Shown piece by piece: positions 1-64,000 of a DNA stretch of 64,000 nucleotides. The position numbers and the translations under genes were made by a program. The notes beneath the pieces were generated by a model, which did not search any database, was not told the DNA's origin, and saw only the letters and a list, made by a program, of their open reading frames with translations. Origin of the DNA: a virus (Duplodnaviria; Caudoviricetes); IMG/VR virus record IMGVR_UViG_3300029288_000095, positions 32,001-96,000 of that record; one strand, written 5' to 3'. The first letter of the stretch is position 1. The number at the start of each line of letters is the position of its first letter.

Positions 1-87
1 GCCGAATCGACGAATCCGTTTCTTTCTACGATTACCTCGTAAAGAAAAACTACGAGATCATTCTGATCGCGTAAAGGGAGAAATTGA

Positions 88-372
88 ATGATACAAGAAA
101 ATAAAGATTGGCTTAAAGATTATTATAGTAATCTTAAATATATAAACGAAAAAGCATATATTATTTCTACAATGGCATCATCTTTTTATAAGATTGGAAT
201 GGACTCGACAGGAGATCGATTGGGTTCTATCGCACAAGATTTGCTTGTTATAGAAGAATCCTTACGAGATATAATATCTGAAAAAATAGGCAAAGATTTT
301 AATCAGTCAATTGAGAATTCTAATAATATTCTTAAAACTGCATTTGCGGTTCTTGAAAAAAAGGTGAAATAG
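88..372 (+). CDS. hypothetical phage protein
   Basis: 94-aa ORF with RBS (AAGGGAG), part of dense + strand gene array. Confidence 0.7.
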   Translation: MIQENKDWLKDYYSNLKYINEKAYIISTMASSFYKIGMDSTGDRLGSIAQDLLVIEESLRDIISEKIGKDFNQSIENSNNILKTAFAVLEKKVK

Positions 373-399
373 AAAAAATGGTTATAGGATCGTAAACAA

Positions 400-618
400 A
401 TGAAAACAGTTTATCTTGTCACATACCAATTGCCGAAAGATCTGGTTGTCGGAGTCTATGAAGACGAAGACCAGGCTCAGAAACATTATGATGAAGTTCC
501 AGATAAAAGATGCCCGCTGCTTTATCCATGCCCTATTGATATGATAAAAAGGCAATCTGGATATTCAAAGCGGCTCGACAAGATCGTAAATAAATTATTG
601 AGGGAGAATAAAAAATGA
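400..618 (+). CDS. hypothetical phage protein
   Basis: ORF; ATGA-coupled to the next small ORF at 615. Confidence 0.65.
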   Translation: MKTVYLVTYQLPKDLVVGVYEDEDQAQKHYDEVPDKRCPLLYPCPIDMIKRQSGYSKRLDKIVNKLLRENKK

Positions 619-794
619 ACATTTTCAACAAAGACTTTCAGACGATTGAAGAAGGCGAAAAGCTTCTTGCTAAAGTTAGGGCGACCCGCGATCAGATGGG
701 CGGTGCTCTTTACTGGAATGTCGTCAACGCCGATATGCTTGAAATCGAACAGAAGCTTAACATGATGAAAATTGATAAGGAAATTAACAAATGA
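615..794 (+). CDS. small hypothetical protein (59 aa)
   Basis: Read manually (MNIFNKDFQ...); GGGAG RBS, ATGA overlaps at both ends. Confidence 0.55.
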   Translation: MNIFNKDFQTIEEGEKLLAKVRATRDQMGGALYWNVVNADMLEIEQKLNMMKIDKEINK

Positions 795-958
795 AAATCG
801 AAGTAGAATCAGAAGAACTTAAAAAGATCGCGAGGAATATTATTGATTGCAGTGGTGAACAGGATAAGATAATATGTCTCGCGGGTGACATAACTTTTAT
901 GGTATCCGTGGCGGAATCTAATGCTCGGGAAAGTATTGAAAAGGAGAATAAAAAATGA
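791..958 (+). CDS. small hypothetical protein
   Basis: Read manually (MKIEVESEE...); AAGGA RBS, ATGA coupling to 955. Confidence 0.55.
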   Translation: MKIEVESEELKKIARNIIDCSGEQDKIICLAGDITFMVSVAESNARESIEKENKK

Positions 959-1170
959 CTGAAGTAACACAAAAAAGATACAAGTCTTATGGCGGATGTG
1001 TCTATGATACAAAAGAGGAATGCGCCAGGGCTGATATGGAATATCAAATCCATAAGTTCGTGGAAACTATTTCGGTATATAGATCATGCGATGCCTGCGA
1101 TGTTTCTTCAGCTTTGATAAACAAAAAAGAAATATTATTGAAAATATACAACGGCGAACAGGTATATTGA
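955..1170 (+). CDS. hypothetical phage protein
   Basis: ORF with AAGGAG RBS. Confidence 0.65.
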   Translation: MTEVTQKRYKSYGGCVYDTKEECARADMEYQIHKFVETISVYRSCDACDVSSALINKKEILLKIYNGEQVY

Positions 1171-1172
1171 AA

Positions 1173-1523
1173 ATGAAGTGCGATTTATGCGGATTTGAAT
1201 CAATCTACATCCAGCAGTTCCGCCATCCAGATCATAAGAATGATAACTGGAATTCGGAAGACGGGTCTATGTCGGTGATCCACTGCCCGAAATGCGGGGA
1301 TAAGATACTACTGTATTTTTGTACAGTACCTAACCCGAAGAAGGAGAAGGCGCGAAAACATTTTTATGCGACATCTGATTGGGCTAAACCAACTCCACTG
1401 CCATTCCAATGGGCGATACATACGGATCCCATTGGTGTTCCAATGTCATTATACGCGGCTATGAAATCTATGTTTAAGCGGTGGAAGAAACAAGATGATA
1501 TAGACCTACCGCCGAACAAATAA
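1173..1523 (+). CDS. zinc-ribbon hypothetical protein
   Basis: CDLC...CPKC; likely start is ATG 1173 within track ORF 1086..1523. Confidence 0.6.
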   Translation: MKCDLCGFESIYIQQFRHPDHKNDNWNSEDGSMSVIHCPKCGDKILLYFCTVPNPKKEKARKHFYATSDWAKPTPLPFQWAIHTDPIGVPMSLYAAMKSMFKRWKKQDDIDLPPNK

Positions 1524-1526
1524 TGC

Positions 1527-1554
1527 TTGACTTTTTCTGGATATATATTATATT
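1527..1554 (+). promoter_or_regulatory. sigma70-like early promoter
   Basis: TTGACT-N16-TATATT; near-identical copies at 1968 and 23982(-). Confidence 0.75.
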
Positions 1555-1600
1555 ATATAAATACGATAGTTAATTAATAACATCATATAGGAAATTACAA

Positions 1601-1912
1601 ATGATAAGAATTTTCAAAGAAACTGAAGATTTTAAAGCAAACCATGCCGCCGAGCAATGGTGTTCAGAAAATGGATATTCAGTAGGTATAATGCAAGGTA
1701 ATTTACCACGTGGAATTAAAAATGGAAATTTTAGTATTGCTAAATGGTCCAATCTTGATAATTTTGAAAAAAGACAACTTGATGGTGTAATGACGGGTAA
1801 TTTTCGTAATGGGCCGATAACTATAAAAATCAATATCTTATGCGATCAATGTGACTTTGATGATGCTAGCGAATGCGGTATGGATAAATCTCCGTTGCGC
1901 CAATGCCTCTGA
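1601..1912 (+). CDS. hypothetical phage protein
   Basis: ORF after promoter with RBS. Confidence 0.7.
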   Translation: MIRIFKETEDFKANHAAEQWCSENGYSVGIMQGNLPRGIKNGNFSIAKWSNLDNFEKRQLDGVMTGNFRNGPITIKINILCDQCDFDDASECGMDKSPLRQCL

Positions 1913-1967
1913 GATATATTGATGTGGAAGGATAAAAAAGTCTATATCTGTTCGCAGAACAAAGCGC

Positions 1968-1995
1968 TTGACTTTTTCTGGATATGTATTATATT
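1968..1995 (+). promoter_or_regulatory. sigma70-like early promoter
   Basis: TTGACT-N16-TATATT. Confidence 0.75.
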
Positions 1996-2029
1996 ATAAG
2001 TGTGGTAACGAAAACGAAGGAGCTTTAGA

Positions 2030-2242
2030 ATGCAAAAGAACATTTCCATTTCATCAACGGTGATGATCAATGCTGAAGAAAAGCGCGAAGTGATTACGCT
2101 GACGCACAAGGTAGACGGAAAGTATACCTACATAACGGATTCAAACGCGCCGTGTACCAAGGAACATGTGGAAGCGCATACGCCCGAAGAAGCTTTGAAG
2201 AACCATGACGCGATGCTTACCATCGCCGCGATGCACGAATAA
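2030..2242 (+). CDS. hypothetical phage protein
   Basis: AAGGAG RBS after promoter. Confidence 0.7.
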   Translation: MQKNISISSTVMINAEEKREVITLTHKVDGKYTYITDSNAPCTKEHVEAHTPEEALKNHDAMLTIAAMHE

Positions 2243-2250
2243 AGGGGTGG

Positions 2251-2532
2251 TTGAAAATGTGCAATATAACTGGGTTGATGTGCGATTGTGGAACTGTTCT
2301 TGAAACACATATCGGTGATTTCAGCGTTGAACCTGAAAAAATAAAAGCATTCTGTCCTAAATGTAAACAAAAAGCATTAAAATATATTCTTAAATTTGAT
2401 AAGCAACTTATTGTTTTTGCAAGCGAAGGATGTTTGTTCATGGTGGAACTTCCAAGAAGTATCGCGCTTAACGGCGGTAAAGAATGTATACAATATAAAA
2501 ATTCGGTACGAAACAAAAGGAGTAAAAAATGA
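2251..2532 (+). CDS. Cys-rich (zinc ribbon) hypothetical protein
   Basis: CDCG...CPKC. Confidence 0.6.
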   Translation: MKMCNITGLMCDCGTVLETHIGDFSVEPEKIKAFCPKCKQKALKYILKFDKQLIVFASEGCLFMVELPRSIALNGGKECIQYKNSVRNKRSKK

Positions 2533-2822
2533 TTTGGAGCGTCAAAGATATCGGGATAAACAGCCCCGCGCAGAAAGCGCTGTACCATATGCGCCGAACG
2601 TTCGTCAGATCCATACGGCGCATGAAGCAGACGAAGCGCAGAATGATGGCAAGAAAGAACAAGGCGGTGTGATATGATCGTTGTAATAAAAAACAAAGAA
2701 TGCCATGAAGCATGGCAAAATTATTTCAAAACTTTTCCTGGTCTTTCTACTCCGACAAATCTGTGTGACGCATGGTTCAAGCAATTGAAAAACGAATATC
2801 CGCCATATAAGGATGAATCAAA

Positions 2823-3101
2823 ATGAAATCAGAAAGAAAAAAATACATAGTTTATATCGAAAACGGTAAAGTTGATCATTCACATGAAGCCGAAGAATCA
2901 TACGCCTTTGAAGATAAAGAGATCAGCAGATTCAAACTTTTGTTGGCTATTATAACCGACAACCACTTTGCGCGGTATATGGCGGATGTACTCAGATATG
3001 CTATTCGTCATTATGAATCATATCGCGGAAATGGTGCGGCGGACGTAGTTCTATTCCAAGTATCAAAAAAATATAACAAAATATGGAAAGACAAAAAATG
3101 A
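2823..3101 (+). CDS. hypothetical phage protein
   Basis: ORF with RBS. Confidence 0.65.
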   Translation: MKSERKKYIVYIENGKVDHSHEAEESYAFEDKEISRFKLLLAIITDNHFARYMADVLRYAIRHYESYRGNGAADVVLFQVSKKYNKIWKDKK

Positions 3102-3298
3102 AGTCAGAAAACGGAATCGTAATCGGCGACCTGGAATTCATGGACTACGGCGATTATACATATACGTATGACGCCGCGCAAGATGCATACTACAAGCAGC
3201 GTATCGGGTCTGATACGCTGTATGATTCTGATGAAGAAGAATTTGAATACATTGACGAAAAGCTTTCGGAACTTTTCGCGGCGGCAAAGATATCATGA
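3098..3298 (+). CDS. acidic hypothetical protein
   Basis: ATGA-coupled ORF (track 3083..3298). Confidence 0.6.
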   Translation: MKSENGIVIGDLEFMDYGDYTYTYDAAQDAYYKQRIGSDTLYDSDEEEFEYIDEKLSELFAAAKIS

Positions 3299-3489
3299 AA
3301 AAGAACTTTGGTATAAAAATCGGCGAAACATATCGGCTGAAATCAAGCCCGACATACAGCTACGTTAAGGTAGTAGCTATCGACGAAAAGAAAACGCCGA
3401 AGCTTGCAAAATGTGAACATACAGTGTATAAAGGTGATCTGGTCGGTTTCATCCGATGGTTCAAACTATCTGATCTAAAGAAGGAGTAA
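3295..3489 (+). CDS. small hypothetical protein
   Basis: ATGA-coupled ORF. Confidence 0.6.
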   Translation: MKKNFGIKIGETYRLKSSPTYSYVKVVAIDEKKTPKLAKCEHTVYKGDLVGFIRWFKLSDLKKE

Positions 3490-3493
3490 GAAA

Positions 3494-3706
3494 ATGGATG
3501 TTGAAAATTCAGATCAAATTTATCCACTTATTTACGATATCGATGATATGGGCGAAGATATTATGGCCGCTTACGACGAAAAAGAACTTGCAGAAGAACG
3601 GCTTGCCGCCGATAAACGCTTTGAAGAGTTTATCAATACTAAGCCGTGTACATGCACTGGCGATGAAGTATGCCAAAGCTGCCTTGAAAAATACGTGGTA
3701 AAATAA
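3494..3706 (+). CDS. hypothetical protein with C-terminal Cys motif
   Basis: AAGGAGT RBS. Confidence 0.65.
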   Translation: MDVENSDQIYPLIYDIDDMGEDIMAAYDEKELAEERLAADKRFEEFINTKPCTCTGDEVCQSCLEKYVVK

Positions 3707-3708
3707 GC

Positions 3709-3737
3709 TTGACTTTTTATGGATTTATGATTATAAT
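3709..3737 (+). promoter_or_regulatory. sigma70-like early promoter
   Basis: TTGACT-N17-TATAAT. Confidence 0.8.
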
Positions 3738-3766
3738 ATAAAAGACCGCATAACAGCGGTGGAGGA

Positions 3767-4012
3767 GTGGTAACAATGTACGTTCAATGTGGCAAAGACT
3801 ATAAGCTTGTAACTGAAGCGCGGATAGAACCAACACAGAATTGGGATAACTGCAAATATATAATCCGATTTTATTATTTTTCATGGAATGATGGTCAGCT
3901 CGTTCGGCATTCGTATATGTCTGAACTGTTTGATTCTGAATTAAAAGCAGAAGCGGCTTTATCCACTGCGATAAAGAATAATTCTATTTATTACATTCGC
4001 GGAAATTCCTGA
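3767..4012 (+). CDS. hypothetical phage protein
   Basis: GGAGGAG RBS; start may be ATG 3776. Confidence 0.65.
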   Translation: MVTMYVQCGKDYKLVTEARIEPTQNWDNCKYIIRFYYFSWNDGQLVRHSYMSELFDSELKAEAALSTAIKNNSIYYIRGNS

Positions 4013-4029
4013 CGACAAGGAGTAAGAAA

Positions 4030-4287
4030 ATGAAAATCATAACAATCTTTGGACAAAGAAAAGAATCATATCCAGGTGAATACGCACCTGAACTGATCGA
4101 CGCTGTTGATGAATGTGCGGATATCGACAACGGAAAATACATGCAAGATGAAATGGAAAAAGCGCATAAGCTTGTCGCCGATGGGGAATTTTCATTTGTT
4201 CGCAGAATGGAATTTGATATCGACGATAAAGAATTTGATAAAGCATTCTACGGCGAAACGATAAAAGCAAAGGTTATCAAGGAGTAA
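4030..4287 (+). CDS. hypothetical phage protein
   Basis: AAGGAGT RBS. Confidence 0.7.
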   Translation: MKIITIFGQRKESYPGEYAPELIDAVDECADIDNGKYMQDEMEKAHKLVADGEFSFVRRMEFDIDDKEFDKAFYGETIKAKVIKE

Positions 4288-4291
4288 CACA

Positions 4292-4579
4292 ATGAAAGCA
4301 ATGATCGACTATGTAAAAGACGGTCGGGTATTTATCCGCGTACATGCCTTGAACAAGCGGGAAAAATGTCTGCTTACGCTTTTTAGCGAGCAGTGTAACA
4401 ATAGGAAATATCTTCCAGAAGAAATCAGCGGTAACGCCGGATACGTGAACGTAAGATTCAACGGCGAATGCGGAACAGCTTCGGGACTTGATAGGCTAGA
4501 CGCAATGTGTATTGAAGCGCCGTTTGTTCCGCCGGCACCAGCCAAGAAAAGTTTCTTTGAACGTATTTTTGGCAAATAA
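4292..4579 (+). CDS. hypothetical phage protein
   Basis: AAGGAGT RBS. Confidence 0.7.
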   Translation: MKAMIDYVKDGRVFIRVHALNKREKCLLTLFSEQCNNRKYLPEEISGNAGYVNVRFNGECGTASGLDRLDAMCIEAPFVPPAPAKKSFFERIFGK

Positions 4580-4592
4580 AAGGAGTAACAAA

Positions 4593-4808
4593 ATGTTTAT
4601 ACCGCTTTCACAAGAATCTAATTCGGAATGGATTGAAACAGACGATATATCTTATATTGGTAAGATTCTTGATACAAACAGCCCACACTGCCATTTCAAG
4701 ATCATCTACAAATCGAAATATTCCGACGATCTTTATTTCAATTCAAAGTTTGCTGCTGAATATGCTCGTGCTGAAATCATAAAAATAAAAACGGGGAGTA
4801 ACAAATGA
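4593..4808 (+). CDS. hypothetical phage protein
   Basis: AAGGAGT RBS before ATG 4593 (track 4512..4808). Confidence 0.65.
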   Translation: MFIPLSQESNSEWIETDDISYIGKILDTNSPHCHFKIIYKSKYSDDLYFNSKFAAEYARAEIIKIKTGSNK

Positions 4809-5233
4809 AATACCAAATCACAGAAGAAGACGCGAAGAAGATGTGCGTGGCGTTATATTCCATGATAGATGCCGTTTACGGTCAAGCAGAACATGATATC
4901 GGAAATGGCGATGGGCTTACGGTCGAAGAATGTAAACTTATAAAAGAAATACTCGCCAAGCATCCGCAAGGAAATATCTGGCAGAATGTCGGGCATCAGC
5001 CGAATATGATTGAAATCGTTAAGGAAAAAAAAGAATATCCATACATGCACCTTGAACCAGGTTCCAATGAAGACAACATTGTCAATTTCTGCAACAAATG
5101 CGAAAACAAAATAAAAAACCAGATTCATAGATGCTTCAGGTGCAAGAAGTTTTATAAGCACGGCGATCAGCATCCAGACCTTGAAATGAATTTCATCCCC
5201 AAGGAACAAGGGATATCCGATCTACGGGATTAA
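4805..5233 (+). CDS. hypothetical protein with C-terminal CxxC...CxxC
   Basis: ORF with GGGGAGT RBS. Confidence 0.7.
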   Translation: MKYQITEEDAKKMCVALYSMIDAVYGQAEHDIGNGDGLTVEECKLIKEILAKHPQGNIWQNVGHQPNMIEIVKEKKEYPYMHLEPGSNEDNIVNFCNKCENKIKNQIHRCFRCKKFYKHGDQHPDLEMNFIPKEQGISDLRD

Positions 5234-5238
5234 AAAAA

Positions 5239-5484
5239 ATGAAAGACTTAATACCAATAAGAGACGCAGTTCGGGTTTCATTCGCATTCGCAGTAAGGCA
5301 TTACCCGTGCTTTTCTTTGGAATATTCTGATAAGCTACATGATCAGATATTAAACAAAAAGTATATCGGCAGGTATGATATCCATACACCCATCGGCGAT
5401 ATCTTTGCCGTTGTATGCCAAGCGCACGGTATTTTTGACGATCAGTATTACGATCTCGCAAAAGAATATTTCTTTAACGCATAA
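5239..5484 (+). CDS. hypothetical phage protein
   Basis: ORF in array. Confidence 0.6.
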   Translation: MKDLIPIRDAVRVSFAFAVRHYPCFSLEYSDKLHDQILNKKYIGRYDIHTPIGDIFAVVCQAHGIFDDQYYDLAKEYFFNA

Positions 5485-5496
5485 AGGAGTTAAATC

Positions 5497-5745
5497 ATGA
5501 ACATCGAAAAAATTAAACACGGTTCTTTTTACAAGATGAAAGATGGCGGCGTTGTTTTTATTCGTCCAACGTCAACATCTTGGAAAGATTTCGCCATGGG
5601 TGTTTATATAATAAACGCCGAAAAAACACAAAGCGTCTATGGAAATCCGTTCATACCCACAGAAACGCGCATGGCTGGCGAAGAATACGGGATATCAATC
5701 AATCACATAGAATGCGAAGTAGAAATAGAAACTAAGGAAAAGTAA
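5497..5745 (+). CDS. hypothetical phage protein
   Basis: AAGGAGT RBS. Confidence 0.65.
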   Translation: MNIEKIKHGSFYKMKDGGVVFIRPTSTSWKDFAMGVYIINAEKTQSVYGNPFIPTETRMAGEEYGISINHIECEVEIETKEK

Positions 5746-6176
5746 TGCAAACATTTTTACCACATATGAATCTTGTTAAAGCTATCAGTATGCTTGACAA
5801 CAAACGTCTTGGTAAGCAGCGCGTTGAAGCAATCCAGATCGCTTCATGCCTCTTGGAAAAGGAAACAAGATGGAAGAACCATCCGGCGGTTCTTATGTGG
5901 AAAGGATATGAAGAATATTTAGTTGTATGGTATCTCTATACAGCCATAAGAACGTATGAAATGAGGGGATTCAAAAATGAAAAATGCTATGAACATTTTT
6001 ACAGATTAAGTGAAAAAGTAAAGCCGCAAAAATTATTAGGTAATATTATTTTTGGCATGGTGTGTTTTTTAGCATATGCATGGTTATTTGGATGGGTTGG
6101 TTATCGATTAGGATATGATAAAGCGTTAGAAAAACCCAAGCGCAAGCCGCGCAAGCGTAAACCGGTGAAGGGGTGA
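5745..6176 (+). CDS. pyrimidine-dimer DNA glycosylase / MSMEG_6728-like N-terminus fused to TM helix and basic tail
   Basis: MQTFLP...LDNKRLGKQRVEAIQI...NHPAVLMWKGYE signature; C-terminus is a hydrophobic segment plus KPKRKPRK. Confidence 0.65.
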   Translation: MQTFLPHMNLVKAISMLDNKRLGKQRVEAIQIASCLLEKETRWKNHPAVLMWKGYEEYLVVWYLYTAIRTYEMRGFKNEKCYEHFYRLSEKVKPQKLLGNIIFGMVCFLAYAWLFGWVGYRLGYDKALEKPKRKPRKRKPVKG

Positions 6177-6179
6177 CAC

Positions 6180-6500
6180 ATGTCCATTCTTAATGAAAAA
6201 GATATTAAAAGCATGAGTTTGGAAAGAAAAAAAGAATACTGCGATTGGTGTTCATACCATTTTGGCGGACATTGTAATAAATGTTCACTATATGATTTTA
6301 AGAAATCAAGAATAACTGATTATGAAAAATTCAAAGCACTTGAAGATGCTATTGAAATGTTGGAATCTAAAGAACACAATTTTGATGTTTGCGGAAATTA
6401 CAAAAAAGCACGACATTATTTAGCTGAAGAACTTAGAAAAAAACTTGTAAAAAGTATATATTACACCGCCGCCCAGTCAGCGGTGAAGGTGGAAGAATGA
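6180..6500 (+). CDS. Cys-rich hypothetical protein
   Basis: CDWC...CNKC. Confidence 0.6.
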   Translation: MSILNEKDIKSMSLERKKEYCDWCSYHFGGHCNKCSLYDFKKSRITDYEKFKALEDAIEMLESKEHNFDVCGNYKKARHYLAEELRKKLVKSIYYTAAQSAVKVEE

Positions 6501-6673
6501 ATACGAAATACATATGCAATCAATGTGAATCACCATGCTATTCAGATTGTCCAAATGACGAAACGCCGGAGTGTTGTGAAGATACTGCGATATGGGAAAG
6601 ACAATCAGTGTCAGAAAAACCAAAGCGCAATCCGCTTAAACGTAAGTCAGCGATGAAGGGGGATGCAGAATGA
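6497..6673 (+). CDS. small Cys-rich protein with KPKRNPLKRK tail
   Basis: Read manually (MNTKYICNQC...); ATGA-coupled at both ends. Confidence 0.6.
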   Translation: MNTKYICNQCESPCYSDCPNDETPECCEDTAIWERQSVSEKPKRNPLKRKSAMKGDAE

Positions 6674-6840
6674 AAATGAAATACCACATTGACGATGCAT
6701 TTGGAGTAAGATGGGCGTCTTTCTTAAATAAGGATGAGCGCGATAGTTGCTTAGAACATCTTGTAGAAAACAATGAAGACTGTACTTACGTTCCAATCGA
6801 CGAAAAACCAAAGCGCAAGACGCGCAAGGAGAAGAAATAA
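6670..6840 (+). CDS. small protein with KPKRKTRK tail
   Basis: Read manually (MKMKYHIDDA...). Confidence 0.55.
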   Translation: MKMKYHIDDAFGVRWASFLNKDERDSCLEHLVENNEDCTYVPIDEKPKRKTRKEKK

Positions 6841-6841
6841 C

Positions 6842-7030
6842 ATGGAATGTCCTGAATGCAAACACGAACTTATACACCACGATATATTCGGTAGATTGTT
6901 TCAACATCAAGACGGTAAAGTTTTAGGTGATATATACATATGCGAAAATGAACAATGTACACGATTTGAAGATTTTTTTTATACATATCGAAATAACGAA
7001 AGTGAACTTCATGAAGGATATCCATGTTAA
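6842..7030 (+). CDS. zinc-ribbon protein
   Basis: MECPEC...CENEQC; track 6773..7030. Confidence 0.6.
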   Translation: MECPECKHELIHHDIFGRLFQHQDGKVLGDIYICENEQCTRFEDFFYTYRNNESELHEGYPC

Positions 7031-7059
7031 ACACGGAATTAGTATAAGGATAAAAAATA

Positions 7060-7260
7060 ATGCAAGAAGTAAAATCAATAAAAGATATTGGTCTTGGCGG
7101 AGAATTATGCGAATATTGTCCTCTTGACAAAAAAGGTGTATATTCTACTCCTAGTGGAATTTCAGCAGGATGTGAAGGATCGCACTGCGATAGGGCTTAT
7201 GATATTTATCTTGAACATTTGATAGAACTAGAAGAAAGTGGATCTGAAAATGGCGAATAA
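7060..7260 (+). CDS. Cys-rich hypothetical protein
   Basis: LCEYCP...CEGSHC. Confidence 0.6.
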   Translation: MQEVKSIKDIGLGGELCEYCPLDKKGVYSTPSGISAGCEGSHCDRAYDIYLEHLIELEESGSENGE

Positions 7261-7398
7261 CGAAACGGCAATATTAATTTCAATAATTTCGATTGTGATC
7301 ACGGTCGCGAATGTTATATTTACTATAATTAGAAAAATTATCGGGTAATAAAATTATTATTCCCTAAATCGATTATTTAGTTGATAATTATGTAATAT

Positions 7399-8571
7399 GT
7401 GTATCACTGTTTTTTAAGTGGTGCAATATCAACTAAGGAAAAAACTATGATCGGCATAGGGGATTATATACCCACATCAGAAGAAATAAATGCTATTAAA
7501 ACAGTAATTGAAAGCGGTAGAATAAGCGAAGGGAAGTATACACGCGAGTTTGAAAAAAGATGGTCTGAATATATCGGTAAAAAATATACTGTTGCATGCA
7601 ACTCTGGTACCTCGGCGCTCATGCTCGCGCTAACAGCTATGCGTATGAAATACAGAAAAGGTTATGTATTAACTACGGCATTGTCATATGTAGCAACATC
7701 TAATGCAATAATAACTAGCGGTCTTTCAGCTTTGTTTGTTGATATCGATAGCACAACATTTGGAATAACGGCAGAGAATGTAATGGCGGCGCTCAATCGG
7801 TATCATTATAAAGATATAGTCGGTATTTTACCTGTACACCTATTTGGTATAAAATGCGATATAGATAAAATAAAAGAGATCGCAGATAAAAAAGGTTTGT
7901 GGCTAATTGAAGATTGTTCTCAGGCGCATGGTACTGTAGGAACAGCGAAGCATGGTATATGTTCTACATACTCGTTTTATTGTGCACATAATATACAAGC
8001 TGGAGAACTTGGCGCTATTGTTTCTGACAACGAGAGCCTAGTGTCTATTATGCGAAAACTTAAAAGCAACGGGAGATCATGCGCGTGTAATGTTTGTACA
8101 CGTAAAAATGGAACGTGCCCTGATAACAAATCAAGATTCAATCACGAACTTATTGGTTATAATTTTAGGACTAATGAATTTGCCACAGCTATAGCAAATG
8201 AACAATTGAAAAAAGCAAATTATATATTTTCGGAACGTGAAAAAAATGTAAAATATTTTATTTCAATGCTTTCAGATATTAAAAAAATTCAGTTGCCATC
8301 GCATGTTGACGGAACAAGTTATATGGCTTTCCCGATTATCTGCAAGGGTATTGATCGTGACGAAGTTTGTAGAAAAATAGAAAGCATGGGTGTTGAAACT
8401 CGTCCGATATTCGGGTCTATACCTTTGCAACCGGCGTATAATATTTATAACGCCGAAACACCAACAGCCGATAGCATTGCAAAAAATGGTTTTTATGTTG
8501 GATGTCATCAATATCTTACTGATGATGATAAAGTAAAAATAATTAATTCTATAAGGAGCGCTTGTGAATAA
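7399..8571 (+). CDS. DegT/DnrJ/EryC1/StrS family enzyme, E1(RfbH)/ColD-like 3-dehydratase type
   Basis: NSGTSAL, PVHLFG, IEDCSQAHG; SFYCAH has His at the PLP-lysine position; Cys-rich GRSCACNVC...C insert; probable start 7447. Confidence 0.8.
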   Translation: MYHCFLSGAISTKEKTMIGIGDYIPTSEEINAIKTVIESGRISEGKYTREFEKRWSEYIGKKYTVACNSGTSALMLALTAMRMKYRKGYVLTTALSYVATSNAIITSGLSALFVDIDSTTFGITAENVMAALNRYHYKDIVGILPVHLFGIKCDIDKIKEIADKKGLWLIEDCSQAHGTVGTAKHGICSTYSFYCAHNIQAGELGAIVSDNESLVSIMRKLKSNGRSCACNVCTRKNGTCPDNKSRFNHELIGYNFRTNEFATAIANEQLKKANYIFSEREKNVKYFISMLSDIKKIQLPSHVDGTSYMAFPIICKGIDRDEVCRKIESMGVETRPIFGSIPLQPAYNIYNAETPTADSIAKNGFYVGCHQYLTDDDKVKIINSIRSACE

Positions 8572-9493
8572 ATATTCGAGGATATTTGTAGCTGGCCATA
8601 ATGGAATGTTAGGAAGTGCAATTGTAAAATCACTAACAGTTTCTAACTATAATAATTTAGTTTTGAAATCAAGAAGTGAAGTTGATCTATTTAATGGCGA
8701 ACAAGTTAACGATTTATTTAGAAAAAATGATATTGAATATGTTTTTATTTCCGCAGCCAAAGTGGGCGGAATAAAGGCCAACATGGCAGATAAATATAAA
8801 TTTCTTGTTGATAATATAAAAATACAAAATAATATTATAGAATCTGCATATAAATATCGAGTAAAAAAAATATGTTTCGTGGGTAGTTCATGCATGTATC
8901 CGGCAAAATGCGAACAGCCAATGAAAGAAGAATATTTGCTATCTGGAAAGTTAGAAATAACGAATGAAGGTTACGCTCTTGCGAAAATAATAGGCATGAA
9001 GCAAATAGAATATCTAAAAAAAGAATATGGTCTTAATGGAATCACTGTCATACCGTGTAACCTATATGGTTCAAATGATTGTTTTGATGAAAACCGTTCG
9101 CACGTGCTCCAAGCACTCGTGAAAAAAATTGTAGATGCTTATTATAACAAGGATGAACATATAATTGCATGGGGCGATGGGTCACCCAAGCGCGAAATGA
9201 TGCATGTTGATGATTGTGCCAACGCAATCGTGAATGCCATGGTAAAATATGAAAGTGATATTCCATTAAATATTGGTACAGGTGTTGAATATTCAATAAA
9301 TGAATTCATTGAAATAATATGCAAGTGTGTTGGATACACTGGTAAAATAATATATGATAAGTCCATGCCTAATGGTATGATGAGAAAATGCATGGACGTG
9401 TCGCGGATGAAGTCACTCGGATATGAACCGAAAATAGATATAAATGAAGGCATAGATAAATTAATAAAAGAATACATTTCTATCCGTAAATAA
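8564..9493 (+). CDS. fcl: GDP-L-fucose synthase (epimerase/reductase; Fcl/ColC-like)
   Basis: AGHNGMLGSA, AAKVGGI, GSSCMYP, TNEGYALAK, PCNLYG, SHVLQAL, WGDGSPKRE. Confidence 0.9.
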   Translation: MNKYSRIFVAGHNGMLGSAIVKSLTVSNYNNLVLKSRSEVDLFNGEQVNDLFRKNDIEYVFISAAKVGGIKANMADKYKFLVDNIKIQNNIIESAYKYRVKKICFVGSSCMYPAKCEQPMKEEYLLSGKLEITNEGYALAKIIGMKQIEYLKKEYGLNGITVIPCNLYGSNDCFDENRSHVLQALVKKIVDAYYNKDEHIIAWGDGSPKREMMHVDDCANAIVNAMVKYESDIPLNIGTGVEYSINEFIEIICKCVGYTGKIIYDKSMPNGMMRKCMDVSRMKSLGYEPKIDINEGIDKLIKEYISIRK

Positions 9494-9516
9494 TATTTTT
9501 TAACTCCTGCCGGCTA

Positions 9517-9544
9517 TTGACATTTTATTTTTTAAGTGTATAAT
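9517..9544 (+). promoter_or_regulatory. sigma70-like promoter
   Basis: TTGACA-N16-TATAAT followed by AAGGAGT RBS. Confidence 0.75.
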
Positions 9545-9564
9545 GCGGTAAGGAGTTAACAAAT

Positions 9565-9933
9565 ATGAATATTAATGATATCGTAAATGCTGTGTTTGAA
9601 CTTGGCGGAGCTATTGTCGTCTGGATCAACGCGATGAAGCTTTACAAGGACAAGAAGGTGGTCGGCGTATTCTGGCCGGTGTGGATCTTTTACAGCGTCT
9701 GGGGGATTTGGAATCTTTGGTATTATCCTTCACTGGGTCAATGGTTCAGTGTGGCGGCTGGTTCTCTGCTTGTTGTTGGTAATAGCGTTTGGTGCATTAT
9801 GGCTGGATACTATGTTATGTTCAAGAAGAACGCCGGCATTGTAAAAGACTGTGGCAAGTGTTGTCGGGACGATGAAATATGTCACGTTTGTTCAGAAGAT
9901 AAGAATATGTTCAAGCCGTATTCTGGAAAATAA
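9565..9933 (+). CDS. 3-TM membrane protein (PQ-loop/SemiSWEET-like topology) with Cys-rich tail
   Basis: Three hydrophobic helices, KLYKDKKVVGV loop. Confidence 0.55.
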   Translation: MNINDIVNAVFELGGAIVVWINAMKLYKDKKVVGVFWPVWIFYSVWGIWNLWYYPSLGQWFSVAAGSLLVVGNSVWCIMAGYYVMFKKNAGIVKDCGKCCRDDEICHVCSEDKNMFKPYSGK

Positions 9934-9934
9934 A

Positions 9935-10183
9935 ATGATTATTTCAAAAACTATTGATGGTAATCGCAAACTATATTTTACAATTGATGAAAAGAATAAA
10001 GATCAAATACTTAATATAGCCGCGATGATTATGTCAGGATATGGCAAGCATGAAGGTAGACCTACGGATTTTGGTTTTGAACATCAGTTCGCCGATCATT
10101 GTCTGAATCTCGCAACGCAATTGGTGTCATCTCATGAGTTAAAACTTTTTTATTCATTTGGTCGTGAAGAAGAGGTGTATTAA
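9935..10183 (+). CDS. hypothetical protein
   Basis: track 9851..10183, likely ATG 9935. Confidence 0.55.
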   Translation: MIISKTIDGNRKLYFTIDEKNKDQILNIAAMIMSGYGKHEGRPTDFGFEHQFADHCLNLATQLVSSHELKLFYSFGREEEVY

Positions 10184-10185
10184 TA

Positions 10186-10413
10186 ATGAAAAATTCAGAA
10201 CTTATGAAGATTGCATTAAAAAATGTAATAAACGATTCCGTATATCAAATGAATATTTTATTAGTTAATTTACCAACAGACGAACAAGAAAAATGTTCTG
10301 CATATGCGCGAGATTGTCTAAATATTGGCGTAGACCTATTCAAGAAAAAGATCATCAACGAAGAAAATAAAGAATCAATACGCAATCTGAAAAAAGGTGG
10401 TATACGCGGATGA
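10186..10413 (+). CDS. hypothetical protein
   Basis: ORF with GAGG RBS. Confidence 0.6.
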   Translation: MKNSELMKIALKNVINDSVYQMNILLVNLPTDEQEKCSAYARDCLNIGVDLFKKKIINEENKESIRNLKKGGIRG

Positions 10414-11126
10414 TTACAATTATAATAGGGCAAGTTATTTTGTTCGTGGGAGTTATAGTTCTTATTCTTGCGGCGATCAGCGGGTTCGTTTCAAATGTAA
10501 ATACAAGTGAATACGAATATGGTATTAAAGAACCGAAGATAACCATTGATGAAGAACTTGGACCGATTCATATTCGGGTTAAGGTTTACGCATTTGATCG
10601 TGCAGATAATGGAAATCATTTTGAACCGCCTTCTGAATTTGTGGTAACTGATTACGAAGTGTTTTTTATAGATCACAAGACGGGCGAAGAAGTTCTTGTC
10701 CCGCCGATTGTAGACGAAATGCTTTCAAATGATAACGACTGGTTTGAAAACATCTGCGACGAATGCCAGTATCGATTTGAAGAAGTTGACAGACTGCTTG
10801 AAAAAGAAATAGATCGCCAGCTTGAAAAGGACGAACTGGAATTCAAGTCGGCGTTGCGCGATGAGCAGGAAGATAAATATGAATATATGCAAAAATGGTA
10901 TCCACGTCAGATATGCGCCGAATGCGCACAAGCCGCTGGCGGTAAGATGGCGGAAGGACATATATGTTCATGGTATTCTGTTAGATGCGATGTATGCGGA
11001 GAAAAAAAGCCGTGTACTGAACCGAGTGATTTTGGATATCCTAGTGTAGTTCTTCTAATAAAACGTAAAGAAGAAATTGAAGAATCGCGGCAGATAGACG
11101 AGCAAGATAAATCTAGTAAGGAATAA
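10410..11126 (+). CDS. multi-module hypothetical protein (N-terminal TM, acidic domain, CxxC...CxxC)
   Basis: 238-aa ORF of mosaic appearance. Confidence 0.65.
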   Translation: MITIIIGQVILFVGVIVLILAAISGFVSNVNTSEYEYGIKEPKITIDEELGPIHIRVKVYAFDRADNGNHFEPPSEFVVTDYEVFFIDHKTGEEVLVPPIVDEMLSNDNDWFENICDECQYRFEEVDRLLEKEIDRQLEKDELEFKSALRDEQEDKYEYMQKWYPRQICAECAQAAGGKMAEGHICSWYSVRCDVCGEKKPCTEPSDFGYPSVVLLIKRKEEIEESRQIDEQDKSSKE

Positions 11127-11131
11127 AATAA

Positions 11132-11389
11132 ATGCCAATAAACAAATGGAAAATATTAGCGCATATGTTTAGGGATAGATGGATTGAATCTGATCAGAAA
11201 CATATGAATCTTTTGTTAACTGGGATTGACGATGGATTGCGGCATAAAAACGAAAAAGAAAAGATTATTGAAATAGCAAAAAAAGCAGTATGCGAAATGT
11301 GTGTTGTGAGGCAAAGGCAGCATACATGCATTGATACCGTTAATGGATGTGATGCATTTAAATCAATTATTGAATGGAGAAAATTATGA
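11132..11389 (+). CDS. hypothetical protein
   Basis: ORF with AAGGA RBS. Confidence 0.6.
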   Translation: MPINKWKILAHMFRDRWIESDQKHMNLLLTGIDDGLRHKNEKEKIIEIAKKAVCEMCVVRQRQHTCIDTVNGCDAFKSIIEWRKL

Positions 11390-11673
11390 GCGGCGGAAGT
11401 TTAGATTATGTCTATCAGAAAGTCAACGATGCGGTGGATGAAATAGAATGTCGCGCAAAAACTAATCTTCATAAAGCATTCGCAAAGCATCTTAGAAAAG
11501 TATCTGATGCGCTACATGATATCGAATGGGTATTCAACGGTGATTGTGGAACGCCTTCAGAAGAAAAGGCTATCCGCGCTTGTATAACTCCAACCGATGA
11601 ACTTAAATGCGCAACAGAAGAAGCAAGGCGGGTTCTGGCTGAACTACAAGCAGTTCTGAAGCGGATAGAATAA
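11386..11673 (+). CDS. phage protein (MSGGSLDY N-terminus)
   Basis: MSGGSxxY start is typical of a widespread small phage family. Confidence 0.7.
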   Translation: MSGGSLDYVYQKVNDAVDEIECRAKTNLHKAFAKHLRKVSDALHDIEWVFNGDCGTPSEEKAIRACITPTDELKCATEEARRVLAELQAVLKRIE

Positions 11674-12245
11674 TGAGAAGTATAAAAATTGAAAAGCGCA
11701 AGTTTCATTTTAATAAGAACTTTGCACACTTGGATGGTATTCTGGAAAAGAATAAAGTGGTTTTGGCTGGCGGCGCTTTACGAAAAATCATTGACCATAA
11801 AGATGTGACTTGCGATTATGATATTTTCTTTTTGGATCAATCGCGTGTAGATACTACACTGACGGCACTTAACGATCACGGCTACACAAAGGTATTTGAA
11901 TGCCCACGAGGTAAGCTACATACTTACATCCAAGGTTCAAATAAGATACAGATTTGTTCAGAATTTTTTTATCAAGATTATGAAACGCTTCTAAAGTCGT
12001 TTGATTTTTACGCGTGTATGTTTCTTTATGACGGGGATAAGATGTATTTCTACCCGCAGTCAGTGCGCGATGTTACTAGGAAGATTGTCACCATTAACCG
12101 CGTGACATATCCCGTGGCTACAATGAACAGACTGATGAAGTACAACAAGAAGGGCTACTACGTCGGCGATGCAATTAAGACCGTTCTGAAAGCCTATAAA
12201 ACGCAAGAATTCACAGAGGAAGAACACCGGTTCTATATAGATTAA
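11673..12245 (+). CDS. Pol-beta superfamily nucleotidyltransferase (tRNA-NTase/poly(A) polymerase head-like)
   Basis: LAGGALR...DYDIFF...FDFYACMF...RLMKYNKKGY. Confidence 0.75.
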   Translation: MRSIKIEKRKFHFNKNFAHLDGILEKNKVVLAGGALRKIIDHKDVTCDYDIFFLDQSRVDTTLTALNDHGYTKVFECPRGKLHTYIQGSNKIQICSEFFYQDYETLLKSFDFYACMFLYDGDKMYFYPQSVRDVTRKIVTINRVTYPVATMNRLMKYNKKGYYVGDAIKTVLKAYKTQEFTEEEHRFYID

Positions 12246-12246
12246 C

Positions 12247-12525
12247 ATGAACAAGACAATAGGACAATCTAAACCGTCGCTAAATCAGCATTACAGCCAC
12301 GTTACGCATGATCGCAGTATAAGTGACATGCTAGCCGTAATACAACGTAACTGGGTCTTTCTAAGCAAGCAGGCGGGGTATTATGGCATCCAAGACGCCA
12401 TCGGGCTATATGCGAGGTTCGGCGCGATTGATATCTGTGAGGAATATAAGAAAGCATTGGCGCATGAAGAAGATACCAAGAACCGTTTTAAAGCGTGGCA
12501 GAAGTGTCACAAAAAGACATCATAA
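12247..12525 (+). CDS. hypothetical protein
   Basis: ORF, weak RBS. Confidence 0.45.
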   Translation: MNKTIGQSKPSLNQHYSHVTHDRSISDMLAVIQRNWVFLSKQAGYYGIQDAIGLYARFGAIDICEEYKKALAHEEDTKNRFKAWQKCHKKTS

Positions 12526-12585
12526 TATGTGACATAAAAATTTATGTAGATAGATACTTCGTACATAAAAATAGAACGCATAAAC

Positions 12586-12668
12586 TGTAACATCAATGTT
12601 ACAATTTTATAATGTACGATACATATCAATTCATGAGGCGCACAACAAAGTGTAACCTCGAAGTTACA
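12586..12668. promoter_or_regulatory. two TGTAAC-N6-GTTACA palindromic sites
   Basis: 12586-12603 and 12651-12668 in the intergenic early/late junction. Confidence 0.55.
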
Positions 12669-12677
12669 GTTTCAACG

Positions 12678-12702
12678 GTTGAAAAATAAATAAACAGTAG
12701 AA
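12678..12702 (+). promoter_or_regulatory. candidate late promoter GTTGA-N15-TAGAA
   Basis: Same motif precedes blocks at 30803, 58506 and 63465. Confidence 0.45.
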
Positions 12703-12705
12703 ACT

Positions 12706-13269
12706 TTGCAAAGGATTCTGCCGTTGAAGATAAAATGTATTTACTGCGATAAGCCGCTATATATAAAAGCCGGTGACAACCCAGGAAAAAATGACCCACA
12801 AGTGGAGAATCGTGGCTTCTTCGACAATTTCTACAACGGCACAGTATGGGATTCATGCTACGTAGAAAAAAAAGATCGCAGCGAAATGATCGATCAGTAC
12901 CTTAACAAGTACAAAAAAAATTATCCAGGCAAGAAGCGCGTACCAGAATTACTTGAAGACGATGTGGGTATTTCCGATGTTGTGAAAACATCCGGCGTCA
13001 TAAAAAAAACATACGCATTTTATAAGTGTCCGCACTGCCAAAGAACTTTTTTCAAAAGTTTAAATACCGCTAATATGCAGAAGCTAAACCACGAGGACCC
13101 AAGCTCAACTGATTATCAGCACTTGGATAATGAGCGAGAGTTTGGCACTTCCTCGGTAGACCGAACAGGAGCTTCGCCATATAGTAAGCCGAATGATTTC
13201 AATAGAGGCAATGCCGCTGTTGATTCAGATAAGAAACCGTTGAAGAAAAAGTACAAGTTTAAGAGGTAA
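12706..13269 (+). CDS. zinc-ribbon protein at start of late block
   Basis: CIYC...CPHC. Confidence 0.65.
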   Translation: MQRILPLKIKCIYCDKPLYIKAGDNPGKNDPQVENRGFFDNFYNGTVWDSCYVEKKDRSEMIDQYLNKYKKNYPGKKRVPELLEDDVGISDVVKTSGVIKKTYAFYKCPHCQRTFFKSLNTANMQKLNHEDPSSTDYQHLDNEREFGTSSVDRTGASPYSKPNDFNRGNAAVDSDKKPLKKKYKFKR

Positions 13270-13274
13270 TTACC

Positions 13275-15470
13275 ATGGGTATCAAAAGCAATTTTCTCGG
13301 AACGCATACGATGGGCAAGGCGATGTCGGATGCGCTGCGCCGAATGGCTTGCAAGAAAGAACCGCAGAAGGTAGAAGCGCCACTTGTCGGCGATAAGATC
13401 GCTTATGCCGAAGCCGAAAAGCTTGGCTTTGTAAAATCGGCTCGCGCTCTTGGGCGCAATGCTTTTGAAGCGACTTGTGATCTTGGAAAAGTGATAGATT
13501 CTGGCTCGGTGTGGACCTTGACTACAAATGCCGATGGACAGAAGTTCTTCGTCAAGCAGATTGATGAAGCGGGTAACATTGTCCGCAAACTTAAAGCATC
13601 TAAAACTAAATCGGTTAAAGTCACTTTCGCCGAAAAAACTTTTCATGCGCCAGTGCTTAAAGTTGTTGAAGCCGATTATAAACGTATGTTCGGCGTCACT
13701 CCCGAAGAAGTAGAAAAGAATGGGAAAGAAATCGGCGAAGATACCGAAGACGAAGGTTATATAACCAAGTTCTATGACTTCAATGGTAAATCGTATTTCA
13801 TATCAAAAGCTATTGGAGATAATCTTGTAGCCAGTTTTGGTGAAATTGAAAGCGAAGCTAAACGTGACAAAAATGAATCTGCCGAAGCTCAGCTTGGTGT
13901 AAAAGCCGAATCGCTCATGGAAAAGATTCAGCACGAACTTATATCTGTACTGCAAAATAACGATAAGCGCGATGGTATGCCGTTTGAAGTTAGCGATACG
14001 CTCGGCGGCGAAACATCTGTATATGATTTCAATCTGAAAGAAGATCTTGATGAATTCAAGAAAGATATCGGAGAACTTGGATACGAAGTTGTTTCGGTGA
14101 ATGCCGGTGTTGCTACGGTGCAGAAGAAACGGGTTGAAGAAGCATCATCAAATGAAAAGAAAGTAGAAGCTTCCAAAGAAGTTAAGGCTGAAGTGCTTCC
14201 TTATTCCGCTGATGAAATCGCGGCGCTTGTTAAAGACGTTAACGGTTTTTATGGTGTGATGCTTGATGAAGTTCAGACGAAAGAACTTGCGGATATCCTT
14301 TTCAATAAAGAAAAAGAAACCGTAGACAGCGGAAAGCTTTTTACTGACTTTGACTGGAAAGCAACGGTAGAATCTTTCCTTTCATCGAAAGAAGAAAAGA
14401 AAGAAGTAGAAGCTGCTAAATCAGTAGTCGCCGAAGAAAAGCCCGAAGAACAAGTATTCAATACGCCCGAAGAGGCTACATCCTATATAAACGATAAGCG
14501 GAAGTCCACGGCTATGCCGCCAGATAAGGTCTACGAAACGAAGAAGGACGAGAATGGCAAGTTCCGTCTTGTTCCTAAGACGGCATCGGTAGAAAAGAAA
14601 GCTGAAGAACCCATAGACGAAGTTGCGGCGAATGAACTTTATATCTTCGCCGTAAATGATAGTGATCTTTACCGACAGATGCTTCAGCCGATTCAGAAGA
14701 ATCTCATAAACAAAAAAGCGCAAGGTGTATATAACCCAACGCTCGCGCTTAAAGCGTTTATGAATTTTATGCAGATCGCTGCGCAGAAGTACACGAAGGA
14801 ATATGCTTCTGATCGTGACAAATGGTACGATCTGTTCCCAGTAGAAGTGCGCAAAGCGGCGGCAAATGAAGCGCTGAAGTATTTTGAAACCGAAGCCGAA
14901 CTTGGTAACTATGATAACTATCTGCATAAGAAGTATCAGAAGAAACCCGCCGCGCCTACCCCAGAAGTCACCCCTCCAGTCGAAGCGGATATGAACAAAG
15001 AAGGTTCACATAAAGTCAAAGCCGAAGATGAAGAAACCGGCGAACTTAATATGCGCCTCGAATCTGCGATTAATCGCCTTATAGAAAAAGGCGAAGATAT
15101 TGATTATATTCTTCAATACGTAAATTCTATGAATCGTATGGAAGGCGAATTCGCGCAAGGTGAAAAGTTCAATATTACCAAGGACGAACTGATATCCATA
15201 ATAACCGAACAGATGGGTTATGAGATTGAAGGTGATATGGTAAAGAAAGCGTCCGCCGTAGAAACTGACGAACCAGGAAGCTTAGAATCTATAAAACTTT
15301 CTTTTTATTCTACTGATGAAAGCACGGGTGGAAAATATTATCTTGATGAAAATGATAATGTGTATAAAACCGTTGAAGGTGTTATGTATGAATGTACGGA
15401 TGAAGGAGAACCGCTCGCTGAATTAAAAGCTCCGTATGAAATTATTGAAACGGAAACAGTTGAGGAGTAA
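13275..15470 (+). CDS. large acidic multi-domain protein, putative internal head (ejection) polyprotein
   Basis: 731 aa; globular segments separated by KxAS/KxAE-containing charged linkers. Confidence 0.6.
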   Translation: MGIKSNFLGTHTMGKAMSDALRRMACKKEPQKVEAPLVGDKIAYAEAEKLGFVKSARALGRNAFEATCDLGKVIDSGSVWTLTTNADGQKFFVKQIDEAGNIVRKLKASKTKSVKVTFAEKTFHAPVLKVVEADYKRMFGVTPEEVEKNGKEIGEDTEDEGYITKFYDFNGKSYFISKAIGDNLVASFGEIESEAKRDKNESAEAQLGVKAESLMEKIQHELISVLQNNDKRDGMPFEVSDTLGGETSVYDFNLKEDLDEFKKDIGELGYEVVSVNAGVATVQKKRVEEASSNEKKVEASKEVKAEVLPYSADEIAALVKDVNGFYGVMLDEVQTKELADILFNKEKETVDSGKLFTDFDWKATVESFLSSKEEKKEVEAAKSVVAEEKPEEQVFNTPEEATSYINDKRKSTAMPPDKVYETKKDENGKFRLVPKTASVEKKAEEPIDEVAANELYIFAVNDSDLYRQMLQPIQKNLINKKAQGVYNPTLALKAFMNFMQIAAQKYTKEYASDRDKWYDLFPVEVRKAAANEALKYFETEAELGNYDNYLHKKYQKKPAAPTPEVTPPVEADMNKEGSHKVKAEDEETGELNMRLESAINRLIEKGEDIDYILQYVNSMNRMEGEFAQGEKFNITKDELISIITEQMGYEIEGDMVKKASAVETDEPGSLESIKLSFYSTDESTGGKYYLDENDNVYKTVEGVMYECTDEGEPLAELKAPYEIIETETVEE

Positions 15471-15475
15471 TCAAT

Positions 15476-16276
15476 ATGGAACTTTCAAATTGCAGAATCC
15501 ACAAAGGTAAACTTGTGCGCATGTTTAAGGGAGCTTGCGGTGGGAAGAACGAAATCTTTTGTTCTACGCCGGACTGCATAAATAACTGCGTGGAAGAATC
15601 GAAATGCGGACTGCCGCTGGTGAACGTTGTCGGAGCAAACTGCAATGATTATGTTCCAAAGAAAGAACAGACTGTTACTGTTGCTTCAACCGCTTCGCGG
15701 AAAGTTACTATCAAGCGTACAGCAGCGGAGAAAGAAGATGAAAAAGATATCACTATTGAAGTGCCTGAATCGAATGCGAAAGATATCAAATCACCCGCCG
15801 ATAAAGACAAAGGAAACGCAGAAGAAAAAGAAGTCCAAGAAGTAAAAGATACCGCATCAATTAAAAGCGAACTGTGGACGACTACGCTGAACAAGACTAT
15901 TGAAGAAGCGCTTGATGTAGAATCCGCCGCCGATGCATGGATGAAAAACATGAAGAAATCTCTCGGTGAAAAACTCGCCGACGAAGAAATATCAGAAGCG
16001 GATTATGATTCGCTGCTTGATGAACTTGAAGATATGCACGAAAACGGAATCCTTGAAGACGCGATTAAGGATAAGATAAACGAATCGGCTGGCGACATAG
16101 ATGGAGGGGCAGAAGAACCACCGCTTGAAGAAGCGCCAAAGGATGAAAAGACGAAAGAAGAAGAACCGAAAAAGGAAGAAGAAAAGCCGACTGAAAAGAA
16201 AGAAGAAGCCAAGCCCAAAAAGAAGACCAAGGAAGAACTTCCGGAACTGCCTGGTCTTGATCTTGAAAACGTCTAA
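15476..16276 (+). CDS. acidic protein with Cys-rich N-terminus, putative head-associated
   Basis: 266 aa, K/E-rich tail. Confidence 0.6.
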   Translation: MELSNCRIHKGKLVRMFKGACGGKNEIFCSTPDCINNCVEESKCGLPLVNVVGANCNDYVPKKEQTVTVASTASRKVTIKRTAAEKEDEKDITIEVPESNAKDIKSPADKDKGNAEEKEVQEVKDTASIKSELWTTTLNKTIEEALDVESAADAWMKNMKKSLGEKLADEEISEADYDSLLDELEDMHENGILEDAIKDKINESAGDIDGGAEEPPLEEAPKDEKTKEEEPKKEEEKPTEKKEEAKPKKKTKEELPELPGLDLENV

Positions 16277-16286
16277 GGAATAACAC

Positions 16287-16664
16287 ATGCCAGTATACAG
16301 CAAAAAGATATATCTCCCGATTGAACTTTTCGACAGATTAAGCGTACAAGAGTACAATTCAATGATGGAAGATATTTTTGCGATTTATTTTCGCAATAAG
16401 CCGGAGATATTGAATGATATCGTTGATAAGTCTGAAGGCAATACAGATCTTCTTGAACAGCTCAAAAAAGAAGAAATTGAACGAGCATTCAAAAAAGAAT
16501 ATGCCTATGACACGGATATACTTCGTAGTAGACCAGAGGACGAACTGGCTGAATATCTTGTTGAATTTATTGATGACTATAATAAAAAAGTAGAAATACA
16601 GAATCCCGAAACAGCAAAGATAGAAAAAAATAAAACTGAAGAACCCGCTGAAGAAGCGAAATAA
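16287..16664 (+). CDS. hypothetical protein
   Basis: ORF with AAGGA RBS. Confidence 0.65.
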   Translation: MPVYSKKIYLPIELFDRLSVQEYNSMMEDIFAIYFRNKPEILNDIVDKSEGNTDLLEQLKKEEIERAFKKEYAYDTDILRSRPEDELAEYLVEFIDDYNKKVEIQNPETAKIEKNKTEEPAEEAK

Positions 16665-16691
16665 AAAACAAACTAACCAAAGGAACATAGA

Positions 16692-17264
16692 ATGAAAAAC
16701 TACAATGCATCAGTACAAACAATTTCGTATCAAGTATCAGAAGATAACCCCGCGCTTATCAATCAAGCCATAACGAAAACATTTTTTGAATCGCCAATAA
16801 TGAAAGATATAATCAAAGACGATATACATATTGTTGATTTGTTTTCTTCTGGACGGAACATTTATGATGCAATCCCGCGAAATCTTCTTTGCACATATAT
16901 GCCAGTTGACATTTCTATGGACGAACGTTTCAAAACAGATCAACGCGTTCTTCCTATCATTAGTACTGACATAAATAAAATCAAACTTGATGATGCTATC
17001 TGCGATGTTATATTTGCGCCTGCAAGCAAAGTCGGTTACGGAAAATACCATCAAAGTATGTTTGAAATCGAACGCATCATAAAGCCGGGCGGATATCTTA
17101 TCGCAGAAATGTCAAGGTTTTGGTTTACACGCCAGTTCAATCAGATTTTGTTCTGCTCACGCGAATGGGATCTCATTTCTGCTTCAGAAATAAATTATAT
17201 GTATCGTGGACCAGACGGAAGCAACCCAACTGCAAAATATTATTTGGTTTACCGTAAGCGGTAG
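16692..17264 (+). CDS. class I SAM-dependent methyltransferase-like protein
   Basis: IVDLFSSG, PVDIS, EIERIIKPGGYLI. Confidence 0.6.
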   Translation: MKNYNASVQTISYQVSEDNPALINQAITKTFFESPIMKDIIKDDIHIVDLFSSGRNIYDAIPRNLLCTYMPVDISMDERFKTDQRVLPIISTDINKIKLDDAICDVIFAPASKVGYGKYHQSMFEIERIIKPGGYLIAEMSRFWFTRQFNQILFCSREWDLISASEINYMYRGPDGSNPTAKYYLVYRKR

Positions 17265-17316
17265 GTTGAAAAAAGAATAAAAAGAAGGAACGGATCAAAA
17301 ACACGAGGTTAAAGAT

Positions 17317-18222
17317 ATGGCTATTTTTTCACCAGGTTTTCTGAAGAAGGCATTGAAGCATGCTGTTGCCGGAGATTCTATCGGCGAAGGATTTAATATC
17401 AGACATGTAACCGTACCGCATCAAGGGTGGTACAACCCGCTTTATCTAAAAGAAGCCACGTATAAAATTCTACAGAAAAATATTCGCAAGGCTGGTTTTT
17501 CTGTTACGTCAGCCAATTACGAAAAGATAGATTATAAAATGGATAATTCTAATCGAAAGATAACAAGCGGTCATGTCGATTTTATAATGAAAATCATGAC
17601 GCCAGACGGGCAAGACAGGTCAGTGAACGCTTCTGTTGTCATAGAAAATGATATTATATGCGATACCGTTGATCATTTCACAGATAATTGCGGTAACAAA
17701 TATGCATTCACACGCGCCGGTCTTAAATCGTTTTTAATGGGCGTAGAAGAAGAAACCAATAAGCCGCACGAAACTGTTTATCCTTCTGTTGGTGACGGCG
17801 GTAGTCAGTCTGGGCAAGCTGGCGGCGCAGAACCGAATCTTGCTTTCATGCAAAAAGATTTGAAAATTATGAAACTTGGTCATGCAAAAGATAGCCGCAT
17901 AACTGAAGCTATGAATAAAATTGCGGCTACGAATGAACAAGTTATTGAACTTTTTATAAATGATAGTTTTCCCAAGGATAAGATGACTTCATGGGGTACA
18001 CCGAATTTAAAGATAACTAAACAGTCGAATGGTTGGGCGCTGGTAAATTACAGTACACCGTTACTGTATCGTGATGCTGATGGAATGGTTTACTTTAATA
18101 CACAAAAATATTCCGTATCGACATCTCGAATACAGAATCTTATTAGAAGTATTCTCGGTGGAAAAGAACCAGTTGAAGTTGATGAATCTGGTATAAAAGA
18201 AAAAATAGGAGCATCAAAATGA
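17317..18222 (+). CDS. putative head protein with C-terminal cargo domain
   Basis: 301 aa; domain after KIAA has LVNYSTPL...KYSVSTSRIQ. Confidence 0.6.
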   Translation: MAIFSPGFLKKALKHAVAGDSIGEGFNIRHVTVPHQGWYNPLYLKEATYKILQKNIRKAGFSVTSANYEKIDYKMDNSNRKITSGHVDFIMKIMTPDGQDRSVNASVVIENDIICDTVDHFTDNCGNKYAFTRAGLKSFLMGVEEETNKPHETVYPSVGDGGSQSGQAGGAEPNLAFMQKDLKIMKLGHAKDSRITEAMNKIAATNEQVIELFINDSFPKDKMTSWGTPNLKITKQSNGWALVNYSTPLLYRDADGMVYFNTQKYSVSTSRIQNLIRSILGGKEPVEVDESGIKEKIGASK

Positions 18223-18899
18223 ATTTCAAACCAGTAACAGTTTTCACGGATAAGACACCGAGCAAGCCAAGAACGGTAACAGCTTCAACTAGAAAGGCAG
18301 AATATCATTCTGATCAATTGGATGGGTTGAACAAAAACAGCGAATATCCGATTACAGTTCAATTCCACGATGCCGATGGGAATAAAACAAAATGGATGGA
18401 TATTAACCAAGAAAGTATTCCCGTTATCATTTCTTTTTTGGAAAGCATGAAGAAGGGCGAACCGAAAGAAGTATCCGCCGCCGCTGAAGAACCAAAAGAA
18501 GAAAAAAAAGACGAACCGAAAGATACTCCAAAGGAAATGCCAAAAGACGCTCCGAAAGATTCGCCCAAAGCGTTTAACGTTAAGTTCGACGGTAATATCA
18601 CCGTAACTGATGGTAAAGGAGAAGTTGTTCTTACGCTTAATGCGCCAGATCTTTCGCCTGAAGATATTGACAAGCTGAAATCCAGCGACATAAAATCTCT
18701 TGCAGAAAAGTTTACTAAGATAAAAGAACTTGGGCTTACACTTGAAAATACAAATCTTGATTTCGGCGATCTTTCCAAAGAAAGTCTTCCGCCACCAGAG
18801 GCGATAGGAAAAGATGCCGCGCCTTCTGATGATAAGCCGCTTGGAGCTTGGGCTACTAATAAATTGAAAAGCATCGAAGCTAAAGTAGAACAAAAATAA
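18219..18899 (+). CDS. putative head-associated protein with PKD repeats
   Basis: 226 aa, VTAS/RKAE motifs. Confidence 0.6.
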   Translation: MNFKPVTVFTDKTPSKPRTVTASTRKAEYHSDQLDGLNKNSEYPITVQFHDADGNKTKWMDINQESIPVIISFLESMKKGEPKEVSAAAEEPKEEKKDEPKDTPKEMPKDAPKDSPKAFNVKFDGNITVTDGKGEVVLTLNAPDLSPEDIDKLKSSDIKSLAEKFTKIKELGLTLENTNLDFGDLSKESLPPPEAIGKDAAPSDDKPLGAWATNKLKSIEAKVEQK

Positions 18900-18912
18900 T
18901 TCGGAGTATCCA

Positions 18913-19893
18913 ATGGAATTCTTTAATGGCGAAAAAGTAATAGTTGCGCGAAATATAAAAACCGAATCTGGTGAAATGATAAAATGCGCAGAAGAAGTTA
19001 TCATAACCAAGATACGCCCCGATCTTATTTCTGTTCAGTGGAACAAAGATAAGCGGGAACTGAATGCGCTTACTCCGCCAGATTCTATATTTAAGTATAC
19101 TGAAAGCAATCGGCAGATCGCGGATAACCGCAAAGAGTTTCTTAACCTTCTGGCGATGCAGAAGACGGCCATTGACGTTCAAGGATTTCTTGGTCGTGTA
19201 AAAGAATACTGGGATAAGAACAAGGCTGATGTTAAAGCAGCGCTTGAATTCATAGGTAAGACCATTAAGAACCGCATCGCTGACTTTACTGGAGAATTCG
19301 ATAAGCTTTACAACGGGCTGAAAGGCATAATCGGCGTACAGTATACCGAAACTCTCGCGCAGTATATACCCGACCTTGCCGCCAATAAAGTAGCAAAGAT
19401 GAAAACATCTATGGTTAAAACTTCCGCCAATATGGACCAAGTATTCATCAAAGCGGAAGATTCGTATGTTCCTTCGGATGCCGTGTATGATGTGATACTG
19501 AATAGGCTATCAAATCTGCTCGGCGACAATTACCCGCATGAAGTTGTGGCAAGTGTTGTGCCGACAATCGCGGAGTATACGGATGATCAAAAGAAGCTTA
19601 TACTTAAAATCTCTAAGCTCGCGGAAAATTATCGTGTCGCCCAAAGCGTTCTTCCGCTTGCGTTTCTGGATAAAGAAGACCTTGATATCGTTACTGCGGA
19701 AGAAGATAAAGCATTAGAAATCGCCGATAAATATGATGTCAAAAATAAGAATAAAAAGTTGAAAACAAAGCAAGTTGTGAACGAAGAAAAGCGCCCGTGT
19801 CAGCTTCTGCCGGCGAAAGGCGCACAGCCAGAAATGGCGGAAATAGATCGGATTAACGCTGATCCGAATTCAAACGCGGGACATTTCTTTTAA
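18913..19893 (+). CDS. putative head-associated protein
   Basis: 326 aa, GGAG RBS. Confidence 0.65.
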   Translation: MEFFNGEKVIVARNIKTESGEMIKCAEEVIITKIRPDLISVQWNKDKRELNALTPPDSIFKYTESNRQIADNRKEFLNLLAMQKTAIDVQGFLGRVKEYWDKNKADVKAALEFIGKTIKNRIADFTGEFDKLYNGLKGIIGVQYTETLAQYIPDLAANKVAKMKTSMVKTSANMDQVFIKAEDSYVPSDAVYDVILNRLSNLLGDNYPHEVVASVVPTIAEYTDDQKKLILKISKLAENYRVAQSVLPLAFLDKEDLDIVTAEEDKALEIADKYDVKNKNKKLKTKQVVNEEKRPCQLLPAKGAQPEMAEIDRINADPNSNAGHFF

Positions 19894-19905
19894 TCGGAGT
19901 TATTT

Positions 19906-20940
19906 ATGCATGAACAGCTTGCACAATATGCCAAGCGCTATTCTGAAACAGACCTTGAAATTCTGTTGAAAGGCGGGCTTGAAGTTACGCATAAAATAGC
20001 TTCCAACATAGCCATCTATGAAGATAAAGTTCCGGTTGAAGAAGCAAAAGCACAGATAGAAAATGCCGATCTTATGTCGGCTGTTTTAGCGTGTATACAG
20101 GAAGAAGGTTTCATAGCTGAAATAAACGGCGAACATCTTGTTGTCGCTCAATCTTCCAAGTTTGAAGAAAAGCTTGCGAATAAGGTTTGGGTTGGCGATC
20201 ACGTTGGACAAGAACTTGTTCGTCAGGCAAAGAAAGCAAAAGAAAAGATGGTCAAGATACAACGTGTGCCGTCTAAGTTCGCAAAGCCGGCAGAAGAACT
20301 CGGCTGGGGAACACCTGGCTATACCTATTGTTCTGTTTGGAGAATACCAGCAACTCATACGATTGAAATAGGCGGATATGTCGTACCGGCATATATGGTT
20401 GGATATACACAGAAAATCATGCCGCGCTCGACGCAGTGGGGAACGAAGGAAAACGAAAATAAGCAGATCGTTCCTGACCGCGCAAAGATTTCAAAGCTTG
20501 AATCGGTGAACAGAATTCTCACAGCTATGGAAAGCTCGGCGCGTCTTGTTCAGAAAGAAAATCCCAAGACGGGCGAAAAGGAATGGGCGCTTGTTTCTAC
20601 GGATGATTCGGCTAAAACACTTAGGTATTTTGGACCAGATAAACCGTCAAATGAAGCTGTAGAAAAAGAAGAAAAGCGCGTTAATTATTTTAAGCATAAT
20701 GCACATTATCTTGGTTCTGAAAAATCAGTTAAGACATTCATAGAAATTGATGGAAATGAAAAAGACGTAGAAGTTTTTTTTGATTATACGCCAGCGGAAA
20801 AAGAAACTGGAACTGGCGAACAGCTTGTCATAAATCGGGTTATTGATGTTGCCACTGGTGATAAACTTGATCTGAATGAAGCGCAGATTGACGCGCTTAA
20901 AGAAAAGGCATTTGAGTCTCTTGAAAATGGCAAAGAATAA
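19906..20940 (+). CDS. putative head-associated multi-domain protein
   Basis: 344 aa; WALVS...LRYFG...EKRVNYFKH motif resembling phage head accessory proteins. Confidence 0.6.
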   Translation: MHEQLAQYAKRYSETDLEILLKGGLEVTHKIASNIAIYEDKVPVEEAKAQIENADLMSAVLACIQEEGFIAEINGEHLVVAQSSKFEEKLANKVWVGDHVGQELVRQAKKAKEKMVKIQRVPSKFAKPAEELGWGTPGYTYCSVWRIPATHTIEIGGYVVPAYMVGYTQKIMPRSTQWGTKENENKQIVPDRAKISKLESVNRILTAMESSARLVQKENPKTGEKEWALVSTDDSAKTLRYFGPDKPSNEAVEKEEKRVNYFKHNAHYLGSEKSVKTFIEIDGNEKDVEVFFDYTPAEKETGTGEQLVINRVIDVATGDKLDLNEAQIDALKEKAFESLENGKE

Positions 20941-23646
20941 ATGGCGAAACACACGGATTATGATTGGCTAACAACACGCGAAAGGAACTTGAAGAAGACG
21001 AAGAAAGATACGCGTCGGGAAATGGACATTGATATCGATGGACTTCCCCAAGAAAGCAACGGCGGTTACGATATGGTCGGGAAGCAAAGCCCGTCCGATA
21101 AGAATATAATAAGCCCAGTGGCGCATAGGACGAACAGGAGTACGACAATGAATATGCCAAAATGGATTGAAAAGGCGGCTAACATCTTCGTTGGCAAGAA
21201 GATAGGCGAAGAAAAGATAGTTACCGCATCCGAAAAGAATCCTAATCTGTCCGCCGTTGATGCATACCTTGACAAGAACAGAATTCATCTTAATGAATTT
21301 ATGTATACAAGCCTTTTGAAAAAGGCGGAAGCGGTTACGGTTAATTTGGCTTCTGACTTTAATACAATCGGCAAAATGGTCAAAGAGGTTTACGATGAAG
21401 CACTTCACCAAGCGCAGACTCCACAGCCAGTTGAAAAAACGGCTGGAAAATATGACTACACGTTTACCGCGAATATTGCGAAAGCGCAGAAATCGCAAGT
21501 CAAACAAACCGCTAGTGGATATACTACACTTGCTGAATGTATCTCTGATATCGCTGCCAAAATGAAAACAGAAGTAACATCTGACGAAATACAGGATGTT
21601 ACTAAACAAGTACAGAATGAAATAAGCAAGCGCCGCCATGCGTCTAATGACGATATAACTTCTCTGGTCGTAAAAGCTGTTGAAGTAATCGCGGCTAAGA
21701 AGACGGGCGTTAAACTTGCGCACAATGGTATCCGCACTACCGTTGATCAGATAAAACTTGAAGCGGCGCAAAAAGTGGCGATAGCCTCTACGCTTGAACA
21801 GAATAAAGTGACAAAAGTCAAGGCTGAAGCACTTTCAGAAGCGGCGAAAAAATCGGTGAAAGAAGCCGCTGAAAGAATGACATTTCCTAAAAATAAAGTA
21901 ACAGTTCAAAAGCAAGTAAATCTCCCCGAAGGTTATCAAAAGAAAGAAATGGATGAAGGAAAGGAAATTTCTACTCCAGCCACAAAACAAGCTGAAAAAC
22001 TTTTCCAAAAGATCGTCGATCAGTTTTCTGTCATTGCTGAAATAGAAGAAAAAGTGAAAATAAAGATAGAAGAAATAAAAAAAGAGGAAGGACTTCAGAA
22101 AGAAGTTGAAAAGATGGAAGCTGCCGTTACGGATCTTGCTACCCTCGCTGGAACAGCTCACAACAATGCAATACAAATTCAAAGCAAAGCTACGGCAGCA
22201 TATAATTATGCAGTTCTTGTTACGCACGAAAAGCAAAAAGAAGAACCTACTGAAGAAGAAATTGTTGCAGAGATGAAAAAGAAGATTCCATTTTTTGATC
22301 TTCAACAGTATAATGAAATGTCGAAAGCGCTTTCTGAATCAATAAAATCTATTAAAGCGGCTAAAGGATTTAAGCTTGTTGAAAAGTCTATGCCGGAACT
22401 GAAAATAGTTACGAAGGGTTCGCTGAATGTTACCGCAGAAGAATATGTTGATCTTGTTTCTGCTATAGAAACACTTTCGGCACAAGTATCTGAATTTAAT
22501 TCAGTTATGGAAAAAGATCTTGCGGAATTTGAATCCGTTGATCTCGGTGAAGAAGTAGCAGAAGAACAGATCGCGGCTTCAGCTAAACCGAAGCTTGAAA
22601 AGAAGGCTGAAGCTGATGATACGTACTATGTTGAAGTATCACTACAACCATCTAGCGGAGGATTTGGTGAATGGGCACGCCACGCAAATTCACATGGCCC
22701 TTACACAGAAAATGAAGTATACGGAGATATTTTTGATATATTAAATATGGCTAAAGAAAATATCGATAGAGAAATATATCAACTGGGAGAAGCTGATGTC
22801 CCAAAAGAAATTGATGATATCCGTGGTAAAATACATAATGAGCCAACTTTTGTTTTCGGTTATTTGGACGAAAACAATGAGCCAAAATATTTTGGCGTAG
22901 ATGAAATTGGAAAAAATGAAATCAAAGGTATGGAAAAAGAATCTTCTTGGAAATCCACTAAACCGCCCAGGCAGTGGTTCAATGAAAAAGCCAACGAAAT
23001 CAGCAAAGGAAATCCAGATTATACCGACGAACAAGTAAATGCTACCGTTGGTAAAATTTGGTCAGACATGAGCGAAAAGGATAAGGCGGCAAAACGCCAC
23101 AGCGAAGGCAAGGAATACGGTACGCCGAAAAAGGCTTCGCTCAACAAGCTTGGCAATGACTTCATGCTGCGCAAAGCTGGGTTCCCAGATCGTTACCCAT
23201 ACATCGACAAATGCCGTAACTGCGCATTCTTCTATAGCGGTCTTGGAACGGTATACGACAAGTGCGTAGACTGTATCCACTTCTACAGTGAACCTGAGTT
23301 GAAAGATATGGCAAAGGAAGATATCAGCGGATTGGGGGACTATTTTTATGATAAGAGCAACAAGTTCAATGTAGGGACGCCCGTATTCAATACGAAACAC
23401 GCTTCGCTTAAAGTAGACGCCACACAATATAACAAGCTTGATGAAGATTCAAAAAAGCTTGTAAAAGAAACCATTGCTCTTGAAAATGAGATATCTAGTC
23501 TAATGGAAAAACCCGGCAATAGGGATATTGTGAATAAAAAATATCAAGAGTACAAATCCCAAAGAGCATCTTTATCTGGAAAATATGGGTATCAAAACGA
23601 ATCGTTTAATGAAGCGGTTAAACAATATATGAAAAGTAATTCTTAA
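20941..23646 (+). CDS. large coiled-coil/multi-domain protein, putative internal head polyprotein
   Basis: 901 aa; many KxAS/KxAE motifs; C-terminal small domains (NPDYTDEQ, CxxC). Confidence 0.6.
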   Translation: MAKHTDYDWLTTRERNLKKTKKDTRREMDIDIDGLPQESNGGYDMVGKQSPSDKNIISPVAHRTNRSTTMNMPKWIEKAANIFVGKKIGEEKIVTASEKNPNLSAVDAYLDKNRIHLNEFMYTSLLKKAEAVTVNLASDFNTIGKMVKEVYDEALHQAQTPQPVEKTAGKYDYTFTANIAKAQKSQVKQTASGYTTLAECISDIAAKMKTEVTSDEIQDVTKQVQNEISKRRHASNDDITSLVVKAVEVIAAKKTGVKLAHNGIRTTVDQIKLEAAQKVAIASTLEQNKVTKVKAEALSEAAKKSVKEAAERMTFPKNKVTVQKQVNLPEGYQKKEMDEGKEISTPATKQAEKLFQKIVDQFSVIAEIEEKVKIKIEEIKKEEGLQKEVEKMEAAVTDLATLAGTAHNNAIQIQSKATAAYNYAVLVTHEKQKEEPTEEEIVAEMKKKIPFFDLQQYNEMSKALSESIKSIKAAKGFKLVEKSMPELKIVTKGSLNVTAEEYVDLVSAIETLSAQVSEFNSVMEKDLAEFESVDLGEEVAEEQIAASAKPKLEKKAEADDTYYVEVSLQPSSGGFGEWARHANSHGPYTENEVYGDIFDILNMAKENIDREIYQLGEADVPKEIDDIRGKIHNEPTFVFGYLDENNEPKYFGVDEIGKNEIKGMEKESSWKSTKPPRQWFNEKANEISKGNPDYTDEQVNATVGKIWSDMSEKDKAAKRHSEGKEYGTPKKASLNKLGNDFMLRKAGFPDRYPYIDKCRNCAFFYSGLGTVYDKCVDCIHFYSEPELKDMAKEDISGLGDYFYDKSNKFNVGTPVFNTKHASLKVDATQYNKLDEDSKKLVKETIALENEISSLMEKPGNRDIVNKKYQEYKSQRASLSGKYGYQNESFNEAVKQYMKSNS

Positions 23647-23933
23647 AACAACGGATTACCATCTTCATCATACGGCAAATCGAAAATAATATTTAGATTT
23701 TCACCGACAAATATTCGCCACGATGATTCCATATCAAACAACGTTTTTGTTGTTTCAAAAGCAAATTTATAATATGGCATTATATTTATAAATTTCGTTG
23801 TGAAACTTATTGCGTTGATAAATATGTGTACAAGCAAGAAACGCATAGGCATAAAGAATATATTGAATAAAACGTCAGTAATCTTATCCCGCGTATGCGC
23901 ATTCGGGATCAGCATCGTTAATATGTTTTTCAT
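23643..23933 (-). CDS. hypothetical protein
   Basis: AAGGAGT RBS, downstream of promoter 23982. Confidence 0.65.
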   Translation of the reverse strand: MKNILTMLIPNAHTRDKITDVLFNIFFMPMRFLLVHIFINAISFTTKFINIMPYYKFAFETTKTLFDMESSWRIFVGENLNIIFDLPYDEDGNPLF

Positions 23934-23954
23934 ACGTTCAACTCCTTCAAGTAT

Positions 23955-23982
23955 AATATAACATATATCCAGAAAAAGTCAA
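23955..23982 (-). promoter_or_regulatory. sigma70-like early promoter
   Basis: TTGACT-N16-TATATT, near-identical to 1527/1968. Confidence 0.75.
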
Positions 23983-23990
23983 GCGGAATA

Positions 23991-24189
23991 AATACTGCGG
24001 ATCGCTGAAAAACATGTGTGAAATACCTTTCGTGCCACCTATATAATAGGTCACGGAGTTACCACCGTTGCCGGACTTCCACGCATCGCAGATAGGCGTG
24101 GACGGAAAACGGGCAGTAGCTTGCTGCCCGCGCCGAGTTGTTAGATCACACATGTTTGTTTTTTAACATTTTCAGCGATCCGCAGTATT
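23991..24189. ncRNA. 199-nt structured element closed by a perfect 21-bp inverted repeat
   Basis: AATACTGCGGATCGCTGAAAA 23991-24011 / 24169-24189; inner 12-bp IR; internal hairpins. Confidence 0.55.
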
Positions 24190-24215
24190 CACGTCCAAGA
24201 TTATATAGTAAATCA

Positions 24216-24410
24216 CTAAAAGTGCTTCATGAAAAACTTGTCTATTACTGCCTCAAATCGCTTTTCCATTTCTGAATTAATACCAATTCCCTCGCCATTA
24301 TTGATACTTAAATACAGTCTGCATCCATATATGTTTTCATCAGAAATAACATACTTCCCGACACGAATGTTCGTAATTTTTTGGTCTTTTTTAGTGTTCG
24401 ATGTATCCAT
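24216..24410 (-). CDS. hypothetical protein
   Basis: AAGGAGT RBS. Confidence 0.65.
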   Translation of the reverse strand: MDTSNTKKDQKITNIRVGKYVISDENIYGCRLYLSINNGEGIGINSEMEKRFEAVIDKFFMKHF

Positions 24411-24425
24411 AAAAACACTCCTTAT

Positions 24426-24636
24426 TTACGTCCAAGATTCTACCGTATTTATGAGATCATCAATCCTATGTATTTGGTACGCGCTATTGAATGACGGGCG
24501 ACCGCCATACATAGGTATTTCAAAAAGGAAAAAACAATCATTCTTTTTCCAGATTTCTGCTTTGCCGTAGTCGCTTTCAGGGATTACGTATACTTCGCCG
24601 TCTTTAAGATTAAGAATTTGTTCTTTATCAGTCATT
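24426..24636 (-). CDS. hypothetical protein
   Basis: track 24426..24722; probable start at MTDKEQ (start approximate). Confidence 0.55.
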
Positions 24637-24645
24637 TTATTTAAC

Positions 24646-24888
24646 CTATCGTACTTTACGCCGATATTCATTGTTGAATTCAGCAACTTTTTTAAATGTA
24701 TTATAGTTAACAACCCATCCAAGCCCAGCAGAATAAACTTGATCTGTTTTATTAACTTTTTCTCCGATATTGAGATATCTGTAACCGTCCATGCTGTCTG
24801 AATATTTTTTGAAATAAATATAATTAGAATTTTGGCATATATTCCTTATCGCATGTGTGCAATCTCGATAACATTTATTACATTTCAT
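24646..24888 (-). CDS. Cys-rich hypothetical protein
   Basis: CNKC...C...C. Confidence 0.6.
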   Translation of the reverse strand: MKCNKCYRDCTHAIRNICQNSNYIYFKKYSDSMDGYRYLNIGEKVNKTDQVYSAGLGWVVNYNTFKKVAEFNNEYRRKVR

Positions 24889-25552
24889 TTTTTTTATCTA
24901 CCTTCTTCATTCTAAAATCAGATGTATAACGATGTGTAGGACCGAATAGTTTTTCTTCAAAACCGCAATGTGGGCATTTTCCTTTATAATATCCGCCCAT
25001 CATTGCGGGAAGATCTTCAAATTCGCTCTTATATATCGGATAACCGCATTTCCAACAGATTTGCATGTCATCTTTAACATACATGGTTTTATCTTTATTA
25101 TTGACAAGTTGAATCTTTAAATCATTTTCAAGTATATGTTTTTCAATTCGATTAACAATATCATATTTTTTTTCACAGTCCATGCAAATATCTGCCGTAT
25201 TTGTAAATATAAGACAGCCAGTATTAAACTGATAGCCGCGATAATACAAGGGCTTATCCATATTTTTTTGCCCTTTATAATGACGCCGAGAACTTCGGGA
25301 ATATGTTTCATAATCGTATTTTTTATCACAATAAGAACATGATCTCATTCTATCTATACGGTAATTAAATTGTCCGCTTGTTAATGATTTTGATATAATC
25401 TCATTCATTAAGGGCAATTCAAATCCTATACTTTTTTCATATTTTTTTTTATTTATTATTTCTTGTACTCCATGCGACACCTTCCCATCAAGAAGAAGAA
25501 GCTCTTCGTACTTTAATGAAACATTCGTAGTGTTAATCATTTTTCGGCTCAT
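24878..25552 (-). CDS. zinc-binding hypothetical protein
   Basis: Four CxxC pairs in 224 aa. Confidence 0.7.
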   Translation of the reverse strand: MSRKMINTTNVSLKYEELLLLDGKVSHGVQEIINKKKYEKSIGFELPLMNEIISKSLTSGQFNYRIDRMRSCSYCDKKYDYETYSRSSRRHYKGQKNMDKPLYYRGYQFNTGCLIFTNTADICMDCEKKYDIVNRIEKHILENDLKIQLVNNKDKTMYVKDDMQICWKCGYPIYKSEFEDLPAMMGGYYKGKCPHCGFEEKLFGPTHRYTSDFRMKKVDKKNEM

Positions 25553-25802
25553 ATTCTTTTACGTAGTTATCTATCCCACCACAAGCGATTACTTTATCAA
25601 TGCGCGTACCGCGATCCTTATAATCAAGTTTATGACCTATTATAATTTCGATCATACCTTTAGCAATTGCCTTATGTCGGATGTATTCATTTTTTGGTTT
25701 GCTTTTTTTCATAGCCATATCTATAAGTGTGGCAAGTTCGCAATCTGTGTAATACAAAAATGCATCATCTACGCTACGGATATTGTGTTCGGTTATTATC
25801 AT
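25533..25802 (-). CDS. hypothetical protein
   Basis: AAGGAGT RBS. Confidence 0.65.
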   Translation of the reverse strand: MIITEHNIRSVDDAFLYYTDCELATLIDMAMKKSKPKNEYIRHKAIAKGMIEIIIGHKLDYKDRGTRIDKVIACGGIDNYVKEYEPKND

Positions 25803-25829
25803 TTTACCACTCCTTTTTATTTATAAACA

Positions 25830-25997
25830 ATTTTGCGCTCACTAGGAGCGGCCAATAACAGGGCTGATATCTATCCCTACAATTTGGCAGCATGGCGGCA
25901 ACCACACCCATTGCTAATCCATTCATTCTTGCCAGAGAATTGTAGATATAGCCATTGAAGTCGTTTCAGACTCCGCTACCCCCAGTCAACGCAAAAT
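25830..25997 (-). ncRNA. ~170-nt rod-shaped RNA, 6S-RNA-like architecture (array 1, unit C)
   Basis: Closing stem ATTTTGCGTTGACTGGGG/CTCCTAGTGAGCGCAAAAT, central bubble, internal stem; preceded by boxA-like 26001-26012. Confidence 0.55.
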
Positions 25998-26027
25998 TTT
26001 TTTTCAAAGAACAATAAGAAAAAAGGT

Positions 26028-26248
26028 AGCGCAACTTCCTTCATGACAACGATAGCCTTTATCCCACGATAACGGGAGGCTAAATCATGTTTTATTTGTT
26101 TCTACTTCTTAGGTTCTCAACACCGCTTCATTGCCTCTGGTAACAACGGAGGTCCTAGACGCTCCGTAAAGGTATCTTTCAACCTGAATAATGAACGGGT
26201 AAGTTTCCTTAACCCGCAGGCTCCGCGATGCACCGTAAATAGTGCGCT
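26028..26248 (-). ncRNA. ~220-nt multi-branched RNA (array 1, unit B)
   Basis: AGCGCA/TGCGCT end pairing; hairpins CGGGTTAAG-GAAA-CTTACCCG, ACGGAG/CTCCGT, TAGCCT/AGGCTA; boxA-like 26248-26259. Confidence 0.55.
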
Positions 26249-26270
26249 TTTCAAAGAACAATAATAAAAA

Positions 26271-26440
26271 ATCCTTCCTATCTACGCCTTCAGCCGTAAG
26301 GCACTAATGGATTCCTCTTTCGAGGCTATCCTCACATAGCGGAGAAGTATGCCTAATCCTGTGCCAGGCTTGACACTTTGAAACATCTTTACCATTCAAG
26401 GAATAGTGTTCTGGCTCTAAAGGCTCCTTCTCGGAAGGAC
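26271..26440 (-). ncRNA. ~170-nt multi-branched RNA (array 1, unit A)
   Basis: GTCCTTCC/GGAAGGAT closing stem then T-tract; GCCAG/CTGGC, CCTC-GAAA-GAGG, GCCTT/AAGGC; boxA-like 26443-26452. Confidence 0.55.
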
Positions 26441-26458
26441 TATCAAAGAACTACGTAT

Positions 26459-26486
26459 AATATACTATAAATCGTAAAAAAGTCAA
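26459..26486 (-). promoter_or_regulatory. sigma70-like promoter of ncRNA array 1
   Basis: TTGACT-N16-TATATT directly followed by AGTTCTTTGA. Confidence 0.75.
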
Positions 26487-26743
26487 GCGTTATTTATCTT
26501 ATTAAGTTCGTCTATAAGCCTTTGATTTTCTATAGATACGGAATCACATATTTCTTGCATTCTTTCTTTTTCGCGTTTTAGTTCTTCAAACTGCAACAAG
26601 AGTTGGCGATAAGCCGCATCACCATCTTCATTTTTCTTTTTAAGATTATCTATTGCAATGTAAGCGGCAGTAAGTGCAAAAATAGCGTCTAGTCTTGGTT
26701 CTTCTGAATGCTGTATGTCTTGAATGTCTTCTTGAAGGCTCAT
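26483..26743 (-). CDS. coiled-coil hypothetical protein
   Basis: ORF. Confidence 0.6.
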   Translation of the reverse strand: MSLQEDIQDIQHSEEPRLDAIFALTAAYIAIDNLKKKNEDGDAAYRQLLLQFEELKREKERMQEICDSVSIENQRLIDELNKINNA

Positions 26744-26746
26744 GTT

Positions 26747-27328
26747 TCACCATCCTGTAAATAATAAATAATTTTTATCGAAATCGAATGTCTTGTATAT
26801 TCTTACAAGATCAAACACTTGATATTCGTATGCATCTGATTTTACCAGGTGTTCAGATTTTTTATCAAGGTTGTATGGCGTAAAGCCGTAATCACTTTTC
26901 CAATTACACTTCAGACGATTATTTATAAAACCATATAAATTAGATTTGCTTATCGCGTCAAAATCTTTATTTTCCAGACCAGTGATAAGCGCATCAAATA
27001 TTTCTTGTAGATAATCGCCCATTTCTTTGTGGATGAATTCTATTTGCACTTTGACAAATTCATCATCTACCATCCAAAAATCATATTCGCGGGTCATGTA
27101 TTTATGGGTATCCATGTTGAGAAAAAAACATCTTTTATACTCTTTACCGTCACCTCCCCAATATTTTCCAAATTCATATAATTCTTTTGTAGGGATATCA
27201 TGCGGTGAAACATAATATCCTTCACCATCATATTCCCCATATTTCTTTTTCAATTCATCTACGGTAAGAGTTCGTATCTTATCACCTTTTTTCTTTGAAA
27301 TGCACTGAAGATATTGTCTGTAACCCAT
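26747..27328 (-). CDS. hypothetical phage protein (MGYR...GW)
   Basis: 193 aa with AAGGA RBS. Confidence 0.7.
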   Translation of the reverse strand: MGYRQYLQCISKKKGDKIRTLTVDELKKKYGEYDGEGYYVSPHDIPTKELYEFGKYWGGDGKEYKRCFFLNMDTHKYMTREYDFWMVDDEFVKVQIEFIHKEMGDYLQEIFDALITGLENKDFDAISKSNLYGFINNRLKCNWKSDYGFTPYNLDKKSEHLVKSDAYEYQVFDLVRIYKTFDFDKNYLLFTGW

Positions 27329-27464
27329 TTTTATATTCCTTTTTTAATTCTTGCGCGTCTTGTATTATAATCAATAATTTCTGTTATTATGGCAAATATA
27401 ATTTCTAGCATTGGTACAAGAAATATTGATATACAAAAGAAAATAAATAATATGGGTAAAAATT

Positions 27465-27611
27465 TCATTTCTTACCAACCTTGCGCGGCTTGCGCTTTGG
27501 TTTTATAACCATAAGTATCTTATGGCAGTCGCATTCACATAGCCACTGTGCTAAAGGTACTTGATTGATAACTCTGCCCTTTTTATGACCGCACTCTAAA
27601 CATTTTGACAT
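27465..27611 (-). CDS. small Cys-rich protein with KPKRKPRK tail
   Basis: Read manually (MSKCLECGH...KPKRKPRKVGKK). Confidence 0.55.
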   Translation of the reverse strand: MSKCLECGHKKGRVINQVPLAQWLCECDCHKILMVIKPKRKPRKVGKK

Positions 27612-27617
27612 CAGCAT

Positions 27618-27785
27618 TCACCATTTCACCTTAGACTTACGTTTAAGCGGCTTGCGCTTGGGTTTCCAATTTGTACATACAACATAATCATATAGGCATC
27701 TTTCTGGAATACCGTTTTTTGTTTCAGAAATGCACTTTGTGTTCCCAGCATCGCAAGCATCGCATACATACTTTTTATATTTCAT
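27618..27785 (-). CDS. small Cys-rich protein with KPKRKPLKRK tail
   Basis: Read manually (MKYKKYVCDAC...KPKRKPLKRKSKVKW). Confidence 0.55.
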   Translation of the reverse strand: MKYKKYVCDACDAGNTKCISETKNGIPERCLYDYVVCTNWKPKRKPLKRKSKVKW

Positions 27786-28018
27786 TCTGCATCCACCTTC
27801 ACCGCTGACGGTACTGCAGCGCGTTTCAAGTGTTGTTTACAAAATAATTCACCGGTAACAGGTTTTCGTGAACATTGCTTAAATAACAACCCTGACGGTA
27901 TTTCCATCGCGCATTTATTTTCTTGATACGCACGTCCATTCGGCATACCTGGCCATGATCCGTACCTATAAAGTCGCGCTTCATCTTTTGTTTTCGGTAG
28001 ATTTATCATATACATCAC
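27782..28018 (-). CDS. CCCH zinc-finger phage protein
   Basis: YRYGSW...C...QCSRK...FCKQH; probable start 28009. Confidence 0.65.
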   Translation of the reverse strand: MMYMINLPKTKDEARLYRYGSWPGMPNGRAYQENKCAMEIPSGLLFKQCSRKPVTGELFCKQHLKRAAVPSAVKVDAE

Positions 28019-28245
28019 TCCTTATCGTTAGCTGACGGGGCGGTAGTGCGCTCAACGCTGTTGTTTGGAAGTTCAAAAAATGGCGTTTTGTCTTTTTTAT
28101 CAGTGAAAGCCTTCCCATTGCAACTACAGCACCCGTAAGTATTACCTGAATATAAATAAACCACATCTCCTTTTTTATAATCCCTTTGTAGCCAAGAGCA
28201 TTCGCTTTTCAATACATCCCGTATCAATATATATTTATTTTCCAT
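28015..28245 (-). CDS. hypothetical phage protein
   Basis: ORF in coupled array. Confidence 0.65.
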   Translation of the reverse strand: MENKYILIRDVLKSECSWLQRDYKKGDVVYLYSGNTYGCCSCNGKAFTDKKDKTPFFELPNNSVERTTAPSANDKE

Positions 28246-28248
28246 ACA

Positions 28249-28485
28249 TCACTCATTATCGTTAGCTGACGTGGCGTCAGTGCTCTTCAAGTGTTTTTCT
28301 ATTGCGCGTATACACGCTTTTACTTTTGGTATGTCAGATATTAGCAATTCAATTGTACCGCCATTGCCATGACCTGCATTTGGGTATAAGTACATTTCTG
28401 AATCTGTAGATATATAAACTGATTCCCTGCGTATTTCAGCCGAAAAACTCCCCATAGATTTAGTTTGATTCAAACATAGCCCCAT
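28249..28485 (-). CDS. hypothetical protein
   Basis: AAGGAGT RBS. Confidence 0.65.
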   Translation of the reverse strand: MGLCLNQTKSMGSFSAEIRRESVYISTDSEMYLYPNAGHGNGGTIELLISDIPKVKACIRAIEKHLKSTDATSANDNE

Positions 28486-28488
28486 ACA

Positions 28489-28773
28489 TCACTCCTTTGC
28501 GGCTTCGGCGTTAATCTTTATCATTGCCTCACATAATTTTGTGCCGATACAAGGCGATTTGTAACCACACATTTTACATATTTCAACAGACGCAACTATA
28601 AGCATGTTAAGCTTAACCTTCCGGAGTGCGGCGGCGTGGTCGGATTTAAGTTTTGCAATTTCTTTCTTCATCTGCTCGTTGTTATACTTTAATTGGCAAG
28701 CGGTTGCATGATATTTATTACGTTCAAGACTTATTTCAGTGATTTTATTTTCAAGTTTTTCAATCATTTTCAT
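28489..28773 (-). CDS. hypothetical protein
   Basis: GGAGGA RBS. Confidence 0.6.
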   Translation of the reverse strand: MKMIEKLENKITEISLERNKYHATACQLKYNNEQMKKEIAKLKSDHAAALRKVKLNMLIVASVEICKMCGYKSPCIGTKLCEAMIKINAEAAKE

Positions 28774-28779
28774 TAGTTT

Positions 28780-28989
28780 TTATCCTCCTGTTCCTGTGCT
28801 ATTTATACACGATTTTTTTAATTCAGTGCTCATAGTGAACCGCTGGAGATACGTACACGTTTCCGCGCATTTATCCACTTTCGTTTTTGAATAAACGCCC
28901 CATCCAGCATCGCAGTATTTACATGGCAATATTCCAAGTTCAAGCGCACCTTCCGGATTCAGAGGTACAATTTTTACATTTTCGCTCAT
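28780..28989 (-). CDS. Cys-rich hypothetical protein
   Basis: PCKYC...C...C. Confidence 0.6.
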   Translation of the reverse strand: MSENVKIVPLNPEGALELGILPCKYCDAGWGVYSKTKVDKCAETCTYLQRFTMSTELKKSCINSTGTGG

Positions 28990-29432
28990 TTGTTTGATCC
29001 CAACAGAACTTCACCGCCAGGTCCAGTTTTTGTTCTCATTTTTAAACTTTCTGTATGATGCAATGGTATAGTCATAAAATTGAATTCTAATTGTTTTTCA
29101 AGCGTGTAGATAGTCTGGTTATCGCATTTCTCTTCGCGGATTATATGACCGTCATGCCGCAATTTTTTTATTATCTGCGACATCTTTTCAGATACTTCGC
29201 CGCAGACATGGATCGGATTATTCTGAAGCGTAAAAAGCACATTCACTTCATCAATTTCAAGCGCATGATCCGTATAAAAATCTTCATCATGCTCAATATA
29301 CTCTTCGCCCATGATCTGCTTACAAAGCTTAACGACTTCGCCAAGTGTATAGTTTTCAAGATTAGCATATTCATCTAGTATATGAATCGCGACTGATTTA
29401 CGTCCAGCGTAATAATTTTCATTCTTTTCCAT
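28986..29432 (-). CDS. hypothetical protein
   Basis: GAGGT RBS. Confidence 0.65.
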   Translation of the reverse strand: MEKNENYYAGRKSVAIHILDEYANLENYTLGEVVKLCKQIMGEEYIEHDEDFYTDHALEIDEVNVLFTLQNNPIHVCGEVSEKMSQIIKKLRHDGHIIREEKCDNQTIYTLEKQLEFNFMTIPLHHTESLKMRTKTGPGGEVLLGSNK

Positions 29433-29576
29433 CAGTCTTAACCTCGGTTTTTATTTTTATTTGATGCGCCTTCTCGAAGCACGGGCGGCATAAAACTCCA
29501 ATAAAAGGTACATCCTTTTTCGTATTGTTACACCACAGCCCGAATTGATGGCATTTTATATTTTTTTCTTTTTTAT

Positions 29577-29957
29577 TTACTTCCATTCAAAGTCCCTTGA
29601 AAGTTCTTCGGCTGTAAAACCAGTTGACGGGTCATTCATATCTATATCCTTACTACTTTGATATTTAAGAAAATAAATTATACCGCGTGTAAGCCAATCT
29701 GAATATGCTTCTACCATTACCCATGTAACTGCTCCACGCTTCTTAAACCATTTTTTAAGAATTTCTCCGTGTGACAATATTTTATAATCTGGTGCAACCC
29801 TATATTCATAGTCGTTTCTCAAACATAGTTTAACTACATCAATCCACTTATCATCAGACCCTTTTCTACGGCTTTGTATCCTTGTACCTTCACCAAATTT
29901 TTTTGCAATATATGATGCTGCTAATGCCATATCCCTTGACATACAATATAGTTCCAT
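29577..29957 (-). CDS. hypothetical protein
   Basis: AGGTGG RBS. Confidence 0.65.
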   Translation of the reverse strand: MELYCMSRDMALAASYIAKKFGEGTRIQSRRKGSDDKWIDVVKLCLRNDYEYRVAPDYKILSHGEILKKWFKKRGAVTWVMVEAYSDWLTRGIIYFLKYQSSKDIDMNDPSTGFTAEELSRDFEWK

Positions 29958-29983
29958 AATTAACCACCTATTAGAAATAATAA

Positions 29984-30158
29984 CCCCAGATTTTCATACT
30001 GAGGCGCTATGCGCGGTGGAATTCGTAGCCGCGACGACTTAGGCGATTTCATCCTAGGATTAGCCTAATCTTTTGGTCCGCAGGATTGTATCAAGCAGAC
30101 CGTGCGCCACCCAAGGGGTTGAGCCTTGCGAACACTTTGTTCGGAACCGTCGGTGGCA
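29984..30158 (-). ncRNA. structured RNA: D-armless tRNA-like module followed by four hairpins (array 2, unit 4)
   Basis: TGCCACC/GGTGGCG stem with CAAGG-CTCAACC-CCTTG arm (30105-30158); further hairpins down to 29984. Confidence 0.45.
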
Positions 30159-30166
30159 ATATAAAC

Positions 30167-30381
30167 TCTGGCTATGCGGGTAATCCCGCTATTCTTTCGC
30201 GCTTGTTTCGTGATTGAGGTCCGTAAGCAATAATTTGCAAACTTAATACATCTATGCCATTATTAATTATTTATATATGGATTAAAATGTACTTACCACT
30301 AACTCCCGCCATAGACTACGGCAGACGGCTGACCAACCGAACCTTTATTGCCTGTGTTTCAAAACAACACCGATAGCCAGA
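30167..30381 (-). ncRNA. tRNA-like scaffold with large insert (array 2, unit 3)
   Basis: TCTGGCTAT/ATAGCCAGA terminal stem, CG linker, GTGTT/AACAC arm, GCGGG/CCCGC arm; boxA-like GATCTTTGAAAA 30384-30395. Confidence 0.55.
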
Positions 30382-30404
30382 TTTTTTCAAAGATCAAAAA
30401 GAAA

Positions 30405-30582
30405 ATCTTGTGGGTAGGTCGTTAATCCTACTATGCGCACATGCCACCACATTTCTGTGATAATACCTGTTATTATCGCCCAGTACCTTTACGGCATATG
30501 ATACTACTTAGCTGGAACGAATCTGCGCATGATACAGTTTACTTTCAAATCTGCGTGTCTACTTTCCACGCCGCCACAAGAC
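30405..30582 (-). ncRNA. tRNA-like scaffold with large insert (array 2, unit 2)
   Basis: GTCTTGTGG/CCACAAGAT; GCGTG-GAAAGTAGA-CACGC; GTAGG-ATTAACGA-CCTAC; boxA-like 30583-30593. Confidence 0.65.
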
Positions 30583-30600
30583 TTTCAAAGAACATAAAAA

Positions 30601-30735
30601 AGCTGTACGGCAAATCGTTACTTTTGCTAGGCTGTTTCCACCTTCTACGGATACTATGTATCAGCCGGTTCGGGGTGTGCAAGCCAAGTCCGATCCCATC
30701 TTTGCGTGTCTACGTTTTCCACGCCGCGTACAGCT
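30601..30735 (-). ncRNA. tRNA-like scaffold with insert (array 2, unit 1)
   Basis: AGCTGTACG/CGTACAGCT; GCGTG-GAAAACGTAGA-CACGC; GCAAA-AGTAACGA-TTTGC; boxA-like 30735-30746. Confidence 0.65.
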
Positions 30736-30753
30736 TTCAAAGAACTGTTATAC

Positions 30754-30781
30754 ATTGTACATCAAAATATAAAAATGTCAA
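30754..30781 (-). promoter_or_regulatory. sigma70-like promoter of ncRNA array 2
   Basis: TTGACA-N16-TACAAT then AGTTCTTTGAAA. Confidence 0.75.
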
Positions 30782-30802
30782 GACCGAAAATGCATAAAAA
30801 AA

Positions 30803-30827
30803 GTTGATATTTCGGCAAAGAATAGAA
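30803..30827 (+). promoter_or_regulatory. candidate late promoter GTTGA-N15-TAGAA
   Basis: Directly upstream of head module; motif shared with 12678, 58506, 63465. Confidence 0.5.
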
Positions 30828-30849
30828 CATCAAACAGGGCAATAGAACC

Positions 30850-31692
30850 ATGCTTTTATCCTTTCGAGATGAGATTAATATGCAAAAAAAAGCCGACACT
30901 TCGCCGACTATATATAAAGTAAAAACGCCGTCTGGCAAATGGAAGATTCTTGACAACGCCGAAATGATGTTTAACGGCGTTGGGAAAGTTACCGACCCCG
31001 ATACGAATAAGATCTTTGATCCGAAGGAATATGTTCCGATCAGCTCGCGGGATTTTGCTATTCAGCCGCCAAAGCGCCAGAAAAAAGCCGAAGAAATGTC
31101 CACTGTAGAAATTGATCAGATCGGTTTCCGCGATACGGACGAACGCCCAGCGGGTAAACGCCGGCGAAAGAAAACGCGCAATATGTACACCCAGGAAGAA
31201 GGCGTGGATGACGTGACCTATGAAGGCACTGGCGGCAAGCGCAATCAGTTCAAAAACGTATTGAATAAAGATGATATTTCGGAAGTGTCTATTAACGGTT
31301 TGCCGCTTGTGAACTTTCCGACTTCGGATATCGTTCTTTCCATGCTTGATAGAAAGGCATTTCCGCGGTTTGAGGTTAAAGGAACAACAATAGATATAGA
31401 ACTTGAAAAAGTTCCAGAAGAAAATCGGCGGCAGTTTCTTAAAGATTTTATCGACAATAAAATATCAATCGGCGGTGTTCAGTATAAAGATATGGATGTC
31501 TTGGATAAGAAATCGATCCATGATCTTTATATGAAGTTCAAAATGCGCCCCGTGAAAAAGGTAAGCAAGATAAAAACGAAGCGGAAGACTTCGATGCTTC
31601 CAGAAGAAAAGCCTGACGAGCAGAAGGACAAAGAAGAACAATACGACTACCCGATGCTGCACGATCAGATGAATATGATGCAAGAACGCTAA
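30850..31692 (+). CDS. hypothetical head-module protein
   Basis: 280 aa (start may be 30880), upstream of portal. Confidence 0.7.
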   Translation: MLLSFRDEINMQKKADTSPTIYKVKTPSGKWKILDNAEMMFNGVGKVTDPDTNKIFDPKEYVPISSRDFAIQPPKRQKKAEEMSTVEIDQIGFRDTDERPAGKRRRKKTRNMYTQEEGVDDVTYEGTGGKRNQFKNVLNKDDISEVSINGLPLVNFPTSDIVLSMLDRKAFPRFEVKGTTIDIELEKVPEENRRQFLKDFIDNKISIGGVQYKDMDVLDKKSIHDLYMKFKMRPVKKVSKIKTKRKTSMLPEEKPDEQKDKEEQYDYPMLHDQMNMMQER

Positions 31693-31717
31693 AAAGTTGA
31701 TATTAAGGAAGTAATAC

Positions 31718-31966
31718 ATGGAACAAGACAAAGAGCAAATCATTTATAATAAAGGCATTCTTACATCGACGCTCGGCGCGGTTGTAGCAAATATTGAAAA
31801 AATTAAAAGCGAAATCTTTTTCCTTTATGACGAAACGCTTCCGGATGATGAAACTAAGAATGACCTTGATATGGTTTTGATAAAGCTCGCTGAAGCGCAA
31901 GAGGAAATTCTTACTATTGTAAAAAAGAATAGCGCGGATTCTGATTCATACATGTCATACATGTGA
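31718..31966 (+). CDS. hypothetical protein
   Basis: AAGGA RBS. Confidence 0.65.
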   Translation: MEQDKEQIIYNKGILTSTLGAVVANIEKIKSEIFFLYDETLPDDETKNDLDMVLIKLAEAQEEILTIVKKNSADSDSYMSYM

Positions 31967-31977
31967 GTTAAAAACAA

Positions 31978-33645
31978 ATGAAAAACGAACAACCAACACT
32001 ACCTTTAGGAAAAACGGCGATGAAAAAAGGCGGCGAAAGTCTTTCTGATGGGCTTGTGAAAAAAGCTAGTTCAATGGCGGCAGCTTCATCGTCGTCTGGA
32101 ACGGGCGTACAGCCGACAAGTACGTATCATCCGCTGTATCAGGCGACTTCGCTGATATTGCCTACGAGAATTCGTGAAATAAATCAATGGACAAGATCAT
32201 TTTATAAAAAAGAACCTCTTGTTTACACCGGAACAAATTTAAATGCCGAATTTCCTATAACTGGTTTTAGAAATCTTTGTTCGGATAAAAAAGTACAAGA
32301 CTATTTTGACCATATGGCATTTGATGTTTGGAATATTAACAAGCTGCTAAGTTTTGTATCCCTTGAACACGAAAAAATTGGAAATGTTTTCGTTACAGGG
32401 ACGTGGGATGAAGAAAATGGAACTTGGAAAAAATTCCAGTGTCTAAATCCAGATTATGTTGAAGTCGAATCTACACCATTTGCAGATAAACCAATACTCA
32501 GCCTTGACCCCGATGATGGTCTTCGTCGTGTAGTAAAAGAGCGTTCTCCAAAAGCGCTTTATGATCAGCTTGATCCAGTAATGATAGAGTATATATCCAA
32601 GGGCAAGAAAGTACCTTTGTCTGATATCCAAATTGTATTGCAAAAAAGCCGACAGCGCGAAGACGGGGCTGAAGTAACCGAAGAAAAAGAATACTCTTTT
32701 CCGCAAGTCTGGCATTTGGCAAATAAAAATTCTCCATACGAAGCTTACGGCACTTCTCCTATTTATGCTTGCCTACAAGCTTTGATATATAAAGACCTTA
32801 TACGCCAGACACAGTTTTCTATCGCTCGCCGGCATTGGAAGCCGATTAAGGTTGTGAAGGTTGGCGATCAGAATAATCGCGCGAATACAGCCACGTTGAA
32901 GGCTGTACAGCAAAAGCTTATGGAAGCTTCTTCCACGAATGATGGATGGCTTATTTGGCATAACTATCTTACGGTAGATTATATCGGATCTTCGGGACAT
33001 CTTGTACCGATGGATCGCGAGTTAGAGTGGGTTAACAGTGAAATTTACGCCGCGCTCGGAATAAATAAAGCAATGATCATGGGCGAAAGCGTGAACTATG
33101 CTTCGGCGAACGTAGGGCTTAAAATATTGATTGGGCGCTACGAACGCAGACAGAAAATGTATACTGAATTCATAAAAGAATTTATTTATAAGCCCGTTGC
33201 GCGTGTGCAAGAGTTTTATAAGACGACCGCCGATGGACATCAAGAACTTATCATACCCGATATTGAATGGGGAATGATGCGTATGTTTGATGACGCACAG
33301 CAAAAAACGCTTCTGCAATCGCTTCAGAAGGCGGGTCTTGTCAGCAAACGTTCGCTGCTTACTTTCTGTAATATTGACTTTGATCGCGAAAAGGAACTTA
33401 TTTCAAAAGAAAAAGAAGAAGAACGCCAAGCCAAGACGAAAGAAAAGTTTGAAGATAAAAAGACAAATACCAGCCTGAATAAAACAGACAAGGGTGGTGA
33501 TACTGGTGGCGATAAACAATTGGAACTCGATCTCGGAGGCGGGGGTGAAGCGGGTGCTGGAGGTGGCGAAACGCCAGCAGAAGCACCGAAAACACCGCCA
33601 GCGGAAACCGCGCCAGCAGAAGCACCGTTAGAACTTAACATCTAA
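31978..33645 (+). CDS. portal protein
   Basis: 555 aa; IGNVF, LNPDYVEV, YGTSPI, IYAALGI, LIIPDIEW pattern of large-phage portals; position before protease and MCP. Confidence 0.85.
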   Translation: MKNEQPTLPLGKTAMKKGGESLSDGLVKKASSMAAASSSSGTGVQPTSTYHPLYQATSLILPTRIREINQWTRSFYKKEPLVYTGTNLNAEFPITGFRNLCSDKKVQDYFDHMAFDVWNINKLLSFVSLEHEKIGNVFVTGTWDEENGTWKKFQCLNPDYVEVESTPFADKPILSLDPDDGLRRVVKERSPKALYDQLDPVMIEYISKGKKVPLSDIQIVLQKSRQREDGAEVTEEKEYSFPQVWHLANKNSPYEAYGTSPIYACLQALIYKDLIRQTQFSIARRHWKPIKVVKVGDQNNRANTATLKAVQQKLMEASSTNDGWLIWHNYLTVDYIGSSGHLVPMDRELEWVNSEIYAALGINKAMIMGESVNYASANVGLKILIGRYERRQKMYTEFIKEFIYKPVARVQEFYKTTADGHQELIIPDIEWGMMRMFDDAQQKTLLQSLQKAGLVSKRSLLTFCNIDFDREKELISKEKEEERQAKTKEKFEDKKTNTSLNKTDKGGDTGGDKQLELDLGGGGEAGAGGGETPAEAPKTPPAETAPAEAPLELNI

Positions 33646-33656
33646 GGAGAAAAGCC

Positions 33657-33818
33657 ATGATGATAAAAACTGGAACAGTCGTTCAAGATTCAATCACGAA
33701 GGTTGAAATTGACGGAAATAGTGAAATAATAACCGAAACTGTTATCAAAGCGAAAAAGAGAAAAGATTTTCTTGACGAAGAGGAACTAAGTTATGATGTG
33801 TGTACTATTGATCAATAA
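33657..33818 (+). pseudogene. 5' part of a small gene interrupted by the TnpB element (3' part 34983-35034)
   Basis: AAGGAG RBS; joining 33799 to 34983 restores an in-frame 64-aa ORF ending TAA that overlaps the protease ATG. Confidence 0.55.
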
Positions 33819-34982
33819 AATCAATTTTACGGGTATGTAACATGGTTTTGTATACCCGTGTAGCCGTACCAGCCATTAAAATATTTCTTGCTGCGTTTAA
33901 ATCTCTGTCAAGGACTAACCCGCAATGATTGCAACTATGGATTCTGACATTAAATGCTTTTGGAACCATAGCCCCGCAACCAGAACAGATTTGAGAAGTG
34001 TTCTTGGGATTTACTTTAATAAGTTCTTTACCAGCGTATTCTGCTTTATAACGAAGCATATCAAAGAATTGGAACCAAGCGACATCTTTCATACTCCTAT
34101 TCAGAGCCGTATAAGTATTCCACGATTTCATGCCTTCAATGCAAATCACATCATAATTTTTAATGTAATGATTTGCAACTTTATGTTGAAAATCTCGACG
34201 TTGATTTGCAATGTATTCGTGGATTTTCGCAACTTTTATTCTTTGTTTTTCCCTCCTTTTAGATTGACGTTGCTTCTTAGAAAGTTTTTTTTGTTCTTTT
34301 GCCAATTTTTCTTGACTACGATTCAAAAATCTTGGATTTTCTATTTTCATTCCATCGCTATCTGTTATAAAAGATTCACACCCAACATCAATTCCAATAG
34401 ATTGATTAGTTTTTTTAATCATATTTTTTGGAACATCGCTACAAGATATGCATACAAACCATTTTCCAATTGTGTTTTTGCATATAGTAATTGTTTTTAT
34501 TCTACCGATTATATTTCTATGGAATTTTATTTTAAATGTACCAATTTTTCTAATAACAAGTTTATTGTCTACAATTTTCCATCCAGCTTGGGACAAAGTA
34601 AACGAATTATATCTGTTATATTTTTTAAAACGAGGATATCCTGGTTTTTCGCCGCGCTTGATTCTATTAAAAAAACCATTAAATGCTTTTTCAACTCTAT
34701 CGGTAACGTCATAAAGCGTTTGAGACGGTACTTGTTTATATTCAGGGAATTCGTTTTTCAAGTCTGGAAGTTGATAATTTTGGTCATAGCTAGAAATATT
34801 TTTTTTCGTGTGAGCATAGTAATTGCGTCTTTGTTCAAGACAAAGGTTATACACCAAACGACAAAGTTCAAGAACGGTGTTGGCTTTCTTTTCAGTCTCT
34901 TTATTCAGATATGCTCTGAATTTGAAGGTTTTATTCATTTATTTCCATGTTACTTCTATAATATAATCAATATTTCAAAAAA
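33800..34982 (-). mobile_element. IS200/IS605-family (IS1341-like) TnpB-only element
   Basis: tnpB without tnpA; 5' flank TTGAC; right end ...TAGTACAC with subterminal hairpins ACGGGTAT/ATACCCGT and ATTGAT/ATCAAT. Confidence 0.7.
33805..34938 (-). CDS. tnpB: RNA-guided endonuclease TnpB
   Basis: KTFKFRAY, PGYPRFKK, RuvC GIDVG / IEGM / DRDLNAARNI, TSQICSGCG...CNHCG zinc finger. Confidence 0.95.
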   Translation of the reverse strand: MNKTFKFRAYLNKETEKKANTVLELCRLVYNLCLEQRRNYYAHTKKNISSYDQNYQLPDLKNEFPEYKQVPSQTLYDVTDRVEKAFNGFFNRIKRGEKPGYPRFKKYNRYNSFTLSQAGWKIVDNKLVIRKIGTFKIKFHRNIIGRIKTITICKNTIGKWFVCISCSDVPKNMIKKTNQSIGIDVGCESFITDSDGMKIENPRFLNRSQEKLAKEQKKLSKKQRQSKRREKQRIKVAKIHEYIANQRRDFQHKVANHYIKNYDVICIEGMKSWNTYTALNRSMKDVAWFQFFDMLRYKAEYAGKELIKVNPKNTSQICSGCGAMVPKAFNVRIHSCNHCGLVLDRDLNAARNILMAGTATRVYKTMLHTRKIDFIDQ

Positions 34983-35033
34983 GTCAAAAGTTGATTTTAG
35001 GGTAAAAGCTGAATCATCAATAAGGATCTCATA

Positions 35034-35951
35034 ATGATGTACAAAACAGCATCCTGGGGAGATAACGTAACTTCATACGAAGTGATTGAGCGCGATCATG
35101 CGAAATCACGGGGTAATGAATATTCGTTAAGTGTCTTCGGGAGCAAATCGCGGTTTCAGAAAAAATATGCTTATGTTCTTGATGATTATCGTAGCCGTAT
35201 TGCTTCTAAAATAAAAGCGCAGAATCTTACAATCGGAAATTACGATCCAGAATTTCATTACTTTCGTGTTATAGCTGTCCACGGCGACACGCCGAATGAT
35301 AACGGTGATATGTTTCGTTGGGGTAGCATGGATGATAAAAATTCGCCTGAGCTTATGCGCTTTGATAAGCAAACTGAAAGATATGTTTACGAAAGTTTTG
35401 TCGGTCGTGGCAACTTTAAAAACCACGCCAATGATGATGTATCAAAAGCAGTCGGTATCGTTCTTGATTCTGTGCCTAATCATAATGGTCGCTTTATTGA
35501 ATGTCTGCTTGCGGTGGACGAGGTTAAAGATCCTGAACTGGTAAGGTCGATCAATAAGGGCTACATCAACGCCGTTTCGATGGGCGCTGTTGTCGGGCAT
35601 TCGTATTGCAGCGTCTGCAACAATATGGCTAAAACCGAAGCGGATTTCTGCGATCACGTTAAGTTCCATAAGGCGCAGAAGATCCACATCGGTGGGAAAG
35701 AACAGCACGTCTACGAAGATAACCGCAATGTGAATTTTATAGAATTGAGCTGGGTTACGGTTCCCGCAGATAAATCGGCGCTTCTTCTTGAAAAAGTTGC
35801 AAGCCGCGTCCAGCGCGGAGAACAGATAGACCTTGGCGATGAAAAGATGGTTAATGCCGTAGCGACGTGGATATATCTCTACGGCGAAGAACATACAAGA
35901 AATCTTCTCGGCGGTATTGTTGATGCCGTGCAAGACATAAAAAACATCTAG
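35034..35951 (+). CDS. prohead maturation protease
   Basis: NDNGD, FKNH, GIVLD, VSMG (catalytic Ser), CSVC..C.H, FIELSWVTVPAD; lies between portal and MCP. Confidence 0.8.
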   Translation: MMYKTASWGDNVTSYEVIERDHAKSRGNEYSLSVFGSKSRFQKKYAYVLDDYRSRIASKIKAQNLTIGNYDPEFHYFRVIAVHGDTPNDNGDMFRWGSMDDKNSPELMRFDKQTERYVYESFVGRGNFKNHANDDVSKAVGIVLDSVPNHNGRFIECLLAVDEVKDPELVRSINKGYINAVSMGAVVGHSYCSVCNNMAKTEADFCDHVKFHKAQKIHIGGKEQHVYEDNRNVNFIELSWVTVPADKSALLLEKVASRVQRGEQIDLGDEKMVNAVATWIYLYGEEHTRNLLGGIVDAVQDIKNI

Positions 35952-35961
35952 GAGTATTACG

Positions 35962-36504
35962 ATGGGATTTTCAAGAAACAAAATGTCTATTGGAATGAGC
36001 GAACGCCAACGCGCAATACAGGCTGATCTTAATGCTCGTTCACAGCAAAAGGGCGGTAATGTTAATCCAGAAGTTCTTGGCGCTATAAATACTGAAGAAT
36101 TTTCTTTTGCTGGATCTCTCGGGATACCGAATGAAGCGGTTATCACGGCGGCGACTAAAGCTGGTGGCAATTCTGTTCCAGGAATGGGTATGAAGCTTAA
36201 CCCCGAAATAGAAGCTATCGTTGCGAAGGCAAAGAATCGGCTTACTTCGGTTGCGGGTATGGTTCCACAGCAAACCACTAGTGATGTTTTTGTAACTGAT
36301 CCAAGTCAGTCCGCTGTGCCGCGCATTGCTATGAATAAGCAAGCCGCGAAAGATGAACTTTCTACGCGCAAGGCGAATCTTATTCTGAAACGCAACGCCA
36401 AAATGAAACAGATGGAATGGTCACAAGACAAGAATCTTAAAGTTGAAGTGGCCGATATGAACCGCGAAATTAAGAAGATCGATTCACAGCTTCAAGGACT
36501 CTAA
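35962..36504 (+). CDS. hypothetical head-module protein
   Basis: 180 aa, GGAG RBS. Confidence 0.7.
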   Translation: MGFSRNKMSIGMSERQRAIQADLNARSQQKGGNVNPEVLGAINTEEFSFAGSLGIPNEAVITAATKAGGNSVPGMGMKLNPEIEAIVAKAKNRLTSVAGMVPQQTTSDVFVTDPSQSAVPRIAMNKQAAKDELSTRKANLILKRNAKMKQMEWSQDKNLKVEVADMNREIKKIDSQLQGL

Positions 36505-36506
36505 TT

Positions 36507-37316
36507 ATGTTTACAACCTATGCTTCCCGAGCAAACCTTCTGGTCGAAAAGATTAAAATTACGGCAGAAGAACAAGCCATACTGGACCTATTCAAAGAAA
36601 GTCAATCAATTGAATTGGATCAGATACCTTACCGCATGGCGAATAAAGATTTTCAATCGCTTATGCAGAAGGGCTACGTGCGGACGGCTGGGAACAACAC
36701 GGTTATTCTTTTGAAGAAGGCTGAAGAAAAAAACGATCCTATTATGGTCGATTCTGCCGGTCAATATATTATAACAATTACTTTTGAAAAACCGATATCA
36801 AATGAAATAACGCATAATATAAGTCAAGATTTTATTGCGCCCGTTATTGAAGCACAAGACGGCGAATATCCTTTACCGCGAATAGAAGTTGACGGTAATA
36901 AAATGCATATTATCGTTCCAGAAAATGTTGATGAATATGAATATAAAAAAATTCTTCAAAAACCAATTGATGATTATGTTGCACTTGCTGGATATAAACC
37001 CGTGAATGCATCATTCAATAAAAATATTTATGAAAAATCTAAACCAAGTATCATTGCTTTGAAACAGAAGCAAGCCGAAACTCCTACAGAAATTGAAATG
37101 GAACATAAAAAAACGTTTGATAAAATCAGAAAAGACGTTAAAGAAGATGGCAAGCTTGACATGAAGGATAAAGATATCGCCAAAAGCATTTCTAAAGATC
37201 ATGGCAAAGAACTTGATCCGAAGAACCCCGCCGAAGGCGTAAAAGAATATTATGATGAAAAGACGGGACTGCCGGCATTTGAAAAAAAGCTTGAAAAGAA
37301 AGAGGAGAAGAAATAA
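36507..37316 (+). CDS. head-module protein
   Basis: 269 aa; IEMEH...IAKSISKDH..E...YY motif. Confidence 0.65.
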   Translation: MFTTYASRANLLVEKIKITAEEQAILDLFKESQSIELDQIPYRMANKDFQSLMQKGYVRTAGNNTVILLKKAEEKNDPIMVDSAGQYIITITFEKPISNEITHNISQDFIAPVIEAQDGEYPLPRIEVDGNKMHIIVPENVDEYEYKKILQKPIDDYVALAGYKPVNASFNKNIYEKSKPSIIALKQKQAETPTEIEMEHKKTFDKIRKDVKEDGKLDMKDKDIAKSISKDHGKELDPKNPAEGVKEYYDEKTGLPAFEKKLEKKEEKK

Positions 37317-37729
37317 TGGAAAAGCAAGCGCTTGACGATGAACCTAAAAAGCACAAGAAAGATAATTATACTTTCTATCCAGAACTGTCTGGAGCTGGTG
37401 ATCCAGATCTGATCAAGAAACGGATCACCGAACTGAAAGGCGCGATCAAGGCTTTGTCTAAAGACGCCGAGTTCTTTTCAAAGGAAATCCAGAATCTTCA
37501 GTCTTATGTTGATCTGTTTGAAAACATGATAGGTAAGAAGAAAGAAGAAGGATCTGAAAAGCAAGCCGGCGTTCTTCCTAAAAAAGCCAACCAGCTTGAC
37601 GTTATGGATTTTAAGAAAAAGAAAGAAAACGAAGCGGCGTTTTATTCCAAAGCCTACGGCGACAAAGGCTTTGCGTCTAAACTGACTAAAGACTATAAAC
37701 CGTCTGGGCGGTCATTCCCGAAGGTTTAA
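37316..37729 (+). CDS. head-module protein sharing a KAYGD repeat with the scaffold
   Basis: C-terminal ~50 aa closely similar to an internal scaffold segment. Confidence 0.7.
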   Translation: MEKQALDDEPKKHKKDNYTFYPELSGAGDPDLIKKRITELKGAIKALSKDAEFFSKEIQNLQSYVDLFENMIGKKKEEGSEKQAGVLPKKANQLDVMDFKKKKENEAAFYSKAYGDKGFASKLTKDYKPSGRSFPKV

Positions 37730-37768
37730 TTCTTTATAAACTATGAAAGCAATTTTAGGAGATTTCTA

Positions 37769-40639
37769 ATGAAATATTCAGCCACCTTTAATAGACTTCC
37801 TACCAAAACTGCGTCTTTTTGGCAAGTCACCGATGAATCTGGAAAGGAAGTAATAAAGGCTTCTGTCGCCCAGCTTTGGGGTAAACAGGCTTTCAAGATG
37901 TATGATAAGGTTGCTACTGAAGATTATGGTAATGCGATCCTTGCGCGTATAGAAAAGGATGGTCTGGAAAAGGTTGCGGCAACGATGGGCGTTGAGCCGA
38001 TGATCGGCGGCGATGCGCCGAAGGCAAAGCCGAAGTTTAATTTTAATAAACCGAAATCTGATGTTCCGGCTGTAGACAATTCGGCAAAAATTCCCAAAGA
38101 ACTTCCGAAAGCAGAAGCGCCGAAAGCGGATGCTGAAAAGAAACCTGAAGCGCCGAAAAAGAAATCAGTCAAAGACTATGCAAAGGAACTTGAAGCCTTC
38201 GTAACCGACATTGAAATCGACGAGAAGAAAAATGAATACCAGTTCAAGACCGAAGATGGCGGCGAAGTCGTTGTGAAGGTCGAAGCTAAAAAAGCGGACA
38301 AAAAAGAGGACGCGCCGAAGTCGGAAGATGCGCCAAAAGCCGAAAAGAAAGAGGAAAAAGAAGCTTCACTTGTCACCGCAGAAGCGGACAAAAAAGAGGA
38401 CAAAGGCTTCAAGATCGAAATAACCAAAGAAGGCAAGAAGGGCATGTGCAAACAGACTTCTGAAATCCTTACCAAGTTTATGACTGATCACGAAAAAGAT
38501 ATGGAAAAACTCGTCAAAGAAATTGAAGGCGAAGACGAAAAGCCCGAAACGAAAAAGGAAGAAAAGAAGGAAGATAAGACTGAAAAGAAAGAGCCGAAAG
38601 AAAAAGATGAAAAAGAAACGCCGAAAGAAGAAAAGATGGAGCATAAGAAAAGCGCTTCCGCATCTCATTCTAAGGCGTTTGATGTTTTTCTCGACGGCAA
38701 AAATATTGATACCGTGTTCTATTCTATTGATGAAGTGGTAGATGCCGATGAAGTTAAGAAATCTCTTATTGAACATGACGGATATGACCCAAATATTGAA
38801 GTGGAAGAAGTGATTTCTAATAAAAAAGCATCGCTTGAAGTGGAAGAAGATATTCCCGAAAAACACGCCAATCAGTTGAATACCATGTCCTTCAAGAAAA
38901 AGACCGTGAACGAAAAAGACTTCTATTCAAAGGCTTACGGCGATAAGGGTTTTGCGAATGGTCTTACGAAGAACTACAGCGGAAAAGATGGTCGAGCATT
39001 TCCGAAGATTGCTGCTAAGAATAAAGTCGATTATCCTTTCGTTGTAAATCCAAAGGCATCCAAGCCCGAAGGTGCGAAAGAATATTTCGGTAAAGAATAC
39101 GGCGATGAACAGTACGGTAAGAAACTTACCAAGAAATATAATCCAGGTAAACGGGCATACCCCGCCGCGCTTATTACCAAGATGATGCAAAAGCAGGCTT
39201 CGCTTAAAAAGGAAGCGCTTGAACTGTGGAAGTCTGCGCCGAATTATGGCGGAGAAGATTATAGCGATTATTACGTAGTCGCTGTTCGCACTCGCGATTC
39301 TAACGCTGTTGAAGAAAGTAATTTCGAATCGGCTTTGAAAAAGCTCGGCGGTGAAAAAGATGGCGTTATGGTTGCCCGTGCAAATCATTGGGCTGTCGGA
39401 TGGGTTGAATATCTTCTTGTACATAAAGGTGCGGCTGAAAAGGTTGCTATTGCGCAAGATATCGAAGCCAAGCTCGCCGAATATCCTATTCTCGACGAAG
39501 ACGATATGTCACAGCGCGAAATACAAATAGCCGATCAAGCCTACGAAGATTATATAAAAGATGAAGCGATAGAACATCTTGGTCTGAATGCGGATGAACT
39601 TTCCCCAGAAGATTTTGAAGCATTGAAAGATGCGGTTATGCAAGGTATGGAATATGGTGAAGAACCAACGGTAGCTTCGTGGAATATTGTTGAAGAAGCT
39701 TGGAATAACTACAAGGTTCAGCAAGAAACTGGTTCTAAACATACTCCCGATCTTCCTGGGGTTGAAGCGCGTAAGAATAAGTTCCGCGAAATGAAAGCCA
39801 AAAGGATTGCATCAATGGAAAAGAAAGCTGAACAGAAGAAAGTGGCGTATGATTTTACTGCTAATCAAGATATCGCTGTCGGCGATAAAGTTGAGGGCGG
39901 TACAGTAGTTGAAGTTAAGCGCGTACAGGATGTTTACGCTAACGAAGAAGAATTTAATCAATGGCAAGAAACATACGGGCAAGAAGGGCTTTCTTGGGAA
40001 GGTAATGAAATTGTCACCGTTGATATTGATAAAGAAGGTATTGTCGTTGAAAAGTTTATCTACGAAATTGAAAAGGATGAACCCGTGGAAACTGAAAAGC
40101 AAATACCAATGGCTACTGAAACCAAAGTAGAAGATAAGCCAGCGGCTATGGCGGCAGCGAAAGAAAAGCTTCTTCTGGCTGAAAAAGATAAGCAAATCAA
40201 GTATCTTGAAAAGAAGGTCGCAAACACCGAATTGAAAGTTGAAAAGTTGGCAAATGATAGAAACGAACTGATCGACGAAAAGGTTATTCGGATCAAAGCT
40301 GAAAAATCGCTTGATCTGTATAAGTTCGCACTGTCGAAAGGTTTGGTTGAAGAAACCGAAAAAGATGAGTTCATTGAACAGACTATGGATATGGACGATA
40401 AGTCTTTTGCGCTTTTCGATGCTAATATAAAGAAAATGGCATCAAAAGTGGTTACTGCGTCGAACACTTCTACGGAAGTTACGAATAAGAACGGTTCGAG
40501 AATTATTGTCAAGAACGCTGGCATGAAAAAGATTCCAAATCTCGCGTCCGAAAAAGTAGAACTGGGAGACTTTAAGAGCGCGGATTTGAAAGACAAGATT
40601 GCTAGTATCTGGACAGTTACAAAACGCCCACAAGAATAA
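37769..40639 (+). CDS. large scaffold-like protein with embedded cargo domains
   Basis: 956 aa immediately before decoration/MCP genes; K/E-rich, C-terminal coiled coil, internal globular inserts. Confidence 0.65.
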   Translation: MKYSATFNRLPTKTASFWQVTDESGKEVIKASVAQLWGKQAFKMYDKVATEDYGNAILARIEKDGLEKVAATMGVEPMIGGDAPKAKPKFNFNKPKSDVPAVDNSAKIPKELPKAEAPKADAEKKPEAPKKKSVKDYAKELEAFVTDIEIDEKKNEYQFKTEDGGEVVVKVEAKKADKKEDAPKSEDAPKAEKKEEKEASLVTAEADKKEDKGFKIEITKEGKKGMCKQTSEILTKFMTDHEKDMEKLVKEIEGEDEKPETKKEEKKEDKTEKKEPKEKDEKETPKEEKMEHKKSASASHSKAFDVFLDGKNIDTVFYSIDEVVDADEVKKSLIEHDGYDPNIEVEEVISNKKASLEVEEDIPEKHANQLNTMSFKKKTVNEKDFYSKAYGDKGFANGLTKNYSGKDGRAFPKIAAKNKVDYPFVVNPKASKPEGAKEYFGKEYGDEQYGKKLTKKYNPGKRAYPAALITKMMQKQASLKKEALELWKSAPNYGGEDYSDYYVVAVRTRDSNAVEESNFESALKKLGGEKDGVMVARANHWAVGWVEYLLVHKGAAEKVAIAQDIEAKLAEYPILDEDDMSQREIQIADQAYEDYIKDEAIEHLGLNADELSPEDFEALKDAVMQGMEYGEEPTVASWNIVEEAWNNYKVQQETGSKHTPDLPGVEARKNKFREMKAKRIASMEKKAEQKKVAYDFTANQDIAVGDKVEGGTVVEVKRVQDVYANEEEFNQWQETYGQEGLSWEGNEIVTVDIDKEGIVVEKFIYEIEKDEPVETEKQIPMATETKVEDKPAAMAAAKEKLLLAEKDKQIKYLEKKVANTELKVEKLANDRNELIDEKVIRIKAEKSLDLYKFALSKGLVEETEKDEFIEQTMDMDDKSFALFDANIKKMASKVVTASNTSTEVTNKNGSRIIVKNAGMKKIPNLASEKVELGDFKSADLKDKIASIWTVTKRPQE

Positions 40640-40679
40640 CGCTACGAAGTACGAAATTTTTTTATGAGAGGTATCGCAA

Positions 40680-41201
40680 ATGCTTAAACCTGTGAAGCAA
40701 TCCTTCCAAGGTGCATCAAGTCTCCCTCTCACCGCCGCTGCTATCGCGACGATCACTGCAACTCTTAGTGATCTCTTGAAGCTCGGCGCGATGAAACTTC
40801 AGCTCCCGTATGGCACTGGCACATTCGGCGCGGGACTGATAGTGAAACTTTCAAGCGAGTCTGGTGAAACCAAACTCGACCTTGCAAGTGGGAGCAATAC
40901 TGCTTATGGGGTAACGGCTGATAATTATGCCGATTACGCTCAGAGCGGTAAAATGTCTTTTTTCCCCCTTACGGACGGCCTTGAAGCCGATGTGCAGGGC
41001 AACTACGACACGGGATATACTTATTCCGTGGGCGCAAGACTTACCTATGTCCCTTCGGGAGCAAACCAAGGCAAGCTGATTCCGGCAACCGCTTATACGA
41101 CACAAGAAATTGTGGCGATAGTGGTTACTGCTCCGGCTAATGCTGCTAATGACGACATCATGCGCGTCAAGTTCTGCTTTCAAGCGGAAGCGGTAGCATA
41201 A
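40680..41201 (+). CDS. capsid decoration / minor head protein
   Basis: 173 aa, Gly/Ala/Thr-rich, directly before MCP. Confidence 0.65.
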   Translation: MLKPVKQSFQGASSLPLTAAAIATITATLSDLLKLGAMKLQLPYGTGTFGAGLIVKLSSESGETKLDLASGSNTAYGVTADNYADYAQSGKMSFFPLTDGLEADVQGNYDTGYTYSVGARLTYVPSGANQGKLIPATAYTTQEIVAIVVTAPANAANDDIMRVKFCFQAEAVA

Positions 41202-41207
41202 GGAGCA

Positions 41208-42143
41208 ATGAACATGGAAAATCTTAATGCTCAGGAAAAGTCGGCGCTTGTTGATTCAATGTTTGAATCGACTGAAGGCCGCATGGCTCTCGCCGCTTCT
41301 ATGGCGAACCCAATCCGCATGGACATGGACTATCAGGGCATTTCCCGTAAGGTGCTCGTGGTAGACGCCATTCCCCAGGGCGAATTGGTTGTTTATGACC
41401 GTGACGTTCGTCTCCCAGCGAAAGTTATCGGTATGCGTGGACGCATCGAAGATGGTATCCTCGAAGGCGAACGCGTGACGGTCCCGACGTTCAACGTCGT
41501 GTCCTATCCGCAAGTACCCATCGACCAGATCCAGACTCGTAAGTTCAATATCGTTGACCGCGCACAGCAACGTGCGAAGAACGACATGATGGCGACTGAA
41601 GATACCTTTCTGTTCACCGCTCTCGAAGCGGCTGCGGCAAGTGGTATCAACGGTATTGCTACCGTGGCGGGAACTGTGGATAAAGACGCACTGCTTAACG
41701 TCTACCAAGAAGTAGGTAAGTGGCCGCTGAATCCCGCGAAGATCGTTATGAACTTCGTCAATTACGTTGACCTGCTCCGCTTTACTCGCGATGAAATCGA
41801 TCCAGTGACGCAGCGCGAAGTCTTGATGACTGGCCTGTGGGCGCATATCTGGACGACTGACATCCTCGTTTCTAACCTTTGCCCCGTGAACCGCGTGTTC
41901 GTGATCGCCGAACCGGAACAGACTGGTGTGCTCCCGATCCGTCAGGACATCACCGTTACTCCGTCGGATATCATGCCGCGCCTTACGCTCGGCTGGGTTA
42001 TCTACGAAACAATCGGCATGGGTATCCTTAACCCGCGCTCGGTTGCGAAGCTTGAAGTTTCGGGTAAGACGACTTTCACGCCTTGGTATCTCAGCAATAC
42101 CATCGGTGAAGCTATCTACACTCCGAACGGCTCTATTTCGTAA
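41208..42143 (+). CDS. major capsid protein (HK97 fold)
   Basis: 311 aa; GRMALAASMANPIR..DYQGISRK.LVVD, IVDRAQQRA, GWVIYETIGMGILNPRSV; strong codon bias; followed by terminator. Confidence 0.9.
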   Translation: MNMENLNAQEKSALVDSMFESTEGRMALAASMANPIRMDMDYQGISRKVLVVDAIPQGELVVYDRDVRLPAKVIGMRGRIEDGILEGERVTVPTFNVVSYPQVPIDQIQTRKFNIVDRAQQRAKNDMMATEDTFLFTALEAAAASGINGIATVAGTVDKDALLNVYQEVGKWPLNPAKIVMNFVNYVDLLRFTRDEIDPVTQREVLMTGLWAHIWTTDILVSNLCPVNRVFVIAEPEQTGVLPIRQDITVTPSDIMPRLTLGWVIYETIGMGILNPRSVAKLEVSGKTTFTPWYLSNTIGEAIYTPNGSIS

Positions 42144-42156
42144 TCACTTTGATACG

Positions 42157-42188
42157 AAGGGAGGGGATATTTTGTCCCCTCCCTTTTT
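42157..42188 (+). terminator. intrinsic terminator after MCP
   Basis: AAGGGAGGGGATA-TTT-TGTCCCCTCCCTT followed by T-tract. Confidence 0.85.
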
Positions 42189-42236
42189 ATCTTAATTAAC
42201 AAACAACAATAACAAAAACATTTTAGGAGAAACACA

Positions 42237-42632
42237 ATGATTCTGCAAAACGTATCCCGTAAGACACACATTCTTTCATTTCTTCGCCGGAAACAATCTG
42301 ATCCGGCAATCACACTTACAAGCGGACAGGCAATCGACTTGGCTACGAAAGGGTACAAGGACGAAGAGCTTAACAGCAATCCGCAAATTCAAATGCTACT
42401 TCAGAGTGGCGAAATCAAAGCGCTCACCACAATGCCGCCAGTTACGCCGGCGATGGTGCATCAAGCCGAACAAGCAAATACCGCACTTGAACGCGAAAGA
42501 ATTATTGAATTCGTAAAGAATCATTTCGCTGTTACGCTGATAGAATATCATCGTGATAAAGCACGCGATACAAAAGACTTTGAGCTTGAAACAATTTGCA
42601 AAGATCGGCTTTCTGAAATAGGCTATCGTTAA
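42237..42632 (+). CDS. hypothetical virion-associated protein
   Basis: AGGAG RBS, post-MCP position. Confidence 0.65.
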   Translation: MILQNVSRKTHILSFLRRKQSDPAITLTSGQAIDLATKGYKDEELNSNPQIQMLLQSGEIKALTTMPPVTPAMVHQAEQANTALERERIIEFVKNHFAVTLIEYHRDKARDTKDFELETICKDRLSEIGYR

Positions 42633-42656
42633 CTAAGAATATTATAGGCTTTTGAA

Positions 42657-43145
42657 ATGATAATCATTAACAAAGCTGTTGGTAGTCTACGCATATCAGA
42701 TATACAATATACCTTGACTACAAAACAAATGGTAAAAATATCTGACTACGTGGATAAACAAGTTTTGGAAAGAAGTTTGTTAGCCCCTCGCGGCAATCTT
42801 TACATGGCAAAAAAAGACGGTCTTGTGCAAATCGTTCACGAATACGACAACGAATATAAACGTTATGAAGAACGTATTTTGGCACAAGCGAATTTTTATG
42901 ATCCGAATACAAGAGTTGTAAAGATGCGCGAGGGGTTACTTAAATTTCATTCACTTAAAACGCATAAAGAAAAAGAAGATTTCATTGAAGGACTTGGTTT
43001 CCTTTACTATGATTTCTTCATTGAATTGCGCAATAAGTTGATAAGTCCAGAACATATAGAGATAAAAAAACTCGTAGAAAGAAAAATCAATTCGTTCAAG
43101 GACCAGAAGATTGCGGAAGGATTTGTTCTTCTTGATTTTTCATAA
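42657..43145 (+). CDS. hypothetical protein
   Basis: 162-aa ORF. Confidence 0.65.
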   Translation: MIIINKAVGSLRISDIQYTLTTKQMVKISDYVDKQVLERSLLAPRGNLYMAKKDGLVQIVHEYDNEYKRYEERILAQANFYDPNTRVVKMREGLLKFHSLKTHKEKEDFIEGLGFLYYDFFIELRNKLISPEHIEIKKLVERKINSFKDQKIAEGFVLLDFS

Positions 43146-43174
43146 CATACAATAATAACGCATCAGGATAAAAA

Positions 43175-44323
43175 ATGTCTTTAGAAGTCATATGGCATGC
43201 GCCTGTGTACGATCCTTCGGGTTATGCTTCTTGTGCCAGAGATTACATCTTCGCACTGCATGAGGCGGGTGTGAAAGTTCGCGTTCAGCCAGTAACATTT
43301 TGGTCGCCGATAGCAACTCCGGCAGTCAGCGGAGAAAAGCTAGAACTGTTGAAGTCATTGGAAAATACTGAAGTATCTCCAACTTGTCCGCGTGTATGGC
43401 ACATGGTTCCAGACCTTTATAAAAAGCTTGATCCGCAGCGGAATGAACTTGGCTATACTGTATTTGAAACTGACGGTCTGCCGGCTCATTGGGTAGAACA
43501 GATGAACAAAATGGCTGGTATATTAGTTCCATGTTCTTTCAATCTTGAAACTTTCCAGAACGGAGGTTTCAATAAAAACAGAATGACGGTAATACCACAT
43601 ATCGTTGATACCGAAACGATGAACCCAGATAATTATAAGCCACTTGATCTAACAGCAAATGGCGCTATGCCAAAGAAAGATTTTTATTTCCTTTCAGTGA
43701 TGGACGTTACGCACAGAAAGGGATGGGATATTATGCTACGGGCATATCTGCGCGAATTCGACGGCGATCAGAACGTTGGCCTTATATTCAAAGGATACTT
43801 CGGCGGCGTCACAGAAAATCATAAAAAGAATCTTATCAATCGTCTTCAAGACTTTGGACGTAAAATGATGCTTAAAAGGCCGCCATCGGTTATTTTCTAT
43901 GGAGATATTCTTGACCAATCCGATCTTCCGCGTCTTTACAAGTCATGCGATTGCTTCTTATCGCCTCACCGTGGTGGTGGCTGGGAACTCGGATGTAGCG
44001 AATCTATGGCTATGGGATTGCCATGTATTGCTACGGGATGGTCAGGAAATATGCAGTTCATGAACGAAAATAATGCCTACCTAATCGACGTGGTTGAATT
44101 CAAGACGATTGATGAAGAAATGACCAAGATCACGCCTAATTATAAAGGTCAGAAATGGGCAGAACCTTCGGAAGCTCATCTTCGGAAGCTTATGCGCCAT
44201 GTCTATGAAAACAGAGCAGAAGCAAAAGCGAAAGGCGCATTGGCGCGGAAGCATCTTATGGAAAACTTTAATAAAAAAGTTATCGCCGATAAGCTGATCG
44301 AAGTAATAAAAAAATATAGCTAG
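43175..44323 (+). CDS. glycosyltransferase, GT-B (GT4-like)
   Basis: SGYA, YTVFETD, RKGWDIML, PHRGGGWELGCSESMAMGLPCIATGWSG. Confidence 0.85.
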   Translation: MSLEVIWHAPVYDPSGYASCARDYIFALHEAGVKVRVQPVTFWSPIATPAVSGEKLELLKSLENTEVSPTCPRVWHMVPDLYKKLDPQRNELGYTVFETDGLPAHWVEQMNKMAGILVPCSFNLETFQNGGFNKNRMTVIPHIVDTETMNPDNYKPLDLTANGAMPKKDFYFLSVMDVTHRKGWDIMLRAYLREFDGDQNVGLIFKGYFGGVTENHKKNLINRLQDFGRKMMLKRPPSVIFYGDILDQSDLPRLYKSCDCFLSPHRGGGWELGCSESMAMGLPCIATGWSGNMQFMNENNAYLIDVVEFKTIDEEMTKITPNYKGQKWAEPSEAHLRKLMRHVYENRAEAKAKGALARKHLMENFNKKVIADKLIEVIKKYS

Positions 44324-44332
44324 AGTATAATC

Positions 44333-44593
44333 ATGAATGAAATAAAAATTGTTTCTCCTGATGGCAAATCAACAAGCGCTTCCATAGAAAAGGATGGAAT
44401 AAAATTAAAAAAAATACAGCACATTGTTGCATATATAAATTATGATGAAGTAATCAACTATATGTATTTTTATGATTCGGATGGGAAACAATATAAATGC
44501 ATTTTGAAAAATTACGAAATAAATGGATTGCTTTCTGAAATTAAAGAAAATAAAAAAGAAATTGATAAGGAGAAAATTAATGGCTCGCTATGA
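44333..44593 (+). CDS. hypothetical protein
   Basis: ORF. Confidence 0.55.
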   Translation: MNEIKIVSPDGKSTSASIEKDGIKLKKIQHIVAYINYDEVINYMYFYDSDGKQYKCILKNYEINGLLSEIKENKKEIDKEKINGSL

Positions 44594-44801
44594 TTTTACT
44601 TGTACAAAATGCACACACGCCGTTGAGGTCAATGTTTCTATAAACGATATAGAAAAACACGAACAGAAATGCGAAAAGTGCGGCGCAGATATGCAGCGTT
44701 TGTTTAACATGCCGTTTGTAAAATATGTAGGCCCCGGTTTTTACAAGACCGAGTATGCCACTCAGCATCTCGGCGGCGGTATGGAACTTAGGCATAAATG
44801 A
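44580..44801 (+). CDS. FmdB-family zinc ribbon protein
   Basis: MARYDFTCTKC...CEKCG...GPGFYKTEY. Confidence 0.8.
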   Translation: MARYDFTCTKCTHAVEVNVSINDIEKHEQKCEKCGADMQRLFNMPFVKYVGPGFYKTEYATQHLGGGMELRHK

Positions 44802-44807
44802 AAAACA

Positions 44808-45749
44808 ATGAACATTCTAACATTTTCTACACATGAAGGGTATCAATATAATCTGTGTAAGACAGGTCATAACTTTGACATCCTTGAATCTGATAAGCTT
44901 GGCGGCGTGAAAGGCTGGGACGAAAGGCAAAGACCGCTTCCACCAAACGCTCACGTCATAAGCGCTGTAGATAATTACGATAGGTACGATCTGATCTTAT
45001 GTCAGAAGATAGAAGATTGGTATCGCGTCAAAGATATTCAAAAGAAAAAAATCATTCTATTTCATGTTCTTTGGAGTAGGAACTGGGATATATCTGAAGA
45101 AGACGACTTTAAGGGTCGCGATGGTTTAATAGCGCAGATGAAAGATGATTACAAGGTTTATATCCTTGAATCAAAACGGAAATCGTGGAATAGTTTTGAC
45201 GATAAGTCGGTTATTATAAACCACGGCGTTGATCTGAACGATTATAATAAAAAATTCAATGGAAACACGCAATCGGTTCTACGCGCTTGTCACTTCTTCC
45301 GTGATCGCGATTGGTGGTGCGGCTATGATAAATTCCTAAAAGTCTTGCGCGGATCGCCGCACATGATACTTGGGAACAACCCAAATACGCCGAATAGCTT
45401 CTATCCAGAAAACTTTGAAACGTATAAAGATTTCTTTTATGGGTTTCGCGTGTATTTTAATTCAACTACGAATGATGATTATCCTTTGAGTATGCTTGAT
45501 GCTTTCGCGGCGGGTATGCCTGTAGTATCAACATGCGCCAAGAACGAACCGCAATATATCTATCACGGTTATAACGGCTATGTGTCAGACGATGACGAAT
45601 GTTTGCATGAGTCCATAAGCATGATGCTACAAGATCGTAGAAAGGCGCGGCTAATAGGCAAAGCAGGCAAAGATATCATTGACGAACATTTCAATCTAAA
45701 GAAATTCATAGACAAGTGGAACGAAACATTTGAGCTTGCAAGGAAATAA
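44808..45749 (+). CDS. glycosyltransferase, GT-B (GT4-like)
   Basis: YPLSMLDAFAAGMPVVS...HGYNGY. Confidence 0.8.
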   Translation: MNILTFSTHEGYQYNLCKTGHNFDILESDKLGGVKGWDERQRPLPPNAHVISAVDNYDRYDLILCQKIEDWYRVKDIQKKKIILFHVLWSRNWDISEEDDFKGRDGLIAQMKDDYKVYILESKRKSWNSFDDKSVIINHGVDLNDYNKKFNGNTQSVLRACHFFRDRDWWCGYDKFLKVLRGSPHMILGNNPNTPNSFYPENFETYKDFFYGFRVYFNSTTNDDYPLSMLDAFAAGMPVVSTCAKNEPQYIYHGYNGYVSDDDECLHESISMMLQDRRKARLIGKAGKDIIDEHFNLKKFIDKWNETFELARK

Positions 45750-45751
45750 CT

Positions 45752-46447
45752 ATGAAATACATAACCATACCCGCAACGCGCCCACAGTATCTTGAACAAG
45801 TAATCGAATCGCTGAAGCCGAATAAGAACCTTGATCAATATACGCTATTGATCGTGCTTGAACCGTGTTATAAGAAAGAATTGCCGGATCTGTCTTGGAT
45901 AAAGCATATCGTTGTACGCAACGAGCAGACACGCGGAGTGGATAACAATCAACATTTTATTTTGGATTATGCTTTCAGCCGTGATGCGGAATATGTTATT
46001 CGCCTTGAAGACGATCTGTGTGTTAGTCCAGACGTTACGGAATTGGCTGAATGGTATGTCAGTCAACCGTTGCTGGAAGACCAAGTCTGCATGATACTTT
46101 GGAGCGGAAGCACGACCGAAGAAAATCCAACAAAAATAATTATGCACGATTATTTTTGTCCGTGGGGGAATGTTATTACTAAACCGCAATGGGAAAACCA
46201 TTGGAAGAACCAAATGCAAAACAAAGATAATTGTTCTGTGTTTGATTGTGAACATAATTTCGGATGGGACTGGATTTTAAATGGATACTTTATTAAATAT
46301 AAAAAGCACTCAATGGTTCCGGCACTATCTCGTATAAAAAATGTAGGCGTAGATGGTGTATATTCTAACGAATGGGTTTGGAAAAAGTCATTTAATGGCA
46401 AAATCAACAACACGAAAATTTATAATCGTACAGACTATTCACTATGA
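45752..46447 (+). CDS. glycosyltransferase, GT-A (GnT-I-like)
   Basis: RPQYL, LEDDLCVSPD, PWG, GWD, PALSRIKNVGVDG. Confidence 0.7.
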   Translation: MKYITIPATRPQYLEQVIESLKPNKNLDQYTLLIVLEPCYKKELPDLSWIKHIVVRNEQTRGVDNNQHFILDYAFSRDAEYVIRLEDDLCVSPDVTELAEWYVSQPLLEDQVCMILWSGSTTEENPTKIIMHDYFCPWGNVITKPQWENHWKNQMQNKDNCSVFDCEHNFGWDWILNGYFIKYKKHSMVPALSRIKNVGVDGVYSNEWVWKKSFNGKINNTKIYNRTDYSL

Positions 46448-47283
46448 AAATAGGATTTATCAACCAATCTCAAATCGGATACGGCGCATGGGAGACCACA
46501 ATAAATCTTATCAAAGAAGCCAAAAATCGCGGACACGAAACATATCTGAATGAATACCGCGACGATCTTGATTTTTATGTCATAGGTATGTTTTATGACT
46601 CCGATGGTGTTGCTAAGATAATCAAAAATAAGCCGTATGTTTATATCGAACATTCTATTGAGATGATACTGCACGAAAAAGAAATCATTCGTAAACACAT
46701 ATTGCCAAACGCAAAAAAGATTTATTTCTTTTCGCCACGGCAACGGGAAAACATATTATATAATTTAAATTCGGCAAGTCAAAAAATTATTGAAAACAAT
46801 CATGCTTATTTAGTCGTTCCTATTGACACAGAATTCTGGAAAGCAATAGATATTGAACGCGAATTTAACTTGAATATATTCGTTGGGTTAATCCATTCTA
46901 ACAAAGGCGTGTGTCAGATACTTCAAGAAGCCAAACAAAAACCAAACCAAAAATTTGTATTTATAGGTTCTGGCGGTGGAGATATTGACGTAAACACATT
47001 TATAAACGGATATCCTAATTGCCAATATATCGGTCATCAAAACAAAGAACAGCTACGCGAATGGTATTCACGTGCGTCTAATCTTTATATTCTTGCATCA
47101 AATGGAGCGGTTGAGAGCGCAAGTCGTGTCGTTTTTGAAGCGGTTCTATGCGGATGTAATCCAATAGTTAATAAAAATGTTGGTAATTCCAGTTATCCAT
47201 GGTATAACGACCGTTCAAAAATAATAGAAAATATAAAAGAATCAATCAATAACTTTTATTGTTTTATAGAAAGCGCAAAATGA
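46444..47283 (+). CDS. glycosyltransferase, GT-B (GT4-like)
   Basis: FVGLIHSNKGV, ESASRVVFEAVLCGC. Confidence 0.8.
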   Translation: MKIGFINQSQIGYGAWETTINLIKEAKNRGHETYLNEYRDDLDFYVIGMFYDSDGVAKIIKNKPYVYIEHSIEMILHEKEIIRKHILPNAKKIYFFSPRQRENILYNLNSASQKIIENNHAYLVVPIDTEFWKAIDIEREFNLNIFVGLIHSNKGVCQILQEAKQKPNQKFVFIGSGGGDIDVNTFINGYPNCQYIGHQNKEQLREWYSRASNLYILASNGAVESASRVVFEAVLCGCNPIVNKNVGNSSYPWYNDRSKIIENIKESINNFYCFIESAK

Positions 47284-48308
47284 TAAAATATTTATTTTAT
47301 TCGGGACCATATACCTATGCTGAATGGATACTGCCGATATATTATAAGTTAGACGAACCAAAATTATATATAACCAACTGTGAATACACCAGAAAAGAAA
47401 TCGAAAGCAGAAATATGCCGTGCTCTGATATACCGAACAACGAATACATAAAATCAATATATGAAAATAACAATATTGAATGTACCGTTTTTGGCGACGA
47501 AGATATGTCCCAATATATATATCAATACGTTATTCTTAAAAAAGCTAGAAGTCTTTGCCTGGGTCATGGCTTTAATTTTTATGAAAGAAATAGGATAGAA
47601 CAAAAAGTCGATTGGAATTCATATTGTTATAATAACGAAAATATAAACTGGCTTATTGACAAAGGACTTTCCCCAGATAAATTCATATTAACCGGATCGG
47701 CAAAACATGATATTTTATACGACAAACAATGGTTACATGAAAACAGAATAGAAAAACTATATAAACAATACAATGTTATTGACAAAACAAAAGAAATGAT
47801 TCTTTTAGCCCCACACACATTTGGGGAAATAATAACAAAAGAAAACTCTTATGAATTATTATTCGCCGCCTTATCAAAAACAGGCTATAATGTTTTTATA
47901 AAATTACACCCAAGCGAATATTACGGTGAACAAATTATAAAATTGAAAGACTTATGTAAAAAGCATAGTAATATATACATAGCAGATGATCCGGGCATAT
48001 TGAAATTCATGGTTGCCGCAAGCTGTTATGTTGGTAACAAATCTTCGTCTATATTTGAATTTTTGTTTTTTGAGAAACCCATAGTCCTTATTGGCGATCA
48101 TAAAACATATCTTGGCGACAATGAACCTTTTCGCAGAATTAACCTTAACGAAATTACAAATATATGTAATGTAATCGAAGAAGAAAAAAATAATTCATTC
48201 CGAAAAAATATTTTAAAGTTTTATAAAGATCAGTATTTCACAACTAAGGACGGAAATGCGTCTGAAAGATATATTGATATTATAAAAAAAATTGGTAAAT
48301 CAAAATGA
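47280..48308 (+). CDS. CDP-glycerol glycerophosphotransferase (TagF)-like GT-B protein
   Basis: GHG, TGSAKHD, LLAPHT, IKLHP, SSSIFEFL..EKPI, DGNASER. Confidence 0.75.
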   Translation: MIKYLFYSGPYTYAEWILPIYYKLDEPKLYITNCEYTRKEIESRNMPCSDIPNNEYIKSIYENNNIECTVFGDEDMSQYIYQYVILKKARSLCLGHGFNFYERNRIEQKVDWNSYCYNNENINWLIDKGLSPDKFILTGSAKHDILYDKQWLHENRIEKLYKQYNVIDKTKEMILLAPHTFGEIITKENSYELLFAALSKTGYNVFIKLHPSEYYGEQIIKLKDLCKKHSNIYIADDPGILKFMVAASCYVGNKSSSIFEFLFFEKPIVLIGDHKTYLGDNEPFRRINLNEITNICNVIEEEKNNSFRKNILKFYKDQYFTTKDGNASERYIDIIKKIGKSK

Positions 48309-48694
48309 CACGCATAGGATTTACAGTCGGAGTATGGGATTTACTACATAAAGGACATACCAATTTTTTTGATGCTTGTTATAATTATTGTAATTATCTT
48401 ATTGTCGGGATAATGAATGATTATTGGGTTAGGGTACAAAAAGGGCATAGTGGTAGGCCTGTGCAGTCATTACAACTAAGAGTAGAAAAATTAAGATCAA
48501 TTCAAAAAATAAATAAAATAGTTGTATTAGACACGCTAGATATGACACAATATCTTCAAATGGTTGATGTATGGATAAAAGGAAAGGAACAAAAAAATAT
48601 GCGTCCAGAAGATTTTGCAAATTGTATTTATATTGATAGGACTCCAGAAATATCAACCACAGAAATAATAAACAAGGCAGAAACGCAAACATGA
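48305..48694 (+). CDS. cytidylyltransferase (TagD/RfaE domain II-like)
   Basis: GVWDLLHKGH (HxGH), QKG..RP, RTPEISTT. Confidence 0.85.
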   Translation: MTRIGFTVGVWDLLHKGHTNFFDACYNYCNYLIVGIMNDYWVRVQKGHSGRPVQSLQLRVEKLRSIQKINKIVVLDTLDMTQYLQMVDVWIKGKEQKNMRPEDFANCIYIDRTPEISTTEIINKAETQT

Positions 48695-49302
48695 TAAAAG
48701 ATGTATTTGAACGTATTTATAAAAATAATTTGTGGGATAGTCCCGAAAGTAGATCTGGAATAGGAAGCGAAAAAAGACATACTACGGAAATAATAAATGC
48801 AATTTCATATTTATACGAAAATTATAATATCAGAAATATATGTGACGCTGGATGCGGTGACCTTAATTGGTTCCCAGAAATTTTATCAAAGTATAAGGAT
48901 ATAAAATATACAGGAATAGATATTGTATCTAATTTAATTGAAAACCATAAGATAAAGTACCCCGAGCATAGTTTTTTCTGTTCAGAATTAGATTCCTTTA
49001 ACTATAGTAAATATGATTTAATCGTATGTCGTGACGTACTTGTACACCTTCCAAATGAAATGATATTAAAAATAATAAATATGTTTAGGCAATCTAAAAC
49101 AAAATATTTACTTACTACATCATTTATAGCCGAATACGATAATAGTAATATACCCGTAGGGAATTGGCGTCCAATATCGTTAAGTGAAAATCCTTTTAAT
49201 TTTAAGAAAGTAAAAAATATGTTTAGTGAAACGTATTTGGAAAACGGCGAGCCAATCGTTAAATATAAAAGAACTTATCTGTATGATATGGAGGATATGT
49301 AG
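48691..49302 (+). CDS. class I SAM-dependent methyltransferase
   Basis: SGIGS, DAGCGD.NW, YTGIDIV, CRDVLVHL. Confidence 0.85.
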   Translation: MIKDVFERIYKNNLWDSPESRSGIGSEKRHTTEIINAISYLYENYNIRNICDAGCGDLNWFPEILSKYKDIKYTGIDIVSNLIENHKIKYPEHSFFCSELDSFNYSKYDLIVCRDVLVHLPNEMILKIINMFRQSKTKYLLTTSFIAEYDNSNIPVGNWRPISLSENPFNFKKVKNMFSETYLENGEPIVKYKRTYLYDMEDM

Positions 49303-49304
49303 AC

Positions 49305-50030
49305 ATGTCGTCATACTTTTCAATATGTATACCGGCATACGAAATGCATGGAAAGGGATGCGAATATTTATCGTATCTGCTACATACGATATCAATACAA
49401 TCTTTTAAGGATTATGAAATAATAGTGTCTGATCATTCCATCAACGACAATATAAAAAGCATCTGCGCTTGCAGCGCGTTAGCTGAAAAAATAAAATACT
49501 TTAGGTATGAACAAGATCGCGGTAATAGCCCTAGTAATGTTAATAATTGTTTGAATCGCGCAACTGGTGAAGTAATTAAAATAATGTTTCAGGATGATTC
49601 TTTTTGCGGATCTGAAGCTCTGGCTGATATAAAAAGGGTATTCGATTCCAATGTCGTTCAATGGTCGTTATCTTCTTTTTATAGAACTGATTCAAAATCA
49701 AATACATTTGGCGAATATACACCTATAATGCAGACGGTTGGAAATGGAATATTGTATTTTGTGGATCACATGAATACGATCGGATCTCCTAGCGTTATGG
49801 CTTACCGTAATAACAATTTACGTTTTGACACAAACCTTGTAATGTGTATGGATATAGATTTCTATTATCGCATGGGAATAGCATCCGTTCCGTGTATCCT
49901 TACACGCCCCATGATTGGCGTAAGGGAGTGGGAAAATTGTATATCGGCTATAGTTGATCGATCACAAGGTATATCCAATGTAGTCCAAAAAGAAAAACAA
50001 TATCTGGTCAACAAATATGCAGTTAAATGA
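49305..50030 (+). CDS. glycosyltransferase family 2
   Basis: SICIPAYE, EIIVSDHS, MFQDD, IGSPS. Confidence 0.85.
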   Translation: MSSYFSICIPAYEMHGKGCEYLSYLLHTISIQSFKDYEIIVSDHSINDNIKSICACSALAEKIKYFRYEQDRGNSPSNVNNCLNRATGEVIKIMFQDDSFCGSEALADIKRVFDSNVVQWSLSSFYRTDSKSNTFGEYTPIMQTVGNGILYFVDHMNTIGSPSVMAYRNNNLRFDTNLVMCMDIDFYYRMGIASVPCILTRPMIGVREWENCISAIVDRSQGISNVVQKEKQYLVNKYAVK

Positions 50031-50649
50031 AATATTTGACAGAATATATATAATCAATCTTGACGAAATGAAATACAAATATGATCGTAGTCTATTAGAA
50101 TTAAAAAAAATAAATCAAGATAACGTTATTAGGTTTTCCGGTATAAAAATAAATGATGGTAAAACAATAGCAGATCGGCGCAATGGATGCCGGACGAGCC
50201 ATATAAATATTATTAAAGAATGCAAACGTGATGGATTGCACAATGTACTTATTTTTGAAGATGATATAGAAATAGACGAAAAAATAATTTCATACTACGA
50301 AAAAATTAAAAACTTTCTTACGAATAACGAATGGAATTTGTTTTATCTTGGTGGAAACCATAATTATAATAGTTCCGTTAATAGAATATATGATACAAGT
50401 TATCCATACATCAAAATGACAAAGGATACTCTTACCACTCACGCTTACGCTATTAACGCAAATGTTTTTGATGATCTTATCATAAGCGCCGAAAAGCATG
50501 AATACATTGATGGATTTTTAAGAGATTCAATACAACAGCGCGGCAAAAGCTTTTGTATCTATCCGCGTATGATTTCTCAAAGAACTGAATTTAGTTACAT
50601 AGAAAATTCAGATATAGATTATAATAATTTGTTAAAGGACAAGATATGA
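50017..50649 (+). CDS. glycosyltransferase family 25-like
   Basis: YIINLD, GCRTSH, LIFEDD, TTHAYAI. Confidence 0.8.
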   Translation: MQLNEIFDRIYIINLDEMKYKYDRSLLELKKINQDNVIRFSGIKINDGKTIADRRNGCRTSHINIIKECKRDGLHNVLIFEDDIEIDEKIISYYEKIKNFLTNNEWNLFYLGGNHNYNSSVNRIYDTSYPYIKMTKDTLTTHAYAINANVFDDLIISAEKHEYIDGFLRDSIQQRGKSFCIYPRMISQRTEFSYIENSDIDYNNLLKDKI

Positions 50650-51461
50650 TTTCTGTTGATTGCATAATATTTTCAAAAGATCGCGCTGCGCAATTAGACC
50701 TTGCGATAAGAAGTTTACGAGATAATTTCAATGGGTATGGGAATGTAATAGTTTTATATAGATATTCTAATGATGAATATAAGAAAGGATATGACATTGT
50801 GCGTAATACAGATTACGGCTTGTCAATACAATATGTAGAAGAAAAAAATCTTCGTATAGATGCTTTACATTATGCTTACCATGCTACAGCACCATACATA
50901 ATGAATTTCTGCGACGATGATGTATTTATAAATAAAGTGGATCTTTCTGGAATTAACAGTGTGATCGATAATGATACGCATGGCATATCATTAAAGGTTT
51001 CCAAGGCAATAACGTATTGCTATACATCGCGCAACCCGAACATACTTCCAGATTTCGTTTATGATGACGGTAAGTTTATTTCATGGAAATGGGCTACACG
51101 AGAATTATATAGTGATTGGGGATATCCTGGTTGTTTTAACGCAAATATATATCAGAAAGATTATTTCTTATCTATAATGAAAAATGTAAATTTTTATAGT
51201 ATTTCTACATATGAAGATGGTTTCTTGTCACAAAGGGATAAATTTAAAACAAAAATAATAGGATTTTGTGAAGCAAAAGTTATGAATACCCCAGTGAATA
51301 AAGTACAAACAGAAGTACAAAACATTACGGGCGAGCAACACTATTTTTCTATAGAAGTTTTAAACAATCTTTTTTTACAAGGTAAAAGGATATCTACAAA
51401 AAACATATACGGCATAAAATGTAATTCATGCAATTGTGAAATAGATTATAGGATCGAATAG
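50646..51461 (+). CDS. GT-A fold glycosyltransferase
   Basis: IIFSKDRAAQLD, FCDDDVF, DWGYP. Confidence 0.7.
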   Translation: MISVDCIIFSKDRAAQLDLAIRSLRDNFNGYGNVIVLYRYSNDEYKKGYDIVRNTDYGLSIQYVEEKNLRIDALHYAYHATAPYIMNFCDDDVFINKVDLSGINSVIDNDTHGISLKVSKAITYCYTSRNPNILPDFVYDDGKFISWKWATRELYSDWGYPGCFNANIYQKDYFLSIMKNVNFYSISTYEDGFLSQRDKFKTKIIGFCEAKVMNTPVNKVQTEVQNITGEQHYFSIEVLNNLFLQGKRISTKNIYGIKCNSCNCEIDYRIE

Positions 51462-51462
51462 A

Positions 51463-52254
51463 ATGCTAATAACCTTAGTTGATTCTAATTTTGGTGGAAG
51501 ACATGGACGTGGGAATGCTTTCTTTAAATGGGATCAGGGTGAACAAGATATCATGGTTTTTACAGATAACCATCTTGGAGAAGCTGCGAATCACAAAAAT
51601 AAAAAAATGAAAATTGGGTGGCTTGTTGAACCGATAAGTATATCGCCTAATATATATCAGAATATTCCGAGCATGAAACACGATTATGATTATATATTTT
51701 CCAGTAATAAACAATTTATCAAAAGACAAAACGATAAAAAGTTTATGTATGTCCCGTTTGGAACATCTTGGATATTGTCACCGCAAATATATAAAAAGAC
51801 TAAAAACATATCTACGATTGTTTCTGAACAACGCCAGACCGAATGCCGCAGGATGCGCCATGAAATTGTAGCTAAATATAAAAATGTAATTGATGTCTGG
51901 GGTAGGGCTTATAAATTTTGCACTAAAAAAGAAGAAGCTTTATCGGACTATAGATTTTCTATTGTTACCGAAAATGAAATAACTGGCGGGTGGTTCACGG
52001 AAAAGATTGTTGATTGCTTTATGACCGGTACTATACCTATCTACAAGGGAGATCCAGATATAGGAAATATTTTCGATATAAATGGAATAATAACTTTTAA
52101 CACTATGGAGGATTTAGATAAAATAATTACCATGTGCAACGAAGAAGAATATTCTAAAAAAATATCGTCAATAAATAAAAACCTTGAAACGGCAAAAAAA
52201 TATGCGTTACCAGAAGATGTAATCTGGGATTGGGCATTGAGTAAAATATTATGA
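51463..52254 (+). CDS. glycosyltransferase family 10 (fucosyltransferase)-like
   Basis: DYRFSIVTEN...FTEKIVDCFMTGTIPIYKG. Confidence 0.8.
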   Translation: MLITLVDSNFGGRHGRGNAFFKWDQGEQDIMVFTDNHLGEAANHKNKKMKIGWLVEPISISPNIYQNIPSMKHDYDYIFSSNKQFIKRQNDKKFMYVPFGTSWILSPQIYKKTKNISTIVSEQRQTECRRMRHEIVAKYKNVIDVWGRAYKFCTKKEEALSDYRFSIVTENEITGGWFTEKIVDCFMTGTIPIYKGDPDIGNIFDINGIITFNTMEDLDKIITMCNEEEYSKKISSINKNLETAKKYALPEDVIWDWALSKIL

Positions 52255-53084
52255 ACCATCCTATCAATAAGAATTATAAGCTTACCGTTGAAGATATTGC
52301 AAAGTCGTTTCCATATTTTACAATTGTCATCGGGTGTTATAATAAGCAAAACATTATTGGAAAGTGCGTTGAACTATTGCAATTGGCCGGATTGAATCAA
52401 AAGATAATACTTATTGATGATGCTTCCACTGACGGAACATTTAACGAAATAAAAGAAATACCGAATGTTCATGTTATAAAGAATGATACAAATATCGGAT
52501 GGGGTGCTTCAAATAATAAGGCGCTTGCATTAGTTGATACAAAATATGTTGTTTTTATGGACGCGGACTGTTTCGTTGGATCGTTCGGCTGGCTAATAAA
52601 CTGGTATTTGCTTGCTCAAAATAAAAATAATATTGGCGAAAGCGGGGAATTCCATTACTGCAAAAGCTTATATGATATGCCGTATATTTATGATCATTTA
52701 ATAATACAGCCATGGAATAAAAAGATAAATAAGTCAAAAAATAGCATAGAAGACATCGGGCATATCGGTGGTAATTACAAAATATTTGAAACTGATATTA
52801 TAAAAAAATTAGGTGGTTTTTCAGATTCAAGAGATGCAGCATGTGTTGAAGTTACCGTGAGCTTAAAAATAAAAGCAAGCGGGTATGAACTTATGCCATA
52901 CCGTATGTCTGATCGTCTTACGGTGTTAAAAGGTGACCCAATAAATGTTATAAATCAAAAATATGAACAAATGAAACATTCAATTATTAAACAAAAATCA
53001 ATATTGATTGATAATGGTGTAATAAGTGGATTCATAAATAATCCAATCAATTTAGTTTTTGATAAATCAATTTATTCATCGTGA
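52251..53084 (+). CDS. glycosyltransferase family 2
   Basis: IDDASTDGT, NIGWGASNN, FMDAD. Confidence 0.8.
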   Translation: MNHPINKNYKLTVEDIAKSFPYFTIVIGCYNKQNIIGKCVELLQLAGLNQKIILIDDASTDGTFNEIKEIPNVHVIKNDTNIGWGASNNKALALVDTKYVVFMDADCFVGSFGWLINWYLLAQNKNNIGESGEFHYCKSLYDMPYIYDHLIIQPWNKKINKSKNSIEDIGHIGGNYKIFETDIIKKLGGFSDSRDAACVEVTVSLKIKASGYELMPYRMSDRLTVLKGDPINVINQKYEQMKHSIIKQKSILIDNGVISGFINNPINLVFDKSIYSS

Positions 53085-53090
53085 GGTAAC

Positions 53091-53588
53091 ATGCAAGTAG
53101 TGCCTGTATCCAAAGAACATCTTGAAGATTTAATGAACATTCGGAACAACCTTGAAGTCAAGCCGTTTCTGCGACAGGTAGAATTTTGTTCAATTGAAGG
53201 TCAATTGAAATGGTATGACCGTCTGATAAACAGCAATACTACATACGCATTCGCGATCTTTGACTGTGGAACTGTTGCTGGATCATGTTCGATCATAGGT
53301 ATAGACCGCGTGTACGGAAATGCCGAAGTTGGTTGGTTCTTACATCCAGAACATCACGGCAAAGGGCTTTGTTCTGCTGCCGTAAGACATATGTTTGATT
53401 TCGCATTTAATCATCTTCAGTTAAATAGCTTATTTGCGTATGTTTATTCGGATAATGACAAAGGGTTGAAGTTTGCCGAAAAGATGATGAAGAAGGTCGG
53501 TATCCTTCGGAATCGGCGCTGGCGCAATGCCGGCTTTGTTGATGAAGTCGTTTTTGATCTTACAAGGAAAGACTATTATGAAAATTGA
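53091..53588 (+). CDS. GNAT acetyltransferase (RimJ/RimL/PseH-like)
   Basis: AEVGWFLHPEHHGKGL. Confidence 0.85.
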   Translation: MQVVPVSKEHLEDLMNIRNNLEVKPFLRQVEFCSIEGQLKWYDRLINSNTTYAFAIFDCGTVAGSCSIIGIDRVYGNAEVGWFLHPEHHGKGLCSAAVRHMFDFAFNHLQLNSLFAYVYSDNDKGLKFAEKMMKKVGILRNRRWRNAGFVDEVVFDLTRKDYYEN

Positions 53589-54669
53589 TTTTATAGACGT
53601 AAAGAAAAACAACAAACGGTTCACGGGTAAAATACTGAAAAGTATCAAGTCGGTTATCAAGTCAGGCAATTATATTCTTGGTAAAAACCTTGAATCGTTT
53701 GAACAATTATTCGCGAAGTATTGTGGTGCGAAATACGCCGTTGGCGTAAATTCTGGTACAGACGCATTGAAGTATTCACTATTGGCTGCTGGCGTATCTT
53801 TTGGTAATGTGGCTACGGTAAGTTTCACATTCCCCGCAACTGTTATGAGTATACTTAGCGCCGGCGCAATTCCGCAATTCATAGATATAGATCCCCAGAC
53901 GGGATTGATGGATATAGAAGATCTGAAAAGAAAAATAAATAAAGATACGAAAGCCATCATGCCTGTTCACTTCATGGGGCATCCATGTGATATGGATAGC
54001 ATAAATAAGATCGCGCATAAATACGGTATTCCCGTAATTGAAGATGCTTGCCAAGCAGTGGGATCTACGTATCACGGACGCCGCGCTGGTGCGCTTGGCG
54101 ATTTTGGTTGCTTCAGCTTTTTCCCGACAAAAAATCTTAGCTGTATCGGTGATGGCGGCGCAATAACTACGAACGACGAAAAGATGTATAAACGACTTCT
54201 GCTTCTTAGAAACTTTGGACGTAAAGATCGTGAAGAGTTTGATTCGCTTGGTTACAATAGTAGATTAGATGAAGTGCAAGCAGCCGTATTGAATATTAAA
54301 TTACCGTTGCTTGATTATTGGAATAATATCAGAAACGACAATGCGGATTATTACAATAAGAATATGGTGAACGGCATTGTTCCCGTTATGCCGTTACATG
54401 ATACGCGAAGCGCATATCATATCTACGCGGTACGGGTTAAAGACAATAAAAGTTTTGAAAAGCGGATGAATGAAAAAGGCGTTGATTGCCGGACGCATTA
54501 TTCAATACCAGTGCATAAACACAAGTTCTGTAAATCTTTCTATGAAAAATTGCCGGGGACTGATCTGCTTAGTAGCCAGACGCTATCTTTACCGATGAAT
54601 GAAAATACAAAACGGCGTGAACAAGCCTATGTACTCAAATGCCTTATGGAGTGTCGGAATGAACTATAA
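53578..54669 (+). CDS. DegT/DnrJ/EryC1/StrS sugar aminotransferase
   Basis: NSGTDAL, IEDACQA, SFFPTKNL (PLP Lys), GYNSRLDEVQAA; track 53527..54669. Confidence 0.9.
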   Translation: MKIDFIDVKKNNKRFTGKILKSIKSVIKSGNYILGKNLESFEQLFAKYCGAKYAVGVNSGTDALKYSLLAAGVSFGNVATVSFTFPATVMSILSAGAIPQFIDIDPQTGLMDIEDLKRKINKDTKAIMPVHFMGHPCDMDSINKIAHKYGIPVIEDACQAVGSTYHGRRAGALGDFGCFSFFPTKNLSCIGDGGAITTNDEKMYKRLLLLRNFGRKDREEFDSLGYNSRLDEVQAAVLNIKLPLLDYWNNIRNDNADYYNKNMVNGIVPVMPLHDTRSAYHIYAVRVKDNKSFEKRMNEKGVDCRTHYSIPVHKHKFCKSFYEKLPGTDLLSSQTLSLPMNENTKRREQAYVLKCLMECRNEL

Positions 54670-55588
54670 GATTGATTATGCGATGATCGAACCGACTACA
54701 GCATGTAATCTAAGATGCAAGACATGTACACGCGATTCTATGGTAAGAAGCGATGGGCTTCCAATAGGACACATAACAATAAAAAATCTTGAAACGATAA
54801 AACAACAATTGCCTGATCTAAAGCACATAAGGTTTCACGGTATGGGAGAAATATTCATTATACCGAATCATATGGAATTACTTGAAAAGCTTCGCCAGCT
54901 TTATCCAAATGCATTTATTGAAATAGTAACCAATGGTCAATATAAAGACATTGATACGAAAAAAGTTACGAAGCTTGTAAACCATATAACGTTTTCAGTT
55001 GATGCCGCCGATAAGAAAAAATATGAAGAATTGCGTACTGGAGCAAAATGGGAAGTTTTACATAATAATATAAATCAACTTGTACCGAACAATACTACTG
55101 CAAACATAGAAATCAATTTTGTCTGGAGTGGGCTTAATTTGTATTCAATAATTGATATGCCGCCACTTGTAAAAAGATTCGGTATCAATACTATGCGCGT
55201 AAATCTTGTGCAAGATTGGGATAAAGTTTTGACTTCTGATATTTTATTTTATAAGCAAAATTTAAAAGAAATATTTATAAGGGCAAAAGAAAATGCAGAC
55301 AAGCGTGGCGTTAAACTTATTCTTATGGGAAATCCAGATTTTGAAATGACATCGTGCGAATGGATGAATAATAGAATATTTATAACGTTTGATGGTGAAA
55401 TTCTTCCATGCTGTATGAAACAAGATAGAAAAATGTCATTCGGGAATATATATAAAGACAGTATAAACAACATATGGGATTCGGATAAAATAAATATGTC
55501 ACGCCAGTTTAAAAGCGCTGGGTCATACAGAATTTGTGCTGATTGCCCATACATTGAAAATAAACAATACCTAAAGGATATTTTATGA
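54659..55588 (+). CDS. radical SAM protein with SPASM/twitch domain
   Basis: CNLRCKTC; C-terminal C...PCC...FGNI...CADC. Confidence 0.9.
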   Translation: MNYKIDYAMIEPTTACNLRCKTCTRDSMVRSDGLPIGHITIKNLETIKQQLPDLKHIRFHGMGEIFIIPNHMELLEKLRQLYPNAFIEIVTNGQYKDIDTKKVTKLVNHITFSVDAADKKKYEELRTGAKWEVLHNNINQLVPNNTTANIEINFVWSGLNLYSIIDMPPLVKRFGINTMRVNLVQDWDKVLTSDILFYKQNLKEIFIRAKENADKRGVKLILMGNPDFEMTSCEWMNNRIFITFDGEILPCCMKQDRKMSFGNIYKDSINNIWDSDKINMSRQFKSAGSYRICADCPYIENKQYLKDIL

Positions 55589-56841
55589 AAATACTTATAC
55601 TTGGCGGCGGATTATCTGGATGTACGCTTGCATATTTGTTAAAACAAAAAAATGCAAATAATGAAATCACGATTATAGAACAAGACGATGGGCTTGGCGG
55701 TCTATGCCAAACGAAGAACAAAGACGGGATCAATTATGAACTTGGTCCGCATATTCTTTTTACACATCGTGAAAATCTGAAACAATTCTTTCAACAATTC
55801 ATTTATAGTAAAGAAAAACAGTTCTATCAATACATCAGCATTGACGGCAAACTTGATAATCTCAGGCACTTTCCCGTGACGATTGATGATGTTGTTGATC
55901 TTGACCGAAATGCCGCTAAAGAATTGTACCACTTAGAACTTTCTAAACCAGATTATTCGTCATTGGAATCATTTCTTCTTTCGCAAGTCGGTCGAACGGC
56001 ATACGAATATTTCTTTAAGAATTATAATATCAAACAGTGGGGTATCCATCCGCGAAAGATGGAAACCGACTGGGCCAAACAGCGGAGGATGTTCTTGCGT
56101 GATACAGTGTCTACCGTATTCGGAGAACGCTGGCAAGGACACCCAGGTTCATATAATAAATTATTTGAATCGCTGTCAAAAGACATAAAGATAATTAACG
56201 AACAAGTCACAAGCATTGATTTCAATAACCAATGCGTGTTGACAAACAAAGACACCCATAAGTATGATTTTGTTTTCAATACAACGCCAATCGATTATCT
56301 TATACATCGAAAAAGTCTACTAAAATATCGTGGCATATTTTGGGTTTATGTCGTGCTCGGAGCTGAATATGTATTACCGACGTATCTGACCTCGTTTCCG
56401 AATAACCATAATTTTACACGCATCATGGAATACAAACACGCATCACAGCAGATCGTAGATGGCAAGACGATAATAGGGTTTGAATTTCCTTATGAAGCAT
56501 CGGATCAATCCGAACCATCATCTGCTACATTTATCACGGAAGCTTTAGATTTCGTTAAACAGTATTTTCCAGACAAGTATATATCTCATTTTGTAGATGA
56601 TCGCCGGCTTGCATATCCGGTTTCTGAAAAAGCGAATAATGATGTTTTCTGGAAAATTATAAATGAAAGCTTAGAAAAGAATTTCATAACGCTTGGTAGG
56701 CTTGGTCTGTATTCTTATATATCCATGGATACTTGCGTAGATCAATGTCAACAAGCAATGGACATATTTGAAAAATGGAATAATCTTTCTAATGATGAAA
56801 AGATAACATTTTATAAAAATCTAAGGTCACAACAGACATGA
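55585..56841 (+). CDS. glf: UDP-galactopyranose mutase-like FAD oxidoreductase
   Basis: GGGLSG, GPHILFT, YNIKQWG, TRIMEYKH, AYP, GRLGLYSY..MD. Confidence 0.7.
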   Translation: MKILILGGGLSGCTLAYLLKQKNANNEITIIEQDDGLGGLCQTKNKDGINYELGPHILFTHRENLKQFFQQFIYSKEKQFYQYISIDGKLDNLRHFPVTIDDVVDLDRNAAKELYHLELSKPDYSSLESFLLSQVGRTAYEYFFKNYNIKQWGIHPRKMETDWAKQRRMFLRDTVSTVFGERWQGHPGSYNKLFESLSKDIKIINEQVTSIDFNNQCVLTNKDTHKYDFVFNTTPIDYLIHRKSLLKYRGIFWVYVVLGAEYVLPTYLTSFPNNHNFTRIMEYKHASQQIVDGKTIIGFEFPYEASDQSEPSSATFITEALDFVKQYFPDKYISHFVDDRRLAYPVSEKANNDVFWKIINESLEKNFITLGRLGLYSYISMDTCVDQCQQAMDIFEKWNNLSNDEKITFYKNLRSQQT

Positions 56842-57557
56842 ACGCATTTTATTATTGGAAGTCAAAAGAATTCAATCTACTGAATGTATATTCGGTGTTA
56901 ACTCTTTCATTTAATACGAGCGTCGAAAATATTTATATATACCATGATATAAAAATATTTCCAAATAATATTTACTGGTATATGCTAAATTATATACCCA
57001 AAGTTATTATTACTCCAGTTCAGTCGGCAACAAACGGAATGGCGCATATAGGTCAACCGTATGATATGAAATCTGTATTTGAATATTCTGCCATTGCTGA
57101 ATTTCTTTTGATGCAGCAAAGCCCATGTTTGGCGGTAAGCTTTGACAGCTTATTCTTGAAAGACATCTGCGATATAAACCGTATGCAGCCATTTTTTGGA
57201 AATGGCGAAATCTATCCAAGTCTATTTTATTTTAGGGAAAATAATTGGAATTTGAAAAAAATAGTTAAACGCATAACAAAAGAAAATTACACGTATGATA
57301 AGCTATTTGAGTTTATAAATAAGAAATTTAAACATAAGAAAAACGGCGATACGGTTTGGCTACATACGGCGAACTTCGCTATGCCTAAAGGATTATATGT
57401 AGCAAGCATGAATGGCGAAGATGGATTCGCGCTATTTGATGAAGATGATTTCTATTTGAAATTACACGTCAATTTATTCAAGGCGCTGGAAACGCTATTA
57501 AACAAATGCCAAAAAAAAGAAAACTACAAGCAGATCGTCCAAGCCATATCACTTTAA
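56838..57557 (+). CDS. hypothetical protein, possibly degenerate glycosyltransferase
   Basis: 239 aa within the glycan cluster. Confidence 0.55.
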   Translation: MNAFYYWKSKEFNLLNVYSVLTLSFNTSVENIYIYHDIKIFPNNIYWYMLNYIPKVIITPVQSATNGMAHIGQPYDMKSVFEYSAIAEFLLMQQSPCLAVSFDSLFLKDICDINRMQPFFGNGEIYPSLFYFRENNWNLKKIVKRITKENYTYDKLFEFINKKFKHKKNGDTVWLHTANFAMPKGLYVASMNGEDGFALFDEDDFYLKLHVNLFKALETLLNKCQKKENYKQIVQAISL

Positions 57558-58360
57558 GCGCCGTTATGATCGTTCAGAACGCCGAAGACATAGTAGGCTA
57601 TTCTGTAACAAGCCTATTGGCTGAATGCGATGAAGTCGTTATCGTAGACGGTATCGGTCATGATAGAACAGAACAGATTATCCGCGATAAGGCTAAAGAA
57701 CTTAACGCCGAAAGTAAGCTGAAGTATTTTAAGAATAGGTTTGTTACTTTCAACGAACAGCGTAACTTTTATCTAAAACATGCCACATCTTCATACGTGT
57801 TATACTGTGATAGCGATGAAGTAATCACCGTAGAACACCTTAAAAACATACGCGCCAAGATGGGTAAATACGATCTGATTTTGGTGCATTCAAATCACTT
57901 CTATATTGACTTCCATCATATCATAACGGGCGGCGGATGGGATAGTAGCTACCTTATGCCCAGATGCTTCAGAAACCTTAAAGGAAGGCTATCTTATGCG
58001 CCACACGCGCCTAATGCCGGCGACCACGATCTTATGGTAGATGCCACGCAAGGCTGTAGGGGCTTCTGGCAAGCGTCACAGTGCGTCTGTAGCAAGTCTG
58101 AAGCGGTTGTATACCATTATGGCTATGCGCTGTCTAAAGATCGTTCTATGCGCATGATGCAGTTCTTTTTGAAGTATAATTCTCCTGAAATACCTAAAGA
58201 ACAGTACATTGATATTATTAATAAGCATCCCTATTTTAATCCGAAAACGTGGGAACAGGGAGCTAACCCGAACGACAAGATAATATGTAAATATGCGGGA
58301 TATCACCCAGATATTATGAAGACGCACCCTATGTATAATGTGGTTGTTATCAAAGACTAA
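57506..58360 (+). CDS. glycosyltransferase family 2 (KdtX-like)
   Basis: LSAVMIVQNAE, DEVVIVD, QRNF, CDSDE, HYGY. Confidence 0.85.
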   Translation: MPKKRKLQADRPSHITLSAVMIVQNAEDIVGYSVTSLLAECDEVVIVDGIGHDRTEQIIRDKAKELNAESKLKYFKNRFVTFNEQRNFYLKHATSSYVLYCDSDEVITVEHLKNIRAKMGKYDLILVHSNHFYIDFHHIITGGGWDSSYLMPRCFRNLKGRLSYAPHAPNAGDHDLMVDATQGCRGFWQASQCVCSKSEAVVYHYGYALSKDRSMRMMQFFLKYNSPEIPKEQYIDIINKHPYFNPKTWEQGANPNDKIICKYAGYHPDIMKTHPMYNVVVIKD

Positions 58361-58431
58361 AAAAATAGGGTGGCTAAACGGTGTGGAGGGTTTTGGTGGT
58401 TGGAAGGAGTGTCACCGTTTAGCCACCAGAA
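58359..58431 (-). ncRNA. ~70-nt hairpin sRNA with C-rich anti-SD loop
   Basis: 15-bp perfect stem 58369-58383/58413-58427, 29-nt loop, T-tract, own promoter. Confidence 0.55.
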
Positions 58432-58436
58432 ACTAT

Positions 58437-58465
58437 AGTATACATCAAAAATATGAAAAAGTCAA
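58437..58465 (-). promoter_or_regulatory. sigma70-like promoter of hairpin sRNA
   Basis: TTGACT-N17-TATACT. Confidence 0.65.
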
Positions 58466-58505
58466 CATGCACGTTGACAGATAGTAAATAAAAGTCAACA
58501 AGAAA

Positions 58506-58529
58506 GTTGAAAAACATCAAAGAATAGAA
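58506..58529 (+). promoter_or_regulatory. candidate late promoter GTTGA-N14-TAGAA
   Basis: AAGTTGA...AAAGAATAGAA, as at 30803. Confidence 0.5.
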
Positions 58530-58549
58530 ACCAATAATCAGAGGTTATC

Positions 58550-58927
58550 ATGTCAAAAGTATATCAAATTCCAGACGTTACGCAGACTATTACTACGACC
58601 GAAACAGATGTTATTTTTATTGGAGTTCAGGATGTTATCGGGCGTAGCTTCTTCCTGATCAATGACGGCGCTGTAGACCTTACTTATAAGGTCTATGCAA
58701 GTCCTTCGGGTGTTGTAACTGGCGACAAGGATAATGTTGGAAATACACTCACGGCTGCGCAGATCGCAAAAGAATGGGAAGTCCAGACGGCGATTACGGG
58801 AACGGTTGCTGCCGGCGTGTCGGCTTCAGTCAATGTGTCAAGCGTAATGTTAAAATATATAAAGCTTTCGGCATACACTTCTTCGGGATCGACTACGCTG
58901 AAAGCATACGCACAAAAGATAATCTAG
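58550..58927 (+). CDS. virion structural protein (paralogue 1)
   Basis: FFLINDG..LTY.VYASP..G.KD..GN.LTAA.IAK.W. Confidence 0.7.
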   Translation: MSKVYQIPDVTQTITTTETDVIFIGVQDVIGRSFFLINDGAVDLTYKVYASPSGVVTGDKDNVGNTLTAAQIAKEWEVQTAITGTVAAGVSASVNVSSVMLKYIKLSAYTSSGSTTLKAYAQKII

Positions 58928-58937
58928 GATGTGAACA

Positions 58938-59315
58938 ATGTCCGCACCATATCAGATCGGAATACCGTTTACGGCTACTGTTGCAGTGCAGACTGCGCTG
59001 ACTGTTCCGTATGTGAATTCTTTTTTCATTGTTAATGACGGCGACAACGCTGTTACATATACCGTCTACGGCAGCCCCGATGGGAAAAAAGCCGGCGATA
59101 AAGATAAAGATGGAAATATATTAACGGCTGCCGAAATAGCTAAGAGATGGGTTTCTGTAGACACGGGTTCTGTGACTACAAATAAAAGTATCAATGTTTC
59201 AGCAAGTCCATATCAGTTTTTCAGAGTAGATGTATCAACGAGTGCCGCTACTTCGGCGATAAGGATTTGGTCGAACACAATAACTAAATTGTATGCGTTC
59301 TTGGTCACACCATAG
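58938..59315 (+). CDS. virion structural protein (paralogue 2)
   Basis: Strong similarity to 58550 and to the N-terminus of 59326. Confidence 0.7.
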   Translation: MSAPYQIGIPFTATVAVQTALTVPYVNSFFIVNDGDNAVTYTVYGSPDGKKAGDKDKDGNILTAAEIAKRWVSVDTGSVTTNKSINVSASPYQFFRVDVSTSAATSAIRIWSNTITKLYAFLVTP

Positions 59316-59325
59316 GAAATAAAAT

Positions 59326-62280
59326 ATGGCGCAAAAATTTGAAATAGGAATACCGTTTACCGCAACGACATCGGTTCAGACGTTGTTAACTGTTCCTTAT
59401 GTCAATTCTTTTTTCTTGGTTAATGATGGAGCTACCGCAATAACGTATAACATCTACGGTAGCCCGAATGGAATGAAAACTGGGGATAAAGATTCAATTG
59501 GTAATTCTTACAGTGCTTCTGAAATTGCAAAGAATTGGGAAGAGCTTGAATCGGGTTCGTTCACTACGAACAAAAGCATTAACGTATCGATCTATCCGTA
59601 TAGATATTTTCGTCTTGATGTAAGCACGGCTTCAGGATCGTCCGCTGGAAGATTTTGGACAAATACAATAACAAAAATCTTTGGGCTTAATAATTCACGC
59701 GCCGATATTGACTACAAGGGATATTTTGCTACTTCTGCTGCATTATCCGCCGCCTTCCCCACTTCGACCAACGGTGCTTATGCAATTATAGGATCCACAA
59801 AAACAATTTGGATATGGAACGATACAACGTCCGCTTGGAGCGATACAAGTGTAGCACCATCGCCAAGCACATATATAGTTGGCGCAGTTGTCGCATATGC
59901 AGATCTACCGACTGTAAGTGATCATACAGACGAATTGTGGTTAGTAAAAACGACAACAGGATTGTTATTTTCAAGAAAAGCAAAAGGTCTTTATCTTAGT
60001 GATGGATCTTCGTGGACGTGGATGAGTGATTACCAAATTCTTTACGATGATACGCAAACTACTTTTTACGACGATGGGGATAACACAAAACGCGCACAGT
60101 TCCAGCTTAACGGGATCACACCGAATAATACTCGTGTACTTACTTTTCCAGATAAGGACATAACTATCGCTGGCGTTGATGATGTAGAAACATTAGAACA
60201 GCGGTTTGATACAGTTGCTAGTGACACGCTTTTTGCCACGGGTATAAATAACATCAACACAAGCGACCTTTTACAGCGGGTGAACACCACTTTATCTTTT
60301 AATGATAGTACCCATGTGTTCTCAATTGCACCAGCGGGTGGGTCATACACCACATTTGATGTGTACCTTAGTGGTATAAAGTACACTTTTAATTCTGCAC
60401 AAACTGTAGATTTGGATGACTTTTCTTTAGCAACTGATACACAATATTTTATATATTTCCACCTTAACGGAAGTAGCTGCGAGCTAACCGCAAGTACAAC
60501 ACCGTGGGAAATAGACAGCAATGCCGCACCTATAGCGACTTTGTTTTGGAATGGAGTTAAAGGATTTTTGGGGGAAGAACGGCACGGCGCACGTAGGAAT
60601 ATAGCTTATCATAAATGGGCGCACAAAAATATAGGTACAAGATGGACTTCTGGGTTGCTTGGAACATTCAACGCAGATGGTACGTTCAGCTTTGCTACCG
60701 GACAAATATCGGACGAAGATATAGTTCTCAACATCACCGGTGCAGTCACAACAGCTCGGGTATGGTACACAACAACTGGTCCTAAACCAACAGTTAATGG
60801 GGATGCTACCGTTTCAGCTTATGTAGACACGGGAGTGTTAAAGTATAATTCATTATCATCTTACACATTGGAACCTGTAACATCTGGATATTTTGTAAGA
60901 AACTATTTTTATGGTACGAATGATATTGAATTACCTATAGCAATGATTGTTGGTGAGAATGAATATAGCAATATTGAGGATGCTCGTAACGACCCGTTCC
61001 CAATTGCACCAACATACATCAACGCAGAAGTAAGACTTTTATATACTACAATTTGGGCTAATGTCGGCGGAACACCTACTTACGTAGAGAACACAGATTA
61101 TAGAACGTCCCCGACACAATCAAATGGAACACTGGCAGAAATTCCAGTTTTTCTTAGTGGTTTAGAGGATGTGTATGTTCCTACCCCACAGCTTGACCAG
61201 GTTTTAAGGTGGAACGGTTTACAGTGGACTAACGGAGCACCAGTAGCAAGTAGTGCTTCTTCGGGGATACAATTCTTCAATTCCAGCCCAACAATAACTG
61301 GCGCAACTACGGATAATAGTAACCCTATTCTTACCTTGTCAAAAACGCCAGTAACAACTGCTGAACAAACCCAAGCTGCAACTGCAACTAATAACACAGT
61401 GCTAAGCGCAGCATGGTTATATGACACGGCTTTAGGGAGAACCAGCATAGATGCCGGGACATGGAACTTTAACAGCTATGCATATGTCAATTCTGTTATC
61501 GGTGGACGCGTAACTTATATGCAGCGTGGGATTTATTCCGTCTTACCGCAAGACGGTGGTTCCATTACTGTTACATTTACGGGTACAGGGACGACGCGTA
61601 CTGTGACTGCAAGCGGCGGTACGCCTTTCGCCACTACGAAGATAGATGCAAGTGCTACAAATACAATAGCGTCTTACATTCAAACGCCGAATGGGTTGTA
61701 CCAAATCACGGCTAGAACGAGCGACACTGTAGTGTCAGTAACAACTTTGACAACCTATACGAATGAAAGTGCTGTTACCTTTAATGTGTGGAAGCGGCTA
61801 TTCATCGCATCTTCGCCGACAGTAACGGCAACCAGTTTAGCCACAATTGGGACGTATACATGGTCAAGTGTGCAGGCGGCGTTCACCATAACCGCTTTAC
61901 ACAAGTTCGGCGCAATTTCATTCGTAACAAGCAACAATACGACTACCCTTACGACTACATATGATGGGACTACGCATAACACCCATTTTGATACACCGCT
62001 TATAACTCTGCATAACAATCTTGCTGGGCTACAAGGTGGTACTACCGGGGAGATGTACCACCTTACACAGGCGCAAGCTACTGTCGTAGCAAACACTTCT
62101 GGAACGAATACGGGCGATGTCACGCTTGCCGCAACCAATAATGGTTTAAGTTTGACTAATCAAGTGTTAGCACTTGGTACTCCGTCTACGCTTACCAACG
62201 CTACGACAAATGCCGTTACTGGAAGTTCTCATACACATGCGGTTGAAATTGATTATTTAGGTCTACAAATATTTTCTTAG
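59326..62280 (+). CDS. tail/head fibre protein
   Basis: 984 aa, Thr/Ser/Gly-rich; HNNLAGLQGG...YHLT and SHTH fibre motifs. Confidence 0.75.
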   Translation: MAQKFEIGIPFTATTSVQTLLTVPYVNSFFLVNDGATAITYNIYGSPNGMKTGDKDSIGNSYSASEIAKNWEELESGSFTTNKSINVSIYPYRYFRLDVSTASGSSAGRFWTNTITKIFGLNNSRADIDYKGYFATSAALSAAFPTSTNGAYAIIGSTKTIWIWNDTTSAWSDTSVAPSPSTYIVGAVVAYADLPTVSDHTDELWLVKTTTGLLFSRKAKGLYLSDGSSWTWMSDYQILYDDTQTTFYDDGDNTKRAQFQLNGITPNNTRVLTFPDKDITIAGVDDVETLEQRFDTVASDTLFATGINNINTSDLLQRVNTTLSFNDSTHVFSIAPAGGSYTTFDVYLSGIKYTFNSAQTVDLDDFSLATDTQYFIYFHLNGSSCELTASTTPWEIDSNAAPIATLFWNGVKGFLGEERHGARRNIAYHKWAHKNIGTRWTSGLLGTFNADGTFSFATGQISDEDIVLNITGAVTTARVWYTTTGPKPTVNGDATVSAYVDTGVLKYNSLSSYTLEPVTSGYFVRNYFYGTNDIELPIAMIVGENEYSNIEDARNDPFPIAPTYINAEVRLLYTTIWANVGGTPTYVENTDYRTSPTQSNGTLAEIPVFLSGLEDVYVPTPQLDQVLRWNGLQWTNGAPVASSASSGIQFFNSSPTITGATTDNSNPILTLSKTPVTTAEQTQAATATNNTVLSAAWLYDTALGRTSIDAGTWNFNSYAYVNSVIGGRVTYMQRGIYSVLPQDGGSITVTFTGTGTTRTVTASGGTPFATTKIDASATNTIASYIQTPNGLYQITARTSDTVVSVTTLTTYTNESAVTFNVWKRLFIASSPTVTATSLATIGTYTWSSVQAAFTITALHKFGAISFVTSNNTTTLTTTYDGTTHNTHFDTPLITLHNNLAGLQGGTTGEMYHLTQAQATVVANTSGTNTGDVTLAATNNGLSLTNQVLALGTPSTLTNATTNAVTGSSHTHAVEIDYLGLQIFS

Positions 62281-62290
62281 GAGAAAAATT

Positions 62291-62650
62291 ATGTCGAAAG
62301 CTACTAAAAGAAAGTTATCCGGATCTACGGATGGGAAAGCAATAAAGGTCACTGGGACTGATACTGCTGGCGCAGTTACGGTGCATACAGCCGTTTCGGG
62401 GACTACGCCCGGTACGTTTGACGAGGTATGGATATATGCCTATAATGGTCATTCGGCGGCTGTTGTTGTTACTATTGAATGGGGTGCGGCGGATGCTTGG
62501 AATGTAGTAAAGGTATCCGTGCCAAATCAATCTGGTCTTGTTCCTATCATACCTGGTTTCTTGCTACAAAATGGAACTGTAGTAGAAGCCTTTGCTGCAA
62601 CAGCGGATGTAATCGGAATACACGGTTTTGTAAATAGCATAACTGATTAA
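62291..62650 (+). CDS. fibre-associated structural protein
   Basis: KLSGSTDG.AIKV...DEVWIYA.N...GFVN. Confidence 0.7.
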   Translation: MSKATKRKLSGSTDGKAIKVTGTDTAGAVTVHTAVSGTTPGTFDEVWIYAYNGHSAAVVVTIEWGAADAWNVVKVSVPNQSGLVPIIPGFLLQNGTVVEAFAATADVIGIHGFVNSITD

Positions 62651-62671
62651 AAATAATACTGGAATTCTAAA

Positions 62672-63460
62672 ATGGCTACTTTGATCGCATGGTGGAAATT
62701 TAATAATAATCTTACGGCTTCACTAGGATCTGATGGTACTTTAGCTGGTGGTTATACTGCCGTATATGGCACTGGAAAGTTTTTTGAAGCAATTGATATG
62801 ACTACGCAACCCACATTTGGCGAAAAAATAAACGTATCTTTTACGATACCCACAAATGGGACAATTGAATTTTGGATTCAGCCTTCTGGATGGAGCTGGG
62901 AAAATACTACATTGACTGGTGATGCGAATTACCACGTTCCTTTTGCATTGAATGCTTCGGGAAATCCGTATATGTATATACAATATGAACCTGGTATCGG
63001 AATAATACTCCAAATGGGTGATCAGGCTGGAAATGTTACAGACACATATACGACCAATGCAAAATTTGATGACGGTGTGTGGCATCATTTTGCATTTACA
63101 TGGGGATCTGGCGGATTGAATGTATATGTAGATGGGGTATTAAAAAAATCAGATAGCATGCATTCTTGTTCCCATAATGGAAGTACTTCATTCACGGCCC
63201 AAATATGTACAGCACCGTGGAGTGGAAGATATTTCAAAGGTTATTTTGATAATTTAAAAATATACAATGGTGAAAAAACAGATTTTTCTGATAGATTTTA
63301 TGAAAGTGGTGTTCCTCCTGTTACAACCTACTTAAAAGATAAGTTAAGAAATCGTTTAGATTTGGCTGGTGTTTCATCTGGGCATGTTGCGAGCACTACC
63401 AATTATATAAAAACAAGATCACGAACTCGCGTTGAATTAACTGGAATATCAGCAGGTTAA
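62672..63460 (+). CDS. LamG / concanavalin A-like lectin domain protein
   Basis: WWKFNNN, TIEFWI, DGVWHHFAFTW, YVDG, FKGYFDNLKIYN. Confidence 0.85.
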   Translation: MATLIAWWKFNNNLTASLGSDGTLAGGYTAVYGTGKFFEAIDMTTQPTFGEKINVSFTIPTNGTIEFWIQPSGWSWENTTLTGDANYHVPFALNASGNPYMYIQYEPGIGIILQMGDQAGNVTDTYTTNAKFDDGVWHHFAFTWGSGGLNVYVDGVLKKSDSMHSCSHNGSTSFTAQICTAPWSGRYFKGYFDNLKIYNGEKTDFSDRFYESGVPPVTTYLKDKLRNRLDLAGVSSGHVASTTNYIKTRSRTRVELTGISAG

Positions 63461-63517
63461 AAAAGTAGAAAATGATACAATATGTAGAAAATTATTTAGC
63501 CTAATTAAGGAATTTGT

Positions 63518-64000
63518 ATGCCCACGGAATACTATTATATTGTAATTGGAATTGTTGCACTTTTCTTTATTATGGTTCTTGCAAGTATCTTTTTTAAAAA
63601 GGTAAAATTTACAAAAGATTCTATTGAATTACAAAAAGACGATATAAAAGATAATTCTAAAGAGCTAAAAGAAAAATTGCGTAAATTCTATGAAGTTTAT
63701 GCAATAATTGAAAAAAAATCATATGAAGCTGGATATGAAGTTGCAAAAGTAAAATATAAAACTATTTTAGACGCACAGCGCGGAACCGCCGAAGAACAAA
63801 TGATACCATTACGAGAAAAAGTTATGAACGAATTGTGCATTCTTTCTCGGAGCAAACATGAAACAGATGGAACTATTTTTTTGGGTATTGTAACTATATA
63901 TTTTAATATATTTATGGCAAGTGTAAAAACTTCTTTTGAATTAAATAATTGGCGAAGAATGACACAAATTGAATTCGATGATATGATTAATAGAAAAATA
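63518..64000 (+). CDS. N-terminally membrane-anchored protein (runs off window end)
   Basis: Read manually (MPTEYYYIVIGIVALFFIMVLASIFFKK...), open to the end; AAGGA RBS. Confidence 0.6.
   Translation, partial: MPTEYYYIVIGIVALFFIMVLASIFFKKVKFTKDSIELQKDDIKDNSKELKEKLRKFYEVYAIIEKKSYEAGYEVAKVKYKTILDAQRGTAEEQMIPLREKVMNELCILSRSKHETDGTIFLGIVTIYFNIFMASVKTSFELNNWRRMTQIEFDDMINRKI

Follow-up and report, generated by a model that had tools for sequence, protein, structure and literature searches.

Why do the head proteins of a single phage carry the same short motif again and again, and does that motif mark places where they are cut? The question arises from an uncultured phage (Caudoviricetes; IMGVR_UViG_3300029288_000095), of which a 64,000-nt window was analyzed (positions 32,001-96,000 of the record). 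A first-pass annotation of this DNA had described a recurring K/V-x-A-[S/E/G] motif bordering globular segments of the head proteins, and all motif strings that it quoted are present in the translations where it had placed them. We consider it probable that the gp21-fold prohead serine protease of this phage (35034-35951) recognizes the motif, in the form [K/R/V]-x-Ala with Ser or Glu usually next, and that cutting probably follows the Ala. Coordinates are those of the window, and the genes given here with coordinates all lie on its plus strand.

The head module runs from the portal (31978) through the protease (35034) to the capsid protein (41208), an order common to three related loci (L001-L003) and phage G. 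The major capsid protein (311 aa; 41208..42143; phrog_2522 at 2e-76) is the context marker for the module. An ORF at 33925-35034 was discarded as a gene, being the antisense shadow of a transposase. No cultured phage matched the head region by megablast, and the relatives used below are no closer than 81% identity, except for one 5.3-kb contig. A minus-strand block lies between the head genes and a second block of motif-bearing genes at 13-24 kb, whose ties to the head consist of the motif and synteny with L003. Products of this block, including its 731- and 901-aa proteins, are presumed on these grounds to enter the capsid.

Motif enrichment in the head proteins and across related loci

Motifs were counted in a head set of 18-19 proteins from the two gene blocks (6.3 kaa), with the other 171 ORFs of the 115.7-kb genome as background. 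The pattern [KV].A[SEG] occurs 49 times in the head set compared with 20.2 expected from per-protein shuffles (z 6.5-6.7), and shuffling within windows of 20 or 40 residues led to the same outcome. The first-pass annotation was right about the Ser form (22 vs 5.3) and the Glu form (23 vs 9.9), the latter including KKAE (6 vs 0.9) and VKAE (4 vs 0.4), but the Gly form shows no excess (4 vs 4.9). Both [KR].AS (18 vs 4.3) and [VLI].AS (13 vs 5.4) are enriched, and AS is the most enriched of the 400 dipeptides in head proteins (51 vs 29), with no enrichment outside them. The variants [KR].GS, [KR].SS, and [KR].AT are not enriched in the head set, and the reversed motif SA.[KR] is depleted (1 vs 4.9). 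Sites of the types cut in other phages are present there at the expected frequency, both for T4 ([LI].E, 78 vs 78.1) and for phiKZ and SPN3US ([SAG].E, 120 vs 121.5; A.E, 53 vs 52.1). Consistent with the earlier impression that the motif is scarce elsewhere, the remaining 171 ORFs have no excess (52 vs 43.5) and the major capsid protein contains no [KR]-x-A-S. Site pairs spaced exactly six residues apart are strongly overrepresented in the window (8 vs 0.4). A strict six-residue period of [KR]-x-A is confined to the window, and the relatives have a broad excess at spacings of 4-7 and 11.

An unbiased pattern scan was made of 79 large proteins from 45 related loci. After conserved Cys motifs were set aside, K.AS was the top pattern (111 vs 39), and R.AS was also overrepresented (49 vs 15); the extremes among single proteins were 14 vs 1.6 in L033 and 9 vs 0.5 in L042. 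Members of the family share the motif, which is specific to head-module proteins and has [K/R/V]-x-A as its conserved core, the following residue being variable among relatives. Certain lineages show little enrichment, mycobacteriophage Tonenili among them (28 vs 17 for [KR]-x-A).

A prohead protease with motif copies at both ends

The gene at 35034..35951 encodes a prohead (head-maturation) serine protease of 305 aa (phrog_18299 at 5.7e-24). Its sequence matched no Pfam family at E <= 0.01, including the T4 gp21 family (S77), and neither sequence searches nor a profile of 24 homologues found a match in the PDB. The fold search alone succeeded. An AF2 model (pLDDT 74.7 overall, 84-97 over the core) matched T4 gp21 (5JBL) in Foldseek at prob 1.00 and in VIA at Z 14.1 (rmsd 2.9, 147 of 164 residues aligned), and herpesvirus proteases matched it in VIA at Z 6-8. 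As modeled, the protein has the T4 gp21 fold and is a gp21/assemblin-fold prohead serine protease (MEROPS clan SH). The candidate catalytic pair H131 and S182, 51 residues apart, is invariant in the 24 homologues, as is, across the protease family, the Ser of the VSMG motif that the first-pass annotation had selected for mutation. A Cys-rich insert follows the catalytic Ser.

K-x-A is kept at both ends of the protease across the 24 homologues. Family members have K/R-x-A at residues ~4-6, followed by a variable residue, and the catalytic domain ends with L-E-K-[VI]-A ahead of a variable tail. The protease may cut itself after Ala6 (nt 35040-35054) and Ala256 (nt 35790-35804). The portal (555 aa; 31978..33645; phrog_16240 at 1.3e-45) has a candidate site after Ala30 (nt 32056-32070), upstream of its conserved core. 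[KR]-x-A is present in the variable N-terminal extension of 32 of the 34 related portals, with one K-x-A positionally conserved ahead of the core, so the motifs noted earlier at both protease ends and at the portal N-terminus hold up among relatives. During prohead assembly the protease would trim itself at both ends and remove a portal leader of ~30 residues together with the short leaders of several other head proteins. In the 269-aa protein (36507..37316), the N-terminal eight residues, which close with T-Y-A|S-R, do not vary among three orthologues; the same protein switches from conserved to variable directly after K-A72, where the homology of the three orthologues ends. Next to it are a 180-aa protein without an AS site (35962..36504, between the protease and the scaffold-like protein; orthologues in L002 and L055) and a 137-aa protein (37316..37729), the C-terminal ~45 aa of which repeat an element of the 956-aa protein.

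Modules bordered by the motif

The 956-aa scaffold-like protein (37769..40639), which contains inserted modules, has 29 [KR]-x-A compared with 16.9 expected. A leader that ends in K-T-A|S is followed by a conserved N-terminal module (residues 16-75), then by variable modules, and the C-terminal part (~790-956) is a coiled-coil. The N-terminal module is found internally in protease fusion proteins of distant relatives, and the C-terminal part is common to L002, L004, and L008. A tandem site, K-Q-A|S-L-K-K-E-A|L (residues 475-484; 39191..39220), directly precedes an inserted globular module at residues 484-681 (39218..39811). This module is missing from the L002 orthologue, the alignment of which lacks residues ~471-682. 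Stand-alone relatives of the module begin at the equivalent of L484, and in its AF2 model (pLDDT 88.3) the fold starts at module residue 2. The family comprises 2162 cluster representatives, mostly stand-alone proteins of 110-240 aa. K-x-A lies just upstream in 10 of 28 embedded copies and in 2 of 107 N-terminal copies (Fisher 1.7e-6). Foldseek found no PDB match for the module at E <= 0.001, and its structural matches are uncharacterized stand-alone phage proteins. The next module, residues 694-782 (39848..40114), follows a triple site at Ala681, Ala687, and Ala693, six residues apart (39803..39850), of which the two distal K-x-A are retained in L002. It is weakly similar to phrog_13968 and is present elsewhere in proteins of 208 and 268 aa, and relatives P0134 and P0156 carry it.

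Similar arrangements are present in the 13-24 kb block. The 731-aa multi-module protein (13275..15470) has a tandem site at Ala437/Ala443 (nt 14574-14606) before a module at residues 444-570, to which homologues align from residues 444-454; two of these are proteins of 179 and 220 aa with the module near their start. In the 301-aa protein (17317..18222), N-K-I-A precedes a C-terminal module (~198-297), two copies of which are found in a 1408-aa polyprotein of L003, each after K-x-A sites. The 901-aa multi-module protein (20941..23646) has nine AS and six [KRV]-x-A-E sites, and its module at ~733-821, bounded by K-K-A|S and K-H-A|S, recurs in the same L003 polyprotein and in L004 and L014. Searches for orthologues of the 731- and 901-aa proteins (word-index, viral, metagenome, and genome scans, and the L002 contig) found none. 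The block also encodes a 266-aa protein with sites clustered at residues ~69-85 (15476..16276), a 226-aa protein with an N-terminal double site at Ala21 and Ala26 (18219..18899), and proteins of 326 and 344 aa in which [KVT]-x-A-[SE] occurs several times (18913..20940). A 997-aa protein has a full-length DUF5662 domain between two sites, and this domain has a stand-alone 197-aa copy in L036.

For five modules the start could be defined by homology, and it falls directly behind K-x-A; this bears out for these borders the claim that the motif clusters at the edges of globular segments. The likeness of the segments to small stand-alone phage proteins also stands. The modules at 484-681 and 694-782, the 444-570 module, and DUF5662 are found alone or in other combinations, as are those of the 301- and 901-aa proteins in L003. 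The claim about borders fails for some sites: I-K-A-S at residue 31 of the 956-aa protein lies inside its conserved N-terminal module, and since motif copies occur within a folded, conserved module, not every copy marks a border. The N-terminal K-T-A-S of this protein is itself variable, the Ala being present in only 4 of 12 homologous modules. Orthologues had also been expected to differ by indels between motifs, and the result is mixed; the segment absent from L002 and the break after K-A72 of the 269-aa protein agree with this expectation, but several sites of the 956-aa protein are lost in the L002 orthologue. Functions of the modules were sought with Pfam and PHROGs in ten segments, yielding matches that were of unknown function or below threshold. 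Pfam searches of whole proteins and the ten segments returned only DUF5662, a weak HMG-box, and a methyltransferase, and tblastn gave one plasmid match and none to a cultured phage.

Is the motif cut, and by which enzyme?

The protease would cut the 956-, 731-, 901-, 301-, and 997-aa proteins at linkers, often at double sites six residues apart, and such cuts would separate compact modules that are stand-alone genes in other phages. An unlikely alternative is that the motif is an uncut linker or assembly signal (a capsid- or scaffold-binding tag, or a recombination junction) and that processing is confined to the ends of the protease and portal. Near-identical S-K-R-T-A-S linkers are repeated within one protein of L042, as expected if junctions were copied, and this explanation would also accommodate the motif copies inside the conserved module and the outcome of a crude hydrophobicity test of all 59 sites, which did not place the sites in linkers. 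However, the same short core is found in non-homologous contexts and among relatives that are 23-70% identical, and border K-x-A is associated with embedded rather than N-terminal copies of the 484-681 module. The motif at both ends of the catalytic domain also fits the self-processing described for T4 gp21, SPN3US gp245, and herpesvirus proteases.

Less probable still is that a different peptidase makes the cuts, whether from the host or active only once the proteins have been injected. For polyvalent proteins, processing has been attributed by proposal to metallopeptidase domains of their own, in part once they have been delivered (PMC5512222, in the portion considered here), but the proteins scanned yielded no further peptidase domain. 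Moreover, the motif co-occurs with the prohead protease family, marks the protease termini, and reaches a high density in fusions with the protease. That the excess is a by-product of low-complexity linkers rich in Lys, Ala, Glu, and Ser is highly improbable: K, A, and E are indeed more abundant in head proteins than in the rest of the genome, but composition-keeping per-protein and local shuffles still give z 6-7, and these controls, together with the depletion of the reversed motif and the lack of enrichment of [KR].GS, [KR].SS, and [KR].AT, rule out a compositional artefact.

Recognition by the prohead protease, the reading we prefer, can be extended to a broad, mostly uncultured lineage that includes phage G. 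We suggest only tentatively that in this lineage a gp21-fold protease cuts K/R/V-x-A|S/E after Ala, like the herpesvirus proteases, and that the sites form a plug-in code, by which the product of any small phage gene placed between two of them in a protein linked to the scaffold is loaded into the capsid, freed, and delivered with the DNA as an early effector. The first-pass annotation had likewise proposed injected cargo, for example against host defense. If true, sequence would suffice to predict which proteins make up the mature virion, and which are candidates for injection, in a large uncultured phage group, and the recruitment of stand-alone genes as capsid cargo would be explained.

Comparison with known head-maturation systems

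The substrates of T4 gp21 include the scaffold protein gp22, gp67, gp68, the internal proteins IPI-III, and Alt; IPI* is among those products that enter the host with injection and act against its defenses. The protease in the window resembles gp21 in its fold (Z 14.1), its position among head-module genes, and its apparent self-trimming at both ends, and here too many core or internal proteins would be cut at a three-residue signal. T4 differs in cutting after Glu in L/I-x-E, a pattern that is not enriched here. Unlike gp21, the protease in the window lacks a Pfam match and has the Cys-rich insert after the catalytic Ser. Its predicted substrates are multi-module proteins, whereas those of T4 are single small proteins with one leader each.

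Herpesvirus assemblins (S21) cut at the consensus V/L/I-x-Ala|Ser and, like T4 gp21, process themselves. They share the fold clan of the phage enzyme (Z 6-8) and are scaffold-linked, and distant relatives of this phage have the protease fused to a scaffold-like protein. The assemblin consensus resembles the window motif in motif statistics ([VLI].AS, 13 vs 5.4; [KR].AS, 18 vs 4.3). In contrast to the herpesvirus sites, Lys or Arg is preferred here as the third residue before the predicted cut; the enzymes have no detectable sequence relationship, and the phage enzyme has many more predicted substrates. Judged from these patterns, the predicted cut specificity, which resembles the herpesvirus A|S sites, appears to be new. 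To our knowledge, the phage prohead proteases described so far, those of T4 and phiKZ-like phages, act at Glu-type sites. Should the predicted cut be borne out, an Ala-type specificity would be added to these enzymes, and their site preference would be linked to that of the herpesvirus proteases with the same fold.

Processing of many head proteins at a short motif would also be a likeness to phiKZ gp175 and SPN3US gp245. Those phages differ in using A-X-E, which is cut behind the Glu. SPN3US propeptides contain multiple sites, gp245 processes itself, and cargo is ejected into the cell; nearly all of the cuts take off N-terminal propeptides (PMC10052503), whereas inter-module linkers are predicted to be cut here. 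Processed or delivered cargo is a known concept, with examples in the internal proteins of T4, the ejection proteins of SPN3US, and the polyvalent proteins. The last are similar to the proteins in the window in being large, in having swappable modules, and in their predicted co-delivery with DNA and processing into units (Iyer et al. 2017, PMC5512222). In the part of that account considered here, processing is ascribed mainly to a zincin-like peptidase, with no linker code described, and a few polyvalent proteins carry an assemblin-like peptidase (PMC5512222). That domain is C-terminal in the polyvalent proteins covered there, whereas it is N-terminal in the relatives of this phage. Pfam searches of the whole proteins and ten segments found none of the polyvalent signature domains (zincin-like peptidase, ART, ParB-like, and LPD families, among others).

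The closest cultured relative of the protease is gp19 of Bacillus (Lysinibacillus) phage G (40% over 171 aa). Phage G differs in that its corresponding stretch is free of large multi-module proteins, but the gene order is alike (portal, protease, scaffold-like genes, decoration protein, capsid protein). K-x-A is present at the ends of gp19 (Ala11, Ala250, and Ala276), and gp20, gp21, gp22, and the portal likewise have it among their first 5-20 residues (Ala12, Ala12, and Ala5 in the first three; Ala20 or Ala57 as the candidate in portal gp14). The proposed cut is testable in phage G, as well as by co-expression.

Motif enrichment in the head proteins

The first-pass annotation proposed that K/V-x-A-[S/E/G] motifs border cargo domains in the head proteins and form a prohead-protease release code, and every string that it quoted is present in the translations. 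The head set of 18 to 19 proteins (13275-23646 plus 30.4-40.6 kb; 6.3 kaa) was compared with the other 171 ORFs of the genome using per-protein shuffles. [KV].A[SEG] occurs 49 times in the head set versus 20.2 expected (z 6.7, 0 of 400 shuffles as high) and 52 times versus 43.5 expected in the remaining ORFs. The claimed enrichment holds for the Ser and Glu variants (22 versus 5.3 and 23 versus 9.9, respectively) but not for the Gly variant, which makes no contribution (4 versus 4.9). An unbiased ranking places AS first among 400 dipeptides in the head set (51 versus 29); elsewhere it is unremarkable. [KR].AS is found 18 times versus 4.3 expected, its mirror image SA.[KR] once versus 4.9, and [KR].GS, [KR].SS, and [KR].AT match expectation. 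Double sites spaced six residues apart are also in excess (8 versus 0.4). Local hydrophobic content, in a simple test, does not separate the sites from other Ala residues.

Composition, in the form of K/A/E-rich linkers, is ruled out as the source of this excess, since the same excess is obtained when shuffling is confined to 20- or 40-residue windows. Neither the T4 Glu-type signal ([LI].E) nor that of phiKZ/SPN3US ([SAG].E) is enriched in the head proteins, both occurring exactly as often as expected. A 118-aa Cys/His/Leu-rich ORF (30441-30797), for which no relatives were found, is probably not a gene; its removal leaves the motif statistics unchanged.

The signal extends across the lineage. 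We identified 40 protease homologues in a word-indexed protein collection and fetched 45 related loci from IMG/VR. When all 8000 a.bc patterns were ranked in 79 non-redundant large plus-strand proteins (74 kaa), K.AS (111 versus 39 expected, z 10.8) was outranked only by Cys patterns, which reflect the protease's own conserved zinc-ribbon; R.AS occurred 49 times versus 15. Protease-fusion proteins of loci L033 (1870 aa) and L040 (1864 aa) contain 14 and 12 [KR]-x-A-S sites (1.6 and 1.2 expected), and a 916-aa protein of L042 contains nine (0.5 expected), several of them near-identical copies at 55-210-residue spacing. A 1408-aa protein of L003, encoded just upstream of the L003 portal gene, also contains double sites resembling those of the window.

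The head-maturation protease and its candidate sites

The head-maturation protease (35034-35951, plus strand) was assigned to phrog_18299 by profile search. Its AF2 model matches T4 gp21 (5JBL) with a Foldseek probability of 1.00 and, in VIA, a Z of 14.1 (rmsd 2.9 Å, 147 of 164 residues aligned); herpesvirus proteases (Z 6-8) score well below this, as do unrelated folds. With no Pfam or PDB sequence match found, yet a gp21 fold, the protease as modelled is a member of the gp21 fold clan outside the T4 sequence family. H131 and S182 (the Ser of V-S-M-G), 51 residues apart, are invariant in an alignment of 24 proteases, and a Cys-rich insert follows S182. Two sites are conserved in the same alignment: K/R-x-A preceded by a hydrophobic residue, at residues ~4-6, and L-E-K-[V/I]-A closing the catalytic domain, where at least 90% retain Ala256; a variable tail of ~50 residues comes after the second site. 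The site Ala can be followed by different residues (S, N, H, K, E, G, V, or I). Since the conserved unit ends at Ala, the candidate cut at K/R/V-x-Ala would fall, judging from these sequences, after the Ala.

Phage G gp19, which among proteins of cultured phages is closest to the protease (40% identity), shares both features, and gp20, gp21, gp22, and the portal of phage G have K-x-A within their first 5-20 residues. In distant relatives (L022-L045 and L048) the protease is fused to a scaffold-like protein (791-1870 aa), as in the 1236-aa gp249 of mycobacteriophage Tonenili (L048), an arrangement also known from herpesviruses. In the window phage and its near relatives, this fusion is divided into four or five genes. 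The protease gene of L002 (L002:10001-12124) carries a ~360-aa insertion after residue ~222 that looks intein-like.

Genomic setting and other head proteins

The window covers bases 32001-96000 of a 115.7-kb virus record, and megablast of the head region against cultured phages found no close relative. Profile searches assigned the portal (31978-33645, plus strand) to phrog_16240 and the major capsid protein (41208-42143, plus strand) to phrog_2522. A TnpB/IS605-type transposase (33805-34938, minus strand; phrog_506, 3.5e-107) between portal and protease is a recent insertion, since it is absent from that interval in L055, an 81%-identical relative. A 369-aa plus-strand ORF (33925-35034) was rejected as an antisense shadow of the transposase.

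[KR]-x-A is present in the poorly conserved N-terminal extension of 32 of 34 related portals, typically 10-25 residues ahead of the conserved core, even where identity is as low as 23%. Many related portal genes (those of L004, L008, L011-L014, L029, L030, L041, and L045) encode 900-1800 aa because of large internal insertions, which look intein-like. In three orthologues of the 269-aa protein, eight N-terminal residues ending T-Y-A-S-R are invariant and the following residues differ; homology stops right after K-A72 and restarts ~120 residues on. A G-R-[M/V]-A sequence at residues ~24-27 precedes a conserved stretch in the capsid proteins of both the window phage (within 41208-41300) and phage G; it may mark N-terminal processing or just reflect common ancestry.

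Modules between the sites

Profile searches assigned no family to the 731-, 901-, and 956-aa proteins. Residues 484-681 of the 956-aa protein (37769-40639, plus strand) have no counterpart in the L002 orthologue, where the gap extends from just before a K-Q-A-S site to an R-I-A-S site, in agreement with the expectation that orthologues differ by indels at the motifs; several other sites are absent from this orthologue. An exhaustive profile search matched the segment to 2162 cluster representatives, most of them stand-alone proteins of 110-240 aa whose first residues align with L484, which bears out for this segment the proposed resemblance to stand-alone proteins. [KR]-x-A lies just upstream in 10 of 28 embedded copies, whose host proteins reach 2182 aa, versus 2 of 107 copies at a protein N-terminus (Fisher 1.7e-6), so the signal belongs to the embedded state and not to the domain. 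In its AF2 model (mean pLDDT 88.3), the segment folds from its second residue onward, and structure comparison relates it to uncharacterised proteins that stand alone in uncultured phages, in Rhodococcus phage RGL3, and in a mycobacteriophage. Residues 694-782 come after a triple site and also occur within other proteins of 208 and 268 aa.

The leader of the 956-aa protein ends in K-T-A-S, followed by a conserved module that sits inside the protease fusion proteins of distant relatives; there Ser-aromatic-Trp is kept and the Ala of K-T-A-S is present in only 4 of 12. A second copy, I-K-A-S at residue 31, lies inside this module. A ~45-aa K- and aromatic-rich element with the core Y-G-D-K-G-F, which may serve these proteins in binding or targeting, lies at 37580-37729, where it ends the 137-aa protein, and recurs in the 956-aa protein (residues ~367-415; 38867-39013) and in L002 and L003 proteins.

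In the 731-aa protein (13275-15470, plus strand), a tandem site (Ala437 and Ala443) precedes the module at residues 444-570. The alignments of seven shorter proteins start at residues 444-454, and in the 179- and 220-aa members of this group the module is near the beginning. Outside the window, a 997-aa protein (genome 3764-6757) has a full-length Pfam DUF5662 at residues 478-647, bounded by sites at Ala456/Ala466 and Ala663, that is a stand-alone 197-aa ORF in L036. The C-terminal module of the 301-aa protein (17317-18222, plus strand) and residues ~733-821 of the 901-aa protein (20941-23646, plus strand) recur in the L003 polyprotein, again flanked by K-x-A. Word-index, viral, metagenome, and genome scans, and the L002 contig, yielded no orthologue of either the 731- or the 901-aa protein.

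Possible processing and fate of the modules

The most economical reading, which we consider fairly likely, is that the window protease acts at K/R/V-x-Ala and that processing of the multi-module proteins takes place in the prohead. The first-pass observation thus stands, except for the Gly variant, and its interpretation is supported in part. By analogy, released pieces may exit the prohead like scaffold fragments, or may remain and be ejected, as T4 internal proteins or SPN3US ejection proteins are (PMC10052503). The idea that delivered multi-domain proteins are processed into units has been published before (PMC5512222); the portions of that paper considered here name a zincin-like peptidase as the main processing enzyme and set out no linker code. 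The literature searched yielded no phage protease with an Ala-type site, and, since its coverage is incomplete, this is weak evidence of novelty.

The 13-24 kb block would be tied to the capsid solely by the motif and the L003 synteny. Within it, the 190-aa protein (16692-17264) matches a SAM methyltransferase domain (Methyltransf_11, 22.7 bits versus a cut-off of 21.2), and its N-terminal leader of six residues ends N-A|S. The 901-aa protein contains an HMG-box-like stretch at residues 679-716 (22975-23090; Pfam E 2.5e-4, below the curated cut-off), which may be a DNA-binding module in a putative head protein.
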